The notes under the pieces were generated by a model. The model worked only from the letters and a program-made list of their open reading frames with translations, was not told the origin of the DNA and did no database searches. A stretch of 64,000 bases of DNA from a virus. Lineage: Duplodnaviria; Caudoviricetes. How positions within the stretch are numbered: position 1 is the first letter of the stretch; the number at the start of each line of letters is the position of its first letter. Shown here piece by piece: positions 1 through 64,000 of the stretch. Position numbers and translations under genes: made by a program. The stretch lies in the IMG/VR virus record IMGVR_UViG_3300008259_003073. One strand, 5' to 3'.

Positions 1-2510
1 TTTGTGTTTCGGAATGCCACTCGTTTAGAACTTCCTGCTGCCGAACCCAAATTAAAGGATGCGGTAACCGCAGGTGCAATTAATGCTACCGATGAAGTAA
101 ATGATGTAGATGAATGTTGATAAACAAAATTTGCATTTGCTCCAGCGATTTCTATACCAGCGCCATCTGCCGTTGCCGATGATGTTGAACCACTTGCTAA
201 TGTAATTAATTTATCTTCTACTATTAATGTTGCAGTGTTTAATGTTACAGTATTACCTTGTACTACTAAATCACCACCTACTACTACATCACCTGTCGTT
301 GTTACTTTTGCAAATGTTACATTATTGCCAGTACCTACTCCTTGTATTGTTCCAGTTCCTTCTAATGTATCTAATCTACTATCTACTGAAGAACTGAATG
401 TTGTTCCAAAAGATGAAGTAAATGAGTTGATATTCGTAATAGAAATATCTACACTAGCTGATTTCGAATTTAAGTTAGTGATAGAAACACTAGCAGCGGA
501 TGCCGATGAAATCAATGAACCACTAACTACGCCGATTTCAGTCAATCTCGTATCAACGCTTGCAGTATAAGTTGCTAAAGTTGAATTTTGAGTTAATTGA
601 GAACCACTAAATGTGTTTAAGTTTGTTATTGAAATATTAGCAGCGGATGCGGAACTAATTAATGAACCACTTACTGTTGCTAATGCAGTATTTTGAGTTA
701 ATTGAGAACCACTAAATGAATTTAATGCGTCAATTGATACTTGCTGTGATGCAGAGGATGAGTTTAATGCAGTTACCGAAGTATTTACACTTGCACTAAA
801 TGTATTTAAGTTTGTTATAGAAACTCCTTGTGAATCATTTGTAGTTTTTGCTGCCGAAGCTGAAGCAATTAAACTTCCACTAACTACTCCTATTTCCGTT
901 AATCTAGTTTCAACTGAAGCAGTGTAGGTTGCTAAAGTTGAATTTTGAGTTAATTGAGAAGATGTAAATGAGTTTAAGTTTGTTATGGAAACTCCAACAC
1001 CAGAACCTACGTTTGCAACTACTTCTGCGATTGATGCGGATACTGAACCACTAAATGAACTAAAGTTTGTAGTTTGAGTTACATCAATTTGAGATGAACC
1101 ACTCACTACTCCGTTAGTTGCGTTTAATGTTCCAACACTCAATGAACCTGTTACGATTACATCACCTGCTACTGAAATACTTGTCGTACCATTCTGTGTG
1201 ATAATGGAACTTCCAATGTGGTCTTCACCAAGCGCAACCATAATTTTACCAGCTGTCAATACGGTTTCATCACCCAATGAACCAGTATTGATTGGACCGT
1301 ATATTAGTACTGCGGAATTGGCAACTTCTGTTGAACTTGAAGGTCTAACTGAAACCCAATGGTCTCTTAATGAATCCCAATAAAGTGAACCTGTAGCTTG
1401 AGTTGAACCAGAATCAATTACATCGATACCTGCAAATCTAATTGCTGGGGTTGAGGTGTTCAATACGATTGTATTATCACCTAATTGTAATACACTCGCA
1501 GTTACATTTAGAAGTGATGATGAACCATAAACAACTAAATCTTGTGTAATATATAATGAACCAGTAATTACTTGTGTTCCATTAAATACATTACCACTAT
1601 CAGTTCTTGCATAAGAACCACTATCTGCTTCAATTGCATCTAATCTTTGTTCGTGATTTGATGCAGTTGCGATTAATGAACCTGTGATGGTTGCTAATGC
1701 AGTATTTTGAGTTAATTGAGAACCACTAAATGAGTTTAAGTTTGTTATTGAAACACTAGCTGCACTTGCAGATGAAATCAATGAACCACTAACAACTCCG
1801 ATTTCAGTAAATCTAGTTTGAGCGGATTCAGTAAATGAGTTTATGTTACTAACTGAAGTATTTAAACTTGCAGTTGTAGAATTCAAATTAGTTATTGAAA
1901 CGTTTTGAGAATCATTTGTAGTTTTAGCTGCTGATGCGGATGCTATTAAACTTCCACTTACAACGCCAACTTCTGTTAATCGTGTTTCAACGGAACCTGT
2001 ATAAGTTGCTAACGTACCATCTTTTTCTAATTGAGAAGAACTGAATGAATTTAGTGCTCCTAAACTAACTAAAGTACTACCACTAAAAGTATTTAATGCC
2101 GCTACAGATGTACCAATTGCACCACTACCAATTGATGCACTTAATGCGTTGATTGATGATGCAACCGATGAACTAAAGTTACTAATGTTACCTGTTAAAT
2201 CAGGAATATCATTGGCTCCTTCACCCAACAAATATAAGGTAGAACTACCACTTGCGTAGTAAGGAACTCCTTTTACTAATCCGTTGTAAGTACCAGCCGC
2301 AAATGTATTTGGTGCTGCGTTTCCTACGAGAAATCTATTTACCGCTTGTACCTGTCCATTTTCTGGAACTGCAAATACAATCGATGCACCATTCGTTACC
2401 GTAAGGTTAGATGAGCCTGAAGCAATTACTAATTCACCTTTCTGTAAGGATGATGTTACTGCGGATAGGGCTTCTAAACTACCGCGTCTGTGTTTAATGA
2501 TTTGTGCCAT
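1..2510 (-). CDS. Ser/Thr-rich virion fibre/structural protein with internal repeats (partial, runs off the left edge; absent from the ORF track)
   Basis: ATG at 2510 (MAQIIKHRRGSLEALS...). Frame read open to position 1 (...SKRVAFRNT), >836 aa. Four copies of TRxTE(I/V)GVVSGSLIxSASAA plus several NxFSGSQLTQN repeats. The plus-strand ORFs 235-570 and 1198-1383 are its antisense shadows. Confidence 0.8.
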   Translation of the reverse strand, partial: MAQIIKHRRGSLEALSAVTSSLQKGELVIASGSSNLTVTNGASIVFAVPENGQVQAVNRFLVGNAAPNTFAAGTYNGLVKGVPYYASGSSTLYLLGEGANDIPDLTGNISNFSSSVASSINALSASIGSGAIGTSVAALNTFSGSTLVSLGALNSFSSSQLEKDGTLATYTGSVETRLTEVGVVSGSLIASASAAKTTNDSQNVSITNLNSTTASLNTSVSNINSFTESAQTRFTEIGVVSGSLISSASAASVSITNLNSFSGSQLTQNTALATITGSLIATASNHEQRLDAIEADSGSYARTDSGNVFNGTQVITGSLYITQDLVVYGSSSLLNVTASVLQLGDNTIVLNTSTPAIRFAGIDVIDSGSTQATGSLYWDSLRDHWVSVRPSSSTEVANSAVLIYGPINTGSLGDETVLTAGKIMVALGEDHIGSSIITQNGTTSISVAGDVIVTGSLSVGTLNATNGVVSGSSQIDVTQTTNFSSFSGSVSASIAEVVANVGSGVGVSITNLNSFTSSQLTQNSTLATYTASVETRLTEIGVVSGSLIASASAAKTTNDSQGVSITNLNTFSASVNTSVTALNSSSASQQVSIDALNSFSGSQLTQNTALATVSGSLISSASAANISITNLNTFSGSQLTQNSTLATYTASVDTRLTEIGVVSGSLISSASAASVSITNLNSKSASVDISITNINSFTSSFGTTFSSSVDSRLDTLEGTGTIQGVGTGNNVTFAKVTTTGDVVVGGDLVVQGNTVTLNTATLIVEDKLITLASGSTSSATADGAGIEIAGANANFVYQHSSTSFTSSVALIAPAVTASFNLGSAAGSSKRVAFRNT

Positions 2511-2555
2511 ATTGTGTTGGTTAATCCCTTTTTGATTTAATTACGATTATACTTT

Positions 2556-2564
2556 AATAAATAT
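2556..2564 (-). promoter_or_regulatory. ATATTTAT(T) promoter-like motif, variant
   Basis: Intergenic, 45 nt upstream of the ATG at 2510. One mismatch to the recurrent ATATTTATA motif. Confidence 0.45.
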
Positions 2565-2612
2565 GTTTTTTTTTACGAACCGAATGTTTCGCATGTTACA
2601 TTTATATTTTTT

Positions 2613-3032
2613 TTACCATTCACCCATGTCGATGTTAATGTTTGATTGGGATAAGGTAAGTTCTGCATCTGTTGCAAATGTATTATCCAACGATGCGGTG
2701 AATTGGTTAATAGATGCGGAATGTTGGTTCAATGGATTTAATATATCAATTACTTGTGATGAACCAGAAACTAATGTTGGTCTATTTAGTATATTTTCAT
2801 ATTCTATTGATGATGCCTGTGTTCCACCAACTACTCTAGAACCTGTGAGACTTCCCGTAGTATCTGATAATACAACTTGTGCCGATGAAGATATAACTCC
2901 TTCGGGTAATACTGCACCAACTTCCGATGTAATAACATTAATTACAGATTGCGAAAAATCGTTACCAACTTGTGCCGCCGTATTTAATGCCGAACCACTT
3001 TCTATTTGTTTTAATCTTATAAAGTTTGCCAT
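2613..3032 (-). CDS. Small virion structural protein
   Basis: 139 aa with VISSSAQV / VSGSSQV motifs shared with neighbouring fibre proteins; lies in the structural module. Confidence 0.55.
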   Translation of the reverse strand: MANFIRLKQIESGSALNTAAQVGNDFSQSVINVITSEVGAVLPEGVISSSAQVVLSDTTGSLTGSRVVGGTQASSIEYENILNRPTLVSGSSQVIDILNPLNQHSASINQFTASLDNTFATDAELTLSQSNINIDMGEW

Positions 3033-3036
3033 ATCC

Positions 3037-3045
3037 TATAAATAT
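3037..3045 (-). promoter_or_regulatory. ATATTTATA promoter-like motif
   Basis: Exact motif on the coding strand, 4 nt before the ATG at 3032. Confidence 0.6.
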
Positions 3046-3081
3046 CTTTCTTTATTATAATCCGTTTATTCAATTTTTTTA

Positions 3082-4476
3082 TTATGCAAATCTAGGAGAT
3101 AAGAAATTATATTGTTGTTGTATTTCGTTCAATGATAATTTTCTATTATATAAATACAAATTAGCCAAATATCCCCAAGGTTGACTAACTACATCATTAT
3201 TACCCCAACCCCAATGAATATTTCCACCTACACCTTGTGCAATTGAATTTCCCACTTGTGAACCATTTATATAAAATGTTTGGGATGAATTATCACCAAC
3301 TACTGCAAATTGAGTCCAAACTTCTTGAAATGCCGATGCATCGTATCCTGAACTTCTGAATGCAGTATCCCAATAACCCAATATACTTCCACCATTTGAA
3401 ATAGTAATCGGTGTATATCTTGGTGAACTTGTATAAAGTAATGTTCTAAATCCAGAATTATTATTTATCAATCTTGTCCAAGTAATGTATGTGTATCCCG
3501 TTGTTGGTAGGGTTGGACCTGTTCCGTTTACTGCAACTCTATTATTTCCGGTTGTGCAATCAAAACATTTTACACCATTTAATGTAGTAAATGTTGCACC
3601 TATCATTGTATGATTATACGAATTAGTTAAATCATAAACAGTTGTTCCACTACCAGGATAACTTGTTGAATTATTTGCATCTAATTGAATTAACAATCCA
3701 TCGGTGGTTAAATTAGGAAGTGTTGATACGGTAGAATTATAATTAGATAATATCTGTGCATCGGTTAGAGCAGAATTATATACTCTCATTATACCAAATC
3801 TACCATCGAAATTAGTTCCATCACCTTGACTTGTAGAATCTGCAAAACCAAAATTCATATAAAATGCCATAGAACTATTCATTGGTGAATCCCATGCTAC
3901 ATTTACCGAACCTTTATATACACCATCGATATATCCTTTACATACCGAACCATTATAAGTTAAAACTATTTGATGCCATTGATTAAATGAAACTGCACCT
4001 ATGTTGCCACTTGATGTTACTATACCACCATTCCAAAATCCAACTTCTAAATTACCACCAACTATTTCTATTGCGGAATGGTGATATGATGTGTTTGGAC
4101 TTGTACTATTATTGTACTGAACTAATACTCCATTATTGGTTGGATATACCCATAATTCTACTGAATGGGTTTCATTAGCCGATGTTATTAGTGAACTTAA
4201 ATTTGGTGTTGTTATATAATCATCAACAAAGGTAAAATAATTACCAGTCCAAGTTGGAGAACCTGTAATTGTTCCATTTCTACTATTACCACTTATATCA
4301 ATAATAGTTACCCCACTACCATTATATGATGCCGTATTAAATGTGTTATAATGTAAAAGTAAATTTTGAGTAACTACTGCAGATGTAGTTGGCCATATTT
4401 GATTATTATTCAAAAATGCTTTTGTTGCACTTACTCCGTTAAATTTTATATCGGTTGCATTTCCAAATACTGGCAT
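3082..4476 (-). CDS. Virion protein with two LamG/concanavalin-A-like domains
   Basis: Two LamG-type units: SVELWVYP...WHQIVLTYNG...YIDG...FDGRFGIMRVYNSALT, and YTYITWTR...WTQFAVV...FYING...LYLYNRKLS. The N-terminal ...AFLNNNQIWP motif is typical of phage fibre accessory proteins. Confidence 0.75.
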   Translation of the reverse strand: MPVFGNATDIKFNGVSATKAFLNNNQIWPTTSAVVTQNLLLHYNTFNTASYNGSGVTIIDISGNSRNGTITGSPTWTGNYFTFVDDYITTPNLSSLITSANETHSVELWVYPTNNGVLVQYNNSTSPNTSYHHSAIEIVGGNLEVGFWNGGIVTSSGNIGAVSFNQWHQIVLTYNGSVCKGYIDGVYKGSVNVAWDSPMNSSMAFYMNFGFADSTSQGDGTNFDGRFGIMRVYNSALTDAQILSNYNSTVSTLPNLTTDGLLIQLDANNSTSYPGSGTTVYDLTNSYNHTMIGATFTTLNGVKCFDCTTGNNRVAVNGTGPTLPTTGYTYITWTRLINNNSGFRTLLYTSSPRYTPITISNGGSILGYWDTAFRSSGYDASAFQEVWTQFAVVGDNSSQTFYINGSQVGNSIAQGVGGNIHWGWGNNDVVSQPWGYLANLYLYNRKLSLNEIQQQYNFLSPRFA

Positions 4477-4479
4477 AAC

Positions 4480-5355
4480 TTATCCTATTATAATGTAAAG
4501 AGTTCCACTTACGGGTGTCAATGCTGCGTATGAAGCCGATGTTATGGTTTGTATTGATGCTACATTTGATGAACTAACAAAACTAGCACTCAATGCATAT
4601 CTTGTATCAAATGAAGATGTTAATTGTGATGAACCACTAATTACACTATCTCCACCAATTGTTAAATATCTTGCATCGTATGATGAAGTTAATTGAGATG
4701 AAGAACTTATTGCTCCACTTAAACTTGTCAAAAATGAACCCGTTTCACTTTCAGTAATCCAACTACCACTTACACTCTCAATTGCATTTAATCTATTTAC
4801 TAAACTACCAGTCGAAATACTTGCAGTATATTCATTAAAAGAAGATGTAGTTACTAAATGTGTTAAACTTTGTTCGTTTGTTGCTGCAATAATTCTATTA
4901 TCTACCGATGCACTAAATGTATCAAATGAACTGGTTTGTAATCTAGCATTTATTCCGTTTGTAAATGCAGTATTTAGTGTAGATTGTGAAGATGTAAATG
5001 AATTCAATGAACTTATATCTACTGATTCGGATATAAACCCAAATGATGTTATTTGTGCAGATGAAGATATAGTTCCCGTTGGTATCGTTACCGATGAACT
5101 AATAAATCCAAATGCGGTTATTTGTGCAGATGAACTTATAACACTTCTACCTTTTGATTCAAACGAAGATGTTACAGATTCTAACGATGTTAATCTATCT
5201 CTATCTAATATATTTACTCTCGATGTAACTGCGTCTGCAAGAACATCCAATTCTATTCTATAAGTTGTACCACCATCTACACCAACAATTGTTGTATCTA
5301 ATGATGCGGATGGTAGTGGAGTTAATTCTAGTATTCTTTTTCTTACGTTTGCCAT
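4480..5355 (-). CDS. Ser-rich virion fibre-like protein
   Basis: Duplicated ISSSAQITxFGFISxS segment; C-terminal TSASYAALTPVSGTLYII motif of minor tail proteins. Confidence 0.6.
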   Translation of the reverse strand: MANVRKRILELTPLPSASLDTTIVGVDGGTTYRIELDVLADAVTSRVNILDRDRLTSLESVTSSFESKGRSVISSSAQITAFGFISSSVTIPTGTISSSAQITSFGFISESVDISSLNSFTSSQSTLNTAFTNGINARLQTSSFDTFSASVDNRIIAATNEQSLTHLVTTSSFNEYTASISTGSLVNRLNAIESVSGSWITESETGSFLTSLSGAISSSSQLTSSYDARYLTIGGDSVISGSSQLTSSFDTRYALSASFVSSSNVASIQTITSASYAALTPVSGTLYIIIG

Positions 5356-5358
5356 TTA

Positions 5359-5913
5359 TTATATTATTATATCTAAACCATCTTCGGTTGTTATGATAAA
5401 ATTATCTTCAGTTGCAATTGGAATATCTACCAATTTACCTATAACATATATATCGTTTATTGTTATGGAATCATAATCTATATAATTATCTAATAATGTG
5501 ATTACCACATTGTTTCCAACTTCTTTAACAGTGTAATGTCCTGGTAAATGTAATCCATAAACTAATATCTCAAAATTTTCAGGAGATGCTCCTTCAGTTC
5601 CATAATCCAATGCTACATTATAAATCGTAAGAGTTCCAAAACCAGTATTATCAAAAGCATCTATTAGTCTTGATACCACCCTTCCACTAAATTGTAAAAT
5701 TTCATTATGAAATTCTGATATTTTTGTTTTATTATTTACTAATTTAGTTGGGTTTGGATTGGATTTAGAATTTGAATTAAATTTATTTGTAGTCGGTGAT
5801 TCTATATTCAACAAGCTACCTGTGATGTATAACTCATCATTTAAATTATTAGGATTTATTTTTGGTATAATCCTATTTAATTTTTTCGCATTTGAATTAA
5901 ATCTATTAAGCAT
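5359..5913 (-). CDS. Virion structural protein (neck/tail region)
   Basis: C-terminal IATED...TTEDG motif; beta-domain similar to those of the two adjacent genes (5906-6235 and 6235-7350). Confidence 0.55.
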   Translation of the reverse strand: MLNRFNSNAKKLNRIIPKINPNNLNDELYITGSLLNIESPTTNKFNSNSKSNPNPTKLVNNKTKISEFHNEILQFSGRVVSRLIDAFDNTGFGTLTIYNVALDYGTEGASPENFEILVYGLHLPGHYTVKEVGNNVVITLLDNYIDYDSITINDIYVIGKLVDIPIATEDNFIITTEDGLDIII

Positions 5914-6235
5914 ATTGTTCTATATCACCTGTTACTTCAATATAATCATCGTCATCCAACTCAAATTCAAAATTATTTTTTATAAATTTGATTAGTATCC
6001 CTTCACTTCCTTGCTCTACTATATAATCGTTTGCAGAAATATATTGAGTGTTAATTATTACTCTCAATCTATCCTGCATTGCTCTGTATTCTATTTCTCT
6101 TAATAACTCAACAAATCTCCAACCTTTTGCTTCCCATATCGAATATGTAGGATGATTTAAATCCTTTGGAGTCAATTCAGGATCACCTAATTTTCTACTA
6201 ATTTTTTGAGTTATATCTAAAAGGCTTCTCTTCAT
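5906..6235 (-). CDS. Small virion structural protein
   Basis: Translationally coupled to neighbours; RVIINTQYI...FELDDDDYIEVTG domain resembles the C-terminus of the gp15-like protein. Confidence 0.55.
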   Translation of the reverse strand: MKRSLLDITQKISRKLGDPELTPKDLNHPTYSIWEAKGWRFVELLREIEYRAMQDRLRVIINTQYISANDYIVEQGSEGILIKFIKNNFEFELDDDDYIEVTGDIEQYA

Positions 6236-7350
6236 TACACATTTATAAATTTACCTGTTATGGAAATTTCATCACCGCTATCAACTTCAAATCCTAAATT
6301 TGCTTGAATAAAATTAATAATTAAAGATGATGATGTTATACTGATAGAAAAGTGTGTATTATGATAATATCTTGTACCATTTATATAAACTTTAATATCG
6401 TATGTATTATCACCAACGGTTATACCACCAGTAACTACGGATGTTAAAGCAGCTGGAGTTTTTATTAGTTTTATTCCAGCAAATGTAATCGTATTAGATG
6501 CTATTGGATTTTGTATTTTACTATTATTTAAAGAAAGAAAATCAATCAAATCTTTATTATCATAATATGGTGATGGTGTAGTTAATATACCTTCCAATCT
6601 ACCAGTCCCACTTGTTACATCCGTTTCAGTTGATACCACCACTCTTTTCGTAGAAAATGATTTTTTAGTAGTATCTTCTCCATCAAATTTTTCAGGAAGT
6701 AAATGAGCTTTAACTGATAAACTAAATTCAATTCTGTTAACTCTTTCAGTACCATCCCCAACTTCGTTTATTACATTAAAATCTCCTAAACTAGTTCTAA
6801 ATTGAAACCCATTTTTATCTCCCCAATATGTACCTGTGTATTGTAATTGTTCTATTACAGAATTTAAATGCTCTATATAAGAAGTCCAAACCATACAATC
6901 GTAGTTTAGTTCTACATATTCTGGCATTTGAATTTTATATATTTCATACTTTGGTTGAGAATTATTTCCCAATAATGTAAATCTATCATATCTATTATCT
7001 TTTGAGTATTTTGTGATACCCTGATATGTTACATGCCGATTTTGCATTGGCATAGCATCATCTTTTGCAATAGATGTTCTACGAATCATCATAATCGGTA
7101 ATTGAAGTTTACCGTTTGCATCTCTGAAAACTCCCTGTCTCCTTGCTCCATTCCATCGTTCGGAATTACCATATATGACAGGTATTTTTAAAGCTTTACC
7201 ATTATCATCTAATGTAGGTAATGCAGTATCCTCCAAATAAGACATCATAGCATAATCAATATCAAATAAAGATATCGATTGTCTTAATTCTCCTTTTTCC
7301 TTTTTAGTTTGAAGAATTCTCTCCTGTTTTCTTAATGGGTTTGTAGACAT
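6235..7350 (-). CDS. gp15: Tail terminator / tail completion protein, T4 gp15-like, with C-terminal extension
   Basis: KIPVIYGNSERW, KLQLPIMMIRRT and PEYVELNYDCMVW motifs; position follows the gp13-gp14 pair. Confidence 0.7.
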   Translation of the reverse strand: MSTNPLRKQERILQTKKEKGELRQSISLFDIDYAMMSYLEDTALPTLDDNGKALKIPVIYGNSERWNGARRQGVFRDANGKLQLPIMMIRRTSIAKDDAMPMQNRHVTYQGITKYSKDNRYDRFTLLGNNSQPKYEIYKIQMPEYVELNYDCMVWTSYIEHLNSVIEQLQYTGTYWGDKNGFQFRTSLGDFNVINEVGDGTERVNRIEFSLSVKAHLLPEKFDGEDTTKKSFSTKRVVVSTETDVTSGTGRLEGILTTPSPYYDNKDLIDFLSLNNSKIQNPIASNTITFAGIKLIKTPAALTSVVTGGITVGDNTYDIKVYINGTRYYHNTHFSISITSSSLIINFIQANLGFEVDSGDEISITGKFINV

Positions 7351-7354
7351 ATTT

Positions 7355-7810
7355 TTATGTTATTCTCTTTTCAATATTAAGATTAGATTTGCTTACTAAA
7401 AATGCAAAACATACTATACTATAAGTATTATTAGGTAAGCCACCAATAAATTGTACTTCATTCATATTACCTATTTCATAATACTGATTATCAAAATAAA
7501 CAACATCACCTATTTCAGGATGTATATTTCGTTCTTCTAACAATCCTCTATCGAATTTAAATACAACATCTTGGTTTGTATCAGGTCCAAATCCTTCATA
7601 TAGAGCCGATTCGGGTTCTTTATCAATTAATGCGTATAGTTCTACGCCAGTATGCCAGGTTTTATTTAATGCTTCACCATAGATATTTACCTTCGTTTCG
7701 TTCAAATTTATTTTGTATAAAACGACAGTATTTTCTATGACAGTATCAACCAATTCTCTGGCTATACTTTTGAAAAAATCAATATCTCTACCTAATAAAA
7801 ACTTTGGCAT
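7355..7810 (-). CDS. gp14: Neck/head-closure protein, T4 gp14-like
   Basis: TKVNIYGEA, ELYALID, FGPD...DVVFKF and PEIGDVVYF..YEI motifs; synteny. Confidence 0.7.
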   Translation of the reverse strand: MPKFLLGRDIDFFKSIARELVDTVIENTVVLYKINLNETKVNIYGEALNKTWHTGVELYALIDKEPESALYEGFGPDTNQDVVFKFDRGLLEERNIHPEIGDVVYFDNQYYEIGNMNEVQFIGGLPNNTYSIVCFAFLVSKSNLNIEKRIT

Positions 7811-7811
7811 A

Positions 7812-9020
7812 TTATCCTACATATATTTTAAGTGGAACTTTTCTCAACATTTCTTGCTGATGAGTTGATTCATGTGCTTTATTTTCCATCACATTTTTTC
7901 TACTCAATTCTTCCAAATTTTCTCTTAATTGATTTATCAACATATCCTTCTCCACTTGTGCTTCAGCTCTTAATGCAGCACCATCCAATGATACTTCACC
8001 ATCAGGTATCGGAACATTTGAGTATTTCTCTCTAATTGCTCCTAATAATTCTTTTGAAAGTGCCAATGTGTATTTTCTAATCCATTGTTTACCAACATCA
8101 TTTATATTTGAGTATTGAATAAAATCATATGGAACATCGGAATAATCGGAAAGAGAATCTGCTTGAACGGTTTGTGAATCATGTTCAAACTCATCTCTAC
8201 TCATATATTCAAAATATATTCTACTAACCGTTCCTTCGGTTGGTATTGGGAATATTTCTAATTTATTATCTACAATGTTAAAGGTATGTGCGGATTTACG
8301 AATGTGGTCATTAAACTCAATTTGTTGCATTCTCAATACATCCTCATATATTGGCATCATTAAGAATTGTGCAGCAGGTGAGAAATTACCAAACCCTAAT
8401 TCACTAATTAAGTTTAGAGTACCTTGTGCACCAACTGAATATGGGTCAAAGAAACGTGCAATAGCAGGGGTTGCTTCGTGATACATTCTAGTTACATCAA
8501 TTGTAGAGCTTCCTGAAAATAATGTTGTAAATGATGCCGATGTTTCCACATCAATAGATGCACTCATTATATTGTATTTCTGTTGTCCAGGAGTTAAATT
8601 GATATATGCTTTCTTAATAGATGTATGCCCCCCAACTCCTGCCAATGTACCATATTGTTGGGACATACGAACTGCAGTTGGAAGAAACGAACCTTCGACA
8701 AGTGTTTGTGAATAGTTTGCAACTTTACCTTTCGGTTGTCCTTTTAGAATATCAAGGTTATTACGAAGATTGAATTGATTTATTTGTGCAGAATACTCTG
8801 AAGTTGCTTCTTCAAAACACGCCCAAATTTGTTGGTTATCCAATTCTATGTTTATAACTGGATACCCCAATCGTTTTGCAACCCATACGGCTGTTTTAGG
8901 TGCATCAGTTCTAAATTCTGAATCTGAATCATATAATCCAAACGGAGTTGCTTCTGCCGATGCCGATGCCGATAAAAATGCTGCTGCCGTTGAACCCGAC
9001 CAATATGTGTTTATAGACAT
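7812..9020 (-). CDS. gp13: Neck/head-tail adaptor protein, T4 gp13-like
   Basis: KRLGYPVINIELDNQQIWACFEEA and WIRKYTLALSKELLG...KY..VPIPDGEVSLDG..L..EA motifs. Confidence 0.85.
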   Translation of the reverse strand: MSINTYWSGSTAAAFLSASASAEATPFGLYDSDSEFRTDAPKTAVWVAKRLGYPVINIELDNQQIWACFEEATSEYSAQINQFNLRNNLDILKGQPKGKVANYSQTLVEGSFLPTAVRMSQQYGTLAGVGGHTSIKKAYINLTPGQQKYNIMSASIDVETSASFTTLFSGSSTIDVTRMYHEATPAIARFFDPYSVGAQGTLNLISELGFGNFSPAAQFLMMPIYEDVLRMQQIEFNDHIRKSAHTFNIVDNKLEIFPIPTEGTVSRIYFEYMSRDEFEHDSQTVQADSLSDYSDVPYDFIQYSNINDVGKQWIRKYTLALSKELLGAIREKYSNVPIPDGEVSLDGAALRAEAQVEKDMLINQLRENLEELSRKNVMENKAHESTHQQEMLRKVPLKIYVG

Positions 9021-9044
9021 AATTCTTAATTATAGTTTTACGAC

Positions 9045-9053
9045 TATAAATAT
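9045..9053 (-). promoter_or_regulatory. ATATTTATA promoter-like motif
   Basis: Exact motif 24 nt upstream of the gp13 ATG. Confidence 0.6.
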
Positions 9054-9072
9054 AAGAATAAAAAAAGAAGTG

Positions 9073-9756
9073 TTATGCTATTTGTGTAATTGTTGCAATA
9101 ACGGATGGTGTACCTGGAATTGATGGTGTTCCTGCATCCGTATGTAAGATTCCACCATTATCATTACATGTCCATTTTATCTCCAAATAATCATTATCAT
9201 TTAAATCTGATAGGAAATTCCAAGCAGCAGGTACTTTACCCAATTGTGCCGATTGTGCTTTTGCAACATCAACGTGTGTGTTTGAATTTGGTATTGAATT
9301 ACCATTTTTTGCAAACCAAATGTTGAATACTATATTAGTATTTACAGTATTTTCTAATTGTGCACTAAATTGTAAATTATAAACACCTGCATTTTCAACT
9401 TTGATTTGTGAACCACTTACAATTGAAACACCCTCACTTAAATCGGTTGTGTTTAATTTCATTGATTGAATTGAACCAGATGAACCACTTTGAGAAGTCA
9501 TATCATAAAACTGACCATAGTTATATTGTTTGTGGCCATTATAATATAATGAACCACTAATTTGTAAACTACCTGTAATTGTTTGTGTTCCTATTAAGTC
9601 ATTGGAGCCAGTTGTTGCCAATTGTCCTGCGGAAATATACCCCAAATATCCGTCTTCTTGCTTTACTACAAATTCATCGGATTGTTCTAATGTATATACT
9701 TTTGTATATTCTTTTGCGGTTTCTTGTCTATGATATTGTTTTTCTGGATACCCCAT
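9073..9756 (-). CDS. Putative capsid decoration/structural protein (start revised to 9756, MGYPEKQY)
   Basis: The ORF-track start at 9798 crosses a terminator and promoter motif. The N-terminus from 9756 matches that of 9834-10178. C-terminal beta-sandwich (AGVYNLQFSAQL...DYLEIKW...PSVIATITQI). Confidence 0.6.
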   Translation of the reverse strand: MGYPEKQYHRQETAKEYTKVYTLEQSDEFVVKQEDGYLGYISAGQLATTGSNDLIGTQTITGSLQISGSLYYNGHKQYNYGQFYDMTSQSGSSGSIQSMKLNTTDLSEGVSIVSGSQIKVENAGVYNLQFSAQLENTVNTNIVFNIWFAKNGNSIPNSNTHVDVAKAQSAQLGKVPAAWNFLSDLNDNDYLEIKWTCNDNGGILHTDAGTPSIPGTPSVIATITQIA

Positions 9757-9770
9757 TATATGATGTTTTA

Positions 9771-9779
9771 TATAAATAT
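9771..9779 (-). promoter_or_regulatory. ATATTTATA promoter-like motif
   Basis: Exact motif directly after the terminator U-tract, 14 nt before the ATG at 9756. Confidence 0.6.
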
Positions 9780-9780
9780 A

Positions 9781-9815
9781 AAAAAAAAGAGATAACATTT
9801 CTATTATCTCTTTTT
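9781..9815 (-). terminator. Intrinsic terminator (possibly bidirectional)
   Basis: Inverted repeat aaaaagagataa-catttcta-ttatctcttttt with A/T tracts on both sides, just downstream of 9834-10178. Confidence 0.75.
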
Positions 9816-9833
9816 AATAAATTTAATTATACT

Positions 9834-10178
9834 TTATGATAATCTTACTTTAACCGCTCCTTGTGAGTGATACATTTGCCCAACCGCAACACCTGCCGCA
9901 GATGCCGATGCATCGTTCCAAGCCGCCGATGCTGAACCTGTGATATATGCAAATGATGTGTTTGCCATTTTAGTTGCAACACTACCACTTAAATTAGTAA
10001 TATCGGTATCAGTTGCTAAACCTGCACCATCTAATGTTGTTTGTAAGTTGGATGCAGAGATATATCCCCAATTACCATCTTGATTTTTTGCTAATAAAGT
10101 TGTTCCTGTTACACTTTGATATTCAGGAAAGTCCATTGCTGCTCCAAATACGGAGTATTTTTGTTCGGGATATGCCAT
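9834..10178 (-). CDS. Putative capsid decoration protein
   Basis: Immediately downstream of the major capsid gene; 114 aa ending in a DASASAAGVAVGQMYHSQGAVKVRLS motif typical of small phage structural proteins. Confidence 0.55.
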   Translation of the reverse strand: MAYPEQKYSVFGAAMDFPEYQSVTGTTLLAKNQDGNWGYISASNLQTTLDGAGLATDTDITNLSGSVATKMANTSFAYITGSASAAWNDASASAAGVAVGQMYHSQGAVKVRLS

Positions 10179-10213
10179 TTTTAATTTGTTTTTAGTTATT
10201 GTTAAATTACTAA

Positions 10214-10222
10214 TATAAATAT
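10214..10222 (-). promoter_or_regulatory. ATATTTATA promoter-like motif
   Basis: Exact motif abutting the U-tract of the major capsid terminator. Confidence 0.6.
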
Positions 10223-10252
10223 AAAAAAAAGAGGGAACATTACTGCTCCCTC
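10223..10252 (-). terminator. Intrinsic terminator after the major capsid gene
   Basis: Hairpin gagggaaca-ttac-tgctccctc followed on the minus strand by T8. Confidence 0.8.
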
Positions 10253-10276
10253 AATTTTTATTTAAAACTCTAAATA

Positions 10277-11890
10277 TTAAAGAGTTTCTAAACCATCTAC
10301 GAGAATCTTACCGTAGAATTCTGGTCTTACGATTTTCTTTGCGTAACGAGTCATAACACCTCTACGTGGAGTAAAGTTGGTTGGGTCGTACACTAAAGGA
10401 GTCATAATCAATGGTACATAAGGTGCGTAAACTGCTCCAGTCTCGAAGAAGTTAGAACCTTTGAAACCTAACAAGATTACGTTTTCAGTCATGTAAGGGT
10501 TTTTGTAAACATCGTATCTGTTAGAGATTGAACCGATGTTAGTTACACCTGCTGCGAAAGTCAACGCATCTTTACCAGGGTTTGCAGAGAATCCGTTCAT
10601 TGATTCCAAAATTGTAGCTACGTTTGGAGAAACAACCAAGAAGTTTGCTCCACCACGCATAGTCAATTGGTGAATTTTGTTAGATACTTTCTGCAATTTG
10701 ATACCCAAAGTTTGGAACCAAGTATTCTTTTGGTAAGCCGAAGCAGCTGCTGCGTTAGAATCAATAGCGAATCCAGCACCAGTCCACTCATATCCTACTT
10801 TAGATGACCAGTATTCAGTTGTGAATGCGTTCTGCTGCAACATCTCAAGGATTTCCAAATCAATCTCCAAAGAGATGTATTCAGATAACATTTGAGTCAA
10901 TTCAGCTTCTGCATCTACAGAGTGATATGCGTTCAAATCTTGCGCCAATTCAGGAGTCCAAATTGCCTTCAACTTACGTGTTTTAGCAACGATAGGCTCT
11001 GATTTCAATTCCAATTCAATTTCTGGAATTGCCAAATCTGTTCCTCTATCTTCGAAATCACCACGAGAAATATCAGTAGGTTGTACGTGATATGCCAATG
11101 ATACACCAACAGTTGTAAGGTTAGATAAACCAGTTACAGATGCAACGAATTCAACATTTGAACCATTTTTAGTTGTGTATTGTGGATAGTATCCTGTTAC
11201 AGAACCTGTTAATAAAGTTGGTTCGAAAGCTCTAACACCATTGAAATCAGCATCAGCTGGTAAAGCTACAACGATTTTCTTCAATGTGTTACCTGCGAAT
11301 GATGCAGAAACTGAACCAGAAGATAAATCATAATCGATATCAGCTAAAGATGCAGATGCAAAAGTAGCAGTGATAGCAGCAGTAGCGTTGTTGATTGTAT
11401 AACCAAAACGTCCTGCACCATAAAGACCTCCTTCTGGAGATTGAGTTGAACCTAGTTTGTTACCAGCTGGAGATAAAGAATCTTTACCGAAAGTACCACT
11501 GTTACCAAACAAAGATGAACCTGTGAAATTTGGATTACCCGCTGGGTTAGTACCATATTTGAAGTCCATGTAGAAAATAAGACCTGATGGTAAGTTCATT
11601 GGTTGAACTGAAACGAATTCTTTCGCTGCAATAGAACCGAAGATACGTCTTACCAAAGGAAGAGCCACACCAGCCCACTCTTCAGAACCTGAAGAAGTAC
11701 CAGTACGAGTTGCCTCATCCAATAATTGTTTAGCCTGGTTTTCTAACATTACTGCCATACCATGCTTTGTAGTTTCAGAACCTACTCCTTCAAGTAGACC
11801 TGTTCTTTCCCATTTGCCTTTCAAACCTCTGGTTTGCTCAAGCATCACGCTCTGTGGGTTCGCGCCGCTCATTAATTTTTTAATGTTCAT
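10277..11890 (-). CDS. gp23: Major capsid protein, T4 gp23-like
   Basis: VQPMNLPSGLIFYMDFKY, AKTRKLKAIWTPELAQDLNAYHSVDAEAELT and YAPYVPL...DPTNFTPRRGVMTRY motifs. Confidence 0.97.
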   Translation of the reverse strand: MNIKKLMSGANPQSVMLEQTRGLKGKWERTGLLEGVGSETTKHGMAVMLENQAKQLLDEATRTGTSSGSEEWAGVALPLVRRIFGSIAAKEFVSVQPMNLPSGLIFYMDFKYGTNPAGNPNFTGSSLFGNSGTFGKDSLSPAGNKLGSTQSPEGGLYGAGRFGYTINNATAAITATFASASLADIDYDLSSGSVSASFAGNTLKKIVVALPADADFNGVRAFEPTLLTGSVTGYYPQYTTKNGSNVEFVASVTGLSNLTTVGVSLAYHVQPTDISRGDFEDRGTDLAIPEIELELKSEPIVAKTRKLKAIWTPELAQDLNAYHSVDAEAELTQMLSEYISLEIDLEILEMLQQNAFTTEYWSSKVGYEWTGAGFAIDSNAAAASAYQKNTWFQTLGIKLQKVSNKIHQLTMRGGANFLVVSPNVATILESMNGFSANPGKDALTFAAGVTNIGSISNRYDVYKNPYMTENVILLGFKGSNFFETGAVYAPYVPLIMTPLVYDPTNFTPRRGVMTRYAKKIVRPEFYGKILVDGLETL

Positions 11891-11919
11891 TTTAAATGAA
11901 TTTATTTGTTTTATTTAAA

Positions 11920-13173
11920 TTATTTAATAATACCTGCTAATTTCTTAAATCTGTTAGCAAAATTAGCTGATTCATTGATTACCGCTTTAGATTGAGCAGG
12001 TTTTGTAGATTTAACTGCTTTACTAGCGATACCTTCTGAAATAGCCTTTTTAGTTAATTTGTTAGAAGATGAAGTATATTTGAAATTCTCTGCTAATGTA
12101 GAGAACACTAATTTAACCTCTCTTACTGATTTTGTTCTATCCAAAGTTTCAATCACTTTCACTTTTTGTTCGTTAGTCATGTTATGAGCTCTGAATAATT
12201 TGTTTGCAAACAATAATTTGGCGTTCAATAAGTTCACCTCATTAATAGTTTTTTGAAGAGTTCTGATAGTTCGGTACGCCTCATTCAAGTCTTTCTTTAG
12301 AGATTCTGCCTTTGGCTCTTCTTCACTTGAACCATACTCATCTTCCATTTCTCTCAAGATTTCTGCTAAATCAACCGTATCTTCATCTTCTTCTTCACCT
12401 TCGTTAGTTACCACTACTTTAGGGTCTTCACCTTTATCAGTACCTGCTTCTGAACCATCTGCTAAATTTTCGTTAGCTGGGAAAGGGTTTTCTTCGTATT
12501 CTTCTTCTTCACCTTCCATAGCTGGCTCTTCTTCATCACCTAACTGTGCTTCTAATTCTCTGATGATAGCTTCCAATCCCATTTCGTCTTCTTCTTCACC
12601 CTCCATTGGGTCTTCTCCAAAAGAATCTTCTTCACCACCAGCCATTGCCATTGGGTCTTCTTCTTCTGTTGCTGCGAAAGGGTCACCTTCTTCTTCACCA
12701 CCGAATTCATCTGCACCACCAAATTCGTCTTCACCTTCTAATTCTGCTAATCTTGCTTTTAATTCAGCAATTTCTGCATCCTTATCAGATTCTTCTTCAC
12801 CACCGAAGTCGAATTCATCTTCTTCGTTAATATCTGCTACTTTTTTGTAGTCAGTACCTGCTGCCTCTGGCTTACCACTATCTTTCTTTACACCTACTGA
12901 TAAATCAGTAATTGCATCGTAAGATGGATTTGCTCCAGGGGTTTCAGGGTATCCAGCATCTGATTTAGACCCGATACCATCTGAACTTAATTCCTCGTCT
13001 ACTTGTTCTGCATCATCTTCCATTTCTGCTTCTGCTCTCATCTTTTGAGATAAGATAGATTGAAGTCGTGGAGTAAATGCCTCTTCAAGCGCAAGTTTTG
13101 CGTTTGCTAAAGCGGTTTCTTTAACGGCTTTGGCATCAGCGATTGCTTCTTTCAATAATTTTGAATTTGCCAT
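11920..13173 (-). CDS. gp22: Prohead core scaffolding protein, gp22-like
   Basis: Directly upstream of the major capsid gene; very acidic centre; coiled-coil C-terminus NEVNLLNAKLLFANKLF...REVKLVFSTL; many [IL]xE sites. Confidence 0.8.
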   Translation of the reverse strand: MANSKLLKEAIADAKAVKETALANAKLALEEAFTPRLQSILSQKMRAEAEMEDDAEQVDEELSSDGIGSKSDAGYPETPGANPSYDAITDLSVGVKKDSGKPEAAGTDYKKVADINEEDEFDFGGEEESDKDAEIAELKARLAELEGEDEFGGADEFGGEEEGDPFAATEEEDPMAMAGGEEDSFGEDPMEGEEEDEMGLEAIIRELEAQLGDEEEPAMEGEEEEYEENPFPANENLADGSEAGTDKGEDPKVVVTNEGEEEDEDTVDLAEILREMEDEYGSSEEEPKAESLKKDLNEAYRTIRTLQKTINEVNLLNAKLLFANKLFRAHNMTNEQKVKVIETLDRTKSVREVKLVFSTLAENFKYTSSSNKLTKKAISEGIASKAVKSTKPAQSKAVINESANFANRFKKLAGIIK

Positions 13174-13317
13174 TTTTGTTGTATGTTGATTGTGAAGTTA
13201 TTTCTAAAAAACTCCAATAGGATTATGCTGATTGTTCGGTCACATCTTATATGAAAGAGTATTCGTTAATCAACTGTACTTTAATTAAAAAATCCTATAT
13301 GAGATAGGATATTCGAA

Positions 13318-13326
13318 AATAAATAT
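13318..13326 (-). promoter_or_regulatory. ATATTTAT(T) promoter-like motif for the scaffold/capsid transcript
   Basis: Variant motif 144 nt upstream of the scaffold ATG, just after the bS21 stop. Confidence 0.5.
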
Positions 13327-13343
13327 ATAAATTTTTTAGAAAA

Positions 13344-13532
13344 CTAAAGAAAACCCAAATCTTTTTGATTCTTTCTTATAGCTTTTTCTTTTTCTAATCT
13401 ATTTTTAACGGATGGTTTAACAAATGTCTGCCGTTCTCTTAACTGCTCTACTTGTTTAATGTTCTGAACTTTTCTCTTATATTGTTTCAGAGCTAGTTCT
13501 ATATTACCGTTTTTAATATCAATTATAATCAT
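13344..13532 (-). CDS. rpsU: Ribosomal protein bS21 homologue, Bacteroidota-type
   Basis: 62 aa, basic; IELALKQYKRK...QLRERQTFVKPSVKNR matches the bS21 signature (ALKRxKRK...LRxRxxFxKPS). Confidence 0.9.
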   Translation of the reverse strand: MIIIDIKNGNIELALKQYKRKVQNIKQVEQLRERQTFVKPSVKNRLEKEKAIRKNQKDLGFL

Positions 13533-13537
13533 AATTA

Positions 13538-13909
13538 TTATTGATGATTTACTAATTTGTATTTTGTTCTATATAACAGAGATACAACCGTATCAATATC
13601 GTTTTGTAACCAACTATCTTTTAATTTAGGATTTTGTCTTAATCTAGCTACCATATTACATAAAGTATCAAAGTATTTAATGATATTTTTAATATCATTA
13701 TTTTTATCCAATGTTCCAATGCCAGATAATTGAATTAATCCTTCTTTACCCTGATATGTTTCTACTAACCCATCAATCAATCCACCAATTGAATCATAGT
13801 AATCTCCCAATGCCAAATGAGCAGAATGAGAACCAATTCCTTTAACTCCTAAATGAAATGAGTGAGCTTGGGTTCTACTTTGTAATAATAATGATGCTAA
13901 TTCTTCCAT
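13538..13909 (-). CDS. Ferritin/Dps-like four-helix-bundle protein (phage family)
   Basis: AHSFHL...SAHLALGDYY..I..LIDGLVETYQG...LQNDID.VV.LL..T.YKL pattern. Confidence 0.6.
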   Translation of the reverse strand: MEELASLLLQSRTQAHSFHLGVKGIGSHSAHLALGDYYDSIGGLIDGLVETYQGKEGLIQLSGIGTLDKNNDIKNIIKYFDTLCNMVARLRQNPKLKDSWLQNDIDTVVSLLYRTKYKLVNHQ

Positions 13910-13915
13910 TTATTT

Positions 13916-14353
13916 TTATGCTTTCCATTTCATTGCCTGCATTTTCTTACTCATGTCAGATGTTATTCCTCTTTCGGTAGCCTCATCATTCATTGCTTTG
14001 GTTGCAGTTCTTGTCAATTCCAATTCTAATTCTTGGTAATTAATATCTGGATCGTCTTTATATTGTTTTAATATCCGTTGTGTATATGAATCGTTAACAA
14101 ATGCAGTTATCCAAGCTGGTCCAATTCCAGTAGTAGAAACAATATCATTCATTCTACTAATAAACCCTCTGTTACCATATAATTTTTTGTAAATATCTTT
14201 TAATGCTCTCTGTACTCCAACACTTCTACCATGATAATATGCATCGACATTATCGGCTAATTTACTAAAGAACATAGTAATAAACCCAAAGAATGCAATA
14301 GTGCCAAGTATTGCCAATAATCCTAGTTCATTCAAAGGTTCTTTTTGTGACAT
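13916..14353 (-). CDS. Putative internal head protein with hydrophobic helix after an LNE site
   Basis: MSQKEPLNE followed by the hydrophobic LGLLAILGTIAFFGFITMFF; paralogue of the 15869-16270 module. Confidence 0.5.
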   Translation of the reverse strand: MSQKEPLNELGLLAILGTIAFFGFITMFFSKLADNVDAYYHGRSVGVQRALKDIYKKLYGNRGFISRMNDIVSTTGIGPAWITAFVNDSYTQRILKQYKDDPDINYQELELELTRTATKAMNDEATERGITSDMSKKMQAMKWKA

Positions 14354-14365
14354 TATTTTTATATT

Positions 14366-15001
14366 TTAATATTTTGGACCCATATTACCTTTTGCCATAG
14401 AATCTGCCCAAATTTGGAACATCTTCTTTAAATCAGCAGGTAATTGTTTATCTCTAATGGATAGTTTTCCATCAGGTGAAATATGTGCGATTATTTTGTA
14501 ATCACCATGTTGTTCTTCTGCTCTATTCCAAATAGTTAAACCATTTCCCATATAGCCAGAACCAATATCGTATTTTTTAGCTTCTTGAATTGAACTTCTA
14601 CCCAATCGTTGCTTCATAACTTCTTCAGATACATCAGCAATTTCAAAGTATCTACCCAATACATGACCCATATCTTCGTACAATGCTTCTAATCTTTCTT
14701 CCTGTGCTTTTGCTTCAAGTGATTCTTTTTCGAATGCAGATTGTAATTTTTTCAATTCATTCATATTACGCTTAATTGTAACTCTATCGAACCAATCACC
14801 ACCCTCTCTTAAAGTATATTCTTGTGCAGCATCTGCAATCCCACCTAAAGTTTCTGCAATAGTTCTGATGTCAGATTTTCTACGCATTCCCTCTCTATGC
14901 TGTCCATAGGTAGAAATAATTTCCAAAAAGTGTCTTTTCAACTCTGTTGGGAGTTGTTGAAGTTCTTCTGATTCTTTGAGTAAATTTTTTAAACGTATCA
15001 T
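14366..15001 (-). CDS. Putative internal head protein
   Basis: N-terminal MIRLKNLLKE propeptide-like segment; a second module follows IQE; located in the head gene cluster. Confidence 0.55.
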   Translation of the reverse strand: MIRLKNLLKESEELQQLPTELKRHFLEIISTYGQHREGMRRKSDIRTIAETLGGIADAAQEYTLREGGDWFDRVTIKRNMNELKKLQSAFEKESLEAKAQEERLEALYEDMGHVLGRYFEIADVSEEVMKQRLGRSSIQEAKKYDIGSGYMGNGLTIWNRAEEQHGDYKIIAHISPDGKLSIRDKQLPADLKKMFQIWADSMAKGNMGPKY

Positions 15002-15002
15002 A

Positions 15003-15269
15003 TTATTTCTTTAATATATCGTTTTTCTTAATTTTTGAAACGTATCTCATCATTTCTTGCTTATCAATTCCCATAGCATCGATTACCTTTGCTAATACAA
15101 GAATTTCTTTTTTACGAGAAAGACTCATTCCTTTGATTTGAGCTACCATTTTATCCAAATATCTTTCTATCGATACTGGTAAGTTAGTGTCCAAATCATC
15201 CAATGCTTCTTTGATTGTTGGTTTTGGAGCTGCGTTTCTGCCTGGTATAAAATTTACTAATTTTGCCAT
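15003..15269 (-). CDS. Conserved hypothetical head-region protein
   Basis: 88 aa, coupled to neighbouring genes, IKE site near the N-terminus. Confidence 0.5.
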   Translation of the reverse strand: MAKLVNFIPGRNAAPKPTIKEALDDLDTNLPVSIERYLDKMVAQIKGMSLSRKKEILVLAKVIDAMGIDKQEMMRYVSKIKKNDILKK

Positions 15270-15276
15270 ATTTTTG

Positions 15277-15867
15277 TTAATTTAATTCTATTATAATTTC
15301 TCTCATTAAATCTTGTGATTTACACCACTTACCACATTCTTCTGCCATTTTAGCCCACTGCTTTGATTCATTCATTGGTGCCATAAATGCTCCATGTGTG
15401 GATGGATTAGAAACGAAATCCCAACCAACCAATTCGAAATCTTCCTGAACCATTACGGTCCCATCTTTTAATTCCTTTACTGAACCTAATCCTCGTGATG
15501 AAATACCTAAACGGATATTATTTTTTAATAATTCTTTTAAGATATTACCAGATGGAGTTGAAAGAATTTCTACTACACCACATACATCATCACCTTCCCA
15601 ATAAATTTCTCTAATGTTGTGGGATACATTTTTTAAGTTGATAACAGGAGAATCTGGATGGTCCAACTCACCTAGCGCTCTACGTTCTTTAATAAGTTGT
15701 TTGTATTTTGCACATTCTCTTTCTAAAATTTCTCTAGGATAGCGTCTACCATTTTGATTAGCAGCACCTGCTCTTTGTAAGATGCCCTTTACCAAATATG
15801 TTCCATTTTCTTCTTGTTGAAGTTTTGCTTCAAACAAATGGGTTTCTATCAATAATCCTTTATTCAT
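15277..15867 (-). CDS. gp21: Prohead protease, T4 gp21-like
   Basis: NQNGRRYP, ALGELDHP, VSH, LGISSRGLGS and DFVSNPS motifs. Confidence 0.95.
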   Translation of the reverse strand: MNKGLLIETHLFEAKLQQEENGTYLVKGILQRAGAANQNGRRYPREILERECAKYKQLIKERRALGELDHPDSPVINLKNVSHNIREIYWEGDDVCGVVEILSTPSGNILKELLKNNIRLGISSRGLGSVKELKDGTVMVQEDFELVGWDFVSNPSTHGAFMAPMNESKQWAKMAEECGKWCKSQDLMREIIIELN

Positions 15868-15868
15868 C

Positions 15869-16270
15869 TTACTTTATATCGTTTTTAACCTTTTCAATTG
15901 CTTTCTTACTATCGTTAGACCAAGCTTTCAAAAATATATTTTTTAAACCACTTTCAATATCTTCTTTATCAACATTATCGTTATTTACTTTTTTAATAAG
16001 AGATTGAATATAATCAGATTTAACCATTTTATCTGCAGCTGCAGCGTTTACTCCGTTATTCTTTTCAATATATTCAGTAACATCACTTATAAATTTTTTA
16101 TTTGATTGTAATTCATCTAATATTCCTGATATTTCTTTTTCAGTTTCTTTAGAACCACTAAAGTATTTAATTCCTTTTTCTATTAAACCCCCTATGTAAT
16201 ACATTGCAATTTTACCAATAATGATACCAGTTAGTGTTGCCAGTATTCCAATAGCTATATTTTCATTTAC
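15869..16270 (-). CDS. Membrane-anchor module in the -1 frame behind a slippery site (ORF track calls only 15869-16204)
   Basis: The frame is open upstream of the ATG at 16204 as VNENIAIGILATLTGIIIGKIA, up to the A11 run; aligns with 13916-14353. Confidence 0.6.
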   Translation of the reverse strand, partial: VNENIAIGILATLTGIIIGKIAMYYIGGLIEKGIKYFSGSKETEKEISGILDELQSNKKFISDVTEYIEKNNGVNAAAADKMVKSDYIQSLIKKVNNDNVDKEDIESGLKNIFLKAWSNDSKKAIEKVKNDIK

Positions 16271-16290
16271 TTTTTTTTTTTAACCCCCTC
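16267..16290 (-). other. Candidate -1 frameshift / slippage site GAG GGG GTT AAA AAA AAA AAG TAA
   Basis: A11 run (16271-16281) ending in the A-AAA-AAG heptamer immediately before the stop codon; the -1 frame continues as a coherent protein. Confidence 0.55.
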
Positions 16291-16956
16291 GTTTGTTGAT
16301 TCAGTTGTTATCTTATTTTTTTTGAAATATGCAATTACATCTTTACCAGTATCAAATGCTTTTTGACCTCCCCAAGAAGAATGATACATCCAATATGAAT
16401 TGCTTCCATCTTCCCAATCAAAATCACCCGAAGATATTTCTCTACCATCATAGGTTAAATACCCAACACCTTGTTTAGAATAAAAACGATATTTACCATC
16501 TCTAAAATTAACATCTTCGTTTACTTTTGATTCGCTTTTGTTTATTTCTTTACCAGCTTTTACCGCATCTTTATGTGCATCAGAATTACCATGTGCAGGT
16601 TCTTCTCCTCTGGCTTTTTTAGCTCTTATGTTAGCCCACAACCCTGGATTTTCTTCTTCTACTTTTTTACCAGCTCTTAATGCTGCTAAATCGGAACCTT
16701 CAATTTCACCATCACCATCGGTATCAATTTTCTTTTGACCCGCAGTTAATTCAGCTTCATTATATCCTCTTAATCTTCCTTCAGATTTCGCTTTGTAAGC
16801 GGTATCTACTGCATTAAAAAATTTCTTCTTTTGTTCATCAGACATATCAGTAATTGATTTACCAACTTTATCCAACATATGTTTAAAAAGTTGTTGATAG
16901 TCTTGTTCCTCTCTAACAACATTTTTAATAAGTTCCAATAATTGTGATTTTTTCAT
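16267..16956 (-). CDS. Modular putative internal head protein
   Basis: MKKSQLLELIKNVVRE leader; DxDxDG EF-hand-like loop (IDTDGDGEIEGSD); GLWANIRAKK module; VNE/TNE boundaries; ends in KKKK at the A-run. Confidence 0.6.
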   Translation of the reverse strand: MKKSQLLELIKNVVREEQDYQQLFKHMLDKVGKSITDMSDEQKKKFFNAVDTAYKAKSEGRLRGYNEAELTAGQKKIDTDGDGEIEGSDLAALRAGKKVEEENPGLWANIRAKKARGEEPAHGNSDAHKDAVKAGKEINKSESKVNEDVNFRDGKYRFYSKQGVGYLTYDGREISSGDFDWEDGSNSYWMYHSSWGGQKAFDTGKDVIAYFKKNKITTESTNEGVKKKK

Positions 16957-16987
16957 TATTTGTACTTTTAGTATTACTTCTATAATG

Positions 16988-16996
16988 TATAAATAT
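16988..16996 (-). promoter_or_regulatory. ATATTTATA promoter-like motif
   Basis: Exact motif, intergenic, upstream of the ATG at 16956. Confidence 0.6.
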
Positions 16997-17003
16997 ATGT
17001 ATT

Positions 17004-18677
17004 TTATTTATCCGTAGTAGATTTACCAAAAACTCTTTGTATTTCCGGTCCTTTTGAAGAATCTACTTTTGATTTTATAATTTTAAGTGCATCTTTTTTT
17101 AATTCACTAGGATGAGAATTAAACCATTCTGAAATATCTTCATTACTCTTTATTGCTCTTCTTCTTTGTCCACCATCATCGATATAATTTGTGTAAAAAT
17201 CATACCATCTTAATACGGAATCCGCTAATTCTTTTCCAGTTTTGGCAGGTGTGTTTTGACTTGCTTCGTTTACTGATTCGTATTTAATCATATCTGGATT
17301 AAACTTTTCAAAATTCTTTCTTGCCCATTTTACGGCAGCTTCATAAGAATTGAATTTAATCCTATCCTGTTTGAACCCCTTTGCCTTATTTAAGAAATCA
17401 ATATAAACTTTTTCTTCGTTTATAGATTCTTGAATTTTATTTCTTTTCATCCATTCTTCTAAATTACGAATTGCTGAATCAAATACTCTACTTCTATCAT
17501 GGTCCATTCCAAAGTTTTTGAAGTATTCTTTCATCATCTGATACGGTGAATCTAATTGCTCACCGTTTCTTTTCATATCTTTGATATTCATAGCAACTTG
17601 ATAAGCTGCCATCTTACCACCAAAGAAAATAGCTTCGGATGTAATATCATTCCAAAATCTATCCACCAATGAAGATAATGGTTTTCCTTTTGAGCGATAC
17701 CCAAATTTTTCGTTACCTAATGATTCTACAAAGTAAATCAATCTTTCTGCGTTGGTTACTTTATCTAAAAACTTTTCCTTTACCATTCCTTGAAGAACTT
17801 TTTCACCCTGTGATGAAATTGGAATTTTGTTGATTCCTAATTCTTTCATTTTAGAATCAACATCACGAGGCATCATAAATTCGTTTATTGATTTACCTTC
17901 ACTAATTACTTTATTACTTGGAAATGATACTGATGGTTGGTTTCCAAATGTTTTATCAACTTTAGCATTGATTCCAAATTGTGATTTTAACATTTTTACA
18001 ACACCACTGCCAAACTTTATATCAGTAAGTTTAAGATAAATGTAATTTCTATTAGGTGCATTCTTAATTTCACCACTTACAAACTTTGAACCTATTAATT
18101 TAATAATATCATCTACTACATCTGCTGCAAGGTATCCTTTAAGTTCGGATTCTTTTACTACGGAATATCCAGTTAAATCGGCTTGCCTCTTTCCCTTTTT
18201 CTCTTCACTATCTTTACCACTAAATGCGAATGGAGTATTGTATCCTTCAACACCACCAGTAGTATTCATCTCATCTACTTTTAATTCGGCATCTTTGTAC
18301 ATATCACTAACTTTGTCATTCAATTCTGCTGCCAATTTTTTCTTTTGTGCAGTTAGTGTTTTTAGTTGTTGTATGTGTTGTTTTTCGGCAGGAGTACCTT
18401 TGGATTTTTTATATGCTTCTAAACTCTTTTCCATAGAATCTAAAACTTTTGCATAATCCGTTTGAATGGCCTTAACAGAACGTAATTCAGCCAACACCAT
18501 TTCTTTTATTTTATCAGGCAATCCTTTGTGAGATGTTGATGCAAAATCTTTAGCATCTTTATCACTCATTGAATCTGCTGCTTTTTCAACTTCTGGGGAT
18601 GGGTTTTCCATATCGCCCTTTTGAGCGGCGTGTACCATACCCATAAATTTTTGTTGTGCTTTAGATACTGCTGGCAT
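17004..18677 (-). CDS. Modular putative internal head polyprotein
   Basis: N-terminal MPAVSKAQQKFMGMVHA motif; unrelated-looking modules separated by IKE, VDE, VKE, ISE, INE, ES(I/V)NE. Confidence 0.6.
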   Translation of the reverse strand: MPAVSKAQQKFMGMVHAAQKGDMENPSPEVEKAADSMSDKDAKDFASTSHKGLPDKIKEMVLAELRSVKAIQTDYAKVLDSMEKSLEAYKKSKGTPAEKQHIQQLKTLTAQKKKLAAELNDKVSDMYKDAELKVDEMNTTGGVEGYNTPFAFSGKDSEEKKGKRQADLTGYSVVKESELKGYLAADVVDDIIKLIGSKFVSGEIKNAPNRNYIYLKLTDIKFGSGVVKMLKSQFGINAKVDKTFGNQPSVSFPSNKVISEGKSINEFMMPRDVDSKMKELGINKIPISSQGEKVLQGMVKEKFLDKVTNAERLIYFVESLGNEKFGYRSKGKPLSSLVDRFWNDITSEAIFFGGKMAAYQVAMNIKDMKRNGEQLDSPYQMMKEYFKNFGMDHDRSRVFDSAIRNLEEWMKRNKIQESINEEKVYIDFLNKAKGFKQDRIKFNSYEAAVKWARKNFEKFNPDMIKYESVNEASQNTPAKTGKELADSVLRWYDFYTNYIDDGGQRRRAIKSNEDISEWFNSHPSELKKDALKIIKSKVDSSKGPEIQRVFGKSTTDK

Positions 18678-18689
18678 TTTTAGTAAAGT

Positions 18690-18914
18690 TTAGGCTAATA
18701 CATAAACAGAACCACCATTGGTTACTGTTACACTTTTAACATAGCAAGGGAATGGTTCTCCTGCGGTTAGATGTGCTAACGAAATAGTTGTTCCACCTTC
18801 CAATGTAATTGTACCAGTTACACCACTTACAGGCAATACTCCCCAAACTCTATCTATTAATGAAGCAGAACCAGATGTTACTAATTTTGCGTCAAATGCT
18901 CTATAATTTACCAT
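18690..18914 (-). CDS. Small beta-rich structural protein
   Basis: 74 aa, mostly beta-type sequence, located in the head module. Confidence 0.45.
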   Translation of the reverse strand: MVNYRAFDAKLVTSGSASLIDRVWGVLPVSGVTGTITLEGGTTISLAHLTAGEPFPCYVKSVTVTNGGSVYVLA

Positions 18915-18916
18915 TT

Positions 18917-19792
18917 TTATTTATTTAAACTATTTTTTAATTCTTTTAACAACTCATAACTCATCATCATTGCCGATAAATGTTGTTCCTTAATTTTTTT
19001 AACTGATTTAATTTTTCTAATGTTAGATATAGTTTCAGCTAATTTAATTTTTGTTACCTTATCTGGTATTTTAGAACCAACTTCTTTCAACCCATTAATT
19101 AATTTAATAATTTCGGTTGAAATATATTCATTCAATTTACCAGTATTATTAATGTTATTTATGTATTCTCTCAATAAAAGTTTTTGTTCTTCTGTAAGGT
19201 TTTTGTATTTGTTATTAAAAGATTCTACCAACATCTTATAAGAGATTGCTCTCAAATCTTCGTCCTGCTTTTTATATTCTTCCAAAACTGCATCTTTGAT
19301 TCTAGCATCTTTATTTTGAATGGATGAATTGATTATACTTTCAGCAATAGTAAAACGAGAACTTACAATATCCGTTGGGTCATATTGTTGATTAGTTGAT
19401 ACTACTTCGAATATTTTATATATAGATGCTAATGTTTTATAATTAGAAATTGGAGATTTAATAAACTCATCTAAACCATAAGTTTCTTTAATTTGTTTAA
19501 TTAAATTATACTTTTCTTTTATAAGCTTCTTTTCATCCAATTGCTTTCGTGCTTCCAGAATTGTATCTATAAATTTTTCAGCTTTAACTTCTGAATTATA
19601 TTTTTCATTTATCAAAAATTGATATAATTTTAATTCTTTGGATAATTCCTTTTTAGAATTAAAATGCTCTTTCAATATACTTTCTGCTACTGATTTATTT
19701 GCAGACATTATTTCTGATGTAATTTGTCTTACAAGCAATTCAAATATAAATCCAGTATTTTTAAACTTTGAATGTTTTATTTTTTTCATCAA
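18917..19792 (-). CDS. Conserved head-assembly-region protein downstream of portal
   Basis: 291 aa, helical, MKKIKHSKFKNTGFIFELLVRQIT N-terminus; occupies the position of T4 prohead core genes. Confidence 0.5.
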   Translation of the reverse strand: MMKKIKHSKFKNTGFIFELLVRQITSEIMSANKSVAESILKEHFNSKKELSKELKLYQFLINEKYNSEVKAEKFIDTILEARKQLDEKKLIKEKYNLIKQIKETYGLDEFIKSPISNYKTLASIYKIFEVVSTNQQYDPTDIVSSRFTIAESIINSSIQNKDARIKDAVLEEYKKQDEDLRAISYKMLVESFNNKYKNLTEEQKLLLREYINNINNTGKLNEYISTEIIKLINGLKEVGSKIPDKVTKIKLAETISNIRKIKSVKKIKEQHLSAMMMSYELLKELKNSLNK

Positions 19793-19810
19793 TTTTTATA
19801 ATTTGTCAGA

Positions 19811-19819
19811 TATAAATAT
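19811..19819 (-). promoter_or_regulatory. ATATTTATA promoter-like motif
   Basis: Exact motif between the portal stop and the next ATG. Confidence 0.6.
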
Positions 19820-19836
19820 ATTTTTATATTTCTTTA

Positions 19837-21579
19837 TTACTTTTTGGTTAAATCTTCTGTCAAAATAGTTTTTTTATTACCATCCATATCCTTAAAAACT
19901 TCAAAATATGAACTCTTTCTCGGTTTGTATGGAACAGAACCTTCTTTTGCTTTAAGAGTTTTTATTCCTAATGGGTCTCTACCTTCAGGATGGTCATCAT
20001 GCCCATATCTAACAGGGTCTTTTGGTCTACCAACCTGTCCATCTAATTCAAGTTTTAACTTATTCAACTCCTCTTCAACATTAGTTGGTCCACCTTCAGT
20101 TCCAGTTTCTTTTGCTGGGTCTACACCTTGTGTTTCAATTGAAGTTAAACGGAACATTTGTTTAGTATCATCTAATACCTGCAATGTTAATTCATCCTGC
20201 TCATCTTTTGCCATCTTCATTACGGATTCATACATCCATTCTTTGGAGAACATCTTTGTTTGTTGCATTTGTTGAATTAGGGCTACTTTTGAAGTGTATA
20301 GTTCAACCTGCTCCTGCTCATAAATTCTAGATGGAACTGTTAATTCCAATGTAAAGTCTGTTAAACGGTCATCGTTAATACCTTGTGCGTATAAATGAAC
20401 GATTGCAATTTTAGTTAATTCGGAAATCAATACTCTCTGAACTCTTTCAATTGTTTTGGCAAAACGAATATCCATTGATGCCAATGTTGCTTTACCATTA
20501 GTATCTTCCTCATAACCCAAATATGCTTTTGGAATTTTAAGTGCAGCCATCAACTTCCCTTTTAAGTAATTGATGTCATCAATCATATTGTACTCTAAAC
20601 CTTTTAGGGTATCAATTGAAGTTCCATTATCACTACCTCGAACTGGCATATAATAATCTTCAATAAGATTCATCATATTGTACTTTAAGTTGTACTCACC
20701 CGTTCTTTCATCAACAAATGGAACTTTCTTTGATGCGTTGATGATTTTTTGCATGTAGTTATCCACTTCGTTTGGTGGGATATTACCAACATCCACTTTA
20801 AAAATTCTCTTTTCAGGAGCTCTCATTACTCTGTGGATTAACATTGCATCTTCCATCAACATTAATTGTTTCCAAACTCTTCTAGCTCCTTCAACCATAG
20901 ATTTTCCATAAGGTAAGAAGTTTGAATCTGAATTTAAACGGAAGTGAGCAATCTCATAGTTTTCAAATTCCTTTTTAGTAGTTTGACCTACTGCCATATA
21001 TGGGTTTTGATATGGGGCATATACGAATTTAACTCTTTGTGGATTTTCAGGATCAAATCCCTCTACTCTACTCATTTCGTATGATGATAATGGCATTACG
21101 TTTATAATTCCCAATTCATCTGCAATTTCTAATTCTAAAAAGAAATCACCATATTTTACCAAGTTTCGTGTCCAAGGCCATAAGTTGAACTCAATGTTAA
21201 GAATATCGTAAAATAAGTTTTCTAATATTTGTTTGATGTTATCATCATCGTGATGAATTTTTAAAATACTACCATGTTCGTTTTTAGCGGTACATTCATC
21301 TGCATATACATCCAATGCGGATGATAAAATGGGGTCCATATCCATTGAATCGTAATCTCTAAACAAATCGATACGAACTTGTTGGTATGCCATTGCAGAT
21401 TCCACCCCACCTACACCGTAGTTACTTACTTTGAGTTTCATATAACGGTCTACAAGGTTAGTTGTCATATTCTGATACTCATCAGTATCGACTATTTTAA
21501 CTCCTTTTTCCGTTTTTCTTACTATGGTATTTGTTGAAAATAATTTCTGTAACCTACCGAATAATGTTTTATCTGCCAT
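19837..21579 (-). CDS. gp20: Portal protein, T4 gp20-like
   Basis: LMEDAMLIHRVMRAPEKRIFKVDVGNIP, EDYYMPVRG...TSIDTLKG and DDINYLKGKLMAALKIPKAYL motifs. Confidence 0.95.
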   Translation of the reverse strand: MADKTLFGRLQKLFSTNTIVRKTEKGVKIVDTDEYQNMTTNLVDRYMKLKVSNYGVGGVESAMAYQQVRIDLFRDYDSMDMDPILSSALDVYADECTAKNEHGSILKIHHDDDNIKQILENLFYDILNIEFNLWPWTRNLVKYGDFFLELEIADELGIINVMPLSSYEMSRVEGFDPENPQRVKFVYAPYQNPYMAVGQTTKKEFENYEIAHFRLNSDSNFLPYGKSMVEGARRVWKQLMLMEDAMLIHRVMRAPEKRIFKVDVGNIPPNEVDNYMQKIINASKKVPFVDERTGEYNLKYNMMNLIEDYYMPVRGSDNGTSIDTLKGLEYNMIDDINYLKGKLMAALKIPKAYLGYEEDTNGKATLASMDIRFAKTIERVQRVLISELTKIAIVHLYAQGINDDRLTDFTLELTVPSRIYEQEQVELYTSKVALIQQMQQTKMFSKEWMYESVMKMAKDEQDELTLQVLDDTKQMFRLTSIETQGVDPAKETGTEGGPTNVEEELNKLKLELDGQVGRPKDPVRYGHDDHPEGRDPLGIKTLKAKEGSVPYKPRKSSYFEVFKDMDGNKKTILTEDLTKK

Positions 21580-21636
21580 TTTAATATTTTGTATCTAATT
21601 TATAAAGATAAGTAAATTTTTGGAAATTTCCAAGTT

Positions 21637-22140
21637 TTACCATTTTCTACAAGACCAATATCTAGCTTTATGTCTAGGTCCTGGTTGGTCACAATTATGT
21701 CTTGCTCTAAAACTTCTTCTTCTATCTGGATTGTTCTTTTTAATTTTTACACCCTTTTGTCCAAAGTTTACTTTAACAACATTACCTTGTGGATTTTTTA
21801 CATATACTTTAAATTTCTTAACATCACCTGCCATTGGTTTTCCCAACTGCACTTCTCTACCCTGATATTCTGCTTCTCGTAAACATTGACAACCTTCATT
21901 TAATGTTTTATCGTACCCTCTCATAAAAGAAATAAAATCTTCCATGTCCTCATCTTCTACATCGTATTCTTCTGGTTCAACATATCCATAATTTACATCA
22001 TCATCACTATCTATATCTTCCGACATAGGTACACAATTGGGAACTTCTCTACCATCTTTGGTTTTCATTCCAACTTGCTGATACCCTTTCCAACAAGGTC
22101 CTTGTTTTTCTTTTAAAGGAATTAAATTTATTAGTCTCAT
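21637..22140 (-). CDS. Modular putative internal head protein
   Basis: MRLINLIPLKE leader; PCWKGYQQVGMKTKDGREVPNCVP module; C-terminal RRRSFRARHNC...ARYWSCRKW module. Confidence 0.6.
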   Translation of the reverse strand: MRLINLIPLKEKQGPCWKGYQQVGMKTKDGREVPNCVPMSEDIDSDDDVNYGYVEPEEYDVEDEDMEDFISFMRGYDKTLNEGCQCLREAEYQGREVQLGKPMAGDVKKFKVYVKNPQGNVVKVNFGQKGVKIKKNNPDRRRSFRARHNCDQPGPRHKARYWSCRKW

Positions 22141-22158
22141 ATTATAATAGTTTCAACA

Positions 22159-22167
22159 TATAAATAT
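22159..22167 (-). promoter_or_regulatory. ATATTTATA promoter-like motif
   Basis: Exact motif just after the terminase stop. Confidence 0.6.
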
Positions 22168-22174
22168 ATAAAAT

Positions 22175-23782
22175 TTAACGAAGTAACCAAGTTAGGTTTT
22201 CTACATCACCTTTACCTACTTCCATTTCGTATGGATTCTTACCAGACCAACCAGTGGAGTACACACCACTAAACTGATTTATTTGAGTTGAGTTCAACAT
22301 ACTCTTTGTTAAATCAATACCTTCTTGTCTCAAACGAAGTGCAGTGTTACGAACCCACAACCCAATTGCCAATGCCATTACCAAGTCATCATTGTACCCC
22401 TTCATTGCTTCTGCTCTACCACCATGCCATATAAAGGTAAACATCTCATCTATTAAACGATTTGAACGTATTAGAATATCTTTATCACTCATATATGTAT
22501 CCAATGCTGAAATGATAAGAGGACGAGTTTTAGATGTTGTGGAGAATCCGGCAACCATTTGTTTTTCATCTCTGTAAAACTTATTACTCATTTGTTTTTC
22601 AACATCAATATATTTCAAATCGTTACTCATATAAAACAGATTTGGATACCCTCTATCTATGATTTGTTGAATACATGCCCAACCTACGTTTGAATTTTCT
22701 ACAACTAATAAAGCGTTGTTATATTCAGTTGCTAATGAAGTTAAAAAATTACCAAAATCTTTTGTTTCAATTTTACCTCTGTATTCTGCTACTTGACAAC
22801 AATCTTCTATATCAATTACCTGTGCAGTAGAATAATCGGCTCCATCTCCTCTCGCAACGTCAGCACATACCATGTACTGCTTGTTATAGTTTGGGTACTC
22901 CCATATCCATAAGTTATTATCAAACCCTCTCTTCTCAACTGGGTCCATCACATAGGTATCTTTGTACCAAGTTAATAATGCGGGGTCAATTACGGTATCA
23001 CCTGAACCAATAAAGTCACAATCACATTCTTGTGCTGCACCTTTAACCCCCAAAATACGAGTCTGTTCATCTCTCCAAGCCTGGTTTCTTTCAGGGTGTA
23101 CTGTCCAATGTAGGTTAATACAATTGAAACCATTTGCACCACTTTCACCTTCTACCCACATTTTATGGAACCAGTTACCAACACCGTTTGGTGTAGATAA
23201 TACTATTGCGTTACCACCTGTTGATAGGGTTGATTGTGCCGATAACCAAATTTCATCGATATCTCTAATGAATGCCGCTTCATCCACTACTAAAAGTGAT
23301 AGAGCTTCCGAACGACCTGCATCTGGTGAAGATGCAATTGCCTTTACCTGTGAACCATTCTTTAATTTAAGTGATAGTTTGTTATCTTCAGCCGCTGCAG
23401 TTCCACCATCTCTCAACCATACTGGCAATAAATCGTGCATAACCCTAACCTTTTCTACAAGGTTTTTGGCTACCGTTACTTTTGTTGCAATAACCAATGC
23501 GTTAAAGTCCTGATTGAATATCATTTTCCAAAGAATAAATCCCGCAGAAAGTGTTGATAAACCTAACTGACGAGATTTTAGAATGATATTAAAACGATGG
23601 TCTTTAAAATCAGTTAAACACTCCTCTTGAAAAGGATAAAGGTGAAAGGGAATTTTCCCTCTCACCGGATGTTGAATAACACAATACTTCTTCATAAAGT
23701 AAATGGGGTCAGCCGCACATTTACGATATTCTTCAGAAATTATTTCTTTTAAAGTTTTTTTTGGTTGTCCTTGAACTCCCAT
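22175..23782 (-). CDS. gp17: Terminase large subunit, T4 gp17-like
   Basis: LYPFQ adenine motif; Walker A ILKSRQLGLST; Walker B LLVVDEAAF; STPNG; nuclease ADVARGDGADYS and DDLVMALAI. No intein evident. Confidence 0.97.
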   Translation of the reverse strand: MGVQGQPKKTLKEIISEEYRKCAADPIYFMKKYCVIQHPVRGKIPFHLYPFQEECLTDFKDHRFNIILKSRQLGLSTLSAGFILWKMIFNQDFNALVIATKVTVAKNLVEKVRVMHDLLPVWLRDGGTAAAEDNKLSLKLKNGSQVKAIASSPDAGRSEALSLLVVDEAAFIRDIDEIWLSAQSTLSTGGNAIVLSTPNGVGNWFHKMWVEGESGANGFNCINLHWTVHPERNQAWRDEQTRILGVKGAAQECDCDFIGSGDTVIDPALLTWYKDTYVMDPVEKRGFDNNLWIWEYPNYNKQYMVCADVARGDGADYSTAQVIDIEDCCQVAEYRGKIETKDFGNFLTSLATEYNNALLVVENSNVGWACIQQIIDRGYPNLFYMSNDLKYIDVEKQMSNKFYRDEKQMVAGFSTTSKTRPLIISALDTYMSDKDILIRSNRLIDEMFTFIWHGGRAEAMKGYNDDLVMALAIGLWVRNTALRLRQEGIDLTKSMLNSTQINQFSGVYSTGWSGKNPYEMEVGKGDVENLTWLLR

Positions 23783-23783
23783 A

Positions 23784-24434
23784 TTATTTTTTCAATTTAA
23801 TCTTCCAATATGTTCCAAATCCAACATAAGGAGAGAATGCGCCAGTTGTTCCATCAGTGGTTCTATTGTTAACACCAATGTTTAAGTTGTAAATTTTATC
23901 TTTTTTAGTTTTAAGAATTAAACCAGCTCCAACTGCTGATACATAATCTTCTTTATTAAATCCCCCATTCAAACCGAAATATACTTGATTTTTTGCGGGT
24001 TCTTTAACAATGAGTTCTTCTCTTATAGTTCTTTCTCTAACTTTAGCATCAAATGTTCTACCTAAAATTCTGTTTTGAGATATAGTATCAGTTACCGATA
24101 CGGTTCCCAATGAATCAGGTAATACTAATACATCTTTGTATAAAACTTTAGAATAGTAATTTTTTAACAATGCTGCCGTATCTATTACCGCAGGAATTTT
24201 TACTTCTTTTTCAACAATTATTTCATGATAGATGTCATCTCCTTTTTTGGTTACTACTTTGGTTTTGATTACATCAACGGTATCAATTGTATGTTTAATT
24301 ACTTCGTATTTTTTACCGTCTATTTTAATAATCCTACCACCTGGCATTACTCCACCTGGGTTAAACCATTGTAATAATACATAGATAATTAGTACTGCTA
24401 TTGCAATGTTTTTAAATGTTACAAATTTTTTCAT
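23784..24434 (-). CDS. Membrane-anchored protein, possibly lysis/spanin-related
   Basis: N-terminal TM helix (IAIAVLIIYVLLQWF), TDTI-type repeats, beta-rich C-terminus. Confidence 0.4.
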   Translation of the reverse strand: MKKFVTFKNIAIAVLIIYVLLQWFNPGGVMPGGRIIKIDGKKYEVIKHTIDTVDVIKTKVVTKKGDDIYHEIIVEKEVKIPAVIDTAALLKNYYSKVLYKDVLVLPDSLGTVSVTDTISQNRILGRTFDAKVRERTIREELIVKEPAKNQVYFGLNGGFNKEDYVSAVGAGLILKTKKDKIYNLNIGVNNRTTDGTTGAFSPYVGFGTYWKIKLKK

Positions 24435-24437
24435 AAT

Positions 24438-25106
24438 TTAGTTTTTTATTAATTCTGAATGATTCAACTCTCGTAACTTATTTTCTAATGCCAATTTACG
24501 TTCTAACAATGCTTCAATTGCATCGTAAGCACCTTCAATATCAGTTTTTAAATCAGATTTTACTTTTTCAATGTCAATATCCCATTGCCATTTACTAAAT
24601 GTACCATCTTCATTAACCATTTCAATTTGTTGCGTTACACTATCCAACGCTTCTTCTAATTGTGATTTAGTATCTCTAACAAAATCCAATTTATTTAATG
24701 TTATTCTATAATCTTCATAAAAAGGCCAACTACCATCTTCTCGTAATGATTGTTCTATTTTCCTCATACAAGTTACACAATACCCAGTTCTAACAATTAA
24801 TTTTTTATCTGCACTACTGTATTGTATTGTTCCACAATTTTCAGAAGAACAAGTTGTTATTTTTTTCAAATACTCTCTGGCATCATCTAATTTAGTGGCA
24901 TTGATTTTGAAACCTTCTTTTTGTTCCCATTCGATACCATTTTCATCTACCCAAATTTCGCCAACTTCTCGTTTTGTTTCATCTGCCTTTTCATAACCAA
25001 ACACATTTTGATTATCATCAGTTCTACCAAAAACCGTATCAATAATTAATTGACGGGATTTGTGTATGTGTTTATTTTTTTCGTCAAAACTTTTTCTTTT
25101 TGCCAT
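24438..25106 (-). CDS. Conserved hypothetical protein with putative Cys4 zinc site
   Basis: CSSENC...CVTC; coiled-coil C-terminus. Confidence 0.5.
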   Translation of the reverse strand: MAKRKSFDEKNKHIHKSRQLIIDTVFGRTDDNQNVFGYEKADETKREVGEIWVDENGIEWEQKEGFKINATKLDDAREYLKKITTCSSENCGTIQYSSADKKLIVRTGYCVTCMRKIEQSLREDGSWPFYEDYRITLNKLDFVRDTKSQLEEALDSVTQQIEMVNEDGTFSKWQWDIDIEKVKSDLKTDIEGAYDAIEALLERKLALENKLRELNHSELIKN

Positions 25107-25151
25107 TTTTCTATATTGTTATAACCTATTTATTAATTATATATATTAAAA

Positions 25152-28100
25152 TTATTCGTAAAATATACCTAATATCTGATTTAGTGGTGCAAATGTGCCT
25201 GTAAGTTTGTATGTATTACCCTTATACACAAACACTATACCTTCATTAGGAACTATCTTACCCTTACCACCAATACTAGCTAATCTACTTAATTCCATTT
25301 TTAATTTAGCTATTTTAGATACATCACCACTACCTCTTACTTTTTCCGCAGTAGATTCCAATCTGTTTTTCATATCGGCAACTGCTGCATTTGGATTTGC
25401 AGTTAAAACTGAACTCATAAACGAAAGAACATCGGCACCAACTCCCAAAAATATCTCTTCAAATTGTCTAACATTTTCTTTTTGTTGCTTTACTACATTT
25501 ACTTTATCATTATCCATTGCCCACTTTTGAGCTTCCTTATCTACAATTGCATTTAAACGGAATGATTTATCACCAAACGCCCATCTCTTTATTAATGCAT
25601 CTCTTTCAAATTTCTCTAATTTAACTTTTGATTTATCTATAAAATTAGACCACCATGCTTGATGATATTCGGAAACACCATCGTTGTTAGATAATTGAAA
25701 TTCAGATTGTAATTTTTGTAATTTACTTAAATACTTACCTTGCTTTGAACTCAAATTTTCATTTTTAGGAAGTTGTGTAACAGGAGGTCCTTGTATAGTA
25801 TATTTAGATTGAACATCCGCATTCACTTGCTTAATCATCCCTGCCAATTTAGTTGCTGCAGATTGGTCAGCAGAAACTGCTTTACCACTTTCATCATAAC
25901 AAGTTGTGTTATGAAATACCAATAAAGCCTGTCCGTAAGGAATAACATTTACAGAAGTTGGCCATATTACTTCCAAATTCATAAAACAATGTCCTTCATT
26001 AAATATTTTCTTTCGTTGTGGTTCCGAAAGAGATTGGATTGCCGCTGATAAATCTTTCATTGCAAAATTATATGCATCGGTTAATCCACCTCTACCACTA
26101 AATTTAGATGCAACATCTTCAATTCCCATTGCGTTTGCTCCACCATTTGCCAAATGTCCTTTGTTTCTTGCTGCAATCAATCTACCATTCTTCCAGCTAA
26201 TTGCTAATGCCTGTCCATCGGTTTTTTCTCTTGTCAATTCTAACTCACCAGTCAATGCTCCTGTGATTATATTTTTTAAATCACCAAAAGTTAAATCCAT
26301 ATCATCAAATGGGTGAGACATGTGACCGTATGCACCACCTTCAGTTAAAATCGTTTCATTTGTCTTTTTTTTTAAGTTTCTTTTTTGAAGAACTAATTTA
26401 TTTAATTCTGAAAATAAATCAGCAATATCTTTATCCAATTTTTTTTCATCAGCTGACATTGGGGATTCAATATCTACATTGGAATAAAGTTTTTTCTTTT
26501 TAGCAATTAAAGCATCTACTTTTTTAAGTAAATCATTCTTTGCCGTATCTAAATCTTTTATTATATCTTCCGTTGATGATTCGTTTAGCTTAACCCCCGC
26601 ATAATCTAATCTATATTCATAATACGCCTTTTTAATATCAGCAGGAATCTTTGAATTTTTAGTGAATATTTGGTCTACCATCTTACGAGTATCATTTGAT
26701 GATAGATTCCATTTTAACTTATTTTTATCTAATGTAAAGAAAGTATTTAAAGTAAAATCTATCTTACTCAACATTGGTTTCAAAATTTCATTTTCAAAAA
26801 ATGAATCGTATTCCTTTCGCTGCTCTCTCTCTAAATAATTAAGAGCGAAGTTCCCATCATACAAATACGCTTTTAATGCTTTTCCAACCATCACCAACAC
26901 ATACTTTTTATCGTTAGGACCTAAATACTTTTCATCGGAATTACCAATCACATATGTGTACTGATTACCTACCAAGTCCTTTAATTTTACTTCGTTTAAT
27001 TTACCGGTATCCGTTTTAAAGAATGGACCTCTTCTTACACTTCTAAAATCTAAACTCATTTCGTTTCCAAAAATCTCTTTCGGTGCAAGTACTTTTACTC
27101 TAATAGTTCCATTTTTGTTATCTACACCTATTGTTTCAAAATCAATTTCGGAGTATTTTTTACCTTTAAATCCTAAATTTTTACCAGTAATAAACTTATG
27201 AACTTTACCACTACTAACTGCCTGTGCTTCACTTACAGGTTCATATCCATTATCTTCGGTATCTTTTATATTGGGTTGATGTCCTGGCTGTCTTTTTCTA
27301 TTATCATCAAAATCTACAGTATCTAATTCAGCTGATTGCCCAATATCGTTCTTGTGATTGTTTGTAAAATCTTTTACGGCTTGAGATATAGATTCACCAC
27401 GTGGTATTCTAAATGTTGTTGCCTTCTTACCATTGATTGTAGGCATTCCGTGGTCATCTTTACCAATATCTTTAACGGTAACTCTTTTATTTTTAAACTT
27501 ACCCATTAAAACCTCATCACCCTTATCAACATCTACATTAATATCTTCTTTGACAAAATCAGTTTCAACATATTCTACACTTGGTAAGTTTTTTATAGTA
27601 TATTTTATAGTTCTTTCTTCCGCATCATCATCACCAAATATAGCATCTGCTTTTGGAAAATCGGTTTGAGTGTATCCACCATTCGCATACCAGGATTCAG
27701 GTCTATCGGAATCTAATTTTCTTTTTTTACCTTTTTTAATAAATGAACCATCTGGAACATCTGCGGTATTTGCAGTTCCAACATTACTAACCTCTGTGTA
27801 AATTTGTTTGTTGATTCTACCATATTCTCTCATAAGAATACCTGCTACGGCATGTGCTTGGTTTTCAACTGGCGAACCATCTGCCCCATCTTTAACTTCG
27901 TTTCGTATAAACCCCAACTCATCTTGTTTTCTATGAACCATTTCATGTGCAAGTGTTCTCAATATATCCGCAGTTAATCTACCTTCAGTTGCAACATATA
28001 TTGATTTACTAATCGGGTCATATCCACCCAACGATGTTTTGGCTTCTGCAAATTTTCTACCACCAACTAAAGTTATTTTTGGAGTTTCTTTTAATTTTAA

Positions 28101-30347
28101 TCGTTTAGTTGCAAACTCTACAAAATTTTGAATAGATTGTTGTTTTGTTTCTGAAAGATTTTCTTTCATCAAATCCGAAGCATTAGCCATAGATTGATTT
28201 TTAGTTCCTTCTTTTTTATATCTAGCAATCGTTTGTATTAATTGTTCATCGGATAGTTTATAGTTTTGCATTATTTCTAATGTTTTTTCTATAAAGTTTG
28301 GTACAAATTTTTTCGTATCAAATCCTTCTTCTCCCTTTTTATTTTCAAATATACCAGCTACTCCCAATGCAATACCACCTGCAGAAGCTTGTGCCGCATT
28401 AGCACCTAAAGCTTCAAACGCAGAGTGTTTTATTATGTCTTTAACTATGTAAGACCCCAAATGACCTCCACCAAATTTAGCTGCTATTTTTGCTCCGGCT
28501 GCTTGTGCAATACCACTAGCACTAGCACCTTTTGATGCTGCAGATATGCCACCCATTAAACCACCTGTCGTTGCAATTGAACCCATTATTATTGCGGAAG
28601 TTTTTACAAAATTTCCAAGACCCTTTTTTTGTTTTTGACTTTCATTCCAAGACTTTTCTGCTAATTCCCGTTGTTCTGGAGTTAAATCTTTTCTATATAC
28701 AGGTTCTTTTTTTGTTTTTGGTTTTCCTAATATAGTTTTAGCCTGTATAGGATTACCATTTTCATCTTTAATCGGATGTCCATGCTTATCTTCTTTGTAA
28801 ACAGGAACATCTTTCATTTTAGGTTTTACTTTTCCTTGAAAATCTAGTTTACGAGTTGTTGAATCTGGTTCTGTAAAATCATCCCAATGTTTAGTTTTAC
28901 CTTCTGAATCTTTAACAGCCCCAAATCTTCCAGTAGTTGCCAATGATTTTATAGCACTAGCAGTTCCCACCAGCATTTCTTTGTTATGCTTGAATGTATG
29001 CATAATACCATGCCCTACATACGATGCTGCTTTTTTTAGTATATTCATAGCCCCTTTTCTTTCTTCAGATTGTGGGTTATTTGCTTTATCAATTGATTCG
29101 TTATCTCCTTTTGATAAACCTTTTCTGGCATCAGTTACTTGTTGACTTGTTTCCGCATCTTTCTTTTCTTTATCAGATTTTTCAGCAGACGCTTTTAATT
29201 CAGAACCACTTAATTTTTGAGGTGATGTAGGCGGTGGCGGAGGTGGTGGTGGTGGCGGTTTTGGGACACCTTGTTTTTGTTTCGTTGCATCCACCTTACC
29301 TTGTGCAGTAGCTCCCTTATTTACAGGTTGTCCAGGTTGTGATGGTTTTGGTTGATTTGCAGGTGCATCCGATGGTCCCTGTGCCATTCCTTTTTTCTTA
29401 ACTGCATCAGCTTCAGCAGGAGTTAGGGTTCTGATTTTACCATCTTCAGATTTATGACTCGCAGGTTGTCCTTCTTTACCATAGTATCCACCACCCAAAT
29501 GTTTCAATCCCATTTTTTCGGCTTCGGATTCTTCTTTGAAATATGTTCTGGTAAATTCTTCGAACATTTCTTCCATTGCAACTCTACCAATTATTTCTGC
29601 AATTGGATTATATAATTCGTCCGTTGGATGTTCAATTTGATGTCGAGTAGGATGTGGTTCGGGTCTCATTTCATACGATGGCTTCGTATTATTAGTCTCA
29701 TCTACTGAACCCGTTGGTGCTCCATTAATATATCCTCCTGGAAGATTTAATCCAGTTCCTATACCGCCTGGAAACCCATTTTCATTTAATTTACCTGTTA
29801 TCATACCGAATACCTCTTTATCAAATTTTGGATATGCTTTTAAAAATCCCTTTTTCTTTTCATCATCACTTCCCTTACCTAACCAATTACGAACATCTGT
29901 TCCACTAATTGGGTTTGGTTCGGCGGGAACGGCATATACATATCCAATTTCATCGTATCCGTATCCAGCTTTTTCGTTATATGGTTTAAAGTATTTACCC
30001 GCTAATCTATCTGCATCCTTTTCTCCAACTGCTGCTACATACGCAGTAGTTTTACCATCAAATTGAGATAATATTTCTTTTGGAGCATACGGATTACGAA
30101 CTTGAACTATCTTATCTTCCGGTATTCCAAACATTGTAGTAATTATTTTCACCTTCTCATTAAAATTAAAAGGAGATTTAGGACCTGATGTATCATTGGA
30201 TGTTCCAATATATACATTTGATTTTCCAAATTTTTGAGCAAGCTTTAAATAAGAAACATAATGTCCCTTATGGAATGGTTGAAAACGACCTGAATATACT
30301 ACTATGGTCCTTTTTACTATCGGTTTATCTTTTTCGTTCAAATTCAT
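25152..30347 (-). CDS. 1731-aa multidomain polyprotein: HIGH nucleotidyltransferase, Gly/Ala-rich hydrophobic segment, HExxH zincin, ligase-like nucleotidyltransferase
   Basis: SGRFQPFHKGH plus ISGTDVR; Pro10 linker; LAHEMVH; EKTDG...NLEVI...EGIVF...YKL. Modules are bounded by LNE/LSE/VKE/VSE/LTE. Confidence 0.75.
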   Translation of the reverse strand: MNLNEKDKPIVKRTIVVYSGRFQPFHKGHYVSYLKLAQKFGKSNVYIGTSNDTSGPKSPFNFNEKVKIITTMFGIPEDKIVQVRNPYAPKEILSQFDGKTTAYVAAVGEKDADRLAGKYFKPYNEKAGYGYDEIGYVYAVPAEPNPISGTDVRNWLGKGSDDEKKKGFLKAYPKFDKEVFGMITGKLNENGFPGGIGTGLNLPGGYINGAPTGSVDETNNTKPSYEMRPEPHPTRHQIEHPTDELYNPIAEIIGRVAMEEMFEEFTRTYFKEESEAEKMGLKHLGGGYYGKEGQPASHKSEDGKIRTLTPAEADAVKKKGMAQGPSDAPANQPKPSQPGQPVNKGATAQGKVDATKQKQGVPKPPPPPPPPPPTSPQKLSGSELKASAEKSDKEKKDAETSQQVTDARKGLSKGDNESIDKANNPQSEERKGAMNILKKAASYVGHGIMHTFKHNKEMLVGTASAIKSLATTGRFGAVKDSEGKTKHWDDFTEPDSTTRKLDFQGKVKPKMKDVPVYKEDKHGHPIKDENGNPIQAKTILGKPKTKKEPVYRKDLTPEQRELAEKSWNESQKQKKGLGNFVKTSAIIMGSIATTGGLMGGISAASKGASASGIAQAAGAKIAAKFGGGHLGSYIVKDIIKHSAFEALGANAAQASAGGIALGVAGIFENKKGEEGFDTKKFVPNFIEKTLEIMQNYKLSDEQLIQTIARYKKEGTKNQSMANASDLMKENLSETKQQSIQNFVEFATKRLKLKETPKITLVGGRKFAEAKTSLGGYDPISKSIYVATEGRLTADILRTLAHEMVHRKQDELGFIRNEVKDGADGSPVENQAHAVAGILMREYGRINKQIYTEVSNVGTANTADVPDGSFIKKGKKRKLDSDRPESWYANGGYTQTDFPKADAIFGDDDAEERTIKYTIKNLPSVEYVETDFVKEDINVDVDKGDEVLMGKFKNKRVTVKDIGKDDHGMPTINGKKATTFRIPRGESISQAVKDFTNNHKNDIGQSAELDTVDFDDNRKRQPGHQPNIKDTEDNGYEPVSEAQAVSSGKVHKFITGKNLGFKGKKYSEIDFETIGVDNKNGTIRVKVLAPKEIFGNEMSLDFRSVRRGPFFKTDTGKLNEVKLKDLVGNQYTYVIGNSDEKYLGPNDKKYVLVMVGKALKAYLYDGNFALNYLEREQRKEYDSFFENEILKPMLSKIDFTLNTFFTLDKNKLKWNLSSNDTRKMVDQIFTKNSKIPADIKKAYYEYRLDYAGVKLNESSTEDIIKDLDTAKNDLLKKVDALIAKKKKLYSNVDIESPMSADEKKLDKDIADLFSELNKLVLQKRNLKKKTNETILTEGGAYGHMSHPFDDMDLTFGDLKNIITGALTGELELTREKTDGQALAISWKNGRLIAARNKGHLANGGANAMGIEDVASKFSGRGGLTDAYNFAMKDLSAAIQSLSEPQRKKIFNEGHCFMNLEVIWPTSVNVIPYGQALLVFHNTTCYDESGKAVSADQSAATKLAGMIKQVNADVQSKYTIQGPPVTQLPKNENLSSKQGKYLSKLQKLQSEFQLSNNDGVSEYHQAWWSNFIDKSKVKLEKFERDALIKRWAFGDKSFRLNAIVDKEAQKWAMDNDKVNVVKQQKENVRQFEEIFLGVGADVLSFMSSVLTANPNAAVADMKNRLESTAEKVRGSGDVSKIAKLKMELSRLASIGGKGKIVPNEGIVFVYKGNTYKLTGTFAPLNQILGIFYE

Positions 30348-30350
30348 ACA

Positions 30351-30359
30351 TATAAATAT
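30351..30359 (-). promoter_or_regulatory. ATATTTATA promoter-like motif
   Basis: Exact motif 3 nt before the ATG at 30347. Confidence 0.6.
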
Positions 30360-30361
30360 AA

Positions 30362-31804
30362 TTAAATGAGAGTCTTATTAAAAGATAGTAAAAATTTTAA
30401 TACTAATTGCATTTCGGCATTGTTTTTTATATCTCCAAATGAAGCTTTACCATATTTTAAAAACAAACTTTGATTATAAATACATATTTCTTTTACATTG
30501 TTTAAAAACTCATCTTTTTCTTCTTTTGTTTTATTTGAAAATTTAGTAATTTCTTGCTGAATCAATCGTAGTCTAGAAAAATCATCACACTCCATATCAT
30601 AACTCTCATCAATATAAGGATGAAATGTTTTAAATCCAAATCTATTTTGTAAGTATTCTAATGATTTTGCAGGTCCTGCTAATATAAATGGTTGACAATG
30701 CCCAATTGGTTTCCATATTTTTTCTGAAAGATATCCTGTTGGGAAATTTACAAATATATCATCAACTCCTTTTGATTGGAAAAATACCGATTCGGTTACA
30801 ATGCTTACATACGAGTTTAGATAGATATTTTTATCTTCAAACCCAAACCCCGCTATTTTAGTTAAATCATTTATATCCAATACAGAAGATGTTTCTTCGA
30901 TTAATTTACCAAATTCTTCATTTCTGTCATGCACATACATTTCTTCCACTGCATTTTTTGAATAAAATCTTTTATCCCAAGATACTAAACTTTTATCCAA
31001 TCCTAATTTATGCAAATGACTCAATAATAATAATCTATGTAATTTCCAATGTCTCGACAACAATAAAAAATCTTTTTTATCTTTTCCAATACTTTCTTCA
31101 AATTCTTCACAAGTTGCAACGGTAGATATGCCAGATTTAATAGCTCCTACCTGTGGTTCGTTTGAGTTCTCACCCCAATAACGAAAATCTGGATTATTTA
31201 TTATATTATTAAATTCTTGAGATTTGGCAACCATATTTAATGCATAATCGGCTACATTGTATTTCAATCCTAGCTTTTTAAGATTATTTTTTAATTTAAA
31301 ATCTGCAAATAAAAAATAAACTTTTTCTTCAGGTATTTCTTTATCACGAATATTTTTAATTAATCTTTCAAAGTTTTCTATTGTAACACCTTCACCACCA
31401 TCTATTGTATAATGAAAAAATAATTTACCATTACCATTTTTTATTTCATCAATTGCTACTTTTGACATGAAATTTAGGGCAAATTCATGTATTGGGTGAT
31501 TTCCAAAAAATTGATTTAAATTGCCAAATGGCTCTACAATGTAAAACCAATCATAATTAATACCGTTTCTTCTATCTTCTTTTATTTGATAAATTGATTT
31601 TTTTTCAACACATCTTTCAAAATAATTACTATTGTATACTGCCCAATCACAATTCCATCTTTTAGAAAAAAAGGCACCTGAATTTGAAAAGTCAAAATCA
31701 GATGCGTTATGTATTGTATTTATATATTTTGGATTCATACAATTAGGCAATTCACCATTGTATGTTATTATATCATACCCAAATATTAATTTTTTATCGC
31801 TCAT
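30362..31804 (-). CDS. Putative glycosyltransferase (GT-B-like, TE..SEK..KP family)
   Basis: YVSIVTES...LSEKIWKPI...QPFILAG...GFKTFHPYIDESYD; paralogue of three other ORFs in the window. Confidence 0.55.
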   Translation of the reverse strand: MSDKKLIFGYDIITYNGELPNCMNPKYINTIHNASDFDFSNSGAFFSKRWNCDWAVYNSNYFERCVEKKSIYQIKEDRRNGINYDWFYIVEPFGNLNQFFGNHPIHEFALNFMSKVAIDEIKNGNGKLFFHYTIDGGEGVTIENFERLIKNIRDKEIPEEKVYFLFADFKLKNNLKKLGLKYNVADYALNMVAKSQEFNNIINNPDFRYWGENSNEPQVGAIKSGISTVATCEEFEESIGKDKKDFLLLSRHWKLHRLLLLSHLHKLGLDKSLVSWDKRFYSKNAVEEMYVHDRNEEFGKLIEETSSVLDINDLTKIAGFGFEDKNIYLNSYVSIVTESVFFQSKGVDDIFVNFPTGYLSEKIWKPIGHCQPFILAGPAKSLEYLQNRFGFKTFHPYIDESYDMECDDFSRLRLIQQEITKFSNKTKEEKDEFLNNVKEICIYNQSLFLKYGKASFGDIKNNAEMQLVLKFLLSFNKTLI

Positions 31805-31880
31805 TGATTTACATATAAATTATAACTATATTATGATTTTATATCACTTTTCTAAATATGGTGCATATAATTCCCATATC

Positions 31881-32006
31881 TTAAAATGATTTGTAAACAA
31901 ATGGGTCTCTTTTTTTAAGTTCTTCTAATTTTTTCTTAATTTTTTTCTTTGTTTGGTATGCCTGATACCATTTTACAAAGAATGAAATGATAGGTAAATT
32001 TTTCAT
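31881..32006 (-). CDS. Small basic hypothetical protein, 41 aa (not in the ORF track)
   Basis: MKNLPIISFFVKWYQAYQTKKKIKKKLEELKKRDPFVYKSF; fills the intergenic gap in operon orientation. Confidence 0.6.
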   Translation of the reverse strand: MKNLPIISFFVKWYQAYQTKKKIKKKLEELKKRDPFVYKSF

Positions 32007-32011
32007 ATTAG

Positions 32012-32554
32012 TTAGTTTTCGTAGTATAATGCAGGCCATTCAACAATAATATGAACCCCTCCTTCATTATACGCATTTGTGTATATCTTATAAATATCGT
32101 TTGGATTTTTTAATTCCCAAATTTTTGTAAATTGTAATATAGATTTGAATTCTTGTGTATAATCGTTTCTATGTTGAATGCCTGGGTCTAATGGATTGGT
32201 GCTTCCTACACCTACTCTAATTATAATATTTGCATTTTTACCAGTCATGTTTTCAAACTTATCAGCATGATTTATTAACTGATTTGCCGCAGATACTAAA
32301 AAATCCCATCGTGGATAGAATGATATAACGGTTTTTCCTGTAATTGCCAATCCTAAACTGATTCCCATTTGAGTTTCTTCCATAACAGGTAGCTCAATCA
32401 TTTTTTCTTTTGGTACTTCCGTTAAGGTTGTACTCATTGGATTTCCAGCATAAACTATTTGTTGTCCAATGAAGATTGTATCTTCTTTTTGGGCAAGAAA
32501 TGTCATTGCTTTGGATAATTCATCTTTATACGGAGATGTTTGTGGAGTACTCAT
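32012..32554 (-). CDS. TPP-dependent enzyme beta subunit (transketolase/E1-beta pyrimidine-binding domain only)
   Basis: FIGQ, ELPVMEETQMGISLGLAITG and YPRWDFL...NQLINH motifs; no C-terminal domain. Confidence 0.8.
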   Translation of the reverse strand: MSTPQTSPYKDELSKAMTFLAQKEDTIFIGQQIVYAGNPMSTTLTEVPKEKMIELPVMEETQMGISLGLAITGKTVISFYPRWDFLVSAANQLINHADKFENMTGKNANIIIRVGVGSTNPLDPGIQHRNDYTQEFKSILQFTKIWELKNPNDIYKIYTNAYNEGGVHIIVEWPALYYEN

Positions 32555-32555
32555 A

Positions 32556-33683
32556 TTATTTGTTTAAATGATTAAAATTATGACCTATGCAAATCTTATC
32601 GTTTACAAGGGTATGATTATTTATTTTATTTAGTTCTTCTAAAAATTCAGGAAACAATTCATGCTCTTCATTAAATACCTGTAATTCTTTTAATGTATCC
32701 GAATCATAGGTTCCCCAATCTACTAATTGTCTATAATTTATGTCCAAATGAAATGTTGAATCTTTAAATATATTGGTTACTAATTCATAAAACGCAAACA
32801 TTTCTTTGTAATTGTGTTTACTCACAACCATAGAAACAATAAACCATCCTATTGTATCAACAGTTGATAAAAACTTTAGATTTTTAATTAACCTATCCCA
32901 ATTACCATTTAATCTCGTTTTATTTTCATAGGTATCTTTTGTAGCAGCATCTATACTAACTTCAATTGTTTTGATGTAAGGACTTGCTTTCATTTGATTC
33001 CACAATTTTTCATCTAATAAATTACCATTTGTAATTATTTGCAATTGTTCTAAATTAGGATATTTAGATATGTCAAAATTTATTAAATAATCTCTATAAA
33101 TTTTTGAATAAAATGGGTCTCCACTACCTGTTATCATAATTCTTTTTAGATTACTCGCAAAGTTATCTTCTATAGATTTTAGTAAATGTAGTTTTGCGTT
33201 ATGTTGTGGTGATTCTAAATTATCATTTGGAATTAGAGATATTCTACAAGATGGGCATTTTAAATTGCAACTTCTATCAAACCCAAATAAAATTTCTTCT
33301 GGTGAAGTTTTAAAATTTACAATATCTTCTTCTGTGTGGATATTGTATACTTCTCTAAATTCTTCAATTTTCCTAAAAAAATATGGGGTTCTATCAGTAT
33401 TTATTAGTTCATTTAATCTTGGACATATCGTATGGTCGCAATATTTATAGCTACCGTCTAAAACGGATTTACGAATATTTTGTGCCCGTACTGATGTCCA
33501 ATTTCTCATTACATCATCGGTTTCATCTACTGGAAACCAATTTTCATTTCCATTAGAATCTACTCTGATATTGTGTGGTGCCCAAGATGGGCAACACACA
33601 AATTGAGATACAGTTTGTACATCGGAATACATAAATGGCATTTCACAAACGTATTTTTTAAGTATCTCTTTTTTATCATTCAT
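32556..33683 (-). CDS. Radical SAM protein with N-terminal Cys-rich segment
   Basis: RSCNLKCPSC (CX3CX2C); ITGSGDPF; IITNG; VSIDAA; extra N-terminal cysteines. Confidence 0.85.
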   Translation of the reverse strand: MNDKKEILKKYVCEMPFMYSDVQTVSQFVCCPSWAPHNIRVDSNGNENWFPVDETDDVMRNWTSVRAQNIRKSVLDGSYKYCDHTICPRLNELINTDRTPYFFRKIEEFREVYNIHTEEDIVNFKTSPEEILFGFDRSCNLKCPSCRISLIPNDNLESPQHNAKLHLLKSIEDNFASNLKRIMITGSGDPFYSKIYRDYLINFDISKYPNLEQLQIITNGNLLDEKLWNQMKASPYIKTIEVSIDAATKDTYENKTRLNGNWDRLIKNLKFLSTVDTIGWFIVSMVVSKHNYKEMFAFYELVTNIFKDSTFHLDINYRQLVDWGTYDSDTLKELQVFNEEHELFPEFLEELNKINNHTLVNDKICIGHNFNHLNK

Positions 33684-34675
33684 TATGGTTTCGAATTTGG
33701 ATTGTATTGATGTTTGTTTGTTTTATACCACTCAATGGTTTCTTTTAGAGCTTGTTTTAAATCTCTTTTTGGTTTCCAACCCAAATCATTAATCTTTTTA
33801 GAAGATAATAATCGAATCGGAATCATTGGTGCTTTATTATTTACATACTCAATAGGATTAGTGTTTCCATCTAATTCTTTAATTGTGGCAAGTGTTTCGT
33901 TTACTGTAAATCCTTCACCATAACATACATTGAAAATATCATATGTATCATTGTTCTCTGCAACAAAGATAAAACCATCTGCCATATCTTCAACGTGCAA
34001 CAAATCTCTCACTTCTGTTCCATCCCCCCAAACAGGAATAGGATTCAATCCATCTGCTACTTTACGGATGTTAGCAGGAGTAACGTGACACTTTTCGTAA
34101 TCAAATTTATCATTTGGTCCGAATGCATTAGATGGTCTAACAATCAAACATTGCATTGGTTCGTGAATCTGATTAGAAAAGAAATCACATAACATCTCAC
34201 CATACCGTTTCATACCACCAACTGCTTTGTAAACTGGTAACATTGGAGTTGCGTGTACATTTATATCTTCAGTACAAAATTCAGTACCCATATCTGGATA
34301 TGTTGTATTTGATGAAATAAATAAGAATTTACGAACTTTATTTTTCCAACTTTGTTCCATTAAATTCGTATTCATCTCCACATTTGGAGTGACGTGAAGT
34401 AATGGATTGAATTTGGTATCCAACGCGTTTGATGTATTTGCTGCACAATGGAATACTACATCTACATCTTTACTAACCAACTCACAAAACTCTGCAGTTT
34501 GTAAATCTCCTTTAATGTGTTCTACATTTTCAGTACCTTCGAAATCGTTTCTTAAATCTCTACTAAATGAGGTTGAGCGTAGGTTTTTGTACCCCTTTTC
34601 CCAAAGTAATCTTAATAAATGTGAACCAATAAATCCACTTGCACCTGTAACTAAAATCTTGTCTGTTTTTTTCAT
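33683..34675 (-). CDS. NAD-dependent sugar epimerase/reductase, GDP-fucose-synthase-like SDR
   Basis: TGASGFIG; RPSNAFGPNDKF...CHVTPANIRK; VWGDGTEVRDLLHVED. Confidence 0.85.
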   Translation of the reverse strand: MKKTDKILVTGASGFIGSHLLRLLWEKGYKNLRSTSFSRDLRNDFEGTENVEHIKGDLQTAEFCELVSKDVDVVFHCAANTSNALDTKFNPLLHVTPNVEMNTNLMEQSWKNKVRKFLFISSNTTYPDMGTEFCTEDINVHATPMLPVYKAVGGMKRYGEMLCDFFSNQIHEPMQCLIVRPSNAFGPNDKFDYEKCHVTPANIRKVADGLNPIPVWGDGTEVRDLLHVEDMADGFIFVAENNDTYDIFNVCYGEGFTVNETLATIKELDGNTNPIEYVNNKAPMIPIRLLSSKKINDLGWKPKRDLKQALKETIEWYKTNKHQYNPNSKP

Positions 34676-34683
34676 AACTTTTT

Positions 34684-35727
34684 TTATTTAAATATATCCC
34701 ATTTTAAAACTACATCATTTACAAATTTATGAGTTAATATGGATGATGTGTGTCCATACCAACTTCTTTCTAAATACTTTTTTTGTTCCTCAATACTCAT
34801 ACCGTTCATCTCTCTCCATAAAACTTTTGGCAGATTATCTTTCTCCAATTCGAAATTAAAATTTCTTATACTCCATTCTATTATTCCTCCGTATAAAGAT
34901 ACTAAATTTTCTTCAAAAAACCAAAAATATCTACTAAAATCTATCTTATCTGCATAAGTTTTTACATACGCATTATCAAATTCTAATTGTTTTTGTTCCC
35001 AAGTATTACAAATATCTTTATTTTCAATTATACACTCATAAACTGATTTATTGGTTGGTGTATGATAATATGGTGGGGTTCTACCTTCTCTTAAATAATT
35101 TTTAGAAAAGTTATTACTCATATTAAAAAACTTTATTTTTGTAATTCCATTTATTTCTAAAAAGTTGAGCAATAATAAAATATATTCGAACCATTCAAAA
35201 TATCTTTCATTATAAGTCATAACTTTATCCAACCATTCAAATGTAACTGGGTCTATATTAATAGGATTTTTGGTTGGATTGAAACCACCAGTTAAATGAA
35301 AATAACCATGTTCGTATTCTGTTGTTTTATCTTTACCACCTATTAAGTAATCACTGGTATGTACCCAGCTATCATTTTGTTTAATATAACTGATTGCAGG
35401 GTTTTTGTTAGATTCATATTTTTCAGGTGAAATAAAAAATGAATTTCGTGTCAGAGTTGTCCATTGAGCAACTACCGATATATCATTTGGGTTTACACCT
35501 TGCTTTAATAAATCAGAAACTTTGTAAATAATAGAACGAGCAATTGTTTTATTATCATGTGTAATAGTTCCATAATTATGTAATGTGTGTGTATCTTTTA
35601 ATTTTTCTTGCAACCAATTGGCCCAAGTCCAATTTTCTATCGGGTCTCGTTCCCATCTTCTTTCATCACCAATATTAATTCTAAAATTGTTAGTAAATGA
35701 ACAACCTGATACTACTATATGTTTCAT
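34684..35727 (-). CDS. SGNH-fold protein (GCSF variant)
   Basis: VSGCSFT; QWTTLTR; C-terminal GH. Confidence 0.55.
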   Translation of the reverse strand: MKHIVVSGCSFTNNFRINIGDERRWERDPIENWTWANWLQEKLKDTHTLHNYGTITHDNKTIARSIIYKVSDLLKQGVNPNDISVVAQWTTLTRNSFFISPEKYESNKNPAISYIKQNDSWVHTSDYLIGGKDKTTEYEHGYFHLTGGFNPTKNPINIDPVTFEWLDKVMTYNERYFEWFEYILLLLNFLEINGITKIKFFNMSNNFSKNYLREGRTPPYYHTPTNKSVYECIIENKDICNTWEQKQLEFDNAYVKTYADKIDFSRYFWFFEENLVSLYGGIIEWSIRNFNFELEKDNLPKVLWREMNGMSIEEQKKYLERSWYGHTSSILTHKFVNDVVLKWDIFK

Positions 35728-36440
35728 ATATAATTTAATGTTTGTAATTTATTTGATAGAAAATTTGCCCACATTTCATGTCCTTCTTTATTAGGATGTT
35801 CATTTTCAGTTGTTTTAGTGTATCCACCAAATGTTTCTTTTAAAAAATTTGGATAATTTGATATTTCATTATCTGAAATCATGCAGTTATCCCATCCAAA
35901 AAAGTGCAAATGTTTATAACCATTTAATTCCAAATATGCATATAGTGATTTTATATAATTTTTTGTTTTATTTATTTGATATTCTGTATCTAAAAAATAT
36001 CTTATAAATCTTTGAAAATCATTATCATATAATTCTATTAATTTTTTTCTGTCTTCATCCGTTCTATTATAATCTATATTTTCATTCATTACAAATTTAG
36101 TAAAATTCCCATAAAAATTTACATCTTTTAGTATTTTATCTGCCGATGCGTGTAATGCGTTTGGTATTGTAAAATACCAGTTCTTATTATTGTGTGTTGT
36201 AATAAGTTCTGTACGAATATAATTCGTCCATTGAATTATTAATACATCTTCTTTTTTAAATTCTTCATTTAAAATATAAAATACTTTTCTAAAAACATAA
36301 TCGTTGGATGCTCCACAATTTCCAAAGTTATAACAATCTACTTTATGTTTTTCAGAAAGTAATTTTGTATAATTTTCTATTTCACAATTTTCTAACCCCT
36401 GACCTTCTGTAAACGAGCATCCAACGGAATATAATTTCAT
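35724..36440 (-). CDS. SGNH-fold protein (GCSF variant)
   Basis: VGCSFTEG; NFGNCGASNDY; IQWT; HPNKEGH. Confidence 0.7.
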   Translation of the reverse strand: MKLYSVGCSFTEGQGLENCEIENYTKLLSEKHKVDCYNFGNCGASNDYVFRKVFYILNEEFKKEDVLIIQWTNYIRTELITTHNNKNWYFTIPNALHASADKILKDVNFYGNFTKFVMNENIDYNRTDEDRKKLIELYDNDFQRFIRYFLDTEYQINKTKNYIKSLYAYLELNGYKHLHFFGWDNCMISDNEISNYPNFLKETFGGYTKTTENEHPNKEGHEMWANFLSNKLQTLNYI

Positions 36441-37438
36441 TACAATCTACTTTTGTATTCTAAAATTGATTTTGTTAAACCTTCTTTCAAAGATGTTTGT
36501 GGTAAAATTCCATATTTTTTTTGCTTATCAGCTCCTAAACATCTAATTGGGTCACCATTTGTTTTGGTTTCATCCCATACTATGTTTTTAGTTTTGCCTG
36601 TAATTTCGGTATAACACTCGACAATGGTTTCAATTGTATCTTTGATACTTACTGCTTCTGCACATCCAAAGTTGATAATATCCCTAACTTCTTTTTTAAC
36701 AACATCAATCGATGCCTGTGCAACATCATCTCCAAATACAAAATCCCTTTTAGATGAACCATTACCCCAACAAACCATATCATCACCTTCTACATTGAAT
36801 AGTTTCCAAATGTTAGATGATATTACAGTTGCATCTTGTGCAAAGTTATCGTTTGTTCCGTAGATATTTGAAGGTCTGATTACAGTCCAATTATCCCAAC
36901 CATACTGAACTCTCAATGAATCCAAAGTAAGTTCTCCCATTCTTTTTGTCCAACCTGGATGCCAATCTAAACGAGATGGAGTTGATGCCCAAGTTTCTTC
37001 CTGATTCCATGTATCTTCTTCGTTCATTATATCTGCTGGTCTATAAACCCCAACCGATGAAAGATACACAAACCAATCAACTTTGGCATCAAACGATGCT
37101 TTAATCATATTGGTGTTAAACATCAACATTGGGAATAGATAATCAGCAGGACAAGTTGATGACCTTGCTGGTGAACCTTTTACTCCTGCGATATGTAATA
37201 CAATATTAATATCATCTAACTTAAATAAATTCTCACAATGTGAAAGATATGTTAAATCGGTTTTAACCAATTCCAATCTATCTGTGTATTGTGCTTTTAA
37301 GAAGTTTAAATTTTCACTAAATTTAAGGTCTACTGCATATACTTTATCAGCTCCTTCTTCTAAACATTTTCTAACGGTTGGTAATCCTACCAACCCATTT
37401 GCTCCTGTAACCAGAACGGTTTTTCCTTTTAATTCCAT
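36440..37438 (-). CDS. NAD-dependent sugar epimerase/reductase SDR
   Basis: TGANGLVG; RPSNIYGTNDNF; WGNGSSKRDFVF. Confidence 0.85.
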   Translation of the reverse strand: MELKGKTVLVTGANGLVGLPTVRKCLEEGADKVYAVDLKFSENLNFLKAQYTDRLELVKTDLTYLSHCENLFKLDDINIVLHIAGVKGSPARSSTCPADYLFPMLMFNTNMIKASFDAKVDWFVYLSSVGVYRPADIMNEEDTWNQEETWASTPSRLDWHPGWTKRMGELTLDSLRVQYGWDNWTVIRPSNIYGTNDNFAQDATVISSNIWKLFNVEGDDMVCWGNGSSKRDFVFGDDVAQASIDVVKKEVRDIINFGCAEAVSIKDTIETIVECYTEITGKTKNIVWDETKTNGDPIRCLGADKQKKYGILPQTSLKEGLTKSILEYKSRL

Positions 37439-37445
37439 TTTATTT

Positions 37446-38876
37446 TTATTTTGTTGTGTAATCTATTTTTATTTTTTCAAATATTTCATCAAAACACTCA
37501 TAGTTTTCAAATGAGTATATATGCTTTTGGTTATATAATAATATATCAATTATTGAATAATACCAATTATGTAATTCCTCAATTGGCATGTTTTTTAGTT
37601 TAATTAATTCTTTTTCTAAAAGTAACATTCGCTTTTTAGGGTCTTTTTCTAAATCATAACTTTCATCTATAAATGGTTCAAAGGTTTTAAACCCTAATCT
37701 CCGTAATTCTGCTAATGTTAAATAATCCCCAAATACTAAAAATGGTTGTAAATTTGATATTGGTTTAAATATTTTTTCTGAAAGGAATACGTTTGGTCCA
37801 AAGAATGTTTCGGTTACTAAATGAAAATATGAATTTGCGTACCATTCTTTTTTATTATTTCTAACTCCAAATGCTCTTTTTTTATCAGATGGCAATTCCT
37901 TTGTATCATCTTCATAAGGTAATAATTTCTCTAATTCAGATGTATATTTTTCAACATTTTCCTCCGTATCCTCATATACTTTATTTACAATATTTTTTAA
38001 TATATTTTTTTCTAATTTTTCAATAAATGTAAATAATCCATCTTTTAATAAATCGTATTTTAGTGCAAAATATCCCAACATAGTTCTTTGTGGTTTATTC
38101 ATTGTTCTATTTGGGGATAAAAATTTATGTTTTCTAATTTTAGTGGAATCTAAATCTTTTTCTTCAAGTAACTCACACAAATATCCCAAATTACCAATCA
38201 TTGGAAATGAATTTATTTCATCGGCATATCCTCTTATAAATAAATGCCCATTATATATTTTTATTTTACTATCAGGATATATTTCATAGTATTCCGAAAA
38301 TTTACTTCCTCCTAAAATTATGATATTAGAAGCATCTACTCCTAATTCATTTAATTGGATTTCAAATTGTTGTATATTGTGTGAATCATATAAAGGGTCA
38401 TGTATCATATTTACTAATATTTTTACTTTGCCCGATTTAATTAAATCAAATAATTCAGGTTCTATAATGTCTTTTAAAAACCAAGTATATTCTGTATCAT
38501 TTAACAAAAAACTGTTTTTATTATGTAGTGCAGAAAGTGTATCTTTTATTTCTAATGGATATACATAAATGAAATCATCATCTTTAATTTGATTAAATGA
38601 TATTATATTTTTAGGAAAATTTCTAGAAAAATAATTAAACAATTCCGAATGGTCGAATTTTATACCCTTTTGTTCTGATTTATATTGTAGTATTTCATAC
38701 CAATCTATTTTTAAATTGTTTTTTAAAACATATTGAATAAATTTAGTAATAACAGGATGCATTCCATTACCAAATGGCTTGAGTTGACCGTGGTCAATAT
38801 ACCAATCGGTATATATCATTTTAAAATTTGAACCATGTATTGCATTCATATTAATATCTGTATATTTTTTTAACAT
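37446..38876 (-). CDS. Putative glycosyltransferase (GT-B-like, TE..SEK..KP family)
   Basis: FHLVTET...LSEKIFKPI...QPFLVFG...GFKTFEPFIDESYD. Confidence 0.55.
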   Translation of the reverse strand: MLKKYTDINMNAIHGSNFKMIYTDWYIDHGQLKPFGNGMHPVITKFIQYVLKNNLKIDWYEILQYKSEQKGIKFDHSELFNYFSRNFPKNIISFNQIKDDDFIYVYPLEIKDTLSALHNKNSFLLNDTEYTWFLKDIIEPELFDLIKSGKVKILVNMIHDPLYDSHNIQQFEIQLNELGVDASNIIILGGSKFSEYYEIYPDSKIKIYNGHLFIRGYADEINSFPMIGNLGYLCELLEEKDLDSTKIRKHKFLSPNRTMNKPQRTMLGYFALKYDLLKDGLFTFIEKLEKNILKNIVNKVYEDTEENVEKYTSELEKLLPYEDDTKELPSDKKRAFGVRNNKKEWYANSYFHLVTETFFGPNVFLSEKIFKPISNLQPFLVFGDYLTLAELRRLGFKTFEPFIDESYDLEKDPKKRMLLLEKELIKLKNMPIEELHNWYYSIIDILLYNQKHIYSFENYECFDEIFEKIKIDYTTK

Positions 38877-39810
38877 TATTTCCTACATAATTGTTATCGT
38901 GAAAGAAACTTTCAAATAACAATTCATTTTTTATATAATCTTTAGTACACATTAAATTAAAAATATTATCTGAAATTTCTGGTGATAGATTATAATTTAT
39001 ATTAGCATTCAGCATATCATTTACGAAATTTTTAATTCCATCTACTATTTTTATTTTATCACTAAAGTATTTTTGATTTTCTGTATCGTTTTCGTTTATA
39101 AACTCACCATTAACAATATCGATATATGTTCCAACTTTATCGGTAAATACTGATTCAAAGAATATGATATTGTTTTTAAAATTACATTTTTCAAAATCAT
39201 AAAAACCTTTTGTATTTTTCAAATCTATATTTCCTTTATAGGTCATATACCTGCCTTTCAAATCCAAATCAAATGTTTTTTGTAAATAATATTGAGTAGT
39301 ACCTTGATAACCACTATCTACCATATATACATTTTTACATTCTCCAATCGTATTATTAATATATTTTCTATACGAATCTCTTAATACCTTTGATTTACCC
39401 AATATATCTGGAGCACATAAATTTAAATTTGGTAATCTATTTGAAGTATCAATTTGAATATCATTTTCAATAATGTAATTTATTTGAAATCTATCTTTAA
39501 GTAATTCGGATAAATTACCTTGGTATCTATGTAAATTAAATGATTCATAAACATCATATTCAGATACAAACGAAGATAGTGATGCCAATTTTCTTGATGT
39601 TTTAAAATAAACTGAATTTGGTAAATTATATTTTATTTTAAAATCTTGATATAATTGATTAAGAAAATATCCTTCTCGTGAGTTAAATAAAATCAAATCA
39701 CCGTCTTTTACTTCATCTTTTAACCAATTAAAATAATTAAATACTAATGGTCCAAAAAAGATATAACCAAGTTCTTCCAATGATTCTGGATTTTTAACAA
39801 TGTGGTCCAT
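38851..39810 (-). CDS. Glycan-cluster protein resembling the C-terminal part of HAD-family hydrolases
   Basis: FGPLVFNY, FNSREGYFL, YFKTSR and VDSGYQGTTQ motifs seen in polysaccharide-cluster HAD fusion proteins. Confidence 0.5.
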   Translation of the reverse strand: MDHIVKNPESLEELGYIFFGPLVFNYFNWLKDEVKDGDLILFNSREGYFLNQLYQDFKIKYNLPNSVYFKTSRKLASLSSFVSEYDVYESFNLHRYQGNLSELLKDRFQINYIIENDIQIDTSNRLPNLNLCAPDILGKSKVLRDSYRKYINNTIGECKNVYMVDSGYQGTTQYYLQKTFDLDLKGRYMTYKGNIDLKNTKGFYDFEKCNFKNNIIFFESVFTDKVGTYIDIVNGEFINENDTENQKYFSDKIKIVDGIKNFVNDMLNANINYNLSPEISDNIFNLMCTKDYIKNELLFESFFHDNNYVGNNVKKIYRY

Positions 39811-40241
39811 TATAAATAAACTTTAAATGAAGGTATACCAAGTGAATTCCACAAATCAATTATTTCTTGTTTATCATCAAATGCACAAAACACATCATCT
39901 TTGATAAAATCATTGTACATTTTTCGTTTTAATTCTACATCTTTAATATAATGATTTTCTTCACCTCTCATAAACAATCCATCATATTTAATCCCATATA
40001 TTTCTAACCAATCCTGTGTAGAATTAAGTATCATTCGTGGTCTACTAGTTAGTATATAAATCCCATAATCATTATATAGGTGATTTATAATATCAATCAT
40101 AGGTGCGTTTGGTTTATCTGATATTACATTTTTATAATCATATAAAACATCCCAATCGATACTACCATCAGATTTAGTTGCAAGTGCATACCTCTTTTTA
40201 TTTATTGAAAGAGTATTATCTATATCTACTATAACAATCAT
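39810..40241 (-). CDS. HAD-family phosphatase, PseT/polynucleotide 3'-phosphatase-like
   Basis: VDIDNT motif I; TSRP; LFMR...D.ELK; AFDDK. Confidence 0.75.
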   Translation of the reverse strand: MIVIVDIDNTLSINKKRYALATKSDGSIDWDVLYDYKNVISDKPNAPMIDIINHLYNDYGIYILTSRPRMILNSTQDWLEIYGIKYDGLFMRGEENHYIKDVELKRKMYNDFIKDDVFCAFDDKQEIIDLWNSLGIPSFKVYL

Positions 40242-41437
40242 TTTCGTAAACCTTGTTCTTTATAAGTTACTGGTATTTTAATACCAGTATTACACCCATT
40301 ACAATTATCACAAAATGTGATGTATCCAAGTTCGGTAAATCCCAAATCAAACTTAATTAAATCTTTGGGGTATACTTCTGATAAATTTACATAATCATTT
40401 TCGTTTGGTGAAAACAATTTAGTTAGAACTGCGCTTGTATTAAGGTGACAATAATAAAACTTGCCATCATTCAATCCTCTAAATGGAGCAGTGCAACTAT
40501 CAAAGTGATTTATGAGTTCTTCTTCACTCATATTATTTTTAATTCTCAAATCACCAAAATCATACCACTCGATATTATTCCTTACATAGTGATTGATATT
40601 TTTCTCTTGGTAAGTTCCTAAAACTCTATCAACTTTACTTTTTAATTTTTCTAATTTATTAGAGTAATTACTTACACTTAAAATAACATTATTATTTTTT
40701 AACACTTCTAGTATTTCTTCTTTTGGGAGGACTGTACCATTAGTGGTTATTATAAACTTATCAATCTTATCTGAATACTTTTCTAAAATGTATTCGATTA
40801 CATCTTTGATATTTGGGTGTAAAAACGGCTCTCCACCAACTAAATGGAAAATACTTACATAATCAACAAGATTAAAATATAAGTCAATATCATTTAAGAT
40901 AGTTTGAGTATCTCTGTGTTTTGGTAGTTCGTAATGTGGTATAAACATATTACAAAACGAACACGCCAAATTACATTTTTCAGTCACCAATACATCTGTT
41001 TGAAATATGTGAACCTTTTGTTTGTGTATAAATGGCCAAATAGATGCAATGTTTTTATACCAAGTATATTTTACATTTAGTTTATCTAAATATTCTTTAT
41101 AGTATTGTCTATACTCATCTGATGTGATAATTACATTTTCACCAGTTGGTTCAAAGTTATCTATATGAACTAATTTTAAATTCTCACGAGTGTTGACGAG
41201 GTTTTTTGATTGATGATAAAATGAACTAATTTCGTTTACATTCAATATAGTTGATTCATCTTTAACATCGTGGTCAACTATGTATTTTATTTTTAAAACA
41301 TTATTACCCAACAAATAATCTACACTTCTAATAAATTGGACACACTCTTTACTTGCACCGAATAGAACATATTCGGTTTCAGTATCCCATTCTTGGATAA
41401 ATTTCTCAAAATTATGTAGATTAGGATTATATTTCAT
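40238..41437 (-). CDS. Radical SAM protein with N-terminal Rossmann-like domain
   Basis: EKCNLACSFC; LVGGEPFLHP; ITTNG; C-terminal C..(LNDGKFYYC)..CDNC cluster. Confidence 0.85.
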   Translation of the reverse strand: MKYNPNLHNFEKFIQEWDTETEYVLFGASKECVQFIRSVDYLLGNNVLKIKYIVDHDVKDESTILNVNEISSFYHQSKNLVNTRENLKLVHIDNFEPTGENVIITSDEYRQYYKEYLDKLNVKYTWYKNIASIWPFIHKQKVHIFQTDVLVTEKCNLACSFCNMFIPHYELPKHRDTQTILNDIDLYFNLVDYVSIFHLVGGEPFLHPNIKDVIEYILEKYSDKIDKFIITTNGTVLPKEEILEVLKNNNVILSVSNYSNKLEKLKSKVDRVLGTYQEKNINHYVRNNIEWYDFGDLRIKNNMSEEELINHFDSCTAPFRGLNDGKFYYCHLNTSAVLTKLFSPNENDYVNLSEVYPKDLIKFDLGFTELGYITFCDNCNGCNTGIKIPVTYKEQGLRK

Positions 41438-41440
41438 ATA

Positions 41441-42070
41441 TTAAAATACTACCCATTTACCACTTCCGTAGTGCGGATACTTTGATTTATATTTGTAGTG
41501 AATTACATCGGATGGAATATCTTTCTTTTTATTCCAAGTTGCTTCCGTTGGTGTGTAAGTTGAAACATCATTATCTTCAACTATAAAATGTAAAGGTAAA
41601 TCAAAATTTCTAGCGTATTTATGAACTTCATAGAATATACCACTCTCAAAACTCATATCTCCTATAAATACCCAAACCTTTTCATCACTACCTTTGGCCT
41701 TAATTCCCATTGCTACACCCAATGCAATAGAAAGAGTTCCACCTACAATTGCGGATGAATAAAACTTCTCATCTATCTTACAAAGAGTTATAGATTTACC
41801 ATCAAGTATTTCATCGGTAATCCATTGTGGAGATATTCCTTTTAATAAAGCATGGTAGTGAGACCTCCAAGTTGAAAACACCCAATCGTTTTTAGATATT
41901 CTTTTGAATACCTCTATTAGTTGTTCTTCATTTCCGTTTGATAAGTGAATTGGTCCTCTGATTTTACCATCTTCCCAGTTTTGAACTATATCATTCTCAA
42001 ACTGAATGAGTTCTTCTGCATTCCAATTATGTTCTCTAACTATTGGATATTGTTCTAAATTTTGTATCAT
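41441..42070 (-). CDS. TPP-dependent dehydrogenase E1 alpha-like subunit (short)
   Basis: RGPIHLSNG; FSTWRSHYH; SAIVGG; GDM...EDN TPP-binding motif. Confidence 0.85.
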   Translation of the reverse strand: MIQNLEQYPIVREHNWNAEELIQFENDIVQNWEDGKIRGPIHLSNGNEEQLIEVFKRISKNDWVFSTWRSHYHALLKGISPQWITDEILDGKSITLCKIDEKFYSSAIVGGTLSIALGVAMGIKAKGSDEKVWVFIGDMSFESGIFYEVHKYARNFDLPLHFIVEDNDVSTYTPTEATWNKKKDIPSDVIHYKYKSKYPHYGSGKWVVF

Positions 42071-42603
42071 CTATCTCTTTTTTGTAGTATTGGATTGTTT
42101 GTTGGCCATTCCATTTGATATTCAGGGTCATTCCACTTTACCACACCTTGTTCATTTGCATCCACATAACCGTCTTTGTAAAATAAGTTATAGTGAAACA
42201 TACAATCAGTTAATGCATAGTGTCCGTTTGCAAATCCTGGTGGAACTAATACCTGATTTCTTAATCTTTCCGTTATAATAAAACTTTCCCACTCCCCAAA
42301 GGTAGGACTATTTTCTCTCATATCCAAAACAACTAAATAGATATCACCTACTGCTGCTTGTACCAATTTCCAAGTCTTTTTATCCCAGTGTAATCCTCTC
42401 AATACACCTTTATAAGAACGAGAGAATCTACCATGTACTTCACATTTGCCATCGATATAATCAACTATTGGGTGCTCAATTGAATGAAATGTTGTCCATA
42501 TTTCACCTCTGTATTCTCTAAATACGGATGGTTGAAATACTGGAACCTCATGTCCAAATTTTTTTGATGGAGTAATTTGAAACTCATCCCATTTACTACT
42601 CAT
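42067..42603 (-). CDS. rfbC: dTDP-4-dehydrorhamnose 3,5-epimerase (RmlC/cupin)
   Basis: SRSYKGVLRGLHW; KLVQ...G.IYLVVLDMR..SPTFG; VPPGFANGH; WNDP. Confidence 0.9.
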   Translation of the reverse strand: MSSKWDEFQITPSKKFGHEVPVFQPSVFREYRGEIWTTFHSIEHPIVDYIDGKCEVHGRFSRSYKGVLRGLHWDKKTWKLVQAAVGDIYLVVLDMRENSPTFGEWESFIITERLRNQVLVPPGFANGHYALTDCMFHYNLFYKDGYVDANEQGVVKWNDPEYQMEWPTNNPILQKRDR

Positions 42604-42604
42604 A

Positions 42605-43570
42605 TTATGTATTATTTGCGTATCCTAAAGGAAATCCATTTCTAAATTCTGCTCCCATTTTTGGAACAATCATTTGGTATGCGTGAATTAATTCTTCGAT
42701 ACCTCTATCTAACCCCCACTCTGGTACCCATCCAGTTTCCTCTAGCTTTGCGTTAGAAACTATGTAATCCCTCTTATCGGGGTCTTCGTAATAATCGTTG
42801 TATGATACGGCAAAATCCTTTACCTGGGATTGAATCTTTTCTAATAATTCTTGCTTTGAAAGATTGGCATTACTCAACCCTACATTAAATACTTGTCCTT
42901 TATATTTTTCGTAATTTATAATCATAAATAAAAATGTAAATGCTACATCTTGAATATGAATAAAATTTCTCTTAAAGTTTTTCTCAAATACTACAATGTA
43001 TTTATCAGTAATTGCTTTATAAACAAAATCGTTTACCAATAAATCGGTTCTCATACGAGGTGATACACCAAATACAGTTGCCAATCTAAATGTAATTGCC
43101 GATGTGGTTGCTCTTAAAAAAGTTTCAGCATCACACTTTGTTTGTCCATACACTGATATAGGTGTTAAAGGTGAATCTTCGGTGCATTCAGTTTGTCCAA
43201 CTCCAATACCATAACCACTATTTGTATTTGGATATAAAATTTTTTTATCCTTTGCAAATTTTACTATGTTACATATTTGGTCAAAATTGATTTCCCTTGC
43301 CAGCTTTGGGTCTGCTGCGCAAGCTGGGAACCCAACAATTGCAGCTAATGGAATTATTACATCAGCTTCATTACACAACTTTTCTAAAAGAGATTCATTA
43401 CGAACATCTCCATATATGAATTTGAATTTAGGATTTGAAGTATATTGTAATAATGAGGTTTGATTAAATAATAGTTTATCCAATACTACTACCTTATAGT
43501 TTTGTTCCAATAACATACCAACTAATACAGAACCCAAATAACCTGCACCACCTGTAATTAATACTTTCAT
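42605..43570 (-). CDS. NAD-dependent epimerase/dehydratase (extended SDR)
   Basis: TGGAGYLGS; YGQTK (canonical YxxxK); FRLATVFGVSPRMRTDLLVN. Confidence 0.9.
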   Translation of the reverse strand: MKVLITGGAGYLGSVLVGMLLEQNYKVVVLDKLLFNQTSLLQYTSNPKFKFIYGDVRNESLLEKLCNEADVIIPLAAIVGFPACAADPKLAREINFDQICNIVKFAKDKKILYPNTNSGYGIGVGQTECTEDSPLTPISVYGQTKCDAETFLRATTSAITFRLATVFGVSPRMRTDLLVNDFVYKAITDKYIVVFEKNFKRNFIHIQDVAFTFLFMIINYEKYKGQVFNVGLSNANLSKQELLEKIQSQVKDFAVSYNDYYEDPDKRDYIVSNAKLEETGWVPEWGLDRGIEELIHAYQMIVPKMGAEFRNGFPLGYANNT

Positions 43571-43574
43571 AATT

Positions 43575-44354
43575 TTAAAAATAAATGTTCTTTTCTATGT
43601 AAAATTGTGGATAGTTTCCACTAAAACTAACATCCCATACTTTATATCTATTGTAATGGTTAAAATCACATAAAAATGCAAAATTATTTCTATATGGATA
43701 ATCGTAATTTAATTTTCGTAAATCATTAAAAACTATATGTGAATACTGTTTTTCATAATTATCAATAAAATCTTGAATTTCTTCAATTTTTAATTTTTTG
43801 TTTAATACAAACGCCATTTCAAATTCAAAATCTCCAATATGTTGATGTTCCTCTGGTCCAATCATACTACCACATCCGAACCAATAGAAAGAATTTTCGT
43901 ATTTCACTTTTTCACCATCTTCAAATTCAATAATTCCTACCAACTTTCCATTTTTATAGCATTTAATATTTCTTTCCAAAAAATGGTCACAAATCATAGC
44001 GTACTCATTGAATTCATTAGTTTCTTCTGGTAATAATCCGGTAAAAATTTGTTTTGAATACATTTCTGTTTTACCATCTATTTCTTTTGAAAACCAATAT
44101 GTAAATGCAATTGAAACAATTCCCAAATTATCTTTATAAGCAGAAATACCAGAATGCATTCCATTTCTGGCAATAGCAAATGATTCTTTATTTTGAGCTA
44201 CAGTATCAGGAAATATTTTAAACTTTAAGAATAAAGAAAAATCTTCATCCATATGTTTATCAATTCTAGATGATACGGAGTATCTACTTTCCGGCAAAAC
44301 GAAAAATATATTATCTTTGTTTACTCTTAAACTCATATTTTTATTGTTGAACAA
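43575..44354 (-). CDS. Stand-alone LamG-like domain protein
   Basis: DFSLFLKFK...CYKNGKLVG...FGCG...FVLNKKL..EEI pattern resembles the inserts of the neighbouring GT7 proteins. Confidence 0.5.
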   Translation of the reverse strand: MFNNKNMSLRVNKDNIFFVLPESRYSVSSRIDKHMDEDFSLFLKFKIFPDTVAQNKESFAIARNGMHSGISAYKDNLGIVSIAFTYWFSKEIDGKTEMYSKQIFTGLLPEETNEFNEYAMICDHFLERNIKCYKNGKLVGIIEFEDGEKVKYENSFYWFGCGSMIGPEEHQHIGDFEFEMAFVLNKKLKIEEIQDFIDNYEKQYSHIVFNDLRKLNYDYPYRNNFAFLCDFNHYNRYKVWDVSFSGNYPQFYIEKNIYF

Positions 44355-45748
44355 AAGTTATAAAATTCTTCTAATTCAGGAAATGTTTTACAAAAATCAG
44401 TTCCTCTACGTTTATCGTGGTTTGAAAAATATTGATAAAAACTATATCTATTTTTCATTTGTTGAGTCGCATCCTGTGGAGAAATCATCCAATCATAAAT
44501 TCTTTTTACTTTTTGAACCTCAACATCGGAGTAACCAATGTGTTTTGGGTCAAATGATGGAGCTGCGTAGTAAGTGATTAATTTAGCCTGGTCAGTTATA
44601 TATTTAGCATAATCAAATGGAAGTACTTGGACAGTTTGATGTAAAGGGTATCGTAGATATGATGAATCTAAAAACACTGCAGAATTCCAATATCTATCAG
44701 TGGATGCGTATACATCTTTTAATGTGTAAATATTATGAATTAATTGTTCATAATTAAAAACACTTAACGCATTATATGTCGACATGAATGTTATAATAGT
44801 TCTTGGGCATTTTGTAAGAATTTTATTTACATTATCCCAAAATTTATTAAATTCTAATCCAGTACGAATGTATTCTGCTTGCTCTCCCCATGTATCAACC
44901 GATGTAAATATGACAATTTCTTTTGCTCTACCTTCATCTTCTATTTTTTGTATCTTTTCGATTAATTTATCTATCAACTTATCTGGAACTCCCAAATTAG
45001 AATTAATAGCCAGTTTCAATTCAGTATTTGGATTTGGATGTTCTATGATATAATCAAGTACTCCCCAAGTATCTTTACTCATAAGAGGTTCTCCGCCTGT
45101 GATTCTAAATGTATGAAGGTCTCTATACAAATCAGGCCACCATTTCCAAAATGCTTCTACATATGGATTATGTTCTTTATTTGGAATTGGTAATTTATCT
45201 TCGTTTTTCATCCAATCAACGGAATTAAAATTATCCAAAGTTGGGTATGCACCATGCTTTTCAATTTCTTCCATCCACGCCGAACTATACGCAGGACCAC
45301 AATATGAACATTTGAAATTACACGCATTACTAAATGCAACTTCTACATATTTTGGATTAAAATCATCTCTCCAATCAGATTGAATAATGTCATTGATAAA
45401 TGGATAAGACCAACTTTCACCAGATTTAAATATTCTATCCGAAAATCTATCCGAATTATCTTCTACATTCCAACAATAATCACATTCAGAAGGTCTTGCT
45501 CCCTGTAACATTTCCTTTCTACGAAGTTTCTTATATCTCGTATTATGAAGTGCTGATGGGTTTCTAGCAATTTCAGTTTCTGAAATTTTATGTGTTTTGG
45601 GGTGGTGACATGAATGATTATGTCCACTTTGTAATTGTAGTGTAACTTGCGTCCATTTGGCAGCACACATACCAGGACCAACCACATTTAACTCGTCTTT
45701 AACGCGTAAATAAATTGGATTTTCACTATAAGTTTTATCTTCTGCCAT
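44333..45748 (-). CDS. Twitch-type radical SAM protein
   Basis: NACNFKCSYC; ITGGEP; N-terminal C..KW...HSCHH...ECDYCW cluster. Confidence 0.85.
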   Translation of the reverse strand: MAEDKTYSENPIYLRVKDELNVVGPGMCAAKWTQVTLQLQSGHNHSCHHPKTHKISETEIARNPSALHNTRYKKLRRKEMLQGARPSECDYCWNVEDNSDRFSDRIFKSGESWSYPFINDIIQSDWRDDFNPKYVEVAFSNACNFKCSYCGPAYSSAWMEEIEKHGAYPTLDNFNSVDWMKNEDKLPIPNKEHNPYVEAFWKWWPDLYRDLHTFRITGGEPLMSKDTWGVLDYIIEHPNPNTELKLAINSNLGVPDKLIDKLIEKIQKIEDEGRAKEIVIFTSVDTWGEQAEYIRTGLEFNKFWDNVNKILTKCPRTIITFMSTYNALSVFNYEQLIHNIYTLKDVYASTDRYWNSAVFLDSSYLRYPLHQTVQVLPFDYAKYITDQAKLITYYAAPSFDPKHIGYSDVEVQKVKRIYDWMISPQDATQQMKNRYSFYQYFSNHDKRRGTDFCKTFPELEEFYNFCSTIKI

Positions 45749-45752
45749 ATTT

Positions 45753-47219
45753 TTATTTTAAACAATGAACATTTATTAATTTGTGTTTATCAAAAATGAT
45801 TTTAGTACTGATATGTTTATACTTCATATTATTTATACCATCTTTTTTATAATCAATTTTACCTTGCTGCATTTCTAATACATATCTTCTTTCGTTTCTT
45901 GCAGTGGTTTCACCTTTAGCCCATTTTTCAATACCACCTTCTTTAATTAAACCTTCAGTTTCATGTGGTAAACAGAAAAATTTACCATCTCTTCTATGTG
46001 GTAGTATTACATGGGGTATTTGTATTTCTCTTTCTTCAATACCAACATTATACAATACACCATCGTTTAATTCGGCCTGGTCTATTACAAATTTATCATC
46101 AACTATTTCATCAAAGTTATAGTGTAATACCAAACTATCGGTTGAATACTGCTTATGTAATAAATTAACTTCTTCACCAGTTAACGCTCTATCCCACATT
46201 TTAATATCAGCTATTTCACCTTTAAAAAATGCGTTTGGTTCAAATGGTTCAACCGTTGTCGTATGCCCTACATAAAATGGTTCATTTCCATATCGTTTTA
46301 AGTTATACTGATATTCAAACGGTGATTGCGTACCCGTTCCATTTCTAGCATCACTTTCATTTCCATTTAGATAAAAATGCATTTTCTTTTCCAAATCATC
46401 AATTACCATCGTAACCCACGTCCATTCTCCCTCATACCTTTTAAACCATTGGTAGATATGTTCTCTATGAGCATTCCATAACATACCAGTATATGCCCTA
46501 CTATTGTTAAATGATAATCCCCAATCATAACCTGGTTTTCTGAATATAGGATATTCTACGAATTTTCTGTTTGAATCACCAATTAACCAAATAGGGACTT
46601 TTTCTATTTGTTGGTCTGCCTTTACTAATACAGAAATTGTATGTGAATTGGATATTGCTATTCTATTTTTTTCAGAAGATGGTATTTTGATGTATGAACT
46701 TTTACCATCAAATACTGCTACATTTTTTACTTTAGCGAAATCAATAGTTTGTTTATTAACATATCCTTCCATCACACATCTCCAAAACAAATCATCATCT
46801 TCCATGCCCCAATCCCAATAATCATTTGAATAACCATTGGTTGCTAAAACTTGCTCTTTTGTAAAAACAACCGCACCACCAAAGTATTCCTGATATTTTA
46901 ATTGGTAATCCGATTGTGAGATACGAACTGCAATGTGTTGTGGATTTTCCATAGGATATGAATAATCACAACTATCATCTTCGGGTACCATATCAATATC
47001 ATGCCAAACTATGTAATCACATCCATCATCAATTGCATGTTTTGCAGCAATGTTTTTCATCAATCCTCTATTGAATAGATATTCATCACACTGATGTGCA
47101 ATATAAATGGTGTGGTCAATTCCTTTCTTTGTTAAGAAATTAGTAACCCAAGGAACAAATTGATTCATATGTTCCTCTCTGTTTCTATATGGTACGCAGA
47201 CCCCTAACTTATGCCCCAT
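45753..47219 (-). CDS. GT7 (beta-1,4-galactosyltransferase-like) glycosyltransferase with inserted LamG domain
   Basis: VPYRNR, FNRG..KN, HDID, YFGG, NGYSNDYWDWGMEDDD; LamG insert; C-terminal H...N..R...DGINNMKY. Confidence 0.85.
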   Translation of the reverse strand: MGHKLGVCVPYRNREEHMNQFVPWVTNFLTKKGIDHTIYIAHQCDEYLFNRGLMKNIAAKHAIDDGCDYIVWHDIDMVPEDDSCDYSYPMENPQHIAVRISQSDYQLKYQEYFGGAVVFTKEQVLATNGYSNDYWDWGMEDDDLFWRCVMEGYVNKQTIDFAKVKNVAVFDGKSSYIKIPSSEKNRIAISNSHTISVLVKADQQIEKVPIWLIGDSNRKFVEYPIFRKPGYDWGLSFNNSRAYTGMLWNAHREHIYQWFKRYEGEWTWVTMVIDDLEKKMHFYLNGNESDARNGTGTQSPFEYQYNLKRYGNEPFYVGHTTTVEPFEPNAFFKGEIADIKMWDRALTGEEVNLLHKQYSTDSLVLHYNFDEIVDDKFVIDQAELNDGVLYNVGIEEREIQIPHVILPHRRDGKFFCLPHETEGLIKEGGIEKWAKGETTARNERRYVLEMQQGKIDYKKDGINNMKYKHISTKIIFDKHKLINVHCLK

Positions 47220-47220
47220 T

Positions 47221-48651
47221 TTACAATAATACTGATAGATGATGATAGTTATTCATTGATACATCATTTAATACCTGATATAAACAATTGTTTAAACCAT
47301 CCTTATCTGTGTTATATAATTTAGTTTTAATTTGATTTAAAAATCTTAATTGGTTTATACGAGTTTCTCTATGAACCCAGTTTTTCTCATTCCAACTATT
47401 TGTTTTATGAGATAATAATTTAAATAAAGATTTTCTTCTATACGGAACCGTCATTTCTCTACCTAATGATTCATGTGATTTTATGAAATGGCAATTATTA
47501 ATTTCACCATTATTACCGTTAAAAGATAAATCTAATAGAGTATTTTCTTTGTAGAATTTAAAATCATAATATAATTTTAAATGTTCCGCCGATTTATACG
47601 CTCTAAAATTTTCTAATAAAGAATTTTCCAAAACATTATCTGCTAATATAGAAATTTCTTTATCTTTCAATTTACAATCGTATATTGCAAATTCAGAAAT
47701 CATTCCATAAAAAAAGTTTGGGTTAGAATCCCTTTCAGGTGAACCAACGCCTAAATAAAAGTATTCTTCATCTGAATAATCCTTTGGAGCATTCTTTAGT
47801 TTTTCTGTACCTACTAATTCACCATCTTTATAAAAAGAAATTTCATTTTTTTTATAATCAAAAGTTAAACAAATTTGAGTAAAATGATTAGTTAGTATTT
47901 CTGAATTAATAGAAGTGCAATCATCGGTATCATCCCAAAAATCTACTTTATATCTTCTAAAAGAATTATAACTTATATTCGTATCGTATCCAGGTATTGA
48001 AAATACAGTATATTCATCATAATCATTATTTGGATTTGATATTATTTCATCAGGTTTAAATGTAATTATTATTGATGTATCTTTTTCAAAATCTAATAAG
48101 TCTTTCTTTAGTATCCTGATGTAAGAATCATTTCCACTAAAAGATAACCCATATAATTTTTTGGTTTCATTTTTACCAATAATTTTTGAATCCAATGGAA
48201 TGCTCTTTTGATTAACCCTAAATAAAAGGTCATCATCTTCAAACCCCCATCCCCAATATAAATTAGAATATCCATTTACTCTTTCAAATGTATCAGAACT
48301 AAACATAGTTACACCTCCAAAATAATCATCAAATGATAAGTTTTTGGATTTATCATATTCTAATTCAAAATTGGTTGCAAGGTGCATGGGTAATTCAGAA
48401 TAAGAATAATCAACCTCAATTGGTAGCATATCCACATCGTGAAATACAATATATCCACATCCTAATTCTTTTGCTTTGATATACCCAATATTTAATAACT
48501 TCCCTCTATTAAACGGTTTATCATCGGTCTGTTCAACTACGATAATCTCGTGTTTAATTTTTTTGGATTTTAAATATGAAGACATAGTTTCACCGAATCG
48601 TGCTAAATGCGATTCTCTATCTCTGTATGGTACAATTATTCCTAACTTCAT
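47221..48651 (-). CDS. GT7 glycosyltransferase with inserted LamG domain
   Basis: VPYRDR, FNRGKLLNIG, HDVD, YFGG, NGYSNLYWGWGFEDDD; LamG insert; DGLNN.LY. Confidence 0.85.
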   Translation of the reverse strand: MKLGIIVPYRDRESHLARFGETMSSYLKSKKIKHEIIVVEQTDDKPFNRGKLLNIGYIKAKELGCGYIVFHDVDMLPIEVDYSYSELPMHLATNFELEYDKSKNLSFDDYFGGVTMFSSDTFERVNGYSNLYWGWGFEDDDLLFRVNQKSIPLDSKIIGKNETKKLYGLSFSGNDSYIRILKKDLLDFEKDTSIIITFKPDEIISNPNNDYDEYTVFSIPGYDTNISYNSFRRYKVDFWDDTDDCTSINSEILTNHFTQICLTFDYKKNEISFYKDGELVGTEKLKNAPKDYSDEEYFYLGVGSPERDSNPNFFYGMISEFAIYDCKLKDKEISILADNVLENSLLENFRAYKSAEHLKLYYDFKFYKENTLLDLSFNGNNGEINNCHFIKSHESLGREMTVPYRRKSLFKLLSHKTNSWNEKNWVHRETRINQLRFLNQIKTKLYNTDKDGLNNCLYQVLNDVSMNNYHHLSVLL

Positions 48652-48656
48652 TTAGA

Positions 48657-48998
48657 TTATACTTTTTCTATATCTTTTTTAGGTCTTGCTCTACGAGGTG
48701 GCGGTAATTCTGCATCATTTTCAATTTGAGCAGGTTCGGTGGGAATACTTCCTTTAAAAGATGTTTCTGAACTAGATGATGACCCATTTTCTTTTGCAAT
48801 GTTGTAGAATTCATAAAGATAATACGCAACTCTATCACTCCATTCTGATTTGTTAATTTCTTCAAACCAAATAGTAAGTGCATCTAAAGAATTGGCAATT
48901 TTTTCCAATGCTTTAACTTTTCTAGTTTCCAATACTACCGATTCCAAATTTTGTTCAGGTGTAGTTGTTGTGTCAGATTGTAACTTAACTTTCGCCAT
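48657..48998 (-). CDS. Hypothetical protein
   Basis: 113 aa, in operon orientation between GT7 genes; no recognised motif. Confidence 0.45.
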   Translation of the reverse strand: MAKVKLQSDTTTTPEQNLESVVLETRKVKALEKIANSLDALTIWFEEINKSEWSDRVAYYLYEFYNIAKENGSSSSSETSFKGSIPTEPAQIENDAELPPPRRARPKKDIEKV

Positions 48999-49004
48999 TT
49001 ATTT

Positions 49005-50462
49005 TTATATTTTAATTTGATGCTTATAAACTCCTGTTTTAATTTCTTCTGTTGATACTAAATCATATGATAATGTATTTAATCCAAATTTATCAGTATC
49101 TAATATATCAGTTGCAATTTCATAAAAGAAAATACCTTCATTTTCTTCAAAAATATCATCTTTTACTTTCCAACTATAATTTTGTAATTTAGTGAATTTT
49201 TTTGAATTTTCCAAGATTTGAAACCGTCCATTTGATTGTTCTGGCATATCAAATTCATAAGACAGGTTTAATTGTTCAGAATACAATTCCTGATGTAACC
49301 CAGTTGATACTATTCTTGGATTTGAAAATGTTTTAGAATCATCTACATAAAAATCTCCAAACTTTTTATCAAATGGTACATTTATAACTGCTTCAAAATT
49401 TGTAGTTATTGTATCATTTATTGTTTTATACCCATCGGTGTATAGTTTTAATATTTCGGATTCTGCCAATGGGTAATCGAATAATAATAGGTTAGATATT
49501 TTGCCATTAAATGAATTTTTAAATGCCAAACTACCAATCCACAAATCTTTTCCTTTAAAGTCCATTAAATAATTTGGTAATCCATCCAGTGCTTGTACAA
49601 GTTTGCCATCAATGTATAGACCGGCTTTTTTCTTATCCATATCAACCTTTAATGACAGGTTTATCCATTGATTGACATGTGCTTTGTGTGAATACCACAT
49701 TTGATGTAAACTCTTATTATCATCCCACAATTGAACTACAATTGCATCGTTTTTCATAATAAAAATTCCCATATCATAACCTTGTTTCCCAATAATACAC
49801 GCATCGTTTGATTGATTATCGTTAATGAAAACATTCATTGATATTGTAAATGAATCTTCAAAAATATAATCGGTTGTTTTGCTTGCTCTTATAAACACAC
49901 AATTATTTTCATTTGAATCAAAAGGATATATTGTTTTTTTAATATATTTATTTACCTCTTTTACATCTGTTAAAACATGCGGTTTATATATATTTTTAGT
50001 AAAAAATCTCTTTGCAGATAATAATTTGTGTTTTTTTAATCTATATAAGAAATCTATCCAATGAAAAGAACCTCCCCAATAATCGTTACTGAACCCGTTT
50101 GCTTCGAAGAAATTTTCTTTTGTAATTTTAAAAGCTCCGCCTATCCAATGAGGATACGGTTTTAAATTTGCGGCTAAATGTGTTGGGTAGTATTCAAAAT
50201 CATAATTACACGATTCTTGTCTTGGTAGAATATCAATATCGTGGAATATATAATAATCGGAACGATTTTGTGTTATATCCGCACCAATATTACACAGTTT
50301 TCCATAATTAAAATAAACATCCGCATCTATTTGTTCGATGAAATGTATTTCGTAATCTATTTTATCTTTTAAAAAGTATTCCATGTGACCCACAAAGGTA
50401 TACAGGTCTTGTAAACGATTGGAGTACGGTACTATAATTGATAACTTTTTACTATTCGCCAT
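49005..50462 (-). CDS. Degenerate GT7-LamG paralogue
   Basis: VPY, FNYG..CNIG and HDID retained; WGxEDDD replaced by YWGGSFHWID; same LamG insert; FGLN.LSY. Confidence 0.75.
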   Translation of the reverse strand: MANSKKLSIIVPYSNRLQDLYTFVGHMEYFLKDKIDYEIHFIEQIDADVYFNYGKLCNIGADITQNRSDYYIFHDIDILPRQESCNYDFEYYPTHLAANLKPYPHWIGGAFKITKENFFEANGFSNDYWGGSFHWIDFLYRLKKHKLLSAKRFFTKNIYKPHVLTDVKEVNKYIKKTIYPFDSNENNCVFIRASKTTDYIFEDSFTISMNVFINDNQSNDACIIGKQGYDMGIFIMKNDAIVVQLWDDNKSLHQMWYSHKAHVNQWINLSLKVDMDKKKAGLYIDGKLVQALDGLPNYLMDFKGKDLWIGSLAFKNSFNGKISNLLLFDYPLAESEILKLYTDGYKTINDTITTNFEAVINVPFDKKFGDFYVDDSKTFSNPRIVSTGLHQELYSEQLNLSYEFDMPEQSNGRFQILENSKKFTKLQNYSWKVKDDIFEENEGIFFYEIATDILDTDKFGLNTLSYDLVSTEEIKTGVYKHQIKI

Positions 50463-50476
50463 CTTAATAACCTATT

Positions 50477-51325
50477 TTATATAGATATAATTTTTTTAAA
50501 TAATTGTTTCCATTTTGAGTATCCTGAATAATGATAAGTTGGTGATAATTCGAATCCAAATCTCACATCATCCAATGGTAATTTAAATCTAAATTTTGCC
50601 AATTCTCTATACATTTTTCGATATTCTTCTGAATATGAGTAATCTTTATTTATGTTTGCAACTGCTCTAATTCTTTCTCCACAAGTACTATCCCATTTAA
50701 AATGATGTACTTGCACACTGCATTTGTTAATTGGTGCAATCAGTGGATGATTCCAACCTTGCCATTTCCAAGTAGTATGTCCGTCTATTTTTGCATAATG
50801 CTGTCCGTTTGTAATTTCAACATACCCCTTTGCTATACAAATTTTATTAGGATTAGCACCACTTAACGGAAATCTAAAAAATCCTGCGTATGGAAACTTT
50901 TCAAATATGTCATCCGTATCTAATAATTCAACAAATTCACCATCCTCTCCAATTCTATCTATAAATCCACCTCTTACCATTTCCCATCCATTTACATCAC
51001 AATTTGATGTGATACTTCGTAATGAATCCGAATAGACATGGAACTCATCATCATCGGATATTACCCACCAATCGTTTGGATGAGTTGATTTTACTTCATT
51101 GTAAAGTCTTGTTACCTTTTCCCAATTATACTTCTCTTCAATTACCGTTTTTACAATTTTAGCATTTGGAAATTGAGATACTATGGTTTTAACTTCTGAT
51201 AAATTAGATTGCTCTTCCCAATCATATACAACAATATACATTTCATCCACTTTATCTTTGTAGTGGTTTAACATATGTTTTAATGTTGTTGTTCTAGAAC
51301 CTGTTACCGTAACTAATCTAATCAT
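50477..51325 (-). CDS. GT2-like (GT-A fold) glycosyltransferase
   Basis: LKHMLNHY...VDEMYIVVYD; WWVISDDDEF; HHFKW. Confidence 0.7.
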   Translation of the reverse strand: MIRLVTVTGSRTTTLKHMLNHYKDKVDEMYIVVYDWEEQSNLSEVKTIVSQFPNAKIVKTVIEEKYNWEKVTRLYNEVKSTHPNDWWVISDDDEFHVYSDSLRSITSNCDVNGWEMVRGGFIDRIGEDGEFVELLDTDDIFEKFPYAGFFRFPLSGANPNKICIAKGYVEITNGQHYAKIDGHTTWKWQGWNHPLIAPINKCSVQVHHFKWDSTCGERIRAVANINKDYSYSEEYRKMYRELAKFRFKLPLDDVRFGFELSPTYHYSGYSKWKQLFKKIISI

Positions 51326-52080
51326 TTTCTTTTAACTAATGTTAATCCAGTTGATGATGGTTTATTTTTTACTATTCCAAAATTGAATAAATCAAATGTT
51401 TCCCACTTTGGATTATCTTTAAGTTCTTTAGCAAATGTAATTGGTCCATGCCAATCATCAAAATCACCTCTATCTTTTACTTCGTTTGTAACAATGTAAC
51501 TATCTGCATAATTAGGGTCCGTATCGTGGATAGAAATGATACCATTTGGAGAAAGTAACTGCGAATATAGTTCAAAATCCTCTTTTACATTCTCATAACT
51601 ATGACCAGCATCTATATGTAAATAATCTATCTGAATATCATTAAGAATAAAGTAATTATGAAAAGCGTCTTCTGTTGTTTTATTAATAATTCGTGGATGA
51701 AATGTTCTTCTGAAAAATGATTCTTCTCTAAACCAATTTACATGTCCACCAATACCGTTCATAGCATCAACAACATAAGTAACACCAATATCTCCCCAAT
51801 TTAAATCAGAATTTCCTTCAAAAATGCCTTGTTTATGTAAATCGTAACGAGCCTGTGTCATTAATCTAGGTACAAATCCTCCACCTGAACCTAAACATAC
51901 ACAAGTTTTTGCTCTCATATACTGAATAAGAGAATAGATTATTAAACCATCTCCTAAATGATTATCAGTTGCTCCATGTGACCATCTATACGGAACTGGA
52001 ACTTCTTCTTGCTCCTGATATTCGTTATATTCTAAATTGTTTGTTAGATAATTCTTTAAGTATTGTAAATCTTGTAGCAT
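51322..52080 (-). CDS. Class I SAM-dependent methyltransferase
   Basis: CLGSGGG; IDYLHIDAGHSYENVKEDF...L.PNGIISIHD. Confidence 0.85.
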   Translation of the reverse strand: MLQDLQYLKNYLTNNLEYNEYQEQEEVPVPYRWSHGATDNHLGDGLIIYSLIQYMRAKTCVCLGSGGGFVPRLMTQARYDLHKQGIFEGNSDLNWGDIGVTYVVDAMNGIGGHVNWFREESFFRRTFHPRIINKTTEDAFHNYFILNDIQIDYLHIDAGHSYENVKEDFELYSQLLSPNGIISIHDTDPNYADSYIVTNEVKDRGDFDDWHGPITFAKELKDNPKWETFDLFNFGIVKNKPSSTGLTLVKRK

Positions 52081-52142
52081 TAGATTAGTTGATAAAGTAA
52101 AGTGAATACAATATACTAAAAAAAATCTAAATTTACAACACT

Positions 52143-53030
52143 TTATTCATTTATTTTAGTATGATATTTTTCTACATCATCTTTAATTTTTGGCCATAGG
52201 AAATTTGTAAAGAAATCAATTGATTGTTCTTTTGATGGATGAAACCAACCACCCAACATTGTTTGATTTTTGTTGGCAAAGTATTCCAATATACCACCTC
52301 CAAATCCTTTTATCCTAACATCATCGGTAAATATAAATTTATCAAAATCAATTTTTTCTAATAGTTCTGGTATTATATCTGCTTCAAACCAAGAATTTTC
52401 AAATGGTTCTAATTTATCAAATAAACTTTCTGTTTTTAATGTAGCGTAATTTCCTGTATCCACATCAGCTCTTTTTTGAAGATTATATAATTTGTCTACC
52501 GCAACATCCATTTGAAACAAATTACCAATTGTAATCATTTTATATGGTATATTTTTTTCTTTAAAATACTGTTGAGTGTGATATATACTTTCTAATGTTT
52601 GTAATATAGCACCATATATTGAATAATAATTTTCAAAAAATTCTTTCCCATACCCAAATATATCAGTTCCATTTAACATATAGTTTATTTTACCAATTCT
52701 TTCAGGATGCATACTCATTCTTGGAAAATTTTTTGCTCTATCTTCGTTTACAAATACAGGATAATCCCATCTATCGATTGTAGACCATTGAACTATTGCA
52801 TAATCTACATTCGAGTGTGGTTTAGTTGGATTTTTGTAATGTGGTGAATTTAAAAATCTGAATACCTTTCTTCGCATTATATCATTTCCAGAACCACCAC
52901 ATGCTGCATTATACACATCAAACGGGTCTGATGTTTTTTTTGGATTAAATAAGGAATATCCTTCCATTTCAAACCCAATAGGCCAGTTTTCATCTCCTGC
53001 AGTAAAAGAGCATCCGTTTATTAATATCAT
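52143..53030 (-). CDS. SGNH-fold protein (GCSF variant)
   Basis: NGCSFTAG; NAACGGSGND; VQWSTIDR; FHPS. Confidence 0.7.
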   Translation of the reverse strand: MILINGCSFTAGDENWPIGFEMEGYSLFNPKKTSDPFDVYNAACGGSGNDIMRRKVFRFLNSPHYKNPTKPHSNVDYAIVQWSTIDRWDYPVFVNEDRAKNFPRMSMHPERIGKINYMLNGTDIFGYGKEFFENYYSIYGAILQTLESIYHTQQYFKEKNIPYKMITIGNLFQMDVAVDKLYNLQKRADVDTGNYATLKTESLFDKLEPFENSWFEADIIPELLEKIDFDKFIFTDDVRIKGFGGGILEYFANKNQTMLGGWFHPSKEQSIDFFTNFLWPKIKDDVEKYHTKINE

Positions 53031-54349
53031 AGCAATTTATTTATATTATTCATTATATTACAATAATGTGTTATTAATTTTTGTTTGTTTTCTCGTAATA
53101 TTACTGTATTTTTTATAAAAACATTTTTAATGTTATCTACATTTTTATCTTTTAAAAAATTCACTATCATATCGATTTGTTCTAATTCATTTTTATTTTC
53201 AATTCCATTTAATCCAAAATCTTCTAAAAATAAATTTATACCTATTCTATTATATTCTTCATATACTTTATTTGAACCAAATATTAATGCAAACTTTTCA
53301 GATAATACTGGTTTTATTGATTTTTCTGTAAAGAATCCATATTTTAAATTAAAAATACAATGAGTTTCTCCAACCACTTCAAAATATGATAAATCGTATT
53401 CTTTTTCTCTAAAATAATAAAGTAAATGGTCAAATTCAAATGGAGCATTTAATGGTGTAACATTTATTTCATTTCGTAAAGATTTGAGTTTATCAAAATT
53501 TTTAGTTGTAAAGTATTTTATATGATTATCGGTATGTGTTTTAGTATGGTCTGTGTATATATGCCCTTCACTAACCATTTGTGAGTATTCTAATAAAAAT
53601 TTTTCATTTATACAATTCAAACCTGTTTTTAATATATCAAATTCTTTTGCTTTTAACAAAAATTGAACTCTGTGAAATCTCGGTTTCAATGCCTGACTAG
53701 AATATACATATGGTTTTTCAGCATTATGTGTTATATTGAGATTTTTAAACACATCAGAAAAATTGTTATTATACGGTAATTTACCATTAGTATGATGTGG
53801 AAATAAAAAATGTGTAAATTGTCCCTCCGCCATTAAATGAAACATACAATAGAATGAATCATAGTGAAAGTTTTTACCTTCATTAAATAATTCATAGTCT
53901 GTTATTTTAATATAATTAAATTTAAAATCATATCTAAAATATTTTTCATCTATTTCATATTCGTTTGCTTCTAAAAATGCAAAATTGAATAAAACTTTTG
54001 TGTTTCTTTCAACATATAATTTTTCCAATTTATCAAATTCAATTGGATTTTTTTTCATCAATGGTAAATAGAATTCACTCCATATTTTTCTATCAACCAC
54101 AATTATTAAATTATCAATTGGGTTTGAATACAATAAATCAAAAGTAGTTATACCATCAAATGATTTTAAATGATTTAATATATTATATGGGTTTTGTATA
54201 TAATGATGTATTTCAATTTCTTCACCACCATTATTTATAACAATTTTATGATGCTTTTCTATTTCTATTACATTTACAGAAATTAAATTTGCTTCTGGAA
54301 ACAAATTTTGTAACTCATTATATGTTGCTAATATATTTAGTGACCTCAT
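53027..54349 (-). CDS. Putative glycosyltransferase (GT-B-like, ET..TEK..KP family)
   Basis: FEVVGET...FFTEKSIKPV...ALIFG. Confidence 0.5.
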   Translation of the reverse strand: MRSLNILATYNELQNLFPEANLISVNVIEIEKHHKIVINNGGEEIEIHHYIQNPYNILNHLKSFDGITTFDLLYSNPIDNLIIVVDRKIWSEFYLPLMKKNPIEFDKLEKLYVERNTKVLFNFAFLEANEYEIDEKYFRYDFKFNYIKITDYELFNEGKNFHYDSFYCMFHLMAEGQFTHFLFPHHTNGKLPYNNNFSDVFKNLNITHNAEKPYVYSSQALKPRFHRVQFLLKAKEFDILKTGLNCINEKFLLEYSQMVSEGHIYTDHTKTHTDNHIKYFTTKNFDKLKSLRNEINVTPLNAPFEFDHLLYYFREKEYDLSYFEVVGETHCIFNLKYGFFTEKSIKPVLSEKFALIFGSNKVYEEYNRIGINLFLEDFGLNGIENKNELEQIDMIVNFLKDKNVDNIKNVFIKNTVILRENKQKLITHYCNIMNNINKLL

Positions 54350-55301
54350 TTATCCAATTTTGTTTGTTTGTATAAAAATATAATCTTGTTGATAGTTTAT
54401 GAAATTCAGAACTAACTATATCCATATCATCTTCTAAAATTTGTAAATACATTTGATGAAATTCTCCTTTACTATTTGCCCTATATTTGTAATCGATGTG
54501 TGGCATCCAATCGGTATGTATAATTGGAATTTTACCATTATCAACTGCGTCAAAAATTGCATATCCAAATGGTTCTTTTGTATAACATCCGTGAAATATT
54601 TGAAAATTACTTTCAAAAAACTTTTGATGGAATCGATAATCGAATTCTATAAACCTATGGTAATCTGAATTGATTTTAGAACCTTCTAACATTCGTTTGT
54701 AATCATATTTGTTTGAAAATATAATTGATGGAATGTAATCTAAATAATGTGCGTTTTTTCTGGTTTCACATCTAGCAGCATATCCAATTTTGTTAGATAT
54801 AACGCCTGTAAATGGTTTTTTATTTTTCCATTCGTAATAATTTGTGATTGTAATGGTATTTGGATACATTTTATGCATAGTATCGTTTTCATATCCAATC
54901 CAAACTATATTATCGGAATTATCTAGTATTTCTTTTTGCCATTTCCAATCCACTTTAGTCATTAGATTTTCATACTCATCGTTCAATCCTAACATATCAG
55001 GAATAAAAGCATGCACAAAAGTAGTATGAATTTTGTGTAAATAATCTTTCAGTAAATCGTATGGTTTGTAGGGGTGATGTAAGATTACAATTTTATCACA
55101 TTGTTGAAAAATTTTACGAACTTCATTATCGTTTTCGTAAGTATAAACCGCACCTTCTTCTCTAATCAAAGGTCTGCCAACTACAACTATTTTGTAATCT
55201 TCTTTTACTAATGGCAATATATTTTCTACAAAGTTATTGCACCAAATATCTGAACCACCAATAATGTTTTTACCATAACCTGTTGTGATAAATACTATCA
55301 T
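54318..55301 (-). CDS. GT4-like (GT-B fold) glycosyltransferase
   Basis: N-terminal GG..IW loop; EPFGYAIFDAVDNGKIPI (EX7E-like motif). Confidence 0.7.
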   Translation of the reverse strand: MIVFITTGYGKNIIGGSDIWCNNFVENILPLVKEDYKIVVVGRPLIREEGAVYTYENDNEVRKIFQQCDKIVILHHPYKPYDLLKDYLHKIHTTFVHAFIPDMLGLNDEYENLMTKVDWKWQKEILDNSDNIVWIGYENDTMHKMYPNTITITNYYEWKNKKPFTGVISNKIGYAARCETRKNAHYLDYIPSIIFSNKYDYKRMLEGSKINSDYHRFIEFDYRFHQKFFESNFQIFHGCYTKEPFGYAIFDAVDNGKIPIIHTDWMPHIDYKYRANSKGEFHQMYLQILEDDMDIVSSEFHKLSTRLYFYTNKQNWINEVTKYISNI

Positions 55302-55336
55302 ATATAACCACTAATCAATAACTTTTTAATTTCAGA

Positions 55337-55513
55337 TTATTCTGCAGATTCTACGGGAATTAAAATGTATTTGTGAGTATCACCACATTCGTTTGGTTCA
55401 TCAAAAATTTCTTGATGTTCGGCAATCCATTCCATTGCTTGCTCATTAGTTAATGATTCACAACCTTCAATGGGTGTATCTGTTCCTGATAATACTATTT
55501 TCCAAAGTTCCAT
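55337..55513 (-). CDS. Small acidic hypothetical protein, 58 aa (not in the ORF track)
   Basis: MELWKIVLSGTDTPIEGCESLTNEQAMEWIAEHQEIFDEPNECGDTHKYILIPVESAE; preceded by the promoter-like motif. Confidence 0.6.
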   Translation of the reverse strand: MELWKIVLSGTDTPIEGCESLTNEQAMEWIAEHQEIFDEPNECGDTHKYILIPVESAE

Positions 55514-55532
55514 AATTGTTAGTTTTATTTAG

Positions 55533-55541
55533 TATAAATAT
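55533..55541 (-). promoter_or_regulatory. ATATTTATA promoter-like motif
   Basis: Exact motif 19 nt upstream of the ATG at 55513. Confidence 0.6.
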
Positions 55542-55565
55542 AATATTTTTTTGATAAAAGTGATA

Positions 55566-56666
55566 TTAGTTCAACAGTTTCTTAAAAGTGGTTTCCATTT
55601 CCGAATAATCATTTAGGTATTCTATCAACTTATATCTATTTTCTATAGATTTTTCTAAAGAATGATTATATCTTTCTTCTATTTCATCATCTGATGTATT
55701 ATATAACCATTCTGAAAACAGATTTATACTTCTTTCCACATCTTGGGCATTTGTTATATTTTGTACAAAATCAAAATTTAATAAATAAAATCCCATATTT
55801 TTAAGTTCATTTAATGTTTCACTACATGCTACTAAAATTATCGGTTTTCCAAAAAATAAACCCTTATATATTTTTTCTGTAATAAATCTTTCTGGATTAT
55901 TTCTATAATCCAATGTCTCAAATATTAAATTATAATTACAATATACATAATCATTTATTGCTTCGAAATGTTTGTACTTTGGATATAACAAATCATACGC
56001 ATCGTTTGCAGAATCTTTTGGATTTAACATTTTTTCAATTAAAGGATTATTATTAAGAATATCCATTCTCCAGCTACCAGTACGATGTGCTCTTATATAT
56101 GAAAATAACTTTGATTTAGATTTATCATATTTAGGTAATGATATATTATTTACCAATTCTTCTAAATAATAATATCCAATATAGTATCTGAAATATCTAA
56201 ATGGAAATAACAAATCAAAATAAAAATTAGATTCCGTTTCCAGTATTGGTCTTTTTGACCCCGAAAGGATTAAATCATAATTAATTTCCTGTACTCTTTT
56301 TACAAATGCAATATCAAATACTTCACCATAATGCCATATAAATACTTTTTTTATGTTTATATGATTGGTGTTTAACTCAAATAGTTTATCCTCTAATAAT
56401 TTATTTTCTAATTCTCCTGCAAATACTATACATCTATTAAATTTTTTAAAAAATTCAATTGGTTCTTTTATAAAATTACTTAAATTGTTGTAAAAATATA
56501 TTTTACTGTTTAGTTCTTTATGATAGTATATTTGCTTTTCAGAATTATCAAATTTTGTTGCATCAAATTCAGATAAATAATCTACATTTTCTTTACCGAA
56601 CATACCAAGCATTATTGGTAATTGGTTTGAATAAGTTATAAAAACCATTAGATTTTCCTCTATCAT
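55566..56666 (-). CDS. Putative glycosyltransferase (GT-B-like, ET..TEK family)
   Basis: YNLIFET...FITEKIYKGLFFGKPIIL...LKNMGF. Confidence 0.5.
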   Translation of the reverse strand: MIEENLMVFITYSNQLPIMLGMFGKENVDYLSEFDATKFDNSEKQIYYHKELNSKIYFYNNLSNFIKEPIEFFKKFNRCIVFAGELENKLLEDKLFELNTNHINIKKVFIWHYGEVFDIAFVKRVQEINYDLILSGSKRPILETESNFYFDLLFPFRYFRYYIGYYYLEELVNNISLPKYDKSKSKLFSYIRAHRTGSWRMDILNNNPLIEKMLNPKDSANDAYDLLYPKYKHFEAINDYVYCNYNLIFETLDYRNNPERFITEKIYKGLFFGKPIILVACSETLNELKNMGFYLLNFDFVQNITNAQDVERSINLFSEWLYNTSDDEIEERYNHSLEKSIENRYKLIEYLNDYSEMETTFKKLLN

Positions 56667-57391
56667 ATTCCTCCTCCTCCTGAATCTGCTTCAATAAAAT
56701 GGACAAATATTGCTTGTACATTATTAATATCGTTCCAAGGTATAGTTATTGTCAAATCGGAAACAGTTCCACCATCAGAAAAATAAGTATTAAAACTATT
56801 AACTGGAGTCCCATCTGGTCCGTTTCCATTGATACTACAATTTTCTATTGTTGGAGATACACCACATTGGTCGGATATTCCTCTATATCTTCCACTCGAT
56901 TTACTATTAACTACAATTTCAAAACCACTTGAATAATTATTTGAGTAATCCCAATAGATATCAAATCTACCACACCCACCCAAGCTATTATCATTACCAA
57001 GAACTCCTGCCAACGAACGAGGATTAAATGAACCACAATTGGAAACATAAATTGATGTGTAATTGTTATGAATTTTACTTCTTGGGATTTTTATTTCACC
57101 ATAAGTATAGGCAAGACTATCTACCATAAAAGCTTGAATTCCACCTGCTAATCCAATGTTGGTTTCAAAATCAAAAAATAAAGAATTACCAAATCCACTT
57201 ACATCTTGTGTTTGGTCATTAGCAGAAAATTGTGTCAAATCAGGAATATATTGATTTTCTGCTATATTAGGCCAACGAATTTCAATTGGAAAAAATGCGT
57301 ACGGAGTTGATGAGGTAGGTAAAACAGCACCTTGTCCTGATAAGTGATGTTTTAATTGTATTCTCGATGTTGGTATTGTTATAGCTGACAT
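56663..57391 (-). CDS. Hypothetical protein, probably virion-associated
   Basis: Coupled directly behind the tail fibre gene; beta-rich and Gly/Ser-rich. Confidence 0.4.
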   Translation of the reverse strand: MSAITIPTSRIQLKHHLSGQGAVLPTSSTPYAFFPIEIRWPNIAENQYIPDLTQFSANDQTQDVSGFGNSLFFDFETNIGLAGGIQAFMVDSLAYTYGEIKIPRSKIHNNYTSIYVSNCGSFNPRSLAGVLGNDNSLGGCGRFDIYWDYSNNYSSGFEIVVNSKSSGRYRGISDQCGVSPTIENCSINGNGPDGTPVNSFNTYFSDGGTVSDLTITIPWNDINNVQAIFVHFIEADSGGGGI

Positions 57392-57392
57392 A

Positions 57393-60300
57393 TTACCTAT
57401 TTAATAACTTTTTAATTGATATTATTTCATTTTTTAATTCAACAATTTCACTATTTTGTTCTTTTATTCCCTCAATCAATAAAGCAATTATCTTTTCATA
57501 ATCAACTCCTAAATACCCATCTCCTTTTTCTCTTACAACTTCTGGTAAAACTTCTTGAATTTCTTGTGCTAAAACCCCAACCTCTTGAATATTTTTTGGT
57601 TTGTTAGAAATACCGTTCCAATTAAAAGTATATCCTCCAATTTTTTTAATCTTATCCATTGGGTTTGAAATGGGAATAATATTTTCTTTTAATCTTTTAT
57701 CAGAACTAGATAGTGCGTACATATCACCAGTTGCTCTAATATCACCATTAATAGTTAATACCCCACTTGATATTGAGATTTCACCAACTGATAAATTTGT
57801 TATTGCACCATTTGTTGCACTTAATGTTGAGAATGTACTCAAACCTGTAAAGTTTGATGACCCTTTTACTGTCAGAAAATTGGTAGAAGATAAACTGGTA
57901 TCAACTTTGAATTGGTTTGACCCATACAAAGATTGTAAACCTGCTTGGCAAATTTCAACACTTCTTGGAGCACTACCTACCACTGCGTTAACACCACTAA
58001 AGTTTGGTGTTTTTAATGTTATACTTTCACCACTAACTAAATAATTTACACCAATTTGATGTTTTATTCTAACATCATATGTTCCGCCTGAAGGGATTAT
58101 TATGGATGCTCCACCAGTAGAAGTTATACTTCTTTCATAATTTGGATTATTATAAAAAACATATCCAGATGCAATTAACGCTTCCCCTACACCTACAACT
58201 TCCAAACTTATCCAATGATAGGTCTGAACGTAAGTAGCAGTAGATATTTGCATTAAGTACGAAGTACCAAGAGAGTTTGAAATCATTGCCGATATTTCCG
58301 CATCTGTCATAGAAACCTCTGTTCCAGCTGCAACAACACCCGTTGATACGGTATTTGAATTAAAAGTAGTACTCGCTTCAGCTTGTAAGTTTTGTCCAAA
58401 TACAGGACCGTTTCTTGTTGTTGAACTTGTGCCACTAAAATCGGATAAAGCGGATGTAGAACTTGCTATTCTAAATGAAGTATCATCCGTCATAATTACT
58501 GCGTTTCTAGACCCATCTTTTATGAAGAATCCTAAATCGGATGAATTTATTTCAATTGTACCAGTACTAGTTTTACTTATCTTATCATTAGAAATTGACC
58601 AACCTCCAATTGTAGCACCTAATGCGGATAATTCACTTACTGTTATTTTATTAGCGGTTACCGCGCCAGCTGCTATTGTGGTTGCGGTTACTGCGTCAGC
58701 TGCAATTTTACCTGCAATAATTGCACCAGCTGCTATTGTGGTTGCAGTTACTGCGTCAGCTGCAATTTTACCTGCAACTATTGCATTTGCAACTATTTTA
58801 CCAGAAGTAACTGCATCTGCTGCTATTTTACCTTCCGTTACTGCATTAGCCGCTAATTCTGCATTTGTTACGGTACTTAAAGTTGCCAATCCACCTAATC
58901 CAGTAACTTGTCCAGTTGATACGGTGTTTTGAGTTGCTAATGTTCCAAGACCAGTAACTTGACCAGTTGTAACACTATTTGCAGTTGCTAATGTTCCCAA
59001 TCCAGTTACTACAGTATTTGGAACTGTACTACCAACACTTAAATTACCAACTATGTTTAGATTTGTTCCATCCCAAGTTAAAGAATTTGTTGCAGATTTT
59101 AAAGAAAGTTTGGAAACTCCACTATCTTGACCTAAAAATATACCAGTATTATTAAACCCTTGAGAGGATTGTCCAATCGAAATATAAGGATTTGTAGAAC
59201 CACCCGCTATAGTTATATTTGCCGAACTTAATGTGGTTGAAGTCGTACCAATGTTTATTGTATTTTGAACAAATGAATCTTCAAATATACCTATTTTAGC
59301 TGCAACAAAGAAATCTTGTGCACCCAATGATATCCAACCCGTTTGTGATGATTGATGTGGTGCACCATCCGCGACGTTTCCTGTAGCTGAAAGATGTTGT
59401 CTAGTGGTTGCGTAGTAAGTATTATACGGTGGTGAGCCAGTTGAACTCCATAGAACAGTATCTCTTCTACCTGTCCCAGTTGTTAACCCATCTGAAAATT
59501 GGTATGTTCTACCACTTGTCCAAACTCCAGTATGAACTACACCAGGTCCAGTTTGGCCATTGGCACCATTTGCACCATTTGCTCCCGTTGCTCCCGTTGC
59601 TCCCGTTGCTCCGGTATTACCGATTCCACTTACTCCAACTTCAAAATCAATAGTTCTGCCAGTAAATGCAGTACCTTCAGAGTTTCTGTAAGAAATAGTT
59701 ATTACACCACTTGTACCACTAATACTAGTTGGAGTGTTTGGGGTGATTGTACCATTGCCATTATTTGTAGCGTTTGTGACACCAGTTATATTAAAAGTAT
59801 TTGCTCCACTTGTATTGTATGTATAATTTGACCCACCTTCGTTTACTACAACGGTTACATTACTAGGTGTCCCTATACCAACTAACGAACCACTAACTAC
59901 GGTTTGTGATTGTGGATTTGCAGAAATGTTTACAACGGGTGCAGAACTTCTTACTCTAGAAATCGTAGCAGTTACATTCTTTGTACCTGAAACACCTTCA
60001 CTATCGGTGAAATTGACAGGAATTGTTACTGTTCCACTATCGGATGTCATCGAAGATGCATTACTTGAAAACACTATTGTATTAGAAGAAACACTACCCG
60101 CTAATCCATTTGTATAAGTAGGTGTTCCTAATGATGTAAATCTACTTATACCACCTTCTAATGCAGTTACAGTTAGGGTTTGTGGTGTAGCTGAACCACT
60201 ACCACGAGAATTTGATTGGATTGATTGTGCAGTTGGTGAAACTGAAACTTCCACATTTGGTACTCCTCTCTTACTTTTTGAATAGGTTACCACCTTTGTT

Positions 60301-62633
60301 ACATCAGTTGTATCTCCTGCTCCATCTTTATATCTTACTAATAACGTTAAAGAACCACTATCGGCAGTTAAAGTAGTAATACCATAAGTTGCATCATCAG
60401 GTGTTGAATCGTTTGCAATACAATTCACAGCAGTTGCAGAAATTACATCAAATCTATTATTTGTTGATAATCCTTCCTCTCTTGTAATATCTTCTCCACC
60501 AACTTTAACACTTACCGAACCACTTGTTGCTGCAAATGAAGCACTTGCTACAAATCCAGTTGATAATGCTGGTAATGTTGCGTTCTCATTTGTAAGATTT
60601 ACCGATAATCCATCTAATATTTTTACAGGAGTTACTTTTATAGCATCTGAAAATTGATTACCAAATTGGTCTGAACCCGAAATGAAGTATGTAGTTTCGC
60701 CTGTTAAAAATGGATAAGATGCACCCGATAATGTGTAGGTATCTACTCCGTTTGTCGCATTTGTATCTACAAATGTTAACGGTGGTTTACCACTACCCGA
60801 ATTTACGGTCAATGGAGTTGTTGCCGATGCTAAATTCTTACGTTTAGCTTCGATTGTTATTATTTGACCTACTGGGTTTAAAGATAAATCAGTTGCTTTA
60901 TAAATGAATTGGTTTGTATTAGATGTTACAAATAATCCAGGTGCATTTTCACCATCTTCAAATCTGTATACAGTTTCAAATTGTTCCAATCCCTCACAAG
61001 ATGCAGTATATACAATTGAACCAACTAATACTGATGATATACTACCACTAAAATTTGCAATAGTTAGTGTTGCACCCGCATCACTTACATTTGTTAATGT
61101 TCCAGGATAAGTTCCTCCGTATGATGATGGGTCTATGTAATTTCCTAAAGTGTCAAACGCAGACCTACCGTATGTAACAGAACCTGTTAAATTTGATTTT
61201 GAAACCTTAAATCCCAATTGTTGAAAAGCAGGATTACCAAATGAACCACTAGAAAATCTAAATGCAGTTCTATCCGAATCAAATGTTAATAATTTAGTGG
61301 TTATTCCTGCAGTTCCACCTGTAAAATTTGCACTTTGTGTTACCGATACTGGAACAAAATTATTGTTCACATCGTAAAATTCAAATTTAAAATTATATGT
61401 TTCATTACCAATAACTGTAGGCATTGTTGTAATAAACGAAATCTCATCTGGTGAAAATGCGGTATCTTCGGAAAGTCTTAAACTTATATTTCCAACATGC
61501 CATTCTCCTTGTGATTGAGAAAAATATAAAGAACCACTTTCAAAATCAGAATCTACTTTAAAAGGAACTACTGTATCTAATAAATTTTTTGTAGGAGTTA
61601 TTCCATTTAATGTAGTAATTAAAACATCACCCCCATCGGACCCACTTATGTATATTCCTAAATTACTTGCAGTAGATGATGAATAGAACGCATCCAAATT
61701 TAACTCGTAAGTATTTGATGCTTTTATATTCAATGATTGTGAATAAGTTAATAATCCACTTCCATTCAATTTCAATCCACCCTCAACTCTACTAGATGTT
61801 AATTCAGTGGTTAATGAACCAGTGTTCCAAAATAAAGGCAATACTTCGGATGTAAATGTACCAGTGTTACCTATAACACTTCCACTTAATTGTGTAGTTG
61901 TTAATAATTCTTTTGATTCTACTAATATATCTTGTATTAAATTAAAATCAGAAATATCTCCTTCAGAAGTTCTAAATACTTTTACTCTTTTTACATCACC
62001 CGCGAATGTTTCTAAATTTGAAAGTTTTATATCAGCAAATGATTGATTTACTCCAGAATCAACTTTTGAACCACTTTCTATTCTGTATATTGGGGATAGT
62101 ATTTCGTTAATAGTGGCAGTTGGTCTTTTATAAAAACGAATTTTGGTAGTATTTGCTAATGTAGGATTAACATTAACAGTTCTTTGCCACTTTACATTGT
62201 AAGTACCCTGCCAATCAATTGGTATAGGTGTTAATAACCCGTTGCCATCATAGTATGAACTTAATTCACCTAGTATTGTAATTGTACATGGACCATACGC
62301 GGTTGTATCTGGATAAACATATACTGCTACAACTTTTGATACTCCTTCGTAGTATTCTGTAACAAATGTTTCACCATCTATGGAAGAGGATACTATACCT
62401 TCTCCAGGTTCGTGATATATAGTATTTCCCGCAGCATCTTTAATTTCAATTTTAACTAAAGTATCGGCTACCAATTCTTTTGAACCTGCTATTAAAAATG
62501 CGTTTTTACCACCAGTAAATGCATCAGGTATTTCTGTTACATTGAAGTAAGTACTGTTTGGAGCACTATCTACTACGAATGTATTATACTTGTCTAAATT
62601 TTCAGCAAAAAGCGTTTTCTTTATTACGGCCAT
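57393..62633 (-). CDS. Baseplate/tail fibre protein with collagen-like and GKIAA repeats and C-terminal S74 intramolecular chaperone
   Basis: C-terminal SSDKRLKENI...GYTFNW...GVLAQEIQEVLPEVV...VDYEKIIALLIEGIKE; internal repeats; N-terminal domain of about 440 aa. Confidence 0.85.
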   Translation of the reverse strand: MAVIKKTLFAENLDKYNTFVVDSAPNSTYFNVTEIPDAFTGGKNAFLIAGSKELVADTLVKIEIKDAAGNTIYHEPGEGIVSSSIDGETFVTEYYEGVSKVVAVYVYPDTTAYGPCTITILGELSSYYDGNGLLTPIPIDWQGTYNVKWQRTVNVNPTLANTTKIRFYKRPTATINEILSPIYRIESGSKVDSGVNQSFADIKLSNLETFAGDVKRVKVFRTSEGDISDFNLIQDILVESKELLTTTQLSGSVIGNTGTFTSEVLPLFWNTGSLTTELTSSRVEGGLKLNGSGLLTYSQSLNIKASNTYELNLDAFYSSSTASNLGIYISGSDGGDVLITTLNGITPTKNLLDTVVPFKVDSDFESGSLYFSQSQGEWHVGNISLRLSEDTAFSPDEISFITTMPTVIGNETYNFKFEFYDVNNNFVPVSVTQSANFTGGTAGITTKLLTFDSDRTAFRFSSGSFGNPAFQQLGFKVSKSNLTGSVTYGRSAFDTLGNYIDPSSYGGTYPGTLTNVSDAGATLTIANFSGSISSVLVGSIVYTASCEGLEQFETVYRFEDGENAPGLFVTSNTNQFIYKATDLSLNPVGQIITIEAKRKNLASATTPLTVNSGSGKPPLTFVDTNATNGVDTYTLSGASYPFLTGETTYFISGSDQFGNQFSDAIKVTPVKILDGLSVNLTNENATLPALSTGFVASASFAATSGSVSVKVGGEDITREEGLSTNNRFDVISATAVNCIANDSTPDDATYGITTLTADSGSLTLLVRYKDGAGDTTDVTKVVTYSKSKRGVPNVEVSVSPTAQSIQSNSRGSGSATPQTLTVTALEGGISRFTSLGTPTYTNGLAGSVSSNTIVFSSNASSMTSDSGTVTIPVNFTDSEGVSGTKNVTATISRVRSSAPVVNISANPQSQTVVSGSLVGIGTPSNVTVVVNEGGSNYTYNTSGANTFNITGVTNATNNGNGTITPNTPTSISGTSGVITISYRNSEGTAFTGRTIDFEVGVSGIGNTGATGATGATGANGANGANGQTGPGVVHTGVWTSGRTYQFSDGLTTGTGRRDTVLWSSTGSPPYNTYYATTRQHLSATGNVADGAPHQSSQTGWISLGAQDFFVAAKIGIFEDSFVQNTINIGTTSTTLSSANITIAGGSTNPYISIGQSSQGFNNTGIFLGQDSGVSKLSLKSATNSLTWDGTNLNIVGNLSVGSTVPNTVVTGLGTLATANSVTTGQVTGLGTLATQNTVSTGQVTGLGGLATLSTVTNAELAANAVTEGKIAADAVTSGKIVANAIVAGKIAADAVTATTIAAGAIIAGKIAADAVTATTIAAGAVTANKITVSELSALGATIGGWSISNDKISKTSTGTIEINSSDLGFFIKDGSRNAVIMTDDTSFRIASSTSALSDFSGTSSTTRNGPVFGQNLQAEASTTFNSNTVSTGVVAAGTEVSMTDAEISAMISNSLGTSYLMQISTATYVQTYHWISLEVVGVGEALIASGYVFYNNPNYERSITSTGGASIIIPSGGTYDVRIKHQIGVNYLVSGESITLKTPNFSGVNAVVGSAPRSVEICQAGLQSLYGSNQFKVDTSLSSTNFLTVKGSSNFTGLSTFSTLSATNGAITNLSVGEISISSGVLTINGDIRATGDMYALSSSDKRLKENIIPISNPMDKIKKIGGYTFNWNGISNKPKNIQEVGVLAQEIQEVLPEVVREKGDGYLGVDYEKIIALLIEGIKEQNSEIVELKNEIISIKKLLNR
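58667..58785. repeat. Near-perfect 60-bp tandem duplication within GKIAADAVT repeats
   Basis: cagctgctattgtggttgc(g/a)gttactgcgtcagctgcaattttacctgcaa... at 58667 and 58727. Confidence 0.9.
59545..59627. repeat. 9-bp tandem repeats encoding collagen-like (G-X-Y)n
   Basis: gctcccgtt x3 plus (t/g)gcaccatt copies, giving GNTGATGATGATGANGANGANGQTGPG. Confidence 0.85.
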
Positions 62634-62649
62634 TATATAATATCTTTAC

Positions 62650-62658
62650 TATAAATAT
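62650..62658 (-). promoter_or_regulatory. ATATTTATA promoter-like motif for the tail fibre operon
   Basis: Exact motif 16 nt upstream of the ATG at 62633. Confidence 0.6.
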
Positions 62659-62678
62659 CCTTAAAAAATAAATCTAAC

Positions 62679-62687
62679 ATATTTATA
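62679..62687 (+). promoter_or_regulatory. ATATTTATA promoter-like motif, plus strand (divergent)
   Basis: The same motif in plus orientation upstream of the only plus-strand gene. Confidence 0.6.
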
Positions 62688-62736
62688 TAAAGAAAACTAA
62701 TAAATACTTTAATAAACTAAAGATAACTAAAGAGTT

Positions 62737-62910
62737 ATGAAATACGCAATGTTACAAATCAAAAAAGAAACCCACGAACTTCTCAAAAATTATTGTGAAG
62801 AACATGGATTTAAAATGGGAAGTTTAGTTGAAAACTTAATTAAGAAACATGTTGGTGTTCCTAAAATTCAAAACGGTGTGTTAAAAGCAGATAAAATTAA
62901 ATCTTTTTAA
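62737..62910 (+). CDS. Ribbon-helix-helix DNA-binding protein, 57 aa (not in the ORF track)
   Basis: MKYAMLQIKKETHELLKNYCEEHGFKMGSLVENLIKKH...: alternating beta-strand followed by two helices joined by a G turn. Its stop overlaps the convergent stop at 62907. Confidence 0.7.
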   Translation: MKYAMLQIKKETHELLKNYCEEHGFKMGSLVENLIKKHVGVPKIQNGVLKADKIKSF

Positions 62911-63620
62911 TCCTCGTGTGAGTAGAATGATACTATATTATATTTAATATCATTCTTTACTTTTTCAACTTCATGGAATAAATTTTTATCAGAATCTAAT
63001 ACTACAAAATTAGGAAAAATTGGATTTACTTTAATATCATTTCCATTTAAATCATGTAATATCAAATGCCCACCGTTTGATTCACCCCATTCATTATTTA
63101 AAAAATACAAAAATACACATATTCTGTTGTTAGGTTGTCCATCATCGTGTAATTTTATTTCGCAACCTTCATTGTAAAATTGCAGTTTTGTATTTTCAGT
63201 AAATCTACCAAACGATTTTTCAGGATAGTATTTTTTTACAAAGTTTTTTTGAAAATTTCTTAATACTTCATTGTTTATTTTTCCATTTATTTCTGAATTC
63301 ATAGAGGTACCAAATACCCAAGTTGGATAAAATCCACATTCTTCAATTTTTTTCAATTGATATTGATGTGCTTTATTATAAACATAATCGGCAGTATTTA
63401 AATCTTTATCATTTTTTAAATACCCATCATACACCAATTCTTCCATATATGATTGGTCGTTGTATTTAAACCAATAATCATATCTAGAATGTCTTACAAA
63501 ATTTGTATTATCTATATAATCTTTTATTTGTTTAAACCCATCTAAATCGATTAGTTCGGAATAATCTTCCAACTTACCGTAAATGTATCCACTATTTCTG
63601 TAATTTTCTATACTTTCCAT
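62907..63620 (-). CDS. 2OG-Fe(II) oxygenase, prolyl-4-hydroxylase-like
   Basis: KLHDDG (HxD); VFLYFLNNEW...GGHL; LFHEV (distal His). Confidence 0.8.
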   Translation of the reverse strand: MESIENYRNSGYIYGKLEDYSELIDLDGFKQIKDYIDNTNFVRHSRYDYWFKYNDQSYMEELVYDGYLKNDKDLNTADYVYNKAHQYQLKKIEECGFYPTWVFGTSMNSEINGKINNEVLRNFQKNFVKKYYPEKSFGRFTENTKLQFYNEGCEIKLHDDGQPNNRICVFLYFLNNEWGESNGGHLILHDLNGNDIKVNPIFPNFVVLDSDKNLFHEVEKVKNDIKYNIVSFYSHED

Positions 63621-64000
63621 TAGAAATTAATTTTACTATATCCATTTTCTTTTTTAATTTCAATCAATCCATCTACTATATCTCTCATTTGTTCTAAATG
63701 GGAAATTATCCATATAAAATCAAATTGAGTTTTAAGATATTGCATCATCATAAATAGTGATGATAAATTATCTGAATCCAATGTGCCAAATCCTTCATCG
63801 ATTACCAAAAAATTTGGACGAGGTAAGTTACACACATTGATAAGAGCAACTCTAATTGCCAATCCACTAACAAATTTTTCCATACCACTACACATCTCCA
63901 ATGGCCATTCTTGGTCATCATAAACAATTTTGGCATTGATTGATTTTCCATCCATCTCCATCGTAACTCCAAAATCAACTACTTGTGCCAAAATATTATT
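63620..64000 (-). CDS. gp46: SbcC/Rad50-like recombination ATPase C-terminus, T4 gp46-like (partial)
   Basis: CSGMEK signature; FLVIDEGFGTLD Walker B/D-loop; IISH. The frame stays open beyond the ORF-track start to the window edge. Confidence 0.9.
   Translation of the reverse strand, partial: NNILAQVVDFGVTMEMDGKSINAKIVYDDQEWPLEMCSGMEKFVSGLAIRVALINVCNLPRPNFLVIDEGFGTLDSDNLSSLFMMMQYLKTQFDFIWIISHLEQMRDIVDGLIEIKKENGYSKINF

Follow-up and report, generated by a model that had tools for sequence, protein, structure and literature searches.

An uncultured T4-like phage probably has a programmed recoding site in its head-morphogenesis module, where a run of 11 A residues (A11) just ahead of a stop codon appears to give rise to both a 229-aa protein and a 362-aa fusion, most likely through slippage of the RNA polymerase; we estimate the probability of this reading as a whole at roughly 60%. 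The DNA analyzed here (64,000 nucleotides, hereafter "the window") belongs to a 201,940-bp IMG/VR virus record that is rated complete. The reading is based mainly on the conservation of the split between the two reading frames in related phages, on the coding character of a stretch that has no start codon, and on the avoidance of similar A-runs elsewhere in the genome.

A start-less reading frame opens within an A-run

The upstream (0-frame) gene occupies positions 16267–16956 on the minus strand and encodes 229 aa, consisting of an N-terminal domain, a linker, a cassette extending from VNE to TNE, and GVKKKK followed by the stop. Its 3′ end reads GAG GGG GTT AAA AAA AAA AAG TAA, and when the sequence of this ORF was read again, the A11 run and the stop were found as given in a preliminary description of the window. 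The run itself (16271–16281, minus strand), which is the only homopolymer of at least 10 bases in the 64-kb window, holds an in-phase A-AAA-AAG heptamer (16270–16276), and the 0-frame stop TAA (16267–16269, minus strand), one base past the run, terminates the short isoform. The −1 frame contains a TAA at 16280–16282 and opens directly after it, at position 16279 inside the run. From there it reads KKK-VNE-NIAIGILATLTGIIIGKIA-M..., with no start codon, and continues into the ORF at 15869–16204. The start-less coding stretch (16205–16279, minus strand) comprises KKK, VNE (16262–16270), and most of a hydrophobic helix (16202–16258), and the ATG at 16204 is situated inside this helix (Kyte-Doolittle 19-residue mean of 2.10 for residues 8–26). 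The remainder of the downstream module (15869–16204, minus strand; 111 aa from the internal ATG) forms an all-helical domain, and the module as a whole spans 15869–16279 on the minus strand. When one base is gained at A11, 225 residues, KKKK, and 133 residues are joined into a 362-aa fusion, matching the product of about 362 aa that had been predicted for a −1 shift into 15869–16204. The GAGG noted earlier upstream of the heptamer is also present, within a G-rich, Shine-Dalgarno (SD)-like GAGGGGG element (16284–16290, minus strand) that encodes E-G-(V) and is not conserved as a signal.

Sequence comparison indicated that the start-less −1 frame is coding. In 31 distinct homologous 78-nt segments following the run, the −1 frame contained 0 stops, whereas the other two frames contained 146 and 91. 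The stretch comprising KKK, V/I-x-E, and the helix aligned at the protein level across the whole downstream family (alignment A1), and each of the 31 distinct junction sequences had V/I-x-E immediately after the lysines, in the form of VNE, VSE, VTE, VDE, or INE. Furthermore, the window encodes a paralogue of the downstream module (13916–14353, minus strand), in which the hydrophobic helix (19-residue Kyte-Doolittle mean of 2.25) is preceded by the gene's own 9-aa leader, MSQKEPLNE. The two proteins shared 26% identity over 127 aa (BLASTP, E-value of 1e−7), and their alignment began ahead of the ATG at 16204, at the K..(V/L)NE motif. Both the coding status of the −1 frame despite its lack of an ATG and its relationship to 13916–14353, which had been proposed from the window sequence, were thus corroborated, and the downstream frame is under purifying selection.

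The frame split is conserved among related phages

A scan of IMG/VR with the upstream protein retrieved 207 related stretches, and another, for which a downstream-module alignment served as the query, retrieved 96. Combined, the two scans yielded 133 loci with the downstream module, representing 69 distinct junction contexts. The split was kept in 66 of these 69 contexts in IMG/VR; the out-of-frame junction is thus conserved in relatives, in line with the programmed short and long isoforms that the preliminary description had put forward with transcriptional slippage as one possible route. The frame offset was −1 in 65 contexts. The run in the 66 recoding junctions was A9 in 3 cases, A10 in 37, A11 in 25, and A12 in 1, and was never shorter than nine. 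The 0-frame stop lay 0–2 nt past the run in 63 of them and 4 nt past it in the other 3, and no ATG, GTG, or TTG preceded the helix of the downstream module in any of the 66. The differences among A10, A11, and A12 were substitutions at the edges of the run (C, T, or G to A on the 5′ side and G to A on the 3′ side), not indels, so that both the total length and the frame offset were kept. When the downstream proteins were clustered at 70% identity, 9 of the 10 clusters showed the split, with pairwise identities as low as 36%.

An in-frame fusion or continuous ORF across the run was found in none of the 133 related loci (69 contexts). A pattern scan of metagenomes also returned at least 12 related contigs among the 120 loci listed, and all 10 contigs that showed both modules had the usual offset, with no in-frame variant among these listed matches. 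In a single contig (L118, positions 1499–1509), the A11 run is preceded by a 46-nt deletion, which places the module in the +1 frame rather than the −1 frame. Judged from its sequence, this locus could be a defective variant or could be rescued by the loss of an A from the mRNA.

Relatives without the fusion and avoidance of long A-runs

The related phages include natural controls for the function of the run. In 19 distinct relatives without the downstream module, the protease gene directly follows the upstream gene, whose last 60 nt contained no A-run longer than 7 (n = 19). In another lineage (L001, L023–L030, and most of the 149-aa database proteins), the module has its own start and a leader, MIKLKS.LIEVMKKKSVNE, which overlaps the upstream stop (ATGA); here, a 2-nt insertion past an in-frame A10 restores the frame. 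The upstream protein has an N-terminus similar to this leader (MK..ELKELI.QVVKEE), a resemblance that fits a need of the module for an N-terminal targeting peptide and a cleavage site, obtained either via fusion or from a private leader. The leaders of the own-start lineage and of the paralogue end in VNE and LNE, respectively. Automatic names attached to the own-start (149-aa) relatives (P0004–P0035), such as "RecX/OraA" or "PerM permease", were not backed by any search.

To characterize lysine codon usage, KKK was counted in ORFs of at least 100 aa across the 202-kb genome. AAA AAA AAA was used in only 1 of 30 KKK windows, namely the junction, although 53% would be expected from the 81% usage of AAA (binomial, 4.5e−9). 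Where the preceding codon ended in A, the share of AAG-AAA among Lys-Lys pairs rose from 11% to 38%, interrupting the runs, and all 26 runs of at least three Lys codons in the genome except the recoding junction were broken by AAG. In contrast, in-phase A-AAA-AAG heptamers were not avoided (21 of 125 in the genome ORFs). The avoidance of AAA AAA AAA elsewhere implies that long runs of A are hazardous to this phage system, the junction being a deliberate exception.

Two other A-runs were observed. An in-frame A9 at 26365–26373 of the window (minus strand; TTA AAA AAA AAG ACA AAT GAA, encoding L-K-K-K-T-N-E) marks a cassette junction in a long head-module polyprotein, just before a ligase-like C-terminal module; as the other two frames stop within a few codons, slippage there would truncate the polyprotein. 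The only other sense-strand A-run of at least 10 in the genome is an in-frame A10 outside the window (G000:C1:22372–22381, minus strand; GAA AAA AAA AAG, encoding EKKK), which lies inside a long ORF and is possibly a second slippage site yielding a truncated form. Because KKK followed by x-N-E also occurs at the in-frame cassette junction at 26365–26373, part of the A-richness of the recoding junction may reflect a conserved Lys linker.

Polymerase slippage is favored over ribosomal frameshifting

The junctions combine features of two routes. On the one hand, they have an A/T run of at least 9 and two coding frames whose offset is conserved in diverged relatives, as in transcriptional slippage; on the other, all of them contain an in-phase slippery heptamer, A-AAA-AAG or A-AAA-AAA, as in dnaX-type frameshifting. 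Since the in-phase A-AAA-AAR heptamer and the stop occur together in every junction, and polymerase slippage and −1 ribosomal slippage would yield the identical 362-aa product, sequence alone cannot separate the two. Nevertheless, we consider slippage by the RNA polymerase to be the likelier route, by roughly 2:1, from five features of the junctions and their relatives: all runs have at least 9 A residues, RNA structure is not conserved, the SD-like element is not conserved either, a parallel exists in tssM1, and the module of L118, a single contig, is in the +1 frame and rescuable only if the mRNA loses an A. Nine nucleotides is the length of the RNA–DNA hybrid. Runs of 9 A or T residues slip with high efficiency in vivo in bacteria (PMC5009743), and the A11-plus-stop site of Citrobacter rodentium tssM1 undergoes transcriptional slippage at about 20–25% (PMC4256274).

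That the fusion arises purely from −1 ribosomal frameshifting on A-AAA-AAG, in a manner resembling dnaX and perhaps with help from the adjacent stop codon or the upstream G-rich element, is the alternative that survives best; it is unlikely on the present evidence but deserves real weight, and it would leave both the product and the biology unchanged. The −1 frameshift of Escherichia coli dnaX combines A-AAA-AAG with an upstream SD-like element and a downstream stem-loop. The phage site shares the in-phase heptamer and the −1 outcome, and a heptamer together with a 0-frame stop is present in every junction, but both stimulators are unconserved in the phage, and its likely host is one without SD pairing. 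A GGGG or GGAG element occurs in the window, but an SD-like tetramer within 16 nt of the run was found in only 20 of the 66 junctions and was absent from the other 46. RNAalifold predicted 0 pairs on 24 junctions when a conserved downstream stem-loop or pseudoknot was sought, and the fold of the 86 nt downstream of the run in the window was no more stable than that of shuffled sequences (z = −0.28), as expected from the earlier remark that no strong hairpin was visible there. Moreover, the runs always contain at least 9 A residues although 7 would suffice for the ribosome, and it is the longer runs, not the 21 A-AAA-AAG heptamers in the genome ORFs, that are avoided. According to two studies (PMC7797042, PMC9976891), Bacteroidia ribosomes sequester the anti-SD sequence. 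The preliminary description had gone further in likening the site to the dnaX architecture and in suggesting a dependence on anti-SD release by the phage bS21 protein. This SD- and bS21-dependent form of the mechanism was rejected: the stimulators are not conserved, and the phage genes showed no SD enrichment (4 of 54 versus a background of 5.5%), which leaves an SD-dependent stimulator without basis here.

Independent translation, phase variation, and assembly error

A second alternative holds that the downstream module is translated alone, from the ATG at 16204 or a non-canonical start, and that the upstream gene simply ends without any fusion. Gene callers do report truncated products of 105–126 aa in the relatives, as this would predict. 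However, the first canonical start varies from locus to locus and lies inside or past the conserved helix, and in numerous loci the run itself is where the frame first opens. In addition, the KKK, V/I-x-E, and helix segments ahead of any start are conserved, stop-free, and homologous to the N-terminus of the paralogue, and the sole lineage with a real start gained a whole leader with it. We therefore regard independent translation as very improbable, and a start at ATG 16204 was rejected outright on account of the conserved stop-free stretch upstream of any start.

Slightly less probable still is phase variation at the DNA level, in which the length of the A-run would shift during replication and give rise to phage sub-populations with an in-frame fused gene. 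Long homopolymers are indeed mutable in replication, and the relatives span run lengths from 9 to 12. Against this, neither the 133 loci (69 contexts) nor the 10 further metagenome contigs listed with both modules included a gene fused in frame, and the differences in run length reflect edge substitutions that keep the total length. Finally, the comparison indicates that the split is not a homopolymer assembly error, and that it marks a decaying gene is hardly credible: only the general error-proneness of long homopolymers speaks for this view, which is contradicted by the recurrence of the split in 66 distinct contexts that come from numerous samples and studies and have diverged downstream proteins, by the single offset shared by run lengths of A9 to A12, by the absence of the continuous ORF that relatives should have if a run of 9 or 12 A had been misread, and by the purifying selection on the downstream frame.

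Gene neighborhood and features of the encoded proteins

A T4-type prohead protease gene (15277–15867, minus strand) lies directly downstream of the module (Pfam Peptidase_S77, 1.7e−29; phrog_207, 1.3e−53), and the window also contains a portal gene (19837–21579; phrog_213, 4.8e−66). The upstream gene is thus located between the portal and protease genes, a gene order like that of T4 genes 67 and 68. Nonetheless, the upstream protein had no detectable homology to T4 gp67 or gp68, no sequence homology to T4 core or internal proteins was found for either module, and neither module matched a head protein in Pfam or PHROGs. The earlier designation of the upstream product as a head protein is accordingly upheld by the position of the gene and by the cleavage motifs, but not by homology to head proteins.

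The upstream family has a conserved N-terminal domain of approximately 95 aa, composed of a helical hairpin and a DxDxDG loop (alignment A3). In the AlphaFold model of the upstream protein, the N-terminal hairpin had a pLDDT of 83–94, whereas the model was poor overall (pLDDT 62, pTM 0.31). The relatives of this protein were found only in viruses, and searches of the Atlas yielded only viral hypothetical clusters together with weak dockerin/EF-hand leads. Residues 78–90 (window positions ~16687–16725) form a conserved D-x-D-x-D-G-E-I-E-G-S-D-L loop, similar to the calcium-binding loop of EF-hand and dockerin domains. The upstream gene also acts as a cassette carrier, with unrelated inserts of 30–120 aa at two fixed points (L025, L041, L142, L146, and L161). 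The cassette present in the window (residues 148–222) recurs, flanked by VNE, in 344–467-aa proteins of other phages (L025 and L041).

The downstream module was predicted with greater confidence to be all-helical (AlphaFold, pLDDT 84, pTM 0.77). Its fold had no match in the PDB at E ≤ 0.001 (Foldseek), its sequence had none in Pfam or PHROGs, and BFVD contained a single homologue, an uncharacterized protein of 204 aa with 39% identity. Because tblastn searches with both modules found no homologue of either in 50,697 GenBank phage records, we conclude that the lineage is uncultured.

In a DNA search of GenBank phages, only the protease and a neighboring N-terminal domain were matched. In a 557-aa protein (window 17004–18677), the first 59 aa (DUF3008) are common to "virion protein" genes of marine cyanophages such as S-SCSM1, with 70–79% DNA identity; from its sequence, this segment seems to be a further exchanged leader or cassette. 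Among proteases, the closest in DNA sequence was that of a Flavobacterium phage. This similarity, the lack of SD enrichment, and the presence of a bS21 gene (13344–13532) together suggest that the host is probably a member of Bacteroidota. Here, the bS21 gene and the head genes share a strand, whereas the gene is on the opposite strand in the bS21 phage clades of PMC9723584, a study that makes no mention of frameshifting or slippage.

Proposed mechanism of fusion and processing

In the mechanism that we propose, standard expression of 16267–16956 would end at the stop right past A11 and produce the 229-aa protein, whereas a fraction of expression events would gain one extra base at the run. 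Most likely, the host RNA polymerase would slip on the A10–12 run and add one A to the transcript; slippage of the ribosome by −1 on A-AAA-AAG, which would result in the identical protein, may also play a part. The shifted reading would enter the start-less −1 frame and generate the 362-aa fusion. This fusion would supply the parts missing from the module, namely a start, an N-terminal domain for entry into the prohead core, and a Lys-rich linker with a V/I-x-E site, and would carry the downstream module into the prohead core or hold it there. The adjacent S77 protease could then cut after VNE and free a 130-aa helical protein beginning with a membrane-like helix, which might serve as an internal or ejected head protein or as a (temporary) membrane tether.

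Analogy with T4 suggests the targeting to the head, the cleavage after VNE, and the role proposed for the hydrophobic helix. The protease gp21 of T4 cleaves after L/I-x-E, and short N-terminal propeptides bring internal proteins into the prohead core (PMC9026906; PMC3012670). Two features of T4-type core or internal proteins were also found here, namely a head-module site beside an S77 prohead protease and a hydrophobic-x-Glu motif at the boundary. The Peptidase_S77 gene next door, the V/I-x-E motif in 31 of 31 junction sequences, and the specificity of T4 gp21 thus lend support to the processing step. More speculatively, the arrangement might constitute a dosing-and-delivery device, in which a set minority of a core protein would carry a membrane-like helix behind a protease site and the A-run would act as a fixed joint for swapping cassettes, an idea to which we give a low probability. 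In one variant, the fusion may keep the core tethered to the cell membrane as it grows, up to the point of cleavage by the prohead protease; in another, a few copies of a membrane-inserting ejection protein may be loaded into each head.

Comparison with known systems and significance

The closest parallels among slippage sites are C. rodentium tssM1 (A11) and Yersinia pseudotuberculosis tssM3 (Gueguen et al. 2014, PMC4256274), in which a poly-A run near a stop codon likewise gives short and long variants. In tssM, the polymerase adds A residues at a set ratio (about 20–25% shifted), and both variants are needed (PMC4256274). However, tssM is a bacterial secretion-system gene whose mechanism was shown experimentally, whereas the phage site belongs to a head-module gene, is known from sequence comparison, and has a stop that abuts the run. 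As reviewed in PMC5009743, Thermus thermophilus dnaX (tau/gamma) similarly makes two proteins from one gene through a homopolymer of at least 9 and mixed mRNA, but there the unslipped mRNA encodes the long form, whereas at the phage site the slipped mRNA would do so.

Among recoded phage genes, the lambda G/GT tail chaperone, T7 10A/10B, and the major head protein of Lactobacillus phage A2 also have a −1 C-terminal extension on a fixed minority of a virion-module protein (cited in PMC5009743 and PMC10274946). The site described here differs from these in that it concerns another gene family, lies in a gene upstream of the prohead protease rather than in a capsid or tail-chaperone gene, and has a long homopolymer as its signal; its extension is also probably cut off again by the head protease. 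The internal and core proteins of T4 (PMC9026906, PMC3012670) share with it an adjacent T4-type protease and short N-terminal leaders ending in hydrophobic-x-Glu, but in T4 the propeptide is the gene's own leader, whereas here the targeting part would be provided via a frame-shifted fusion, and the cargo begins with a membrane-like helix. The device is thus of a known kind, resembling both poly-A slippage sites and recoded phage structural genes, and we found no description of one in this gene family or at this position.

These results place a well-supported recoding site within the head-assembly module of abundant, uncultured freshwater T4-like phages. They also indicate that the automatic annotation of these genes is wrong, since the downstream gene is either recorded as a truncated product of 105–126 aa or named RecX or PerM. 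With its natural controls, in which the run is absent from relatives that lack the module, one lineage has a module with a leader of its own, and long A-runs are avoided elsewhere, the family is a good system for studying protein ratios set by polymerase slippage, and it is also suited to the question of how cargo is attached to the prohead core.

Follow-up and report, generated by a model that had tools for sequence, protein, structure and literature searches.

A gene that lies among the head genes of a 202-kb uncultured T4-like phage may well encode a polyprotein of enzymes that is packaged as head cargo and cut by the prohead protease, a reading to which we give an even chance. It was found in a window of 64,000 nt, the whole stretch of DNA analysed here (IMG/VR record IMGVR_UViG_3300008259_003073; Duplodnaviria; Caudoviricetes; one strand, 5' to 3'). 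The first-pass annotation had described a reading frame at 25152-30347 beginning MNLNE; this frame was recovered, with every motif listed for it in its reported place, and contains about a dozen modules in one chain. Per-domain searches also bore out the domain content then claimed, namely a HIGH-type nucleotidyltransferase, an HExxH peptidase fold and a ligase-like domain. The features of the gene, from its 5' end, are as follows:

25152..30347, minus strand: complete ORF (P0001), 1731 aa and a stop codon, single and ATG-started, N-terminus MNLNE
30333..30347, minus strand: leader MNLNE at the N-terminus, with hydrophobic-x-Glu as its last three residues; candidate propeptide (cf. T4 Alt, cut at ITE-6)
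29781..30332, minus strand: predicted HIGH-superfamily (cytidylyltransferase-like, NMNAT-like) nucleotidyltransferase, aa 6-189, from Pfam, PHROG and PDB matches and motifs; ends KLNE189
29061..29780, minus strand: linker and low-complexity region, aa 190-429, Lys-, Pro- and Gln-rich, with a GFPGGIG...GYINGAP motif, AEKMGLKHLGGGYYG and Pro10
28641..29060, minus strand: module, aa 430-569, common to 5 family representatives
28344..28640, minus strand: Gly/Ala-rich, moderately hydrophobic helical stretch, about aa 570-668, glycine-zipper-like, in 11 of 149 representatives
27792..28148, minus strand: predicted minimal gluzincin-type metallopeptidase module (zincin), aa ~734-852, between LSE733 and YTE852
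27546..27791, minus strand: small module, aa 853-934, in 24 representatives; ends VKE934
27393..27545, minus strand: small beta-rich module of ~50 aa, aa 935-985, in 49 of 149 representatives
26991..27392, minus strand: two small modules, aa 986-1040 and aa 1041-1119, ending at VSE1040 and LNE1119
26580..26990, minus strand: module, aa 1120-1256, with neither a relative among the 149 representatives nor a family match
26340..26579, minus strand: helical, coiled-coil-like module, aa 1257-1336; ends LTE1336
25155..26339, minus strand: predicted RNA-ligase-like covalent nucleotidyltransferase domain, aa 1337-1731 (395 aa), starting GGAYGHMSHPFDD, from alignment, model and fold searches

Family-model and motif comparison indicates that the N-terminal domain is an NMNAT-like nucleotidyltransferase. 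It carries GRFQPFHKGH at aa 20-29 of the polyprotein, and both FHKGH (aa 25-29; HxGH at aa 26-29) and SGTDVR (aa 148-153; SGTxxR) are at least 90% conserved in relatives. The (H/T)xGH motif, the ISxTxxR-type motif and a match to PF01467 (CTP_transf_like; 24.3 bits, above the cut-off of 21) place it in the HIGH superfamily, and it also matches phrog_395 and the PDB NMNAT 2qjt (E 7.7e-5). It does not reach the NMN adenylyltransferase (NadM/archaeal) equivalog level, the best NCBIfam score being ~31 bits vs cut-offs of 127-449, and the NCBIfam NMNAT-model matches span only its first ~60 residues.

The metallopeptidase, whose HEMVH motif (aa 801-805) was correctly assigned to window positions 27933-27947, is a predicted minimal gluzincin with an intact catalytic signature. 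Residues H801, E802, H805 and E828 are invariant in a 29-sequence alignment, the last glutamate lying 23 residues past the second histidine, and the HExxH motif with its downstream third ligand sits on a modelled zincin fold, as is typical of gluzincins. The model (pLDDT 88-98) has a secondary-structure order that fits this fold (helix, three-stranded sheet, active-site helix, Glu helix), and the fold search reports Wss1 and AQ_1354 (Z 9.1, 104-105 residues aligned) and SPRTN (Z 8.5), with minigluzincins and IrrE also listed. No curated peptidase family scores above cut-off (best Pfam DUF6647, 17.8 bits vs 24.1), a profile search against PDB sequences returned no match, and the sole lead of an Atlas search was IrrE/M78-like clusters. 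The module occurs in 17 of the 149 family representatives; stand-alone zincins of 125 aa start MKYIKE and finish without a terminal Glu.

The C-terminal domain is predicted to be an RNA-ligase-like covalent nucleotidyltransferase with all ligase motifs present, their numbers being assigned by order and context, without a solved structure. Motif I is KTDG (aa 1375-1378, window 26214-26225). An alignment of 61 diverse domains shows its K1375, D and G to be invariant, as are G1703 of motif IV and K1714 of motif V, while E1459 of motif III and E1702 of motif IV are each at least 90% conserved. The KxDG motif and motifs III, IV and V thus stand in the usual order, on what the model (pLDDT 90) presents as a nucleotidyltransferase fold, with a large helical insert of ~170 residues between motifs IIIa and IV. 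VIA-align analysis reports REL1 (Z 8.5), Naegleria Rnl (8.3), Trl1 (8.2) and T4 Rnl1 and Rnl2 (7.8), with DNA ligases and capping enzymes at 5-7, and the top Foldseek match is T4 Rnl1 (E 7e-3). These fold scores are moderate, yet the list of RNA ligases is consistent. Residues 1300-1731 have no Pfam, NCBIfam or PHROG match at all, to the named RNA ligase families or otherwise, and the PF09414 (RNA_ligase) profile finds no match in the genome. In one relative, the orthologue on L002/L003, a split intein is inserted exactly at K|TDG: the break at REK|TDGQ leaves a piece of 1448 aa that finishes with the intein N-half and one of 391 aa that begins with the C-half, and a 244-aa ORF lies between these two pieces.

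The modules between these enzymes are less readily assigned. When ten segments were scanned one by one with Pfam, NCBIfam and PHROG, the middle modules and the ligase domain all stayed below cut-off, an Atlas search with aa 1041-1257 gave no usable match, and P-loop, HD, HAD and metallophosphatase signatures, looked for in the 1731-aa protein, were not found. The linker holds AEKMGLKHLGGGYYG at aa 276-290, common to just 3 proteins of the set, and the reported Pro10 at aa 364-373; residues 290-560 form a long basic, low-complexity region. The Gly/Ala-rich stretch was rightly located (~28350-28610, aa ~578-666), but the hydrophobicity attributed to it is just moderate, its Kyte-Doolittle 19-residue maximum of 1.37 lying under the usual transmembrane threshold. 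With this hydropathy and a low-confidence structure model, the proposal that it inserts into a membrane is weakly supported. Other family members too have the coiled-coil-like module ahead of the ligase domain, and the ~50-aa beta-rich module, third commonest in the family, varies in position.

Megablast with the gene as query returned no match among 50,697 phage records, while tblastn matched the end domains only in Microcystis phage Mel-JY01 and two huge uncultured phages, and the zincin in cyanophage hypothetical proteins. The ligase-like domain defines a very large, uncatalogued family of uncultured phages, with 1863 clusters at 50% identity and without a Pfam or PHROG model. Among its 149 representatives, the comparison of domain content called for by the first annotation shows that the ligase-like unit is constant and the middle modules exchanged and reordered: the ligase-like domain is nearly always C-terminal and usually accompanied by the nucleotidyltransferase (together in about 100 of 149), but domain order is not conserved, the ligase standing ahead of the nucleotidyltransferase in some members. 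The two are directly fused in proteins of 600-640 aa, as in Mel-JY01, and stand-alone ligase-domain proteins begin exactly M-GGAYGH. Among 41 diverse members, fusions to a P-loop kinase domain (AAA_33/Zeta_toxin Pfam; 6), a CCA-adding-type PolyA_pol head (3) and an HD domain (1) were found. T4 polynucleotide kinase is a P-loop kinase, and the kinase domains of these relatives may be PNK, a putative assignment of our own.

The evidence for proteolytic processing comes from the module junctions. Boundaries had been proposed at LNE 187, (I)FE(N) 666-669, LSE 731, YTE 850, VKE 932, VSE 1038, LNE 1117, LNE 1254 and LTE 1334; when module limits were set independently, by homology among the 149 representatives, all except 666 fell within ~5 residues of a limit. 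In the 1731-aa protein, [LI]xE is not enriched (12 vs 14.4 expected), and the motif list therefore cannot be judged from this single sequence; the broader [LIVMFY]xE occurs 42 times vs 32 expected (p~0.017). What carries the junction signal is the placement of the sites and their conservation among relatives, not their number in one protein. Scored as [LIVMFY]xE within 14 residues of a module limit (background 22.6%), the motif accompanies 80/94 nucleotidyltransferase ends, 117/142 ligase starts, 11/16 zincin starts, 16/16 zincin ends, and 25/33 starts and 32/45 ends of the ~50-aa module. Family-wide, 69-100% of junctions have hydrophobic-x-Glu vs a background of ~22%, the binomial p-values being inflated by the relatedness of the representatives, whereas the Asp version gives 0-31% vs 25%, without enrichment. 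Glu stands directly before GGAYGHM in 77/96, and Leu or Ile at position -3 in 91/96; in about 19% of members the Glu ahead of GG is replaced by Met or Cys. Comparison across the family thus indicates a conserved, Glu-specific junction motif of the kind expected for prohead-core cargo, and one that matches the T4 gp21 rule: in the T4 capsid-targeting sequence (CTS), residues 8 and 10 govern processing and Asp at position 10 blocks it (PMC9026906), and T4 Alt is cleaved at ITE-6 and LTE-619 (PMC5694885). The motif is dispensable for folding, as judged from the starts of stand-alone ligases and zincins and from the pLDDT <50 of the residues preceding GG in the model.

The surroundings of the gene are those of a T4-type head module, in which the polyprotein gene lies two genes upstream of the terminase large subunit (TerL), followed by the portal, prohead-core genes, an S77 protease and gp23:

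30351..30358, minus strand (gene strand): intergenic element (A)TATTTATA, 3 nt before the ATG, a candidate late-promoter-like site
22175..23782, minus strand: terminase large subunit, TerL (context)
19837..21579, minus strand: T4-type portal protein (context)
15277..15867, minus strand: T4 gp21-type prohead protease, Pfam PF03420 (Peptidase_S77; E 1.7e-29), which presumably does the processing
10277..11890, minus strand: gp23-type major capsid protein (context)

The S77 protease, a gp21-family enzyme of the same genome, is thus encoded 9 kb downstream of the polyprotein gene, and the pro-region of the gp23-type protein (~60 N-terminal residues) itself contains MLE, LLE, MLE and LDE sites. In 5 of the 7 gene neighbourhoods inspected, a polyprotein-family gene lies 1-5 genes ahead of the terminase, and the position upstream of TerL is kept in Mel-JY01, L002/L003, L006 (whose homologue is 41% identical with a different domain order) and the P0185 contig. 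Two minimal fusions instead adjoin DNA-metabolism genes (gp32/UvsX/ThyX, or NUDIX and a polymerase exonuclease) and retain LLxE before GG; the motif may therefore serve the enzyme and not a protease. The promoter motif described 3 nt ahead of the start is a real intergenic element, but it reads TATTTATA and not the T4 late TATAAATA, a sequence absent from that place on the gene strand. Of 17 copies of the upstream element, 9 lie in the intergenic 7.4% of the window, ahead of head and tail-fibre genes, and an intergenic ATATTTATA element is common to the polyprotein gene, head genes and a tail-fibre gene.

Family N-termini such as MNLNE, MNLLNE and MNELSKFLVE can be likened to T4 capsid-targeting sequences or to the six-residue Alt propeptide. 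The leader here has 5 residues vs the 10 of the T4 CTS (key positions 4, 7, 8 and 10), relatives have 10-residue leaders of the MNELSKFLVE type, and some long family members, e.g., those starting MTKTVVIYS, are leaderless. A hydrophobic-x-Glu within residues 2-12 is found in 10 of 20 head-module ORFs vs 20% of all ORFs of the genome. The shortness of the leader and this chance frequency count against the cargo reading, and so do the leaderless long members, the Met or Cys before GG and the distance of the link to S-CREM2.

That link is to a distant homologue associated with virions. The 'cytidylyltransferase' gp154 of cyanophage S-CREM2 was found by mass spectrometry in CsCl-purified virions, by just 3 peptides, and the authors mention possible co-purification (PMC10665884). 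It aligns with the nucleotidyltransferase domain (BLASTP 8e-6; hhalign E 2e-5), shares a GRxxPxHKGH...SPFxF-like region, belongs to a T4-like phage and has a T4-like 10-residue, CTS-like leader, MKNFSSFLTE. In contrast, gp154 is a 286-aa stand-alone protein without the ligase-like domain, only about 30% identical over 65-75 residues, and its gene lies near that of the late sigma factor and not upstream of the terminase. In the literature searched, no mention of Mel-JY01 or of 'cytitidyltransferase', the spelling used for the cyanophage protein, was found.

As a prediction, the packaged, protease-cut reading is well supported by comparison. The polyprotein would be made late alongside the head genes and would enter the prohead core via its short N-terminal leader or other contacts; the phage's own S77 protease would then cut after the junction glutamates, freeing a nucleotidyltransferase of ~184 aa, a zincin of ~119 aa, the small modules and a ligase-like enzyme of 395 aa with the N-terminus GGAYGH... 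More speculatively, the pieces could remain in the filled head and go into the host with the DNA, where the ligase-like and nucleotidyltransferase pair might repair nucleic-acid ends, most likely those of RNA, or serve in counter-defence, and the zincin might act on host proteins or aid processing. An RNA-repair role is favoured from the fusions in relatives and from RNA ligases being the best structural matches. The case is weaker here than in relatives because no end-healing enzyme, PNK-type kinase, CCA-adding enzyme, KptA or tRNA was recognisable in the genome, where the sole match of the repair-enzyme searches was one weak 16-bit P-loop match. Beyond this phage, and more tentatively, on odds that we put somewhat below even, the family may constitute a modular capsid-delivery platform in a large uncultured T4-like clade. 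Glu-bounded, interchangeable cassettes would precede a constant ligase-like unit in one precursor, the virion would inject a lineage-specific repair or counter-defence kit (nucleotidyltransferase, ligase, kinase, CCA-adding enzyme, zincin), and a new RNA-ligase family, possibly pre-adenylylated, would act in the first seconds of infection.

The product could instead be a cytoplasmic, unpackaged multi-domain repair enzyme whose nucleotidyltransferase and ligase-like domains work intact on RNA or DNA ends, possibly sealing nicks before or during DNA packaging, with hydrophobic-x-Glu merely marking helix ends and linkers. The frequent co-occurrence and direct fusion of the two domains fit such an enzyme, as do the two minimal fusions among DNA-metabolism genes, one of them leaderless. 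Moreover, no other ATP- or NAD-dependent DNA ligase and no other RNA ligase was found in the genome, so that this may be its only sealing enzyme. Zachary and Black are said to have reported in 1981 that DNA encapsidation in T4 requires T4 DNA ligase, and nick sealing around packaging would explain the position of the gene by the terminase. We nevertheless consider this unlikely: the junction enrichment is specific to Glu and absent for Asp, spans unrelated modules in differing orders and is gone where a module ends a stand-alone protein, the unconserved domain order is easier to reconcile with separable units than with a single integrated enzyme, and the distant nucleotidyltransferase homologue is virion-associated.

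Two further readings are much less probable. Self-processing, in which the HExxH zincin would cut its own chain before or after delivery without the prohead protease, as in a 'polyvalent protein', has a slim chance: the zincin fold and its HExxH...E site are intact, and MPTase domains, the hub of published polyvalent proteins, are proposed autoprocessors (PMC5512222), but the zincin occurs in just 17/149 representatives vs the Glu motif at ~69-100% of junctions, the motif fits the S77/gp21 rule with an S77 protease encoded nearby, and a stand-alone 125-aa zincin with a MKYIKE leader is expected of cargo rather than of a processing enzyme. Least probable is a structural internal-head or ejection-channel protein, with enzyme-like domains as mere scaffolds, that would organise the DNA or form an envelope conduit via its Gly/Ala helices. 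The head-module position, the basic low-complexity region with glycine-zipper-like helices, and a large size such as that of other phages' ejection proteins would suit it; against it, all three enzyme modules keep their catalytic residues unchanged even in distant relatives, an intein interrupts the ligase active-site motif of a relative, and the Gly/Ala module, present in just 11/149, is under the transmembrane threshold.

Returning to packaged, protease-cut cargo, the absence of a described precedent, as first claimed, holds for the architecture but not for the concept, which has been published for T4 Alt and the internal proteins, for phiKZ/SPN3US and for the polyvalent proteins of Iyer et al. 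2017. T4 Alt is an ADP-ribosyltransferase, and Alt and IPI-III have a capsid-targeting sequence, are cleaved by gp21 and are ejected with the DNA. The gene resembles these in its T4-type head module, S77 (gp21-family) protease, short hydrophobic-x-Glu leader, presumed enzyme cargo and P1 Glu without Asp. However, the T4 cargo proteins are single-function with terminal propeptides only, whereas about ten modules with internal sites would form a true polyprotein here; the modules are unrelated to Alt or the internal proteins, and the leader is half as long as the CTS. In phiKZ/SPN3US, many proteins inside the head, enzymes such as virion RNA polymerase subunits among them, are likewise cut at x-x-Glu by a gp21-related protease and ejected, but the protease is S80, the motif is S/A/G-x-E, and each protein has its own gene and a pro-region, without exchangeable module strings; their ejection and inner-body proteins have no sequence kinship with the polyprotein.

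The polyvalent proteins (Iyer, Burroughs, Anand, de Souza and Aravind 2017, PMC5512222) are also giant multi-domain phage proteins that join unrelated enzymes with a minimal, MPTase-like zincin, are encoded with head genes and are proposed to be delivered with the DNA; the same combination of many unrelated domains with an MPTase-like module, in a head-gene context, is found here in one polypeptide. Family searches of the polyprotein and 41 relatives detected none of the polyvalent hub domains looked for (MuF, ArdC-N, ART) and no SNF2, methylase or similar domain of that network, and processing here seems to occur by trans cleavage by the prohead protease at the Glu motif, as opposed to by an MPTase. 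In PMC5512222, 'RNA ligase' appears only where the 2H domains of polyvalent proteins are said never to associate with RNA ligases, and a term search of it did not find NMNAT. The ligase-like domain is closer in fold to T4 Rnl1, Rnl2, REL1, Naegleria Rnl and Trl1 (Z 7.6-8.5, 185-207 residues aligned; motifs I, III, IV and V), and the kinase, CCA-adding-type and HD fusions of relatives recall RNA-repair systems. It differs from the RNA ligases in lacking sequence-level membership and any of the Rnl1-5 C-terminal domains, and in having the ~170-residue helical insert and a conserved N-terminal GGAYGHMxHPFD element.

If the packaged reading is true, T4-like phages load whole enzyme kits as protease-cut polyproteins, with cassettes swapped between lineages, and not only small internal proteins; a very large uncatalogued RNA-ligase-like family paired with an NMNAT-like enzyme is defined; the junction rule (hydrophobic-x-Glu, not Asp) offers an easy way of predicting, from sequence, the capsid cargo of metagenomic phage genomes; and the system is a possible natural template for foreign-protein packaging. 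As a minor observation, the orthologue on L002/L003 resembles the 'fractured genes' that Dassa et al. reportedly described in 2009, consisting of split inteins and a free-standing endonuclease gene; the likeness concerns that orthologue only, the gene of the window being uninterrupted.

Comparison with relatives supports the reading of the 1731-residue product as a cargo precursor of the prohead, putatively cut by the S77 protease. It is encoded by a single, uninterrupted ORF (25152-30347, minus strand) with an ATG start and the N-terminus MNLNE, in a window of ~30% GC in which nearly all genes lie on the minus strand and which is part of a virus record of 201,940 bp with a rating of complete. 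Every motif from the first-pass annotation was found at its stated position, as follows (residues of the polyprotein, minus strand):

aa 20-29, HIGH motif
aa 276-290, AEKMGLKHLGGGYYG
aa 364-373, Pro10
aa ~578-666, Gly/Ala-rich stretch
aa 801-805 (window 27933-27947), HEMVH
aa 1375-1378, KTDG

Residues 6-189 form a HIGH-superfamily nucleotidyltransferase, with a Pfam CTP_transf_like hit above cut-off and a match to phrog_395. At least 90% of relatives retain the HxGH and SGTxxR motifs, and the closest solved relatives of the enzyme are NMN adenylyltransferases, although it scores below every NMNAT equivalog threshold. The zincin module (residues ~734-852) has an HExxH motif and, 23 residues beyond its second His, a Glu, all invariant in 29 homologues. 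The AlphaFold model is confident in this part (pLDDT 88-98), and the structural search returns only zincins as top matches, namely Wss1 and AQ_1354 (Z 9.1) and SPRTN (8.5), with minigluzincins, IrrE and the lethal factor catalytic domain also among them. Stand-alone zincin proteins of 125 residues also exist, such as gp338 of Synechococcus phage B3. Family searches report no match for residues 190-733, outside the Gly/Ala stretch, nor for residues 853-1336. The Gly/Ala stretch itself had been proposed as a membrane-inserting segment, a weak case given that its hydropathy reaches only 1.37 and that its fold is modelled with low confidence.

The C-terminal ligase-like domain (residues 1337-1731) is modelled with a pLDDT of 90. 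Its structural matches are led by RNA ligases (REL1, Naegleria Rnl, Trl1, T4 Rnl1 and Rnl2; Z 7.6-8.5), followed by DNA ligases and capping enzymes (Z 5-7), and an alignment of 61 homologues shows K-x-D-G, the motif III Glu, EG and the motif V Lys to be invariant or almost invariant. In an orthologue from a close relative of ~105 kb, a split intein separates the motif I Lys from the Thr (…REK|C… and …HN|TDGQ…). Inteins typically reside in essential catalytic motifs, and this position therefore supports the prediction that the domain is an active enzyme. The gene concerned (L002:4875-11176, with the same coordinates in L003) appears as a fractured gene split at REK|TDGQ, a 244-residue DUF7487 ORF lying between the two halves; the terminase of this contig likewise carries an intein. 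In the 202-kb genome of the window, no other ATP- or NAD-dependent DNA ligase and no other RNA ligase is recognisable. Having neither tRNA genes nor a further recognisable ligase is unusual for a T4-like phage of this size.

An exhaustive search gathers 1863 clusters of the ligase-like domain at 50% identity, 583 of them with E<1e-30. The domain returns no match to any Pfam, PHROG or NCBIfam family; a PHROG is lacking because so few phage records carry it, Microcystis phage Mel-JY01 being the only isolated phage, besides two huge uncultured ones. It is nearly always C-terminal, in proteins of 400-1930 residues. Among 149 representatives, ~100 also contain the nucleotidyltransferase, 49 a ~50-residue β module, 24 the module of residues 853-934, 17 the zincin and 11 the Gly/Ala module, in variable order, the ligase preceding the nucleotidyltransferase in some. 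Pfam analysis of 41 diverse members adds P-loop kinase domains (AAA_33/Zeta_toxin hits; 6/41), CCA-adding-type PolyA_pol heads (3/41), an HD domain (1/41), ROS/MucR fingers (5/41) and DUF5661 (8/41). T4 polynucleotide kinase is a P-loop kinase, and the kinase domains of the relatives are presumably of PNK type. The kinase, CCA-adding-type and HD fusions point to a possible service of the ligase unit in RNA end repair.

The module limits derived independently from homology coincide with the boundary sites listed in the first-pass annotation. The frequency of hydrophobic-x-Glu in the polyprotein alone is not notable. The junctions were then assessed across all representatives, anchoring on conserved interior residues of each module; as the representatives are related to each other, p-values attached to the following counts are overstated.

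Occurrence of [LIVMFY]xE in the 14 residues just outside each module
Nucleotidyltransferase end, 80/94
Ligase start, 117/142
Zincin start, 11/16
Zincin end, 16/16
50-residue module start, 25/33
50-residue module end, 32/45
Random 14-residue windows, 22.6%

The motif does not sit at a fixed offset, and the windows are almost all different in sequence. When Asp is required instead of Glu, junctions score 0-31% against a background of 25%. Increases for Gln, Asn, Ser and Thr are small or patchy at most, and Lys rises moderately at some junctions; no substitute comes near the Glu signal. The residue that immediately precedes the invariant ligase-domain GG is Glu in 77/96 cases, Met in 11 and Cys in 7; Leu or Ile occupies position -3 in 91/96. 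Met (LLLM|GG, for example in P0204, P0205 and P0210) and Cys (LLQC|GG, for example in P0142, P0165 and P0185) together account for about a fifth of members. A need for the motif in folding is argued against by the stand-alone proteins, since ligases begin M-GGAYGH and zincins begin MKYIKE and end …IFQK without Glu, as well as by the disorder modelled for the residues preceding the ligase GG. The zincin is an unlikely processing enzyme, because the majority of family members are devoid of it. The Glu-specific pattern of the family follows the published T4 gp21 rule. From T4 Alt, six residues are removed at ITE-6 and a C-terminal segment at LTE-619 (PMC5694885), and in the T4 capsid-targeting sequence (CTS) positions 4 and 7 serve targeting and positions 8 and 10 govern processing, which Asp at position 10 blocks (PMC9026906).

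Members with an N-terminal nucleotidyltransferase start either with MNLNE, MNLLNE or MNFINE followed by (K/V)DKP, or with a 10-residue MNELSKFLVE-type leader that matches three of the four key CTS positions (Phe 7, hydrophobic 8, Glu 10). In this genome, hydrophobic-x-Glu occurs within residues 2-12 of 10/20 head-module ORFs, against 20% genome-wide. A distant homologue of the nucleotidyltransferase domain, the gp154 "cytidylyltransferase" of Synechococcus phage S-CREM2 (L012:6609-7469), is one of a family that occurs in 559 phage records. Its leader, MKNFSSFLTE, matches the key CTS positions: residues 4 and 7 are aromatic, residue 8 is hydrophobic and residue 10 is Glu. PMC10665884 reports gp154 by mass spectrometry in CsCl-purified virions and states that such proteins are often detected in cyanophage virions, with a caution about co-purification; a term search of that paper found no mention of the CTS likeness. 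This detection is the only experimental link, and a distant one, to packaging of the polyprotein.

Downstream of the polyprotein gene and on the same strand are two unknown genes, the large terminase, a T4-type portal, a block of small prohead-core-like genes, the Peptidase_S77 (T4 gp21-type) prohead protease and a gp23-type major capsid protein; upstream lies a long cluster of sugar-modifying enzymes. The family gene is also found just upstream of the terminase in Mel-JY01, in the relatives L002/L003 and L006, and on the P0185 contig, where it is directly preceded by genes for a CCA-adding-type nucleotidyltransferase carrying an HD domain and for a homing-endonuclease-like protein. Two minimal nucleotidyltransferase-ligase fusions are instead located in DNA-metabolism neighbourhoods. 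The promoter motif previously noted before MNLNE is a real signal: on the gene strand, an element reading (A)TATTTATA stands 3 nt ahead of the ATG. It differs from the T4 late consensus TATAAATA and is the reverse of the core of that consensus. Nine of its 17 copies are intergenic, intergenic DNA making up 7.4% of the window, and these lie 3-35 nt before head genes, tail-fibre-type genes and the polyprotein gene:

3037, 9045, 10214, 16988, 19811, 22159, 30351, 55533 and 62650 (plus-strand coordinates), minus strand, intergenic copies of (A)TATTTATA

The element is likely a late-promoter-like signal of this phage lineage, and its sharing makes co-regulation of the polyprotein with structural genes plausible. 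It also precedes a second giant ORF (57393-62633, minus strand; 1746 residues), which ends in a Peptidase_S74 intramolecular chaperone domain and is therefore assigned as a tail fibre or spike.

In the best-supported mechanism, the precursor would be made together with the head genes and incorporated into the prohead core, where the S77 protease would cut it after the junction glutamates, freeing the nucleotidyltransferase, the zincin, several small domains and a 395-residue ligase-like enzyme. The pieces may then be ejected with the DNA, as in the analogous case of T4 Alt and internal proteins. Once delivered, they might act in RNA repair or counter-defence, roles to which only the fusions in relatives point; end-healing enzymes, a CCA-adding enzyme, KptA and tRNAs are not recognisable in this genome. 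Head cargo as such is already known from T4 CTS cargo, the phiKZ/SPN3US ejection proteins and polyvalent proteins (PMC5512222). Novelty relative to these systems lies in a multi-cassette precursor that has Glu sites internally, in a ligase-like unit that stays constant, and in how large the uncatalogued family is. Lastly, a head-module protein with an N-terminal DUF3008 (17004-18677, minus strand) comprises 557 residues and its L002 equivalent just 255, suggesting that gain and loss of cargo modules extends to other genes of the head module.

Follow-up and report, generated by a model that had tools for sequence, protein, structure and literature searches.

Giant viruses such as chloroviruses and mimiviruses glycosylate their own virions. 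Among phages, virion glycosylation in mycobacteriophages serves as a precedent (Freeman 2023, as cited in PMC12619734). Glycan islands adjoining tail fibres have been published for pelagimyophages and cyanomyophages (PMC7029224; PMC12801897); these are rich in glycosyltransferases, radical SAM enzymes and LPS-type genes, and the published reading of such islands is modification of the host O-chain (PMC7029224).

A fibre-adjacent block of this kind was analysed in the window, a stretch of 64,000 nucleotides from the IMG/VR virus record IMGVR_UViG_3300008259_003073 (Caudoviricetes). The source genome is that of a complete (100%) 202-kb T4-like jumbo phage, which is common and abundant in freshwater. 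At the level of enzymology, the block is very probably a self-contained cytoplasmic glycan assembly line.

Layout of the block and its relatives

The block is gap-free, single-stranded in coding and about 26 kb long (30362-56666), with 26 ORFs (80 aa or longer), all on the minus strand and running from 56666 to 30362 (Table 1). Two mini-ORFs occupy the sole gaps, giving 28 genes in total, and the gene junctions mostly overlap or are shorter than 15 bp, in keeping with the roughly 28 tightly coupled genes of the earlier note. The tail fibre gene bounds the block upstream, while downstream it is followed by a gene for a 1731-aa polyprotein and after that by the genes for terminase, portal and major capsid protein, so the placement between fibre and head genes also stands. 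The enzymes were assigned by Pfam, NCBIfam and PDB sequence searches, by folds (AlphaFold, VIA, Foldseek) and by motifs seen by eye.

The island directly followed the fibre gene in all 25 testable IMG/VR loci, and the same genomic slot was used in four complete relatives whose TerL was 65-91% identical. Its variability among relatives, proposed earlier as a check, took the form of a conserved core set with swappable accessory inserts. Unrelated accessory genes fill the same slot, between tail spike and terminase, in Flavobacterium phage immuto, so the location by itself may indicate no more than a plastic region.

Table 1. Genes of the glycan block and its upstream neighbours
Feature	Position	Strand	Evidence
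Putative GT-B, GT10-like paralogue, 480 aa; island's last gene	30362..31804	-	BLAST 37% identity to 37446, C-terminal 171 aa
Mini-ORF, 52 aa, basic	31881..32039	-	inside 207-bp gap
TPP enzyme, E1-beta-like (PYR domain), 180 aa; partner of 41441-42070	32012..32554	-	Transket_pyr E 2.4e-5; NF006667 E 1.5e-8
Radical SAM; accessory, nearest relatives only	32556..33683	-	Radical_SAM E 2e-9; N_Twi_rSAM E 2.3e-13; absent from G001-G004
SDR, C4 reductase/epimerase, MlghC/DdahC- and Fcl-like; core	33683..34675	-	NF047922 E 7e-42; PDB 7ANH E 2.2e-27
SGNH-like protein, 347 aa	34684..35727	-	DUF6071 E 1.4e-3, below cut-off; motif
SGNH-like protein, 238 aa	35724..36440	-	GCSFT ... NEHPNKEGH motifs by eye; no Pfam match
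SDR, GDP-fucose-synthase-like C4 reductase	36440..37438	-	NF047922 E 6e-34; PDB Fcl E 8e-18
Divergent GT-B, GT10-like, 476 aa	37446..38876	-	AlphaFold pLDDT 89
319-aa protein, HAD-like by eye, invariant DSGxQGT motif	38851..39810	-	alignment; no Pfam/NCBIfam/PDB-profile match
HAD phosphatase, PNKP type	39810..40241	-	HAD_PNKP E 2.4e-17; 15/66 loci
Radical SAM; accessory trio with 39810 and 38851	40238..41437	-	Radical_SAM E 3.7e-15; 15/66 loci
TPP enzyme, E1-alpha-like (PP domain), 209 aa	41441..42070	-	E1_dh E 1e-14; TIGR03182 E 1.1e-24
RmlC-fold C3/C5 epimerase, MlghB/DdahB/Cj1430-like	42067..42603	-	PDB 7AN4, 7ANG, 7ANI, 8DCL, 8DCO, 7M14 E ~2e-38
SDR, MlghA/Cj1427-like C4 dehydrogenase (Campylobacter heptose pathway)	42605..43570	-	PDB 6VO6/6VO8 E 2.7e-105
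Stand-alone LamG-like protein, 259 aa	43575..44354	-	BLAST similarity to LamG part of 47221-48651; no Pfam match
Twitch-domain radical SAM; core	44333..45748	-	NF033640 N_Twi_rSAM E 2.9e-105, full length; 66/66 loci
GT7-LamG paralogue 1	45753..47219	-	Pfam GT7N+GT7C+LamG; motifs intact
GT7-LamG paralogue 2, beta-1,4-galactosyltransferase-like, inserted LamG	47221..48651	-	Glyco_transf_7N E 1.2e-19, 7C E 4.1e-17, Laminin_G_3 E 2e-13; motifs intact
Small protein, 113 aa, Ser-rich tail, conserved	48657..48998	-	no Pfam match; matches in 76/80 loci
GT7-LamG paralogue 3	49005..50462	-	Pfam; DxD retained, WGxEDDD catalytic motif missing (alignment)
GT-A, GT2-like, SDDDEF motif; core	50477..51325	-	Glyco_tranf_2_4 E 2.2e-4, below cut-off; 61/61 loci
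Class I SAM methyltransferase; core	51322..52080	-	Methyltransf_24 E 2.9e-12; 61/61 loci
SGNH-like protein, 295 aa; accessory	52143..53030	-	N-terminal GCSFT motif; BLAST link to 35724-36440; no Pfam match
Putative GT-B, GT10-like paralogue, 440 aa; accessory	53027..54349	-	FTEK..KP motif; no Pfam match; 12/61 loci
GT-B, GT4-like; first conserved island gene after fibre	54318..55301	-	AlphaFold pLDDT 80; 61/61 loci
Mini-ORF, 58 aa	55337..55513	-	inside 264-bp gap
Putative GT-B, GT10-like paralogue, 366 aa; accessory	55566..56666	-	ITEK..GKP motif by eye; no Pfam match; 4/61 loci
Ser/Thr/Gly-rich protein, 242 aa	56663..57391	-	no Pfam match; in 4/61 loci, closest relatives only
Tail fibre, 1746 aa, 25% Ser+Thr, short collagen-like run, C-terminal S74 intramolecular chaperone	57393..62633	-	Peptidase_S74 E 3.7e-16

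Sugar donor and tailoring enzymes

The sugar core of the island matched the Campylobacter GDP-heptose (Mlgh) pathway. All three SDRs recognised earlier were borne out by family and PDB searches. The one at 42605, matched by PDB entries 6VO6 and 6VO8, which we take to be Cj1427, had a median identity of 82% among phage relatives and more than 7998 metagenomic homologues, and the one at 33683 was found in 4/4 complete relatives. The protein first named RmlC does have the RmlC fold, but it lay nearer to heptose C3/C5 epimerases (E ~2e-38) than to true RmlC (3e-23) in the PDB search, and the 7AN-series PDB codes were confirmed as heptose-pathway enzymes (PMC7949155). The donor chemistry is predicted to be GDP-heptose-like rather than dTDP-rhamnose-like.

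Outside the island, the same genome encodes an HddA-like kinase (full-length NF049969 match, E 9e-99) and a GmhA-like SIS protein (TIGR00441 E 2e-16). By homology, the phage has an Mlgh-like sugar core plus HddA- and GmhA-like genes elsewhere in its genome, which is new relative to the earlier note. A sugar-1-phosphate nucleotidyltransferase was not found. The HddA-like gene was missing from two more distant island-bearing relatives, so the substrate could be a GDP-hexose, not a heptose.

In the proposed pathway, the GmhA-like and HddA-like enzymes together with the HAD phosphatase would supply the heptose precursor, and the guanylyltransferase would come from the host or be encoded but unrecognised. 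Then C4 would be oxidised by the Cj1427/MlghA-like SDR, C3/C5 would be epimerised by the RmlC-fold MlghB-like enzyme, and the configuration at C4 would be set by the Fcl/MlghC-like reductases, so that at least one GDP-heptose epimer results.

The expected TPP alpha/beta pair was recovered as an E1_dh alpha and a Transket_pyr/E1-beta protein, the Pfam match of the latter being weak (24.5 bits, cut-off 27); the beta gene was found in 4/4 complete relatives. The two genes are neighbours in SAR11, CPR, archaeal and other genomes, beta directly following alpha, and the cellular pair sits among HddA-, GmhA-, Cj1427-, RmlC- and Fcl-like genes. Cellular surface-glycan loci are the source of the sugar cassette, which counts against a virion acceptor. 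One inspected TPP/heptose locus, that of Pelagibacter HIMB1412, also carries ABC exporter and GT2 genes, which the phage lacks. The minimal E1-like pair would probably add or move a two-carbon unit on the 4-keto intermediate. Given this pair, the sugar may plausibly be branched or extended.

All three radical SAM enzymes (32556, 40238 and 44333) were supported by Pfam or NCBIfam, and those of twitch type would further tailor the sugar. As for the HAD-type proteins, 39810 was confirmed by its HAD_PNKP match, while 38851 is placed by its DSGxQGT motif. The three proteins described as SGNH share an N-terminal GCSFT block-I-like motif, with one weak DUF6071 match and no significant Pfam match. The methyltransferase was also identified, and it would decorate the chain, while the SGNH-like enzymes would probably edit acyl groups. 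For the methylated and acylated glycan foreseen in the note, methylation is thus expected from the methyltransferase, and acyl editing is probable from the motifs.

Glycosyltransferases and the DNA alternative

Nine glycosyltransferases, as counted before, were recognised: three GT7-LamG proteins, one GT-A and five GT-B, two of the latter by fold and three by motif or BLAST. The GT7-LamG protein at 45753 had 199 IMG/VR relatives, and that at 49005, without the WGxEDDD motif, is probably inactive or altered. Of the four GT-B paralogues (30362, 37446, 53027 and 55566), 37446 alone was folded, and 53027 and 55566 were linked by an (S/T)EK motif seen by eye. Every Atlas cluster bearing the GT7+LamG architecture was 100% viral, as were the nearest Atlas clusters of the GT4-like and 476-aa GT-B proteins. 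Such phage-specific lineages fit a phage-specific acceptor better than an O-antigen intermediate of the host strain. The oligosaccharide would be built by the GT4-like GT-B, the GT-A and the two active GT7 enzymes (beta-1,4-type) with their inserted LamG lectin-like domain; up to four divergent GT-B would also take part and could use GDP-sugars.

Phage DNA may carry sugars too, as glucosyl-hmC in T4 or arabinosyl-hydroxycytosine. The glycan, or part of it, could then sit on a modified base and evade restriction, which is highly improbable here. Some metaviromic phage gene clusters do heptosylate 5hmC in DNA (bioRxiv 10.1101/2023.12.21.572611), and T4 enzymes were among the structural neighbours of both folded GT-B. 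For the GT4-like model, VIA gave sucrose-phosphate synthase (Z 20.9) and HepE (20.6), followed by PimA, BshA and WaaG, with T4 AGT at Z 18.1; one Atlas neighbour cluster of this protein was annotated as AGT family. For 37446, T4 BGT, H. pylori alpha-1,3-FucT and EXT1 tied at Z 9.9, FUT9 reached 9.4, and Foldseek matched SdgB and OtsA at E 1e-5. However, neither AGT nor BGT stood out among these generic GT-B matches. The described routes of DNA O-glycosylation start with a thymidylate-synthase-fold hydroxymethylase/hydroxylase, or with a C5-methyltransferase plus TET (PMC13326640; bioRxiv 10.1101/2023.12.21.572611), but no such base-preparing gene was found in the 100% complete genome, which had no match to Thymidylat_synt (PF00303), DNA_methylase (PF00145) or Tet_JBP (PF12851), and its three 2OG oxygenases scored as P4H-type, not TET. 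The absence of base-modifying enzymes reported for the window therefore extends to the whole genome. Moreover, no known DNA glycan comes close to calling for nine transferases together with GT7-LamG fusions, a methyltransferase and SGNH-like proteins, and the genes around the island are late structural ones rather than genes of replication.

Acceptor of the glycan

No transmembrane-like segments were present in the island ORFs beyond Rossmann N-termini. An initiating phosphoglycosyl transferase, flippase, polymerase and ligase were all missing from the complete genome, as was Bac_transf, and a single polytopic membrane ORF was seen. The earlier finding of no flippase, polymerase or exporter thus holds genome-wide, and synthesis in the cytoplasm agrees with soluble enzymes and with the lack of export or lipid-carrier machinery.

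The phage's own virion proteins are tentatively taken as the acceptor, at a little below even confidence. Most plausibly the fibre proteins would be glycosylated, in the cytoplasm before lysis. The 1746-aa fibre, whose N-terminus was conserved across 49 IMG/VR loci, is a candidate acceptor. Its collagen-like run was not conserved among island-bearing relatives, and neither this run nor the neighbouring 2OG oxygenase co-occurred with the island across relatives. For the attachment to Ser/Thr-rich virion proteins that the note envisaged, no acceptor was identified, and, in contrast to mycobacteriophages with their low-complexity Ser/Thr acceptor tails, no such tails were found in the major capsid protein or other structural proteins.

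Another cytoplasmic acceptor, either a non-virion phage protein, a lipid or a small molecule, is improbable. Exported envelope proteins of the phage would be an example, in analogy to serine-rich adhesins, which are glycosylated in the cytoplasm before export. One such candidate in the genome is a 469-aa protein with a poly-Ser tract (G000:5810-7219), but its gene is about 94 kb away. The protein Ser-O-glycosyltransferases SdgB, GtfA and Gtf3 were among the GT-B structural neighbours, although such matches are generic for GT-B. Within the island, the conserved small protein of 113 aa with its Ser-rich tail also agrees with this alternative.

Being soluble does not keep glycosyltransferases from working at the membrane on lipid-linked intermediates of the host, which counts against a virion acceptor; among O-antigen glycosyltransferases, soluble peripheral proteins are common. 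The phage sugars and transferases might thereby alter the LPS, capsule or glycoprotein layer of the infected cell, borrowing the host's carrier lipid, flippase or ABC exporter. This reading, rather unlikely here, matches the published interpretation of fibre-adjacent islands (PMC7029224; PMC12801897) and the homology of the heptose/TPP cassette to cellular surface-glycan loci. Against it, the complete genome lacks the initiating, flipping, polymerising and ligating enzymes named above, and a set of nine transferases that comes with donors and decorations of its own resembles de novo synthesis rather than a minor adjustment. The transferases belong to phage-only lineages, and the same core set occurs in phages with widely differing distal fibre parts, whose host receptors are therefore probably different. 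If true, remodelling of the host surface would block superinfection or the adsorption of progeny to lysing cells.

The virion remains the preferred acceptor: as export machinery is absent, the most likely place for the glycan is the surface of the phage particle itself. Such virion self-glycosylation would be like that of chloroviruses, mimiviruses and some mycobacteriophages.

Gene content and layout of the island

The window covers bases 99568-163567 of a single viral contig of 201,940 bp (32% G+C), for which a completeness of 100% was estimated by CheckV. The genome is that of a T4-like myophage, in which 204 of the 208 ORFs lie on the minus strand and transcription runs from high to low coordinates. 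Its major capsid protein shared 54% identity with the capsid proteins of Flavobacterium phage immuto and Microcystis phage Mel-JY01, and at least eight studies contained near-identical DNA in their metagenomes from lakes and fresh water.

Window coordinates of the island, its flanking genes and the head genes, in order of transcription
Feature	Coordinates	Position or basis
P4H-type 2OG oxygenase	62907-63620	before the tail fibre in gene order
Tail fibre, 1746 aa, C-terminal S74 chaperone	57393-62633	directly before the island
Island	56666 to 30362	26 ORFs of 80 aa or more; each of its only two gaps is occupied by a mini-ORF
Nucleotidyltransferase-metalloprotease polyprotein, 1731 aa	25152-30347	after the island; followed by two small genes, then terminase
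Terminase	22175-23782	PHROGs
Portal	19837-21579	PHROGs
gp23-type major capsid protein	10277-11890	PHROGs

A block of glycan enzymes had been proposed here from the sequence alone, and it was borne out by family searches. Pfam/NCBIfam-type searches identified three extended SDRs, an RmlC-fold protein, an E1-alpha-like and an E1-beta-like TPP protein, three radical SAM proteins, a class I methyltransferase, a HAD phosphatase, three proteins of GT7N+GT7C+LamG architecture and one weak GT-A, which confirmed the corresponding labels of the earlier note. On this evidence the observation is genuine and goes well beyond chance, with part of the labels firm and others predicted from motifs only. The three proteins described as SGNH (34684, 35724 and 52143) belong to the latter. 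They carry an N-terminal GCSFT motif where GDS(x) was expected, and one of them has an NEHP..GH motif resembling block V, while Pfam gave no significant hit to the trio, only DUF6071 (E 1.4e-3) in one ORF.

Ten island ORFs had no credible Pfam family at E values up to 5, with matches only at chance level (E 0.0014-0.1), and NCBIfam gave nothing for six of these ten. A 20-kb part of the island had no megablast match in 50,697 phage records, profile searches of three alignments (A1-A3) against PDB sequences gave nothing useful, and no PDB match was found by phmmer for the twitch radical SAM protein (44333). Ralstonia phage RsoM2USA encodes a twitch radical SAM protein 40% identical to this one and was rejected as an island carrier, with the other island genes absent nearby. 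A shared C-terminal K/R..L[ILVM] tag was likewise rejected as an island property, being carried by 2 of the 26 ORFs.

The genome has very few plus-strand genes. One of them, an ORF of 57 aa (62737-62910 (+)), is situated directly upstream of the tail-fibre gene, within a gap of 273 bp, and may encode a small regulator of the fibre/island operon. The T4-type late promoter TATAAATA occurs in 13 copies in the genome, one of which starts at 62687 on the minus (gene) strand, 54 nt upstream of the fibre start and between the 57-aa ORF and the fibre gene. Only two of the 13 copies lie within 60 nt of a start codon, and the motif is unusable as a timing signal here. Two metatranscriptome runs contained 0.15 and 0.05 of the sampled words and were uninformative on expression.

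Predicted heptose pathway and the TPP pair

The SDR at 42605-43570, which has thousands of close metagenomic homologues, matched PDB entries 6VO6/6VO8 over residues 2-308 (E 2.7e-105). We take 6VO6 to be Cj1427, and the depositor's title agrees with the Cj1427 gene annotation. For the protein at 42067-42603, formerly labelled RmlC, the best eight PDB matches were of MlghB, DdahB and Cj1430 type (among them 7AN4, 7ANG, 7ANI, 8DCL, 8DCO and 7M14; E 2e-38 to 1e-36), whereas true RmlC enzymes reached E 3e-23 or weaker; the 7AN* codes denote DdahB and MlghB (PMC7949155). The other two SDRs (33683 and 36440) were Fcl-like (NF047922, E 7e-42 and 6e-34). The first of them also matched 7ANH (MlghC or DdahC) with E 2.2e-27, in third rank, its top PDB match being an unnamed SDR.

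The capsular GDP-heptose pathway of Campylobacter jejuni comprises Cj1427/MlghA, Cj1430/MlghB and Cj1428/MlghC (PMC10680097, PMC7949155). Judged by homology, the SDR, epimerase and reductase of the island follow the three-step logic of this pathway, made up of C4 dehydrogenase, RmlC-fold C3/C5 epimerase and Fcl-like C4 reductase, and the Campylobacter enzymes are the best sequence matches for the phage dehydrogenase and epimerase. Supply genes of GmhA and HddA type are predicted in the phage too, elsewhere in its genome: NF049969 was matched over the full length by an HddA-like heptose-7-phosphate kinase (E 9e-99, short of the curated cut-off), and TIGR00441 by a GmhA-like isomerase (E 2e-16). 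HAD phosphatases were also present in the genome, none of which matched a GmhB model. Unlike Campylobacter, the phage has no capsule export system and no HddC guanylyltransferase was found; a search for NTP_transferase gave no sugar-1-phosphate nucleotidyltransferase in the genome. The E1-like TPP pair and the radical SAM proteins, in turn, are absent from the Campylobacter loci. The HddA-like gene was missing from two more distant island-bearing relatives (G003 and G004), so a GDP-hexose substrate is possible as well.

When the TPP alpha profile was searched against one genome per prokaryotic species, homologues of 47-62% identity were found in SAR11, CPR bacteria, archaea, Omnitrophota and others, the closest genuinely cellular ones being mostly from Pelagibacterales. 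In these cellular genomes the alpha and beta genes are adjacent and lie among HddA-, GmhA-, Cj1427-, RmlC- and Fcl-like genes, a neighbourhood that ties the pair functionally to the heptose genes; in the phage, 9 kb with inserted accessory genes separates the two subunit genes. The locus of Pelagibacter HIMB1412 adds an ABC exporter, GT2 genes, a GMD-like SDR and further TPP enzymes, and is a locus for cell-surface glycans. That the TPP pair goes with heptose loci throughout cellular life, as read from gene neighbourhoods, is new.

The nearest three alpha matches (70-79% identity) came from contigs in the cellular search. One assigned to Pelagibacterales (L146, VHCC01000006.1) carried the whole phage island in synteny, and one assigned to Flavobacteriales (L148, NZWA01000006.1) carried much of it (GT7-LamG, twitch radical SAM, epimerase and TPP alpha). 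Both are most likely phage contigs binned into bacterial MAGs; the third (L147) was 3 kb, too short to judge synteny.

The TPP pair probably adds or moves a two-carbon unit on the 4-keto intermediate. AviB1/AviB2 of avilamycin synthesis are two-carbon branched-chain sugar enzymes with E1 alpha/beta-like subunits, and the phage pair would resemble them as a PDH-E1-like alpha and beta pair in a deoxysugar/keto-sugar pathway. The 4-keto-sugar could then take a hydroxyethyl-TPP unit, as in pathways of AviB1/AviB2 type. The phage subunits differ in being minimal (209 and 180 aa) and in having no E1-beta C-terminal domain.

Further glycan-related genes were observed outside the window, at coordinates of the parent genome (G000:C1). 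A second glycan-related island (G000:C1:28341-41075), about 58-71 kb before the window, contains an SGNH gene (with GDS), the HddA-like kinase, an APS kinase, a HAD phosphatase, a 2OG oxygenase, an FkbM methyltransferase, several GT-A/GT2 proteins, an SDR and a GT-B (Glyco_trans_1_2), a content which suggests sulfated and methylated sugars. A NodU/CmcH-type carbamoyltransferase (G000:C1:185443-187140, E 3e-66) may add more decorations to the glycan, as may a radical SAM protein that clusters with two P4H-type 2OG oxygenases (G000:C1:193806-196966). The sole polytopic membrane protein of the genome (G000:C1:190215-191297; 360 aa, about five hydrophobic segments) has a weak match to the CysZ/EI24 sulfate transporters (E 0.004) and may go with the APS kinase and sulfotransferase-like genes.

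Glycosyltransferases and conservation among relatives

Nine glycosyltransferases had been counted in the island, and the same number was reached here: three GT7-LamG proteins, the GT-A (50477), and five GT-B proteins (54318, 37446, 30362, 53027 and 55566). Among the ten Pfam-less ORFs, two were folded with AlphaFold from alignments of relatives. The 327-aa protein at 54318-55301 was a GT4-like GT-B (pLDDT 80; structure-match score, VIA Z, 20.9), and the 476-aa protein at 37446-38876 a divergent GT-B (pLDDT 89, Z 9.9), for which T4 BGT, alpha-1,3-fucosyltransferases and EXT1 tied. The remaining three are predicted to be GT-B enzymes from BLAST similarity to the 476-aa protein or from an (S/T)EK..KP motif that they have in common with it and that was recognized by eye. 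A GT10 assignment of these paralogues found no Pfam Glyco_transf_10 match; the nearest named cluster in Atlas, a protein cluster resource, scored only 0.80, and fucosyltransferase structures matched the 476-aa model with Z 9.9, 9.4 and 9.2, level with other GT-B enzymes. T4 AGT did not stand out as a specific relative of the GT4-like enzyme, ranking tenth among generic GT-B matches with Z 18.1.

Two of the GT7-LamG proteins (45753 and 47221) have the GT7 motifs (DxD, FGG, WGxEDDD, DG(L/I)N) together with Pfam 7N+7C, and the third paralogue (49005) is without the catalytic EDDD motif. The EDDD and His/DGLN segments are separated by a LamG domain of about 200 aa, an insertion that is atypical for CAZy GT7. 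No GT7-LamG homologue was found by tblastn among the 50,697 phage records. In Atlas, the nearest clusters of the GT4-like and the 476-aa GT-B proteins, and all clusters of GT7+LamG architecture, were 100% viral. A conserved protein of 113 aa (48657-48998), of no known family and with a tail rich in Ser and in Pro/Arg, stands between the GT7-LamG paralogues; 76 of the 80 related loci have it.

Relatives of the GT7-LamG proteins numbered 199 in IMG/VR. In the 80 loci fetched, the conserved core had the order fibre, GT4-like, methyltransferase, GT-A, two to three GT7-LamG, twitch radical SAM, Cj1427-like SDR, epimerase, TPP alpha, GT-B, SDR, SDR and TPP beta. The accessory cassettes were a trio of radical SAM, HAD and a 319-aa protein, the SGNH-like genes, extra GT-B genes and a radical SAM gene (32556). 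In four complete relatives (237-287 kb; TerL 65-91% identical) the island had kept its slot, at a distance of 20-27 kb upstream of the terminase. Among loci found with the fibre N-terminus, 25 were long enough to judge, and in all of them it stood directly after the fibre gene. The variability of the cluster, which the earlier note had proposed to check, takes the form of a strongly conserved core with variable accessory cassettes. G+C content was 23-26% at 38001-40000 and 52001-56000, where accessory cassettes lie, against 29-31% in the conserved core and up to 38% in the head genes; the low values of the cassettes are consistent with recent cassette exchange.

Islands of this kind are known, since fibre-side glycan islands have been published as host-recognition clusters (HRC) or "LPS gene" islands for pelagimyophages and large cyanomyophages, including the HTVC008M group, P-SSM2, S-SCSM1 and S-SCSM2R (PMC7029224, PMC12801897). 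The present island shares the features of an HRC (PMC7029224): it is a large island in the structural region of a T4-like aquatic myophage, adjoins the tail-fibre gene, carries numerous glycosyltransferases along with nucleotide-sugar epimerases, radical SAM cassettes and heptose-related genes, and varies in content among relatives. Tail-fibre glycan islands are therefore already described at annotation level. The clade differs from the HRC phages, its capsid protein being 54% identical to that of immuto and about 33% to those of Melnitz-type phages, and it is also different from the "moraphage" lineage (PMC12619734), which was rejected. Its enzymes (Cj1427-type GDP-heptose, E1-like TPP pair, twitch radical SAM, GT7-LamG) form a conserved set which is new, in contrast to the GT8 and rfaE of HRC islands, and it has a strongly conserved core rather than hypervariable content alone.

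Acceptor of the glycan

Virion proteins, which the earlier note favoured, may be the acceptor at a likelihood that we place slightly under even. Soluble enzymes, strict synteny with the fibre, transferase lineages confined to phages, and the precedents of giant viruses and mycobacteriophages would all fit this reading. Reportedly, self-encoded virion glycosylation was described by Freeman et al. 2023 for mycobacteriophages Che8, Corndog and Myrna. Chloroviruses, mimiviruses and mycobacteriophages resemble the present phage in having virus-encoded soluble glycosyltransferases and sugar-nucleotide enzymes that work in the cytoplasm with no membrane export. Mycobacteriophages keep such genes near structural genes, as the island lies between fibre and terminase/head genes, and they have one to four transferases, compared with nine in 26 kb here.

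A scan of the 208 ORFs found no acceptor motif on virion proteins: the major capsid protein was not flagged and has no C-terminal Ser/Thr tail of mycobacteriophage type, no structural protein had a low-complexity Ser/Thr tail, and only globally Ser/Thr-rich fibres were seen (the tail tube was not separately identified). A 469-aa protein (G000:C1:5810-7219) has a tract of about 40 residues with 70% Ser and is a possible O-glycosylation substrate. Two further observations speak against virion proteins. The corresponding slot in Flavobacterium phage immuto holds unrelated genes, and neither the collagen-like fibre run nor the 2OG oxygenase follows the distribution of the island. The run and the oxygenase were rejected as a hydroxylation/glycosylation pair (cf. 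mimivirus L230), no association being seen (counts for run and oxygenase 6/5/16/6; the six double positives are near-identical copies).

Attachment to the host surface is the published reading of comparable islands, as modification of host O-chains (PMC7029224; PMC12801897), and soluble transferases could act on lipid-linked intermediates of the host; we regard it as doubtful in this phage. As the earlier note had it, export machinery is missing from the island, where no ORF contains membrane segments. The complete genome gave no initiating phosphoglycosyl transferase (no Bac_transf match) and a single polytopic membrane ORF, so the initiating transferase, flippase/exporter and polymerase/ligase of Und-P-dependent O-antigen or capsule assembly (Wzx/Wzy or ABC) were not found, whereas the homologous cellular locus carries an exporter.

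DNA is a highly improbable acceptor. The described routes of DNA O-glycosylation all need a thymidylate-synthase-fold enzyme or a C5-methyltransferase with TET (PMC13326640; bioRxiv 2023.12.21.572611). Neither ThyA-fold PF00303 nor C5-methylase PF00145 had a match in the complete genome, with working controls, nor did TET PF12851, for which the control was silent, and in a full Pfam scan the three 2OG oxygenases matched only 2OG-FeII_Oxy_3/4. The lack of base-modifying enzymes noted for the window thus extends to the genome in these searches. T4 AGT and BGT, moreover, were not separated from generic GT-B matches. That the glycan goes to some other molecule of the cytoplasm is improbable as well. 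The whole-genome evidence against both the export and the DNA route is new.

Within the virion reading, it can tentatively be suggested that the virions of this abundant clade of freshwater jumbo phages are coated, probably on the long fibres, by a self-made, methylated oligosaccharide, in which a heptose-derived sugar would be extended or branched by the minimal E1-like TPP pair and the twitch radical SAM proteins, while the phage-only GT7-LamG proteins would serve as protein- or glycan-directed transferases, comparable to the lectin-bearing ppGalNAc-transferases. We know of no virus from which an extended or branched heptose-derived monosaccharide has been described. Such a coat would be the bacteriophage counterpart of the giant-virus glycocalyx.

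For either target, the island joins a GDP-heptose pathway of Campylobacter type to an E1-like TPP pair that is uncharacterised and is also found in SAR11, CPR bacteria and archaea, in their surface-glycan loci. The combination points to a higher-carbon or branched sugar that has yet to be described. The phage is easy to find, in view of its freshwater metagenomes and its abundant SDR homologues. If the glycan is on the host surface, this would be among the most elaborate cases of a lytic phage rewriting the surface sugars of its host. If it is on the virion, common lake phages would carry a self-encoded sugar coat of a complexity so far found only in giant eukaryotic viruses, with consequences for adsorption, for resistance to grazing and enzymes, and for the way in which hosts and sinking organic matter see the particles.
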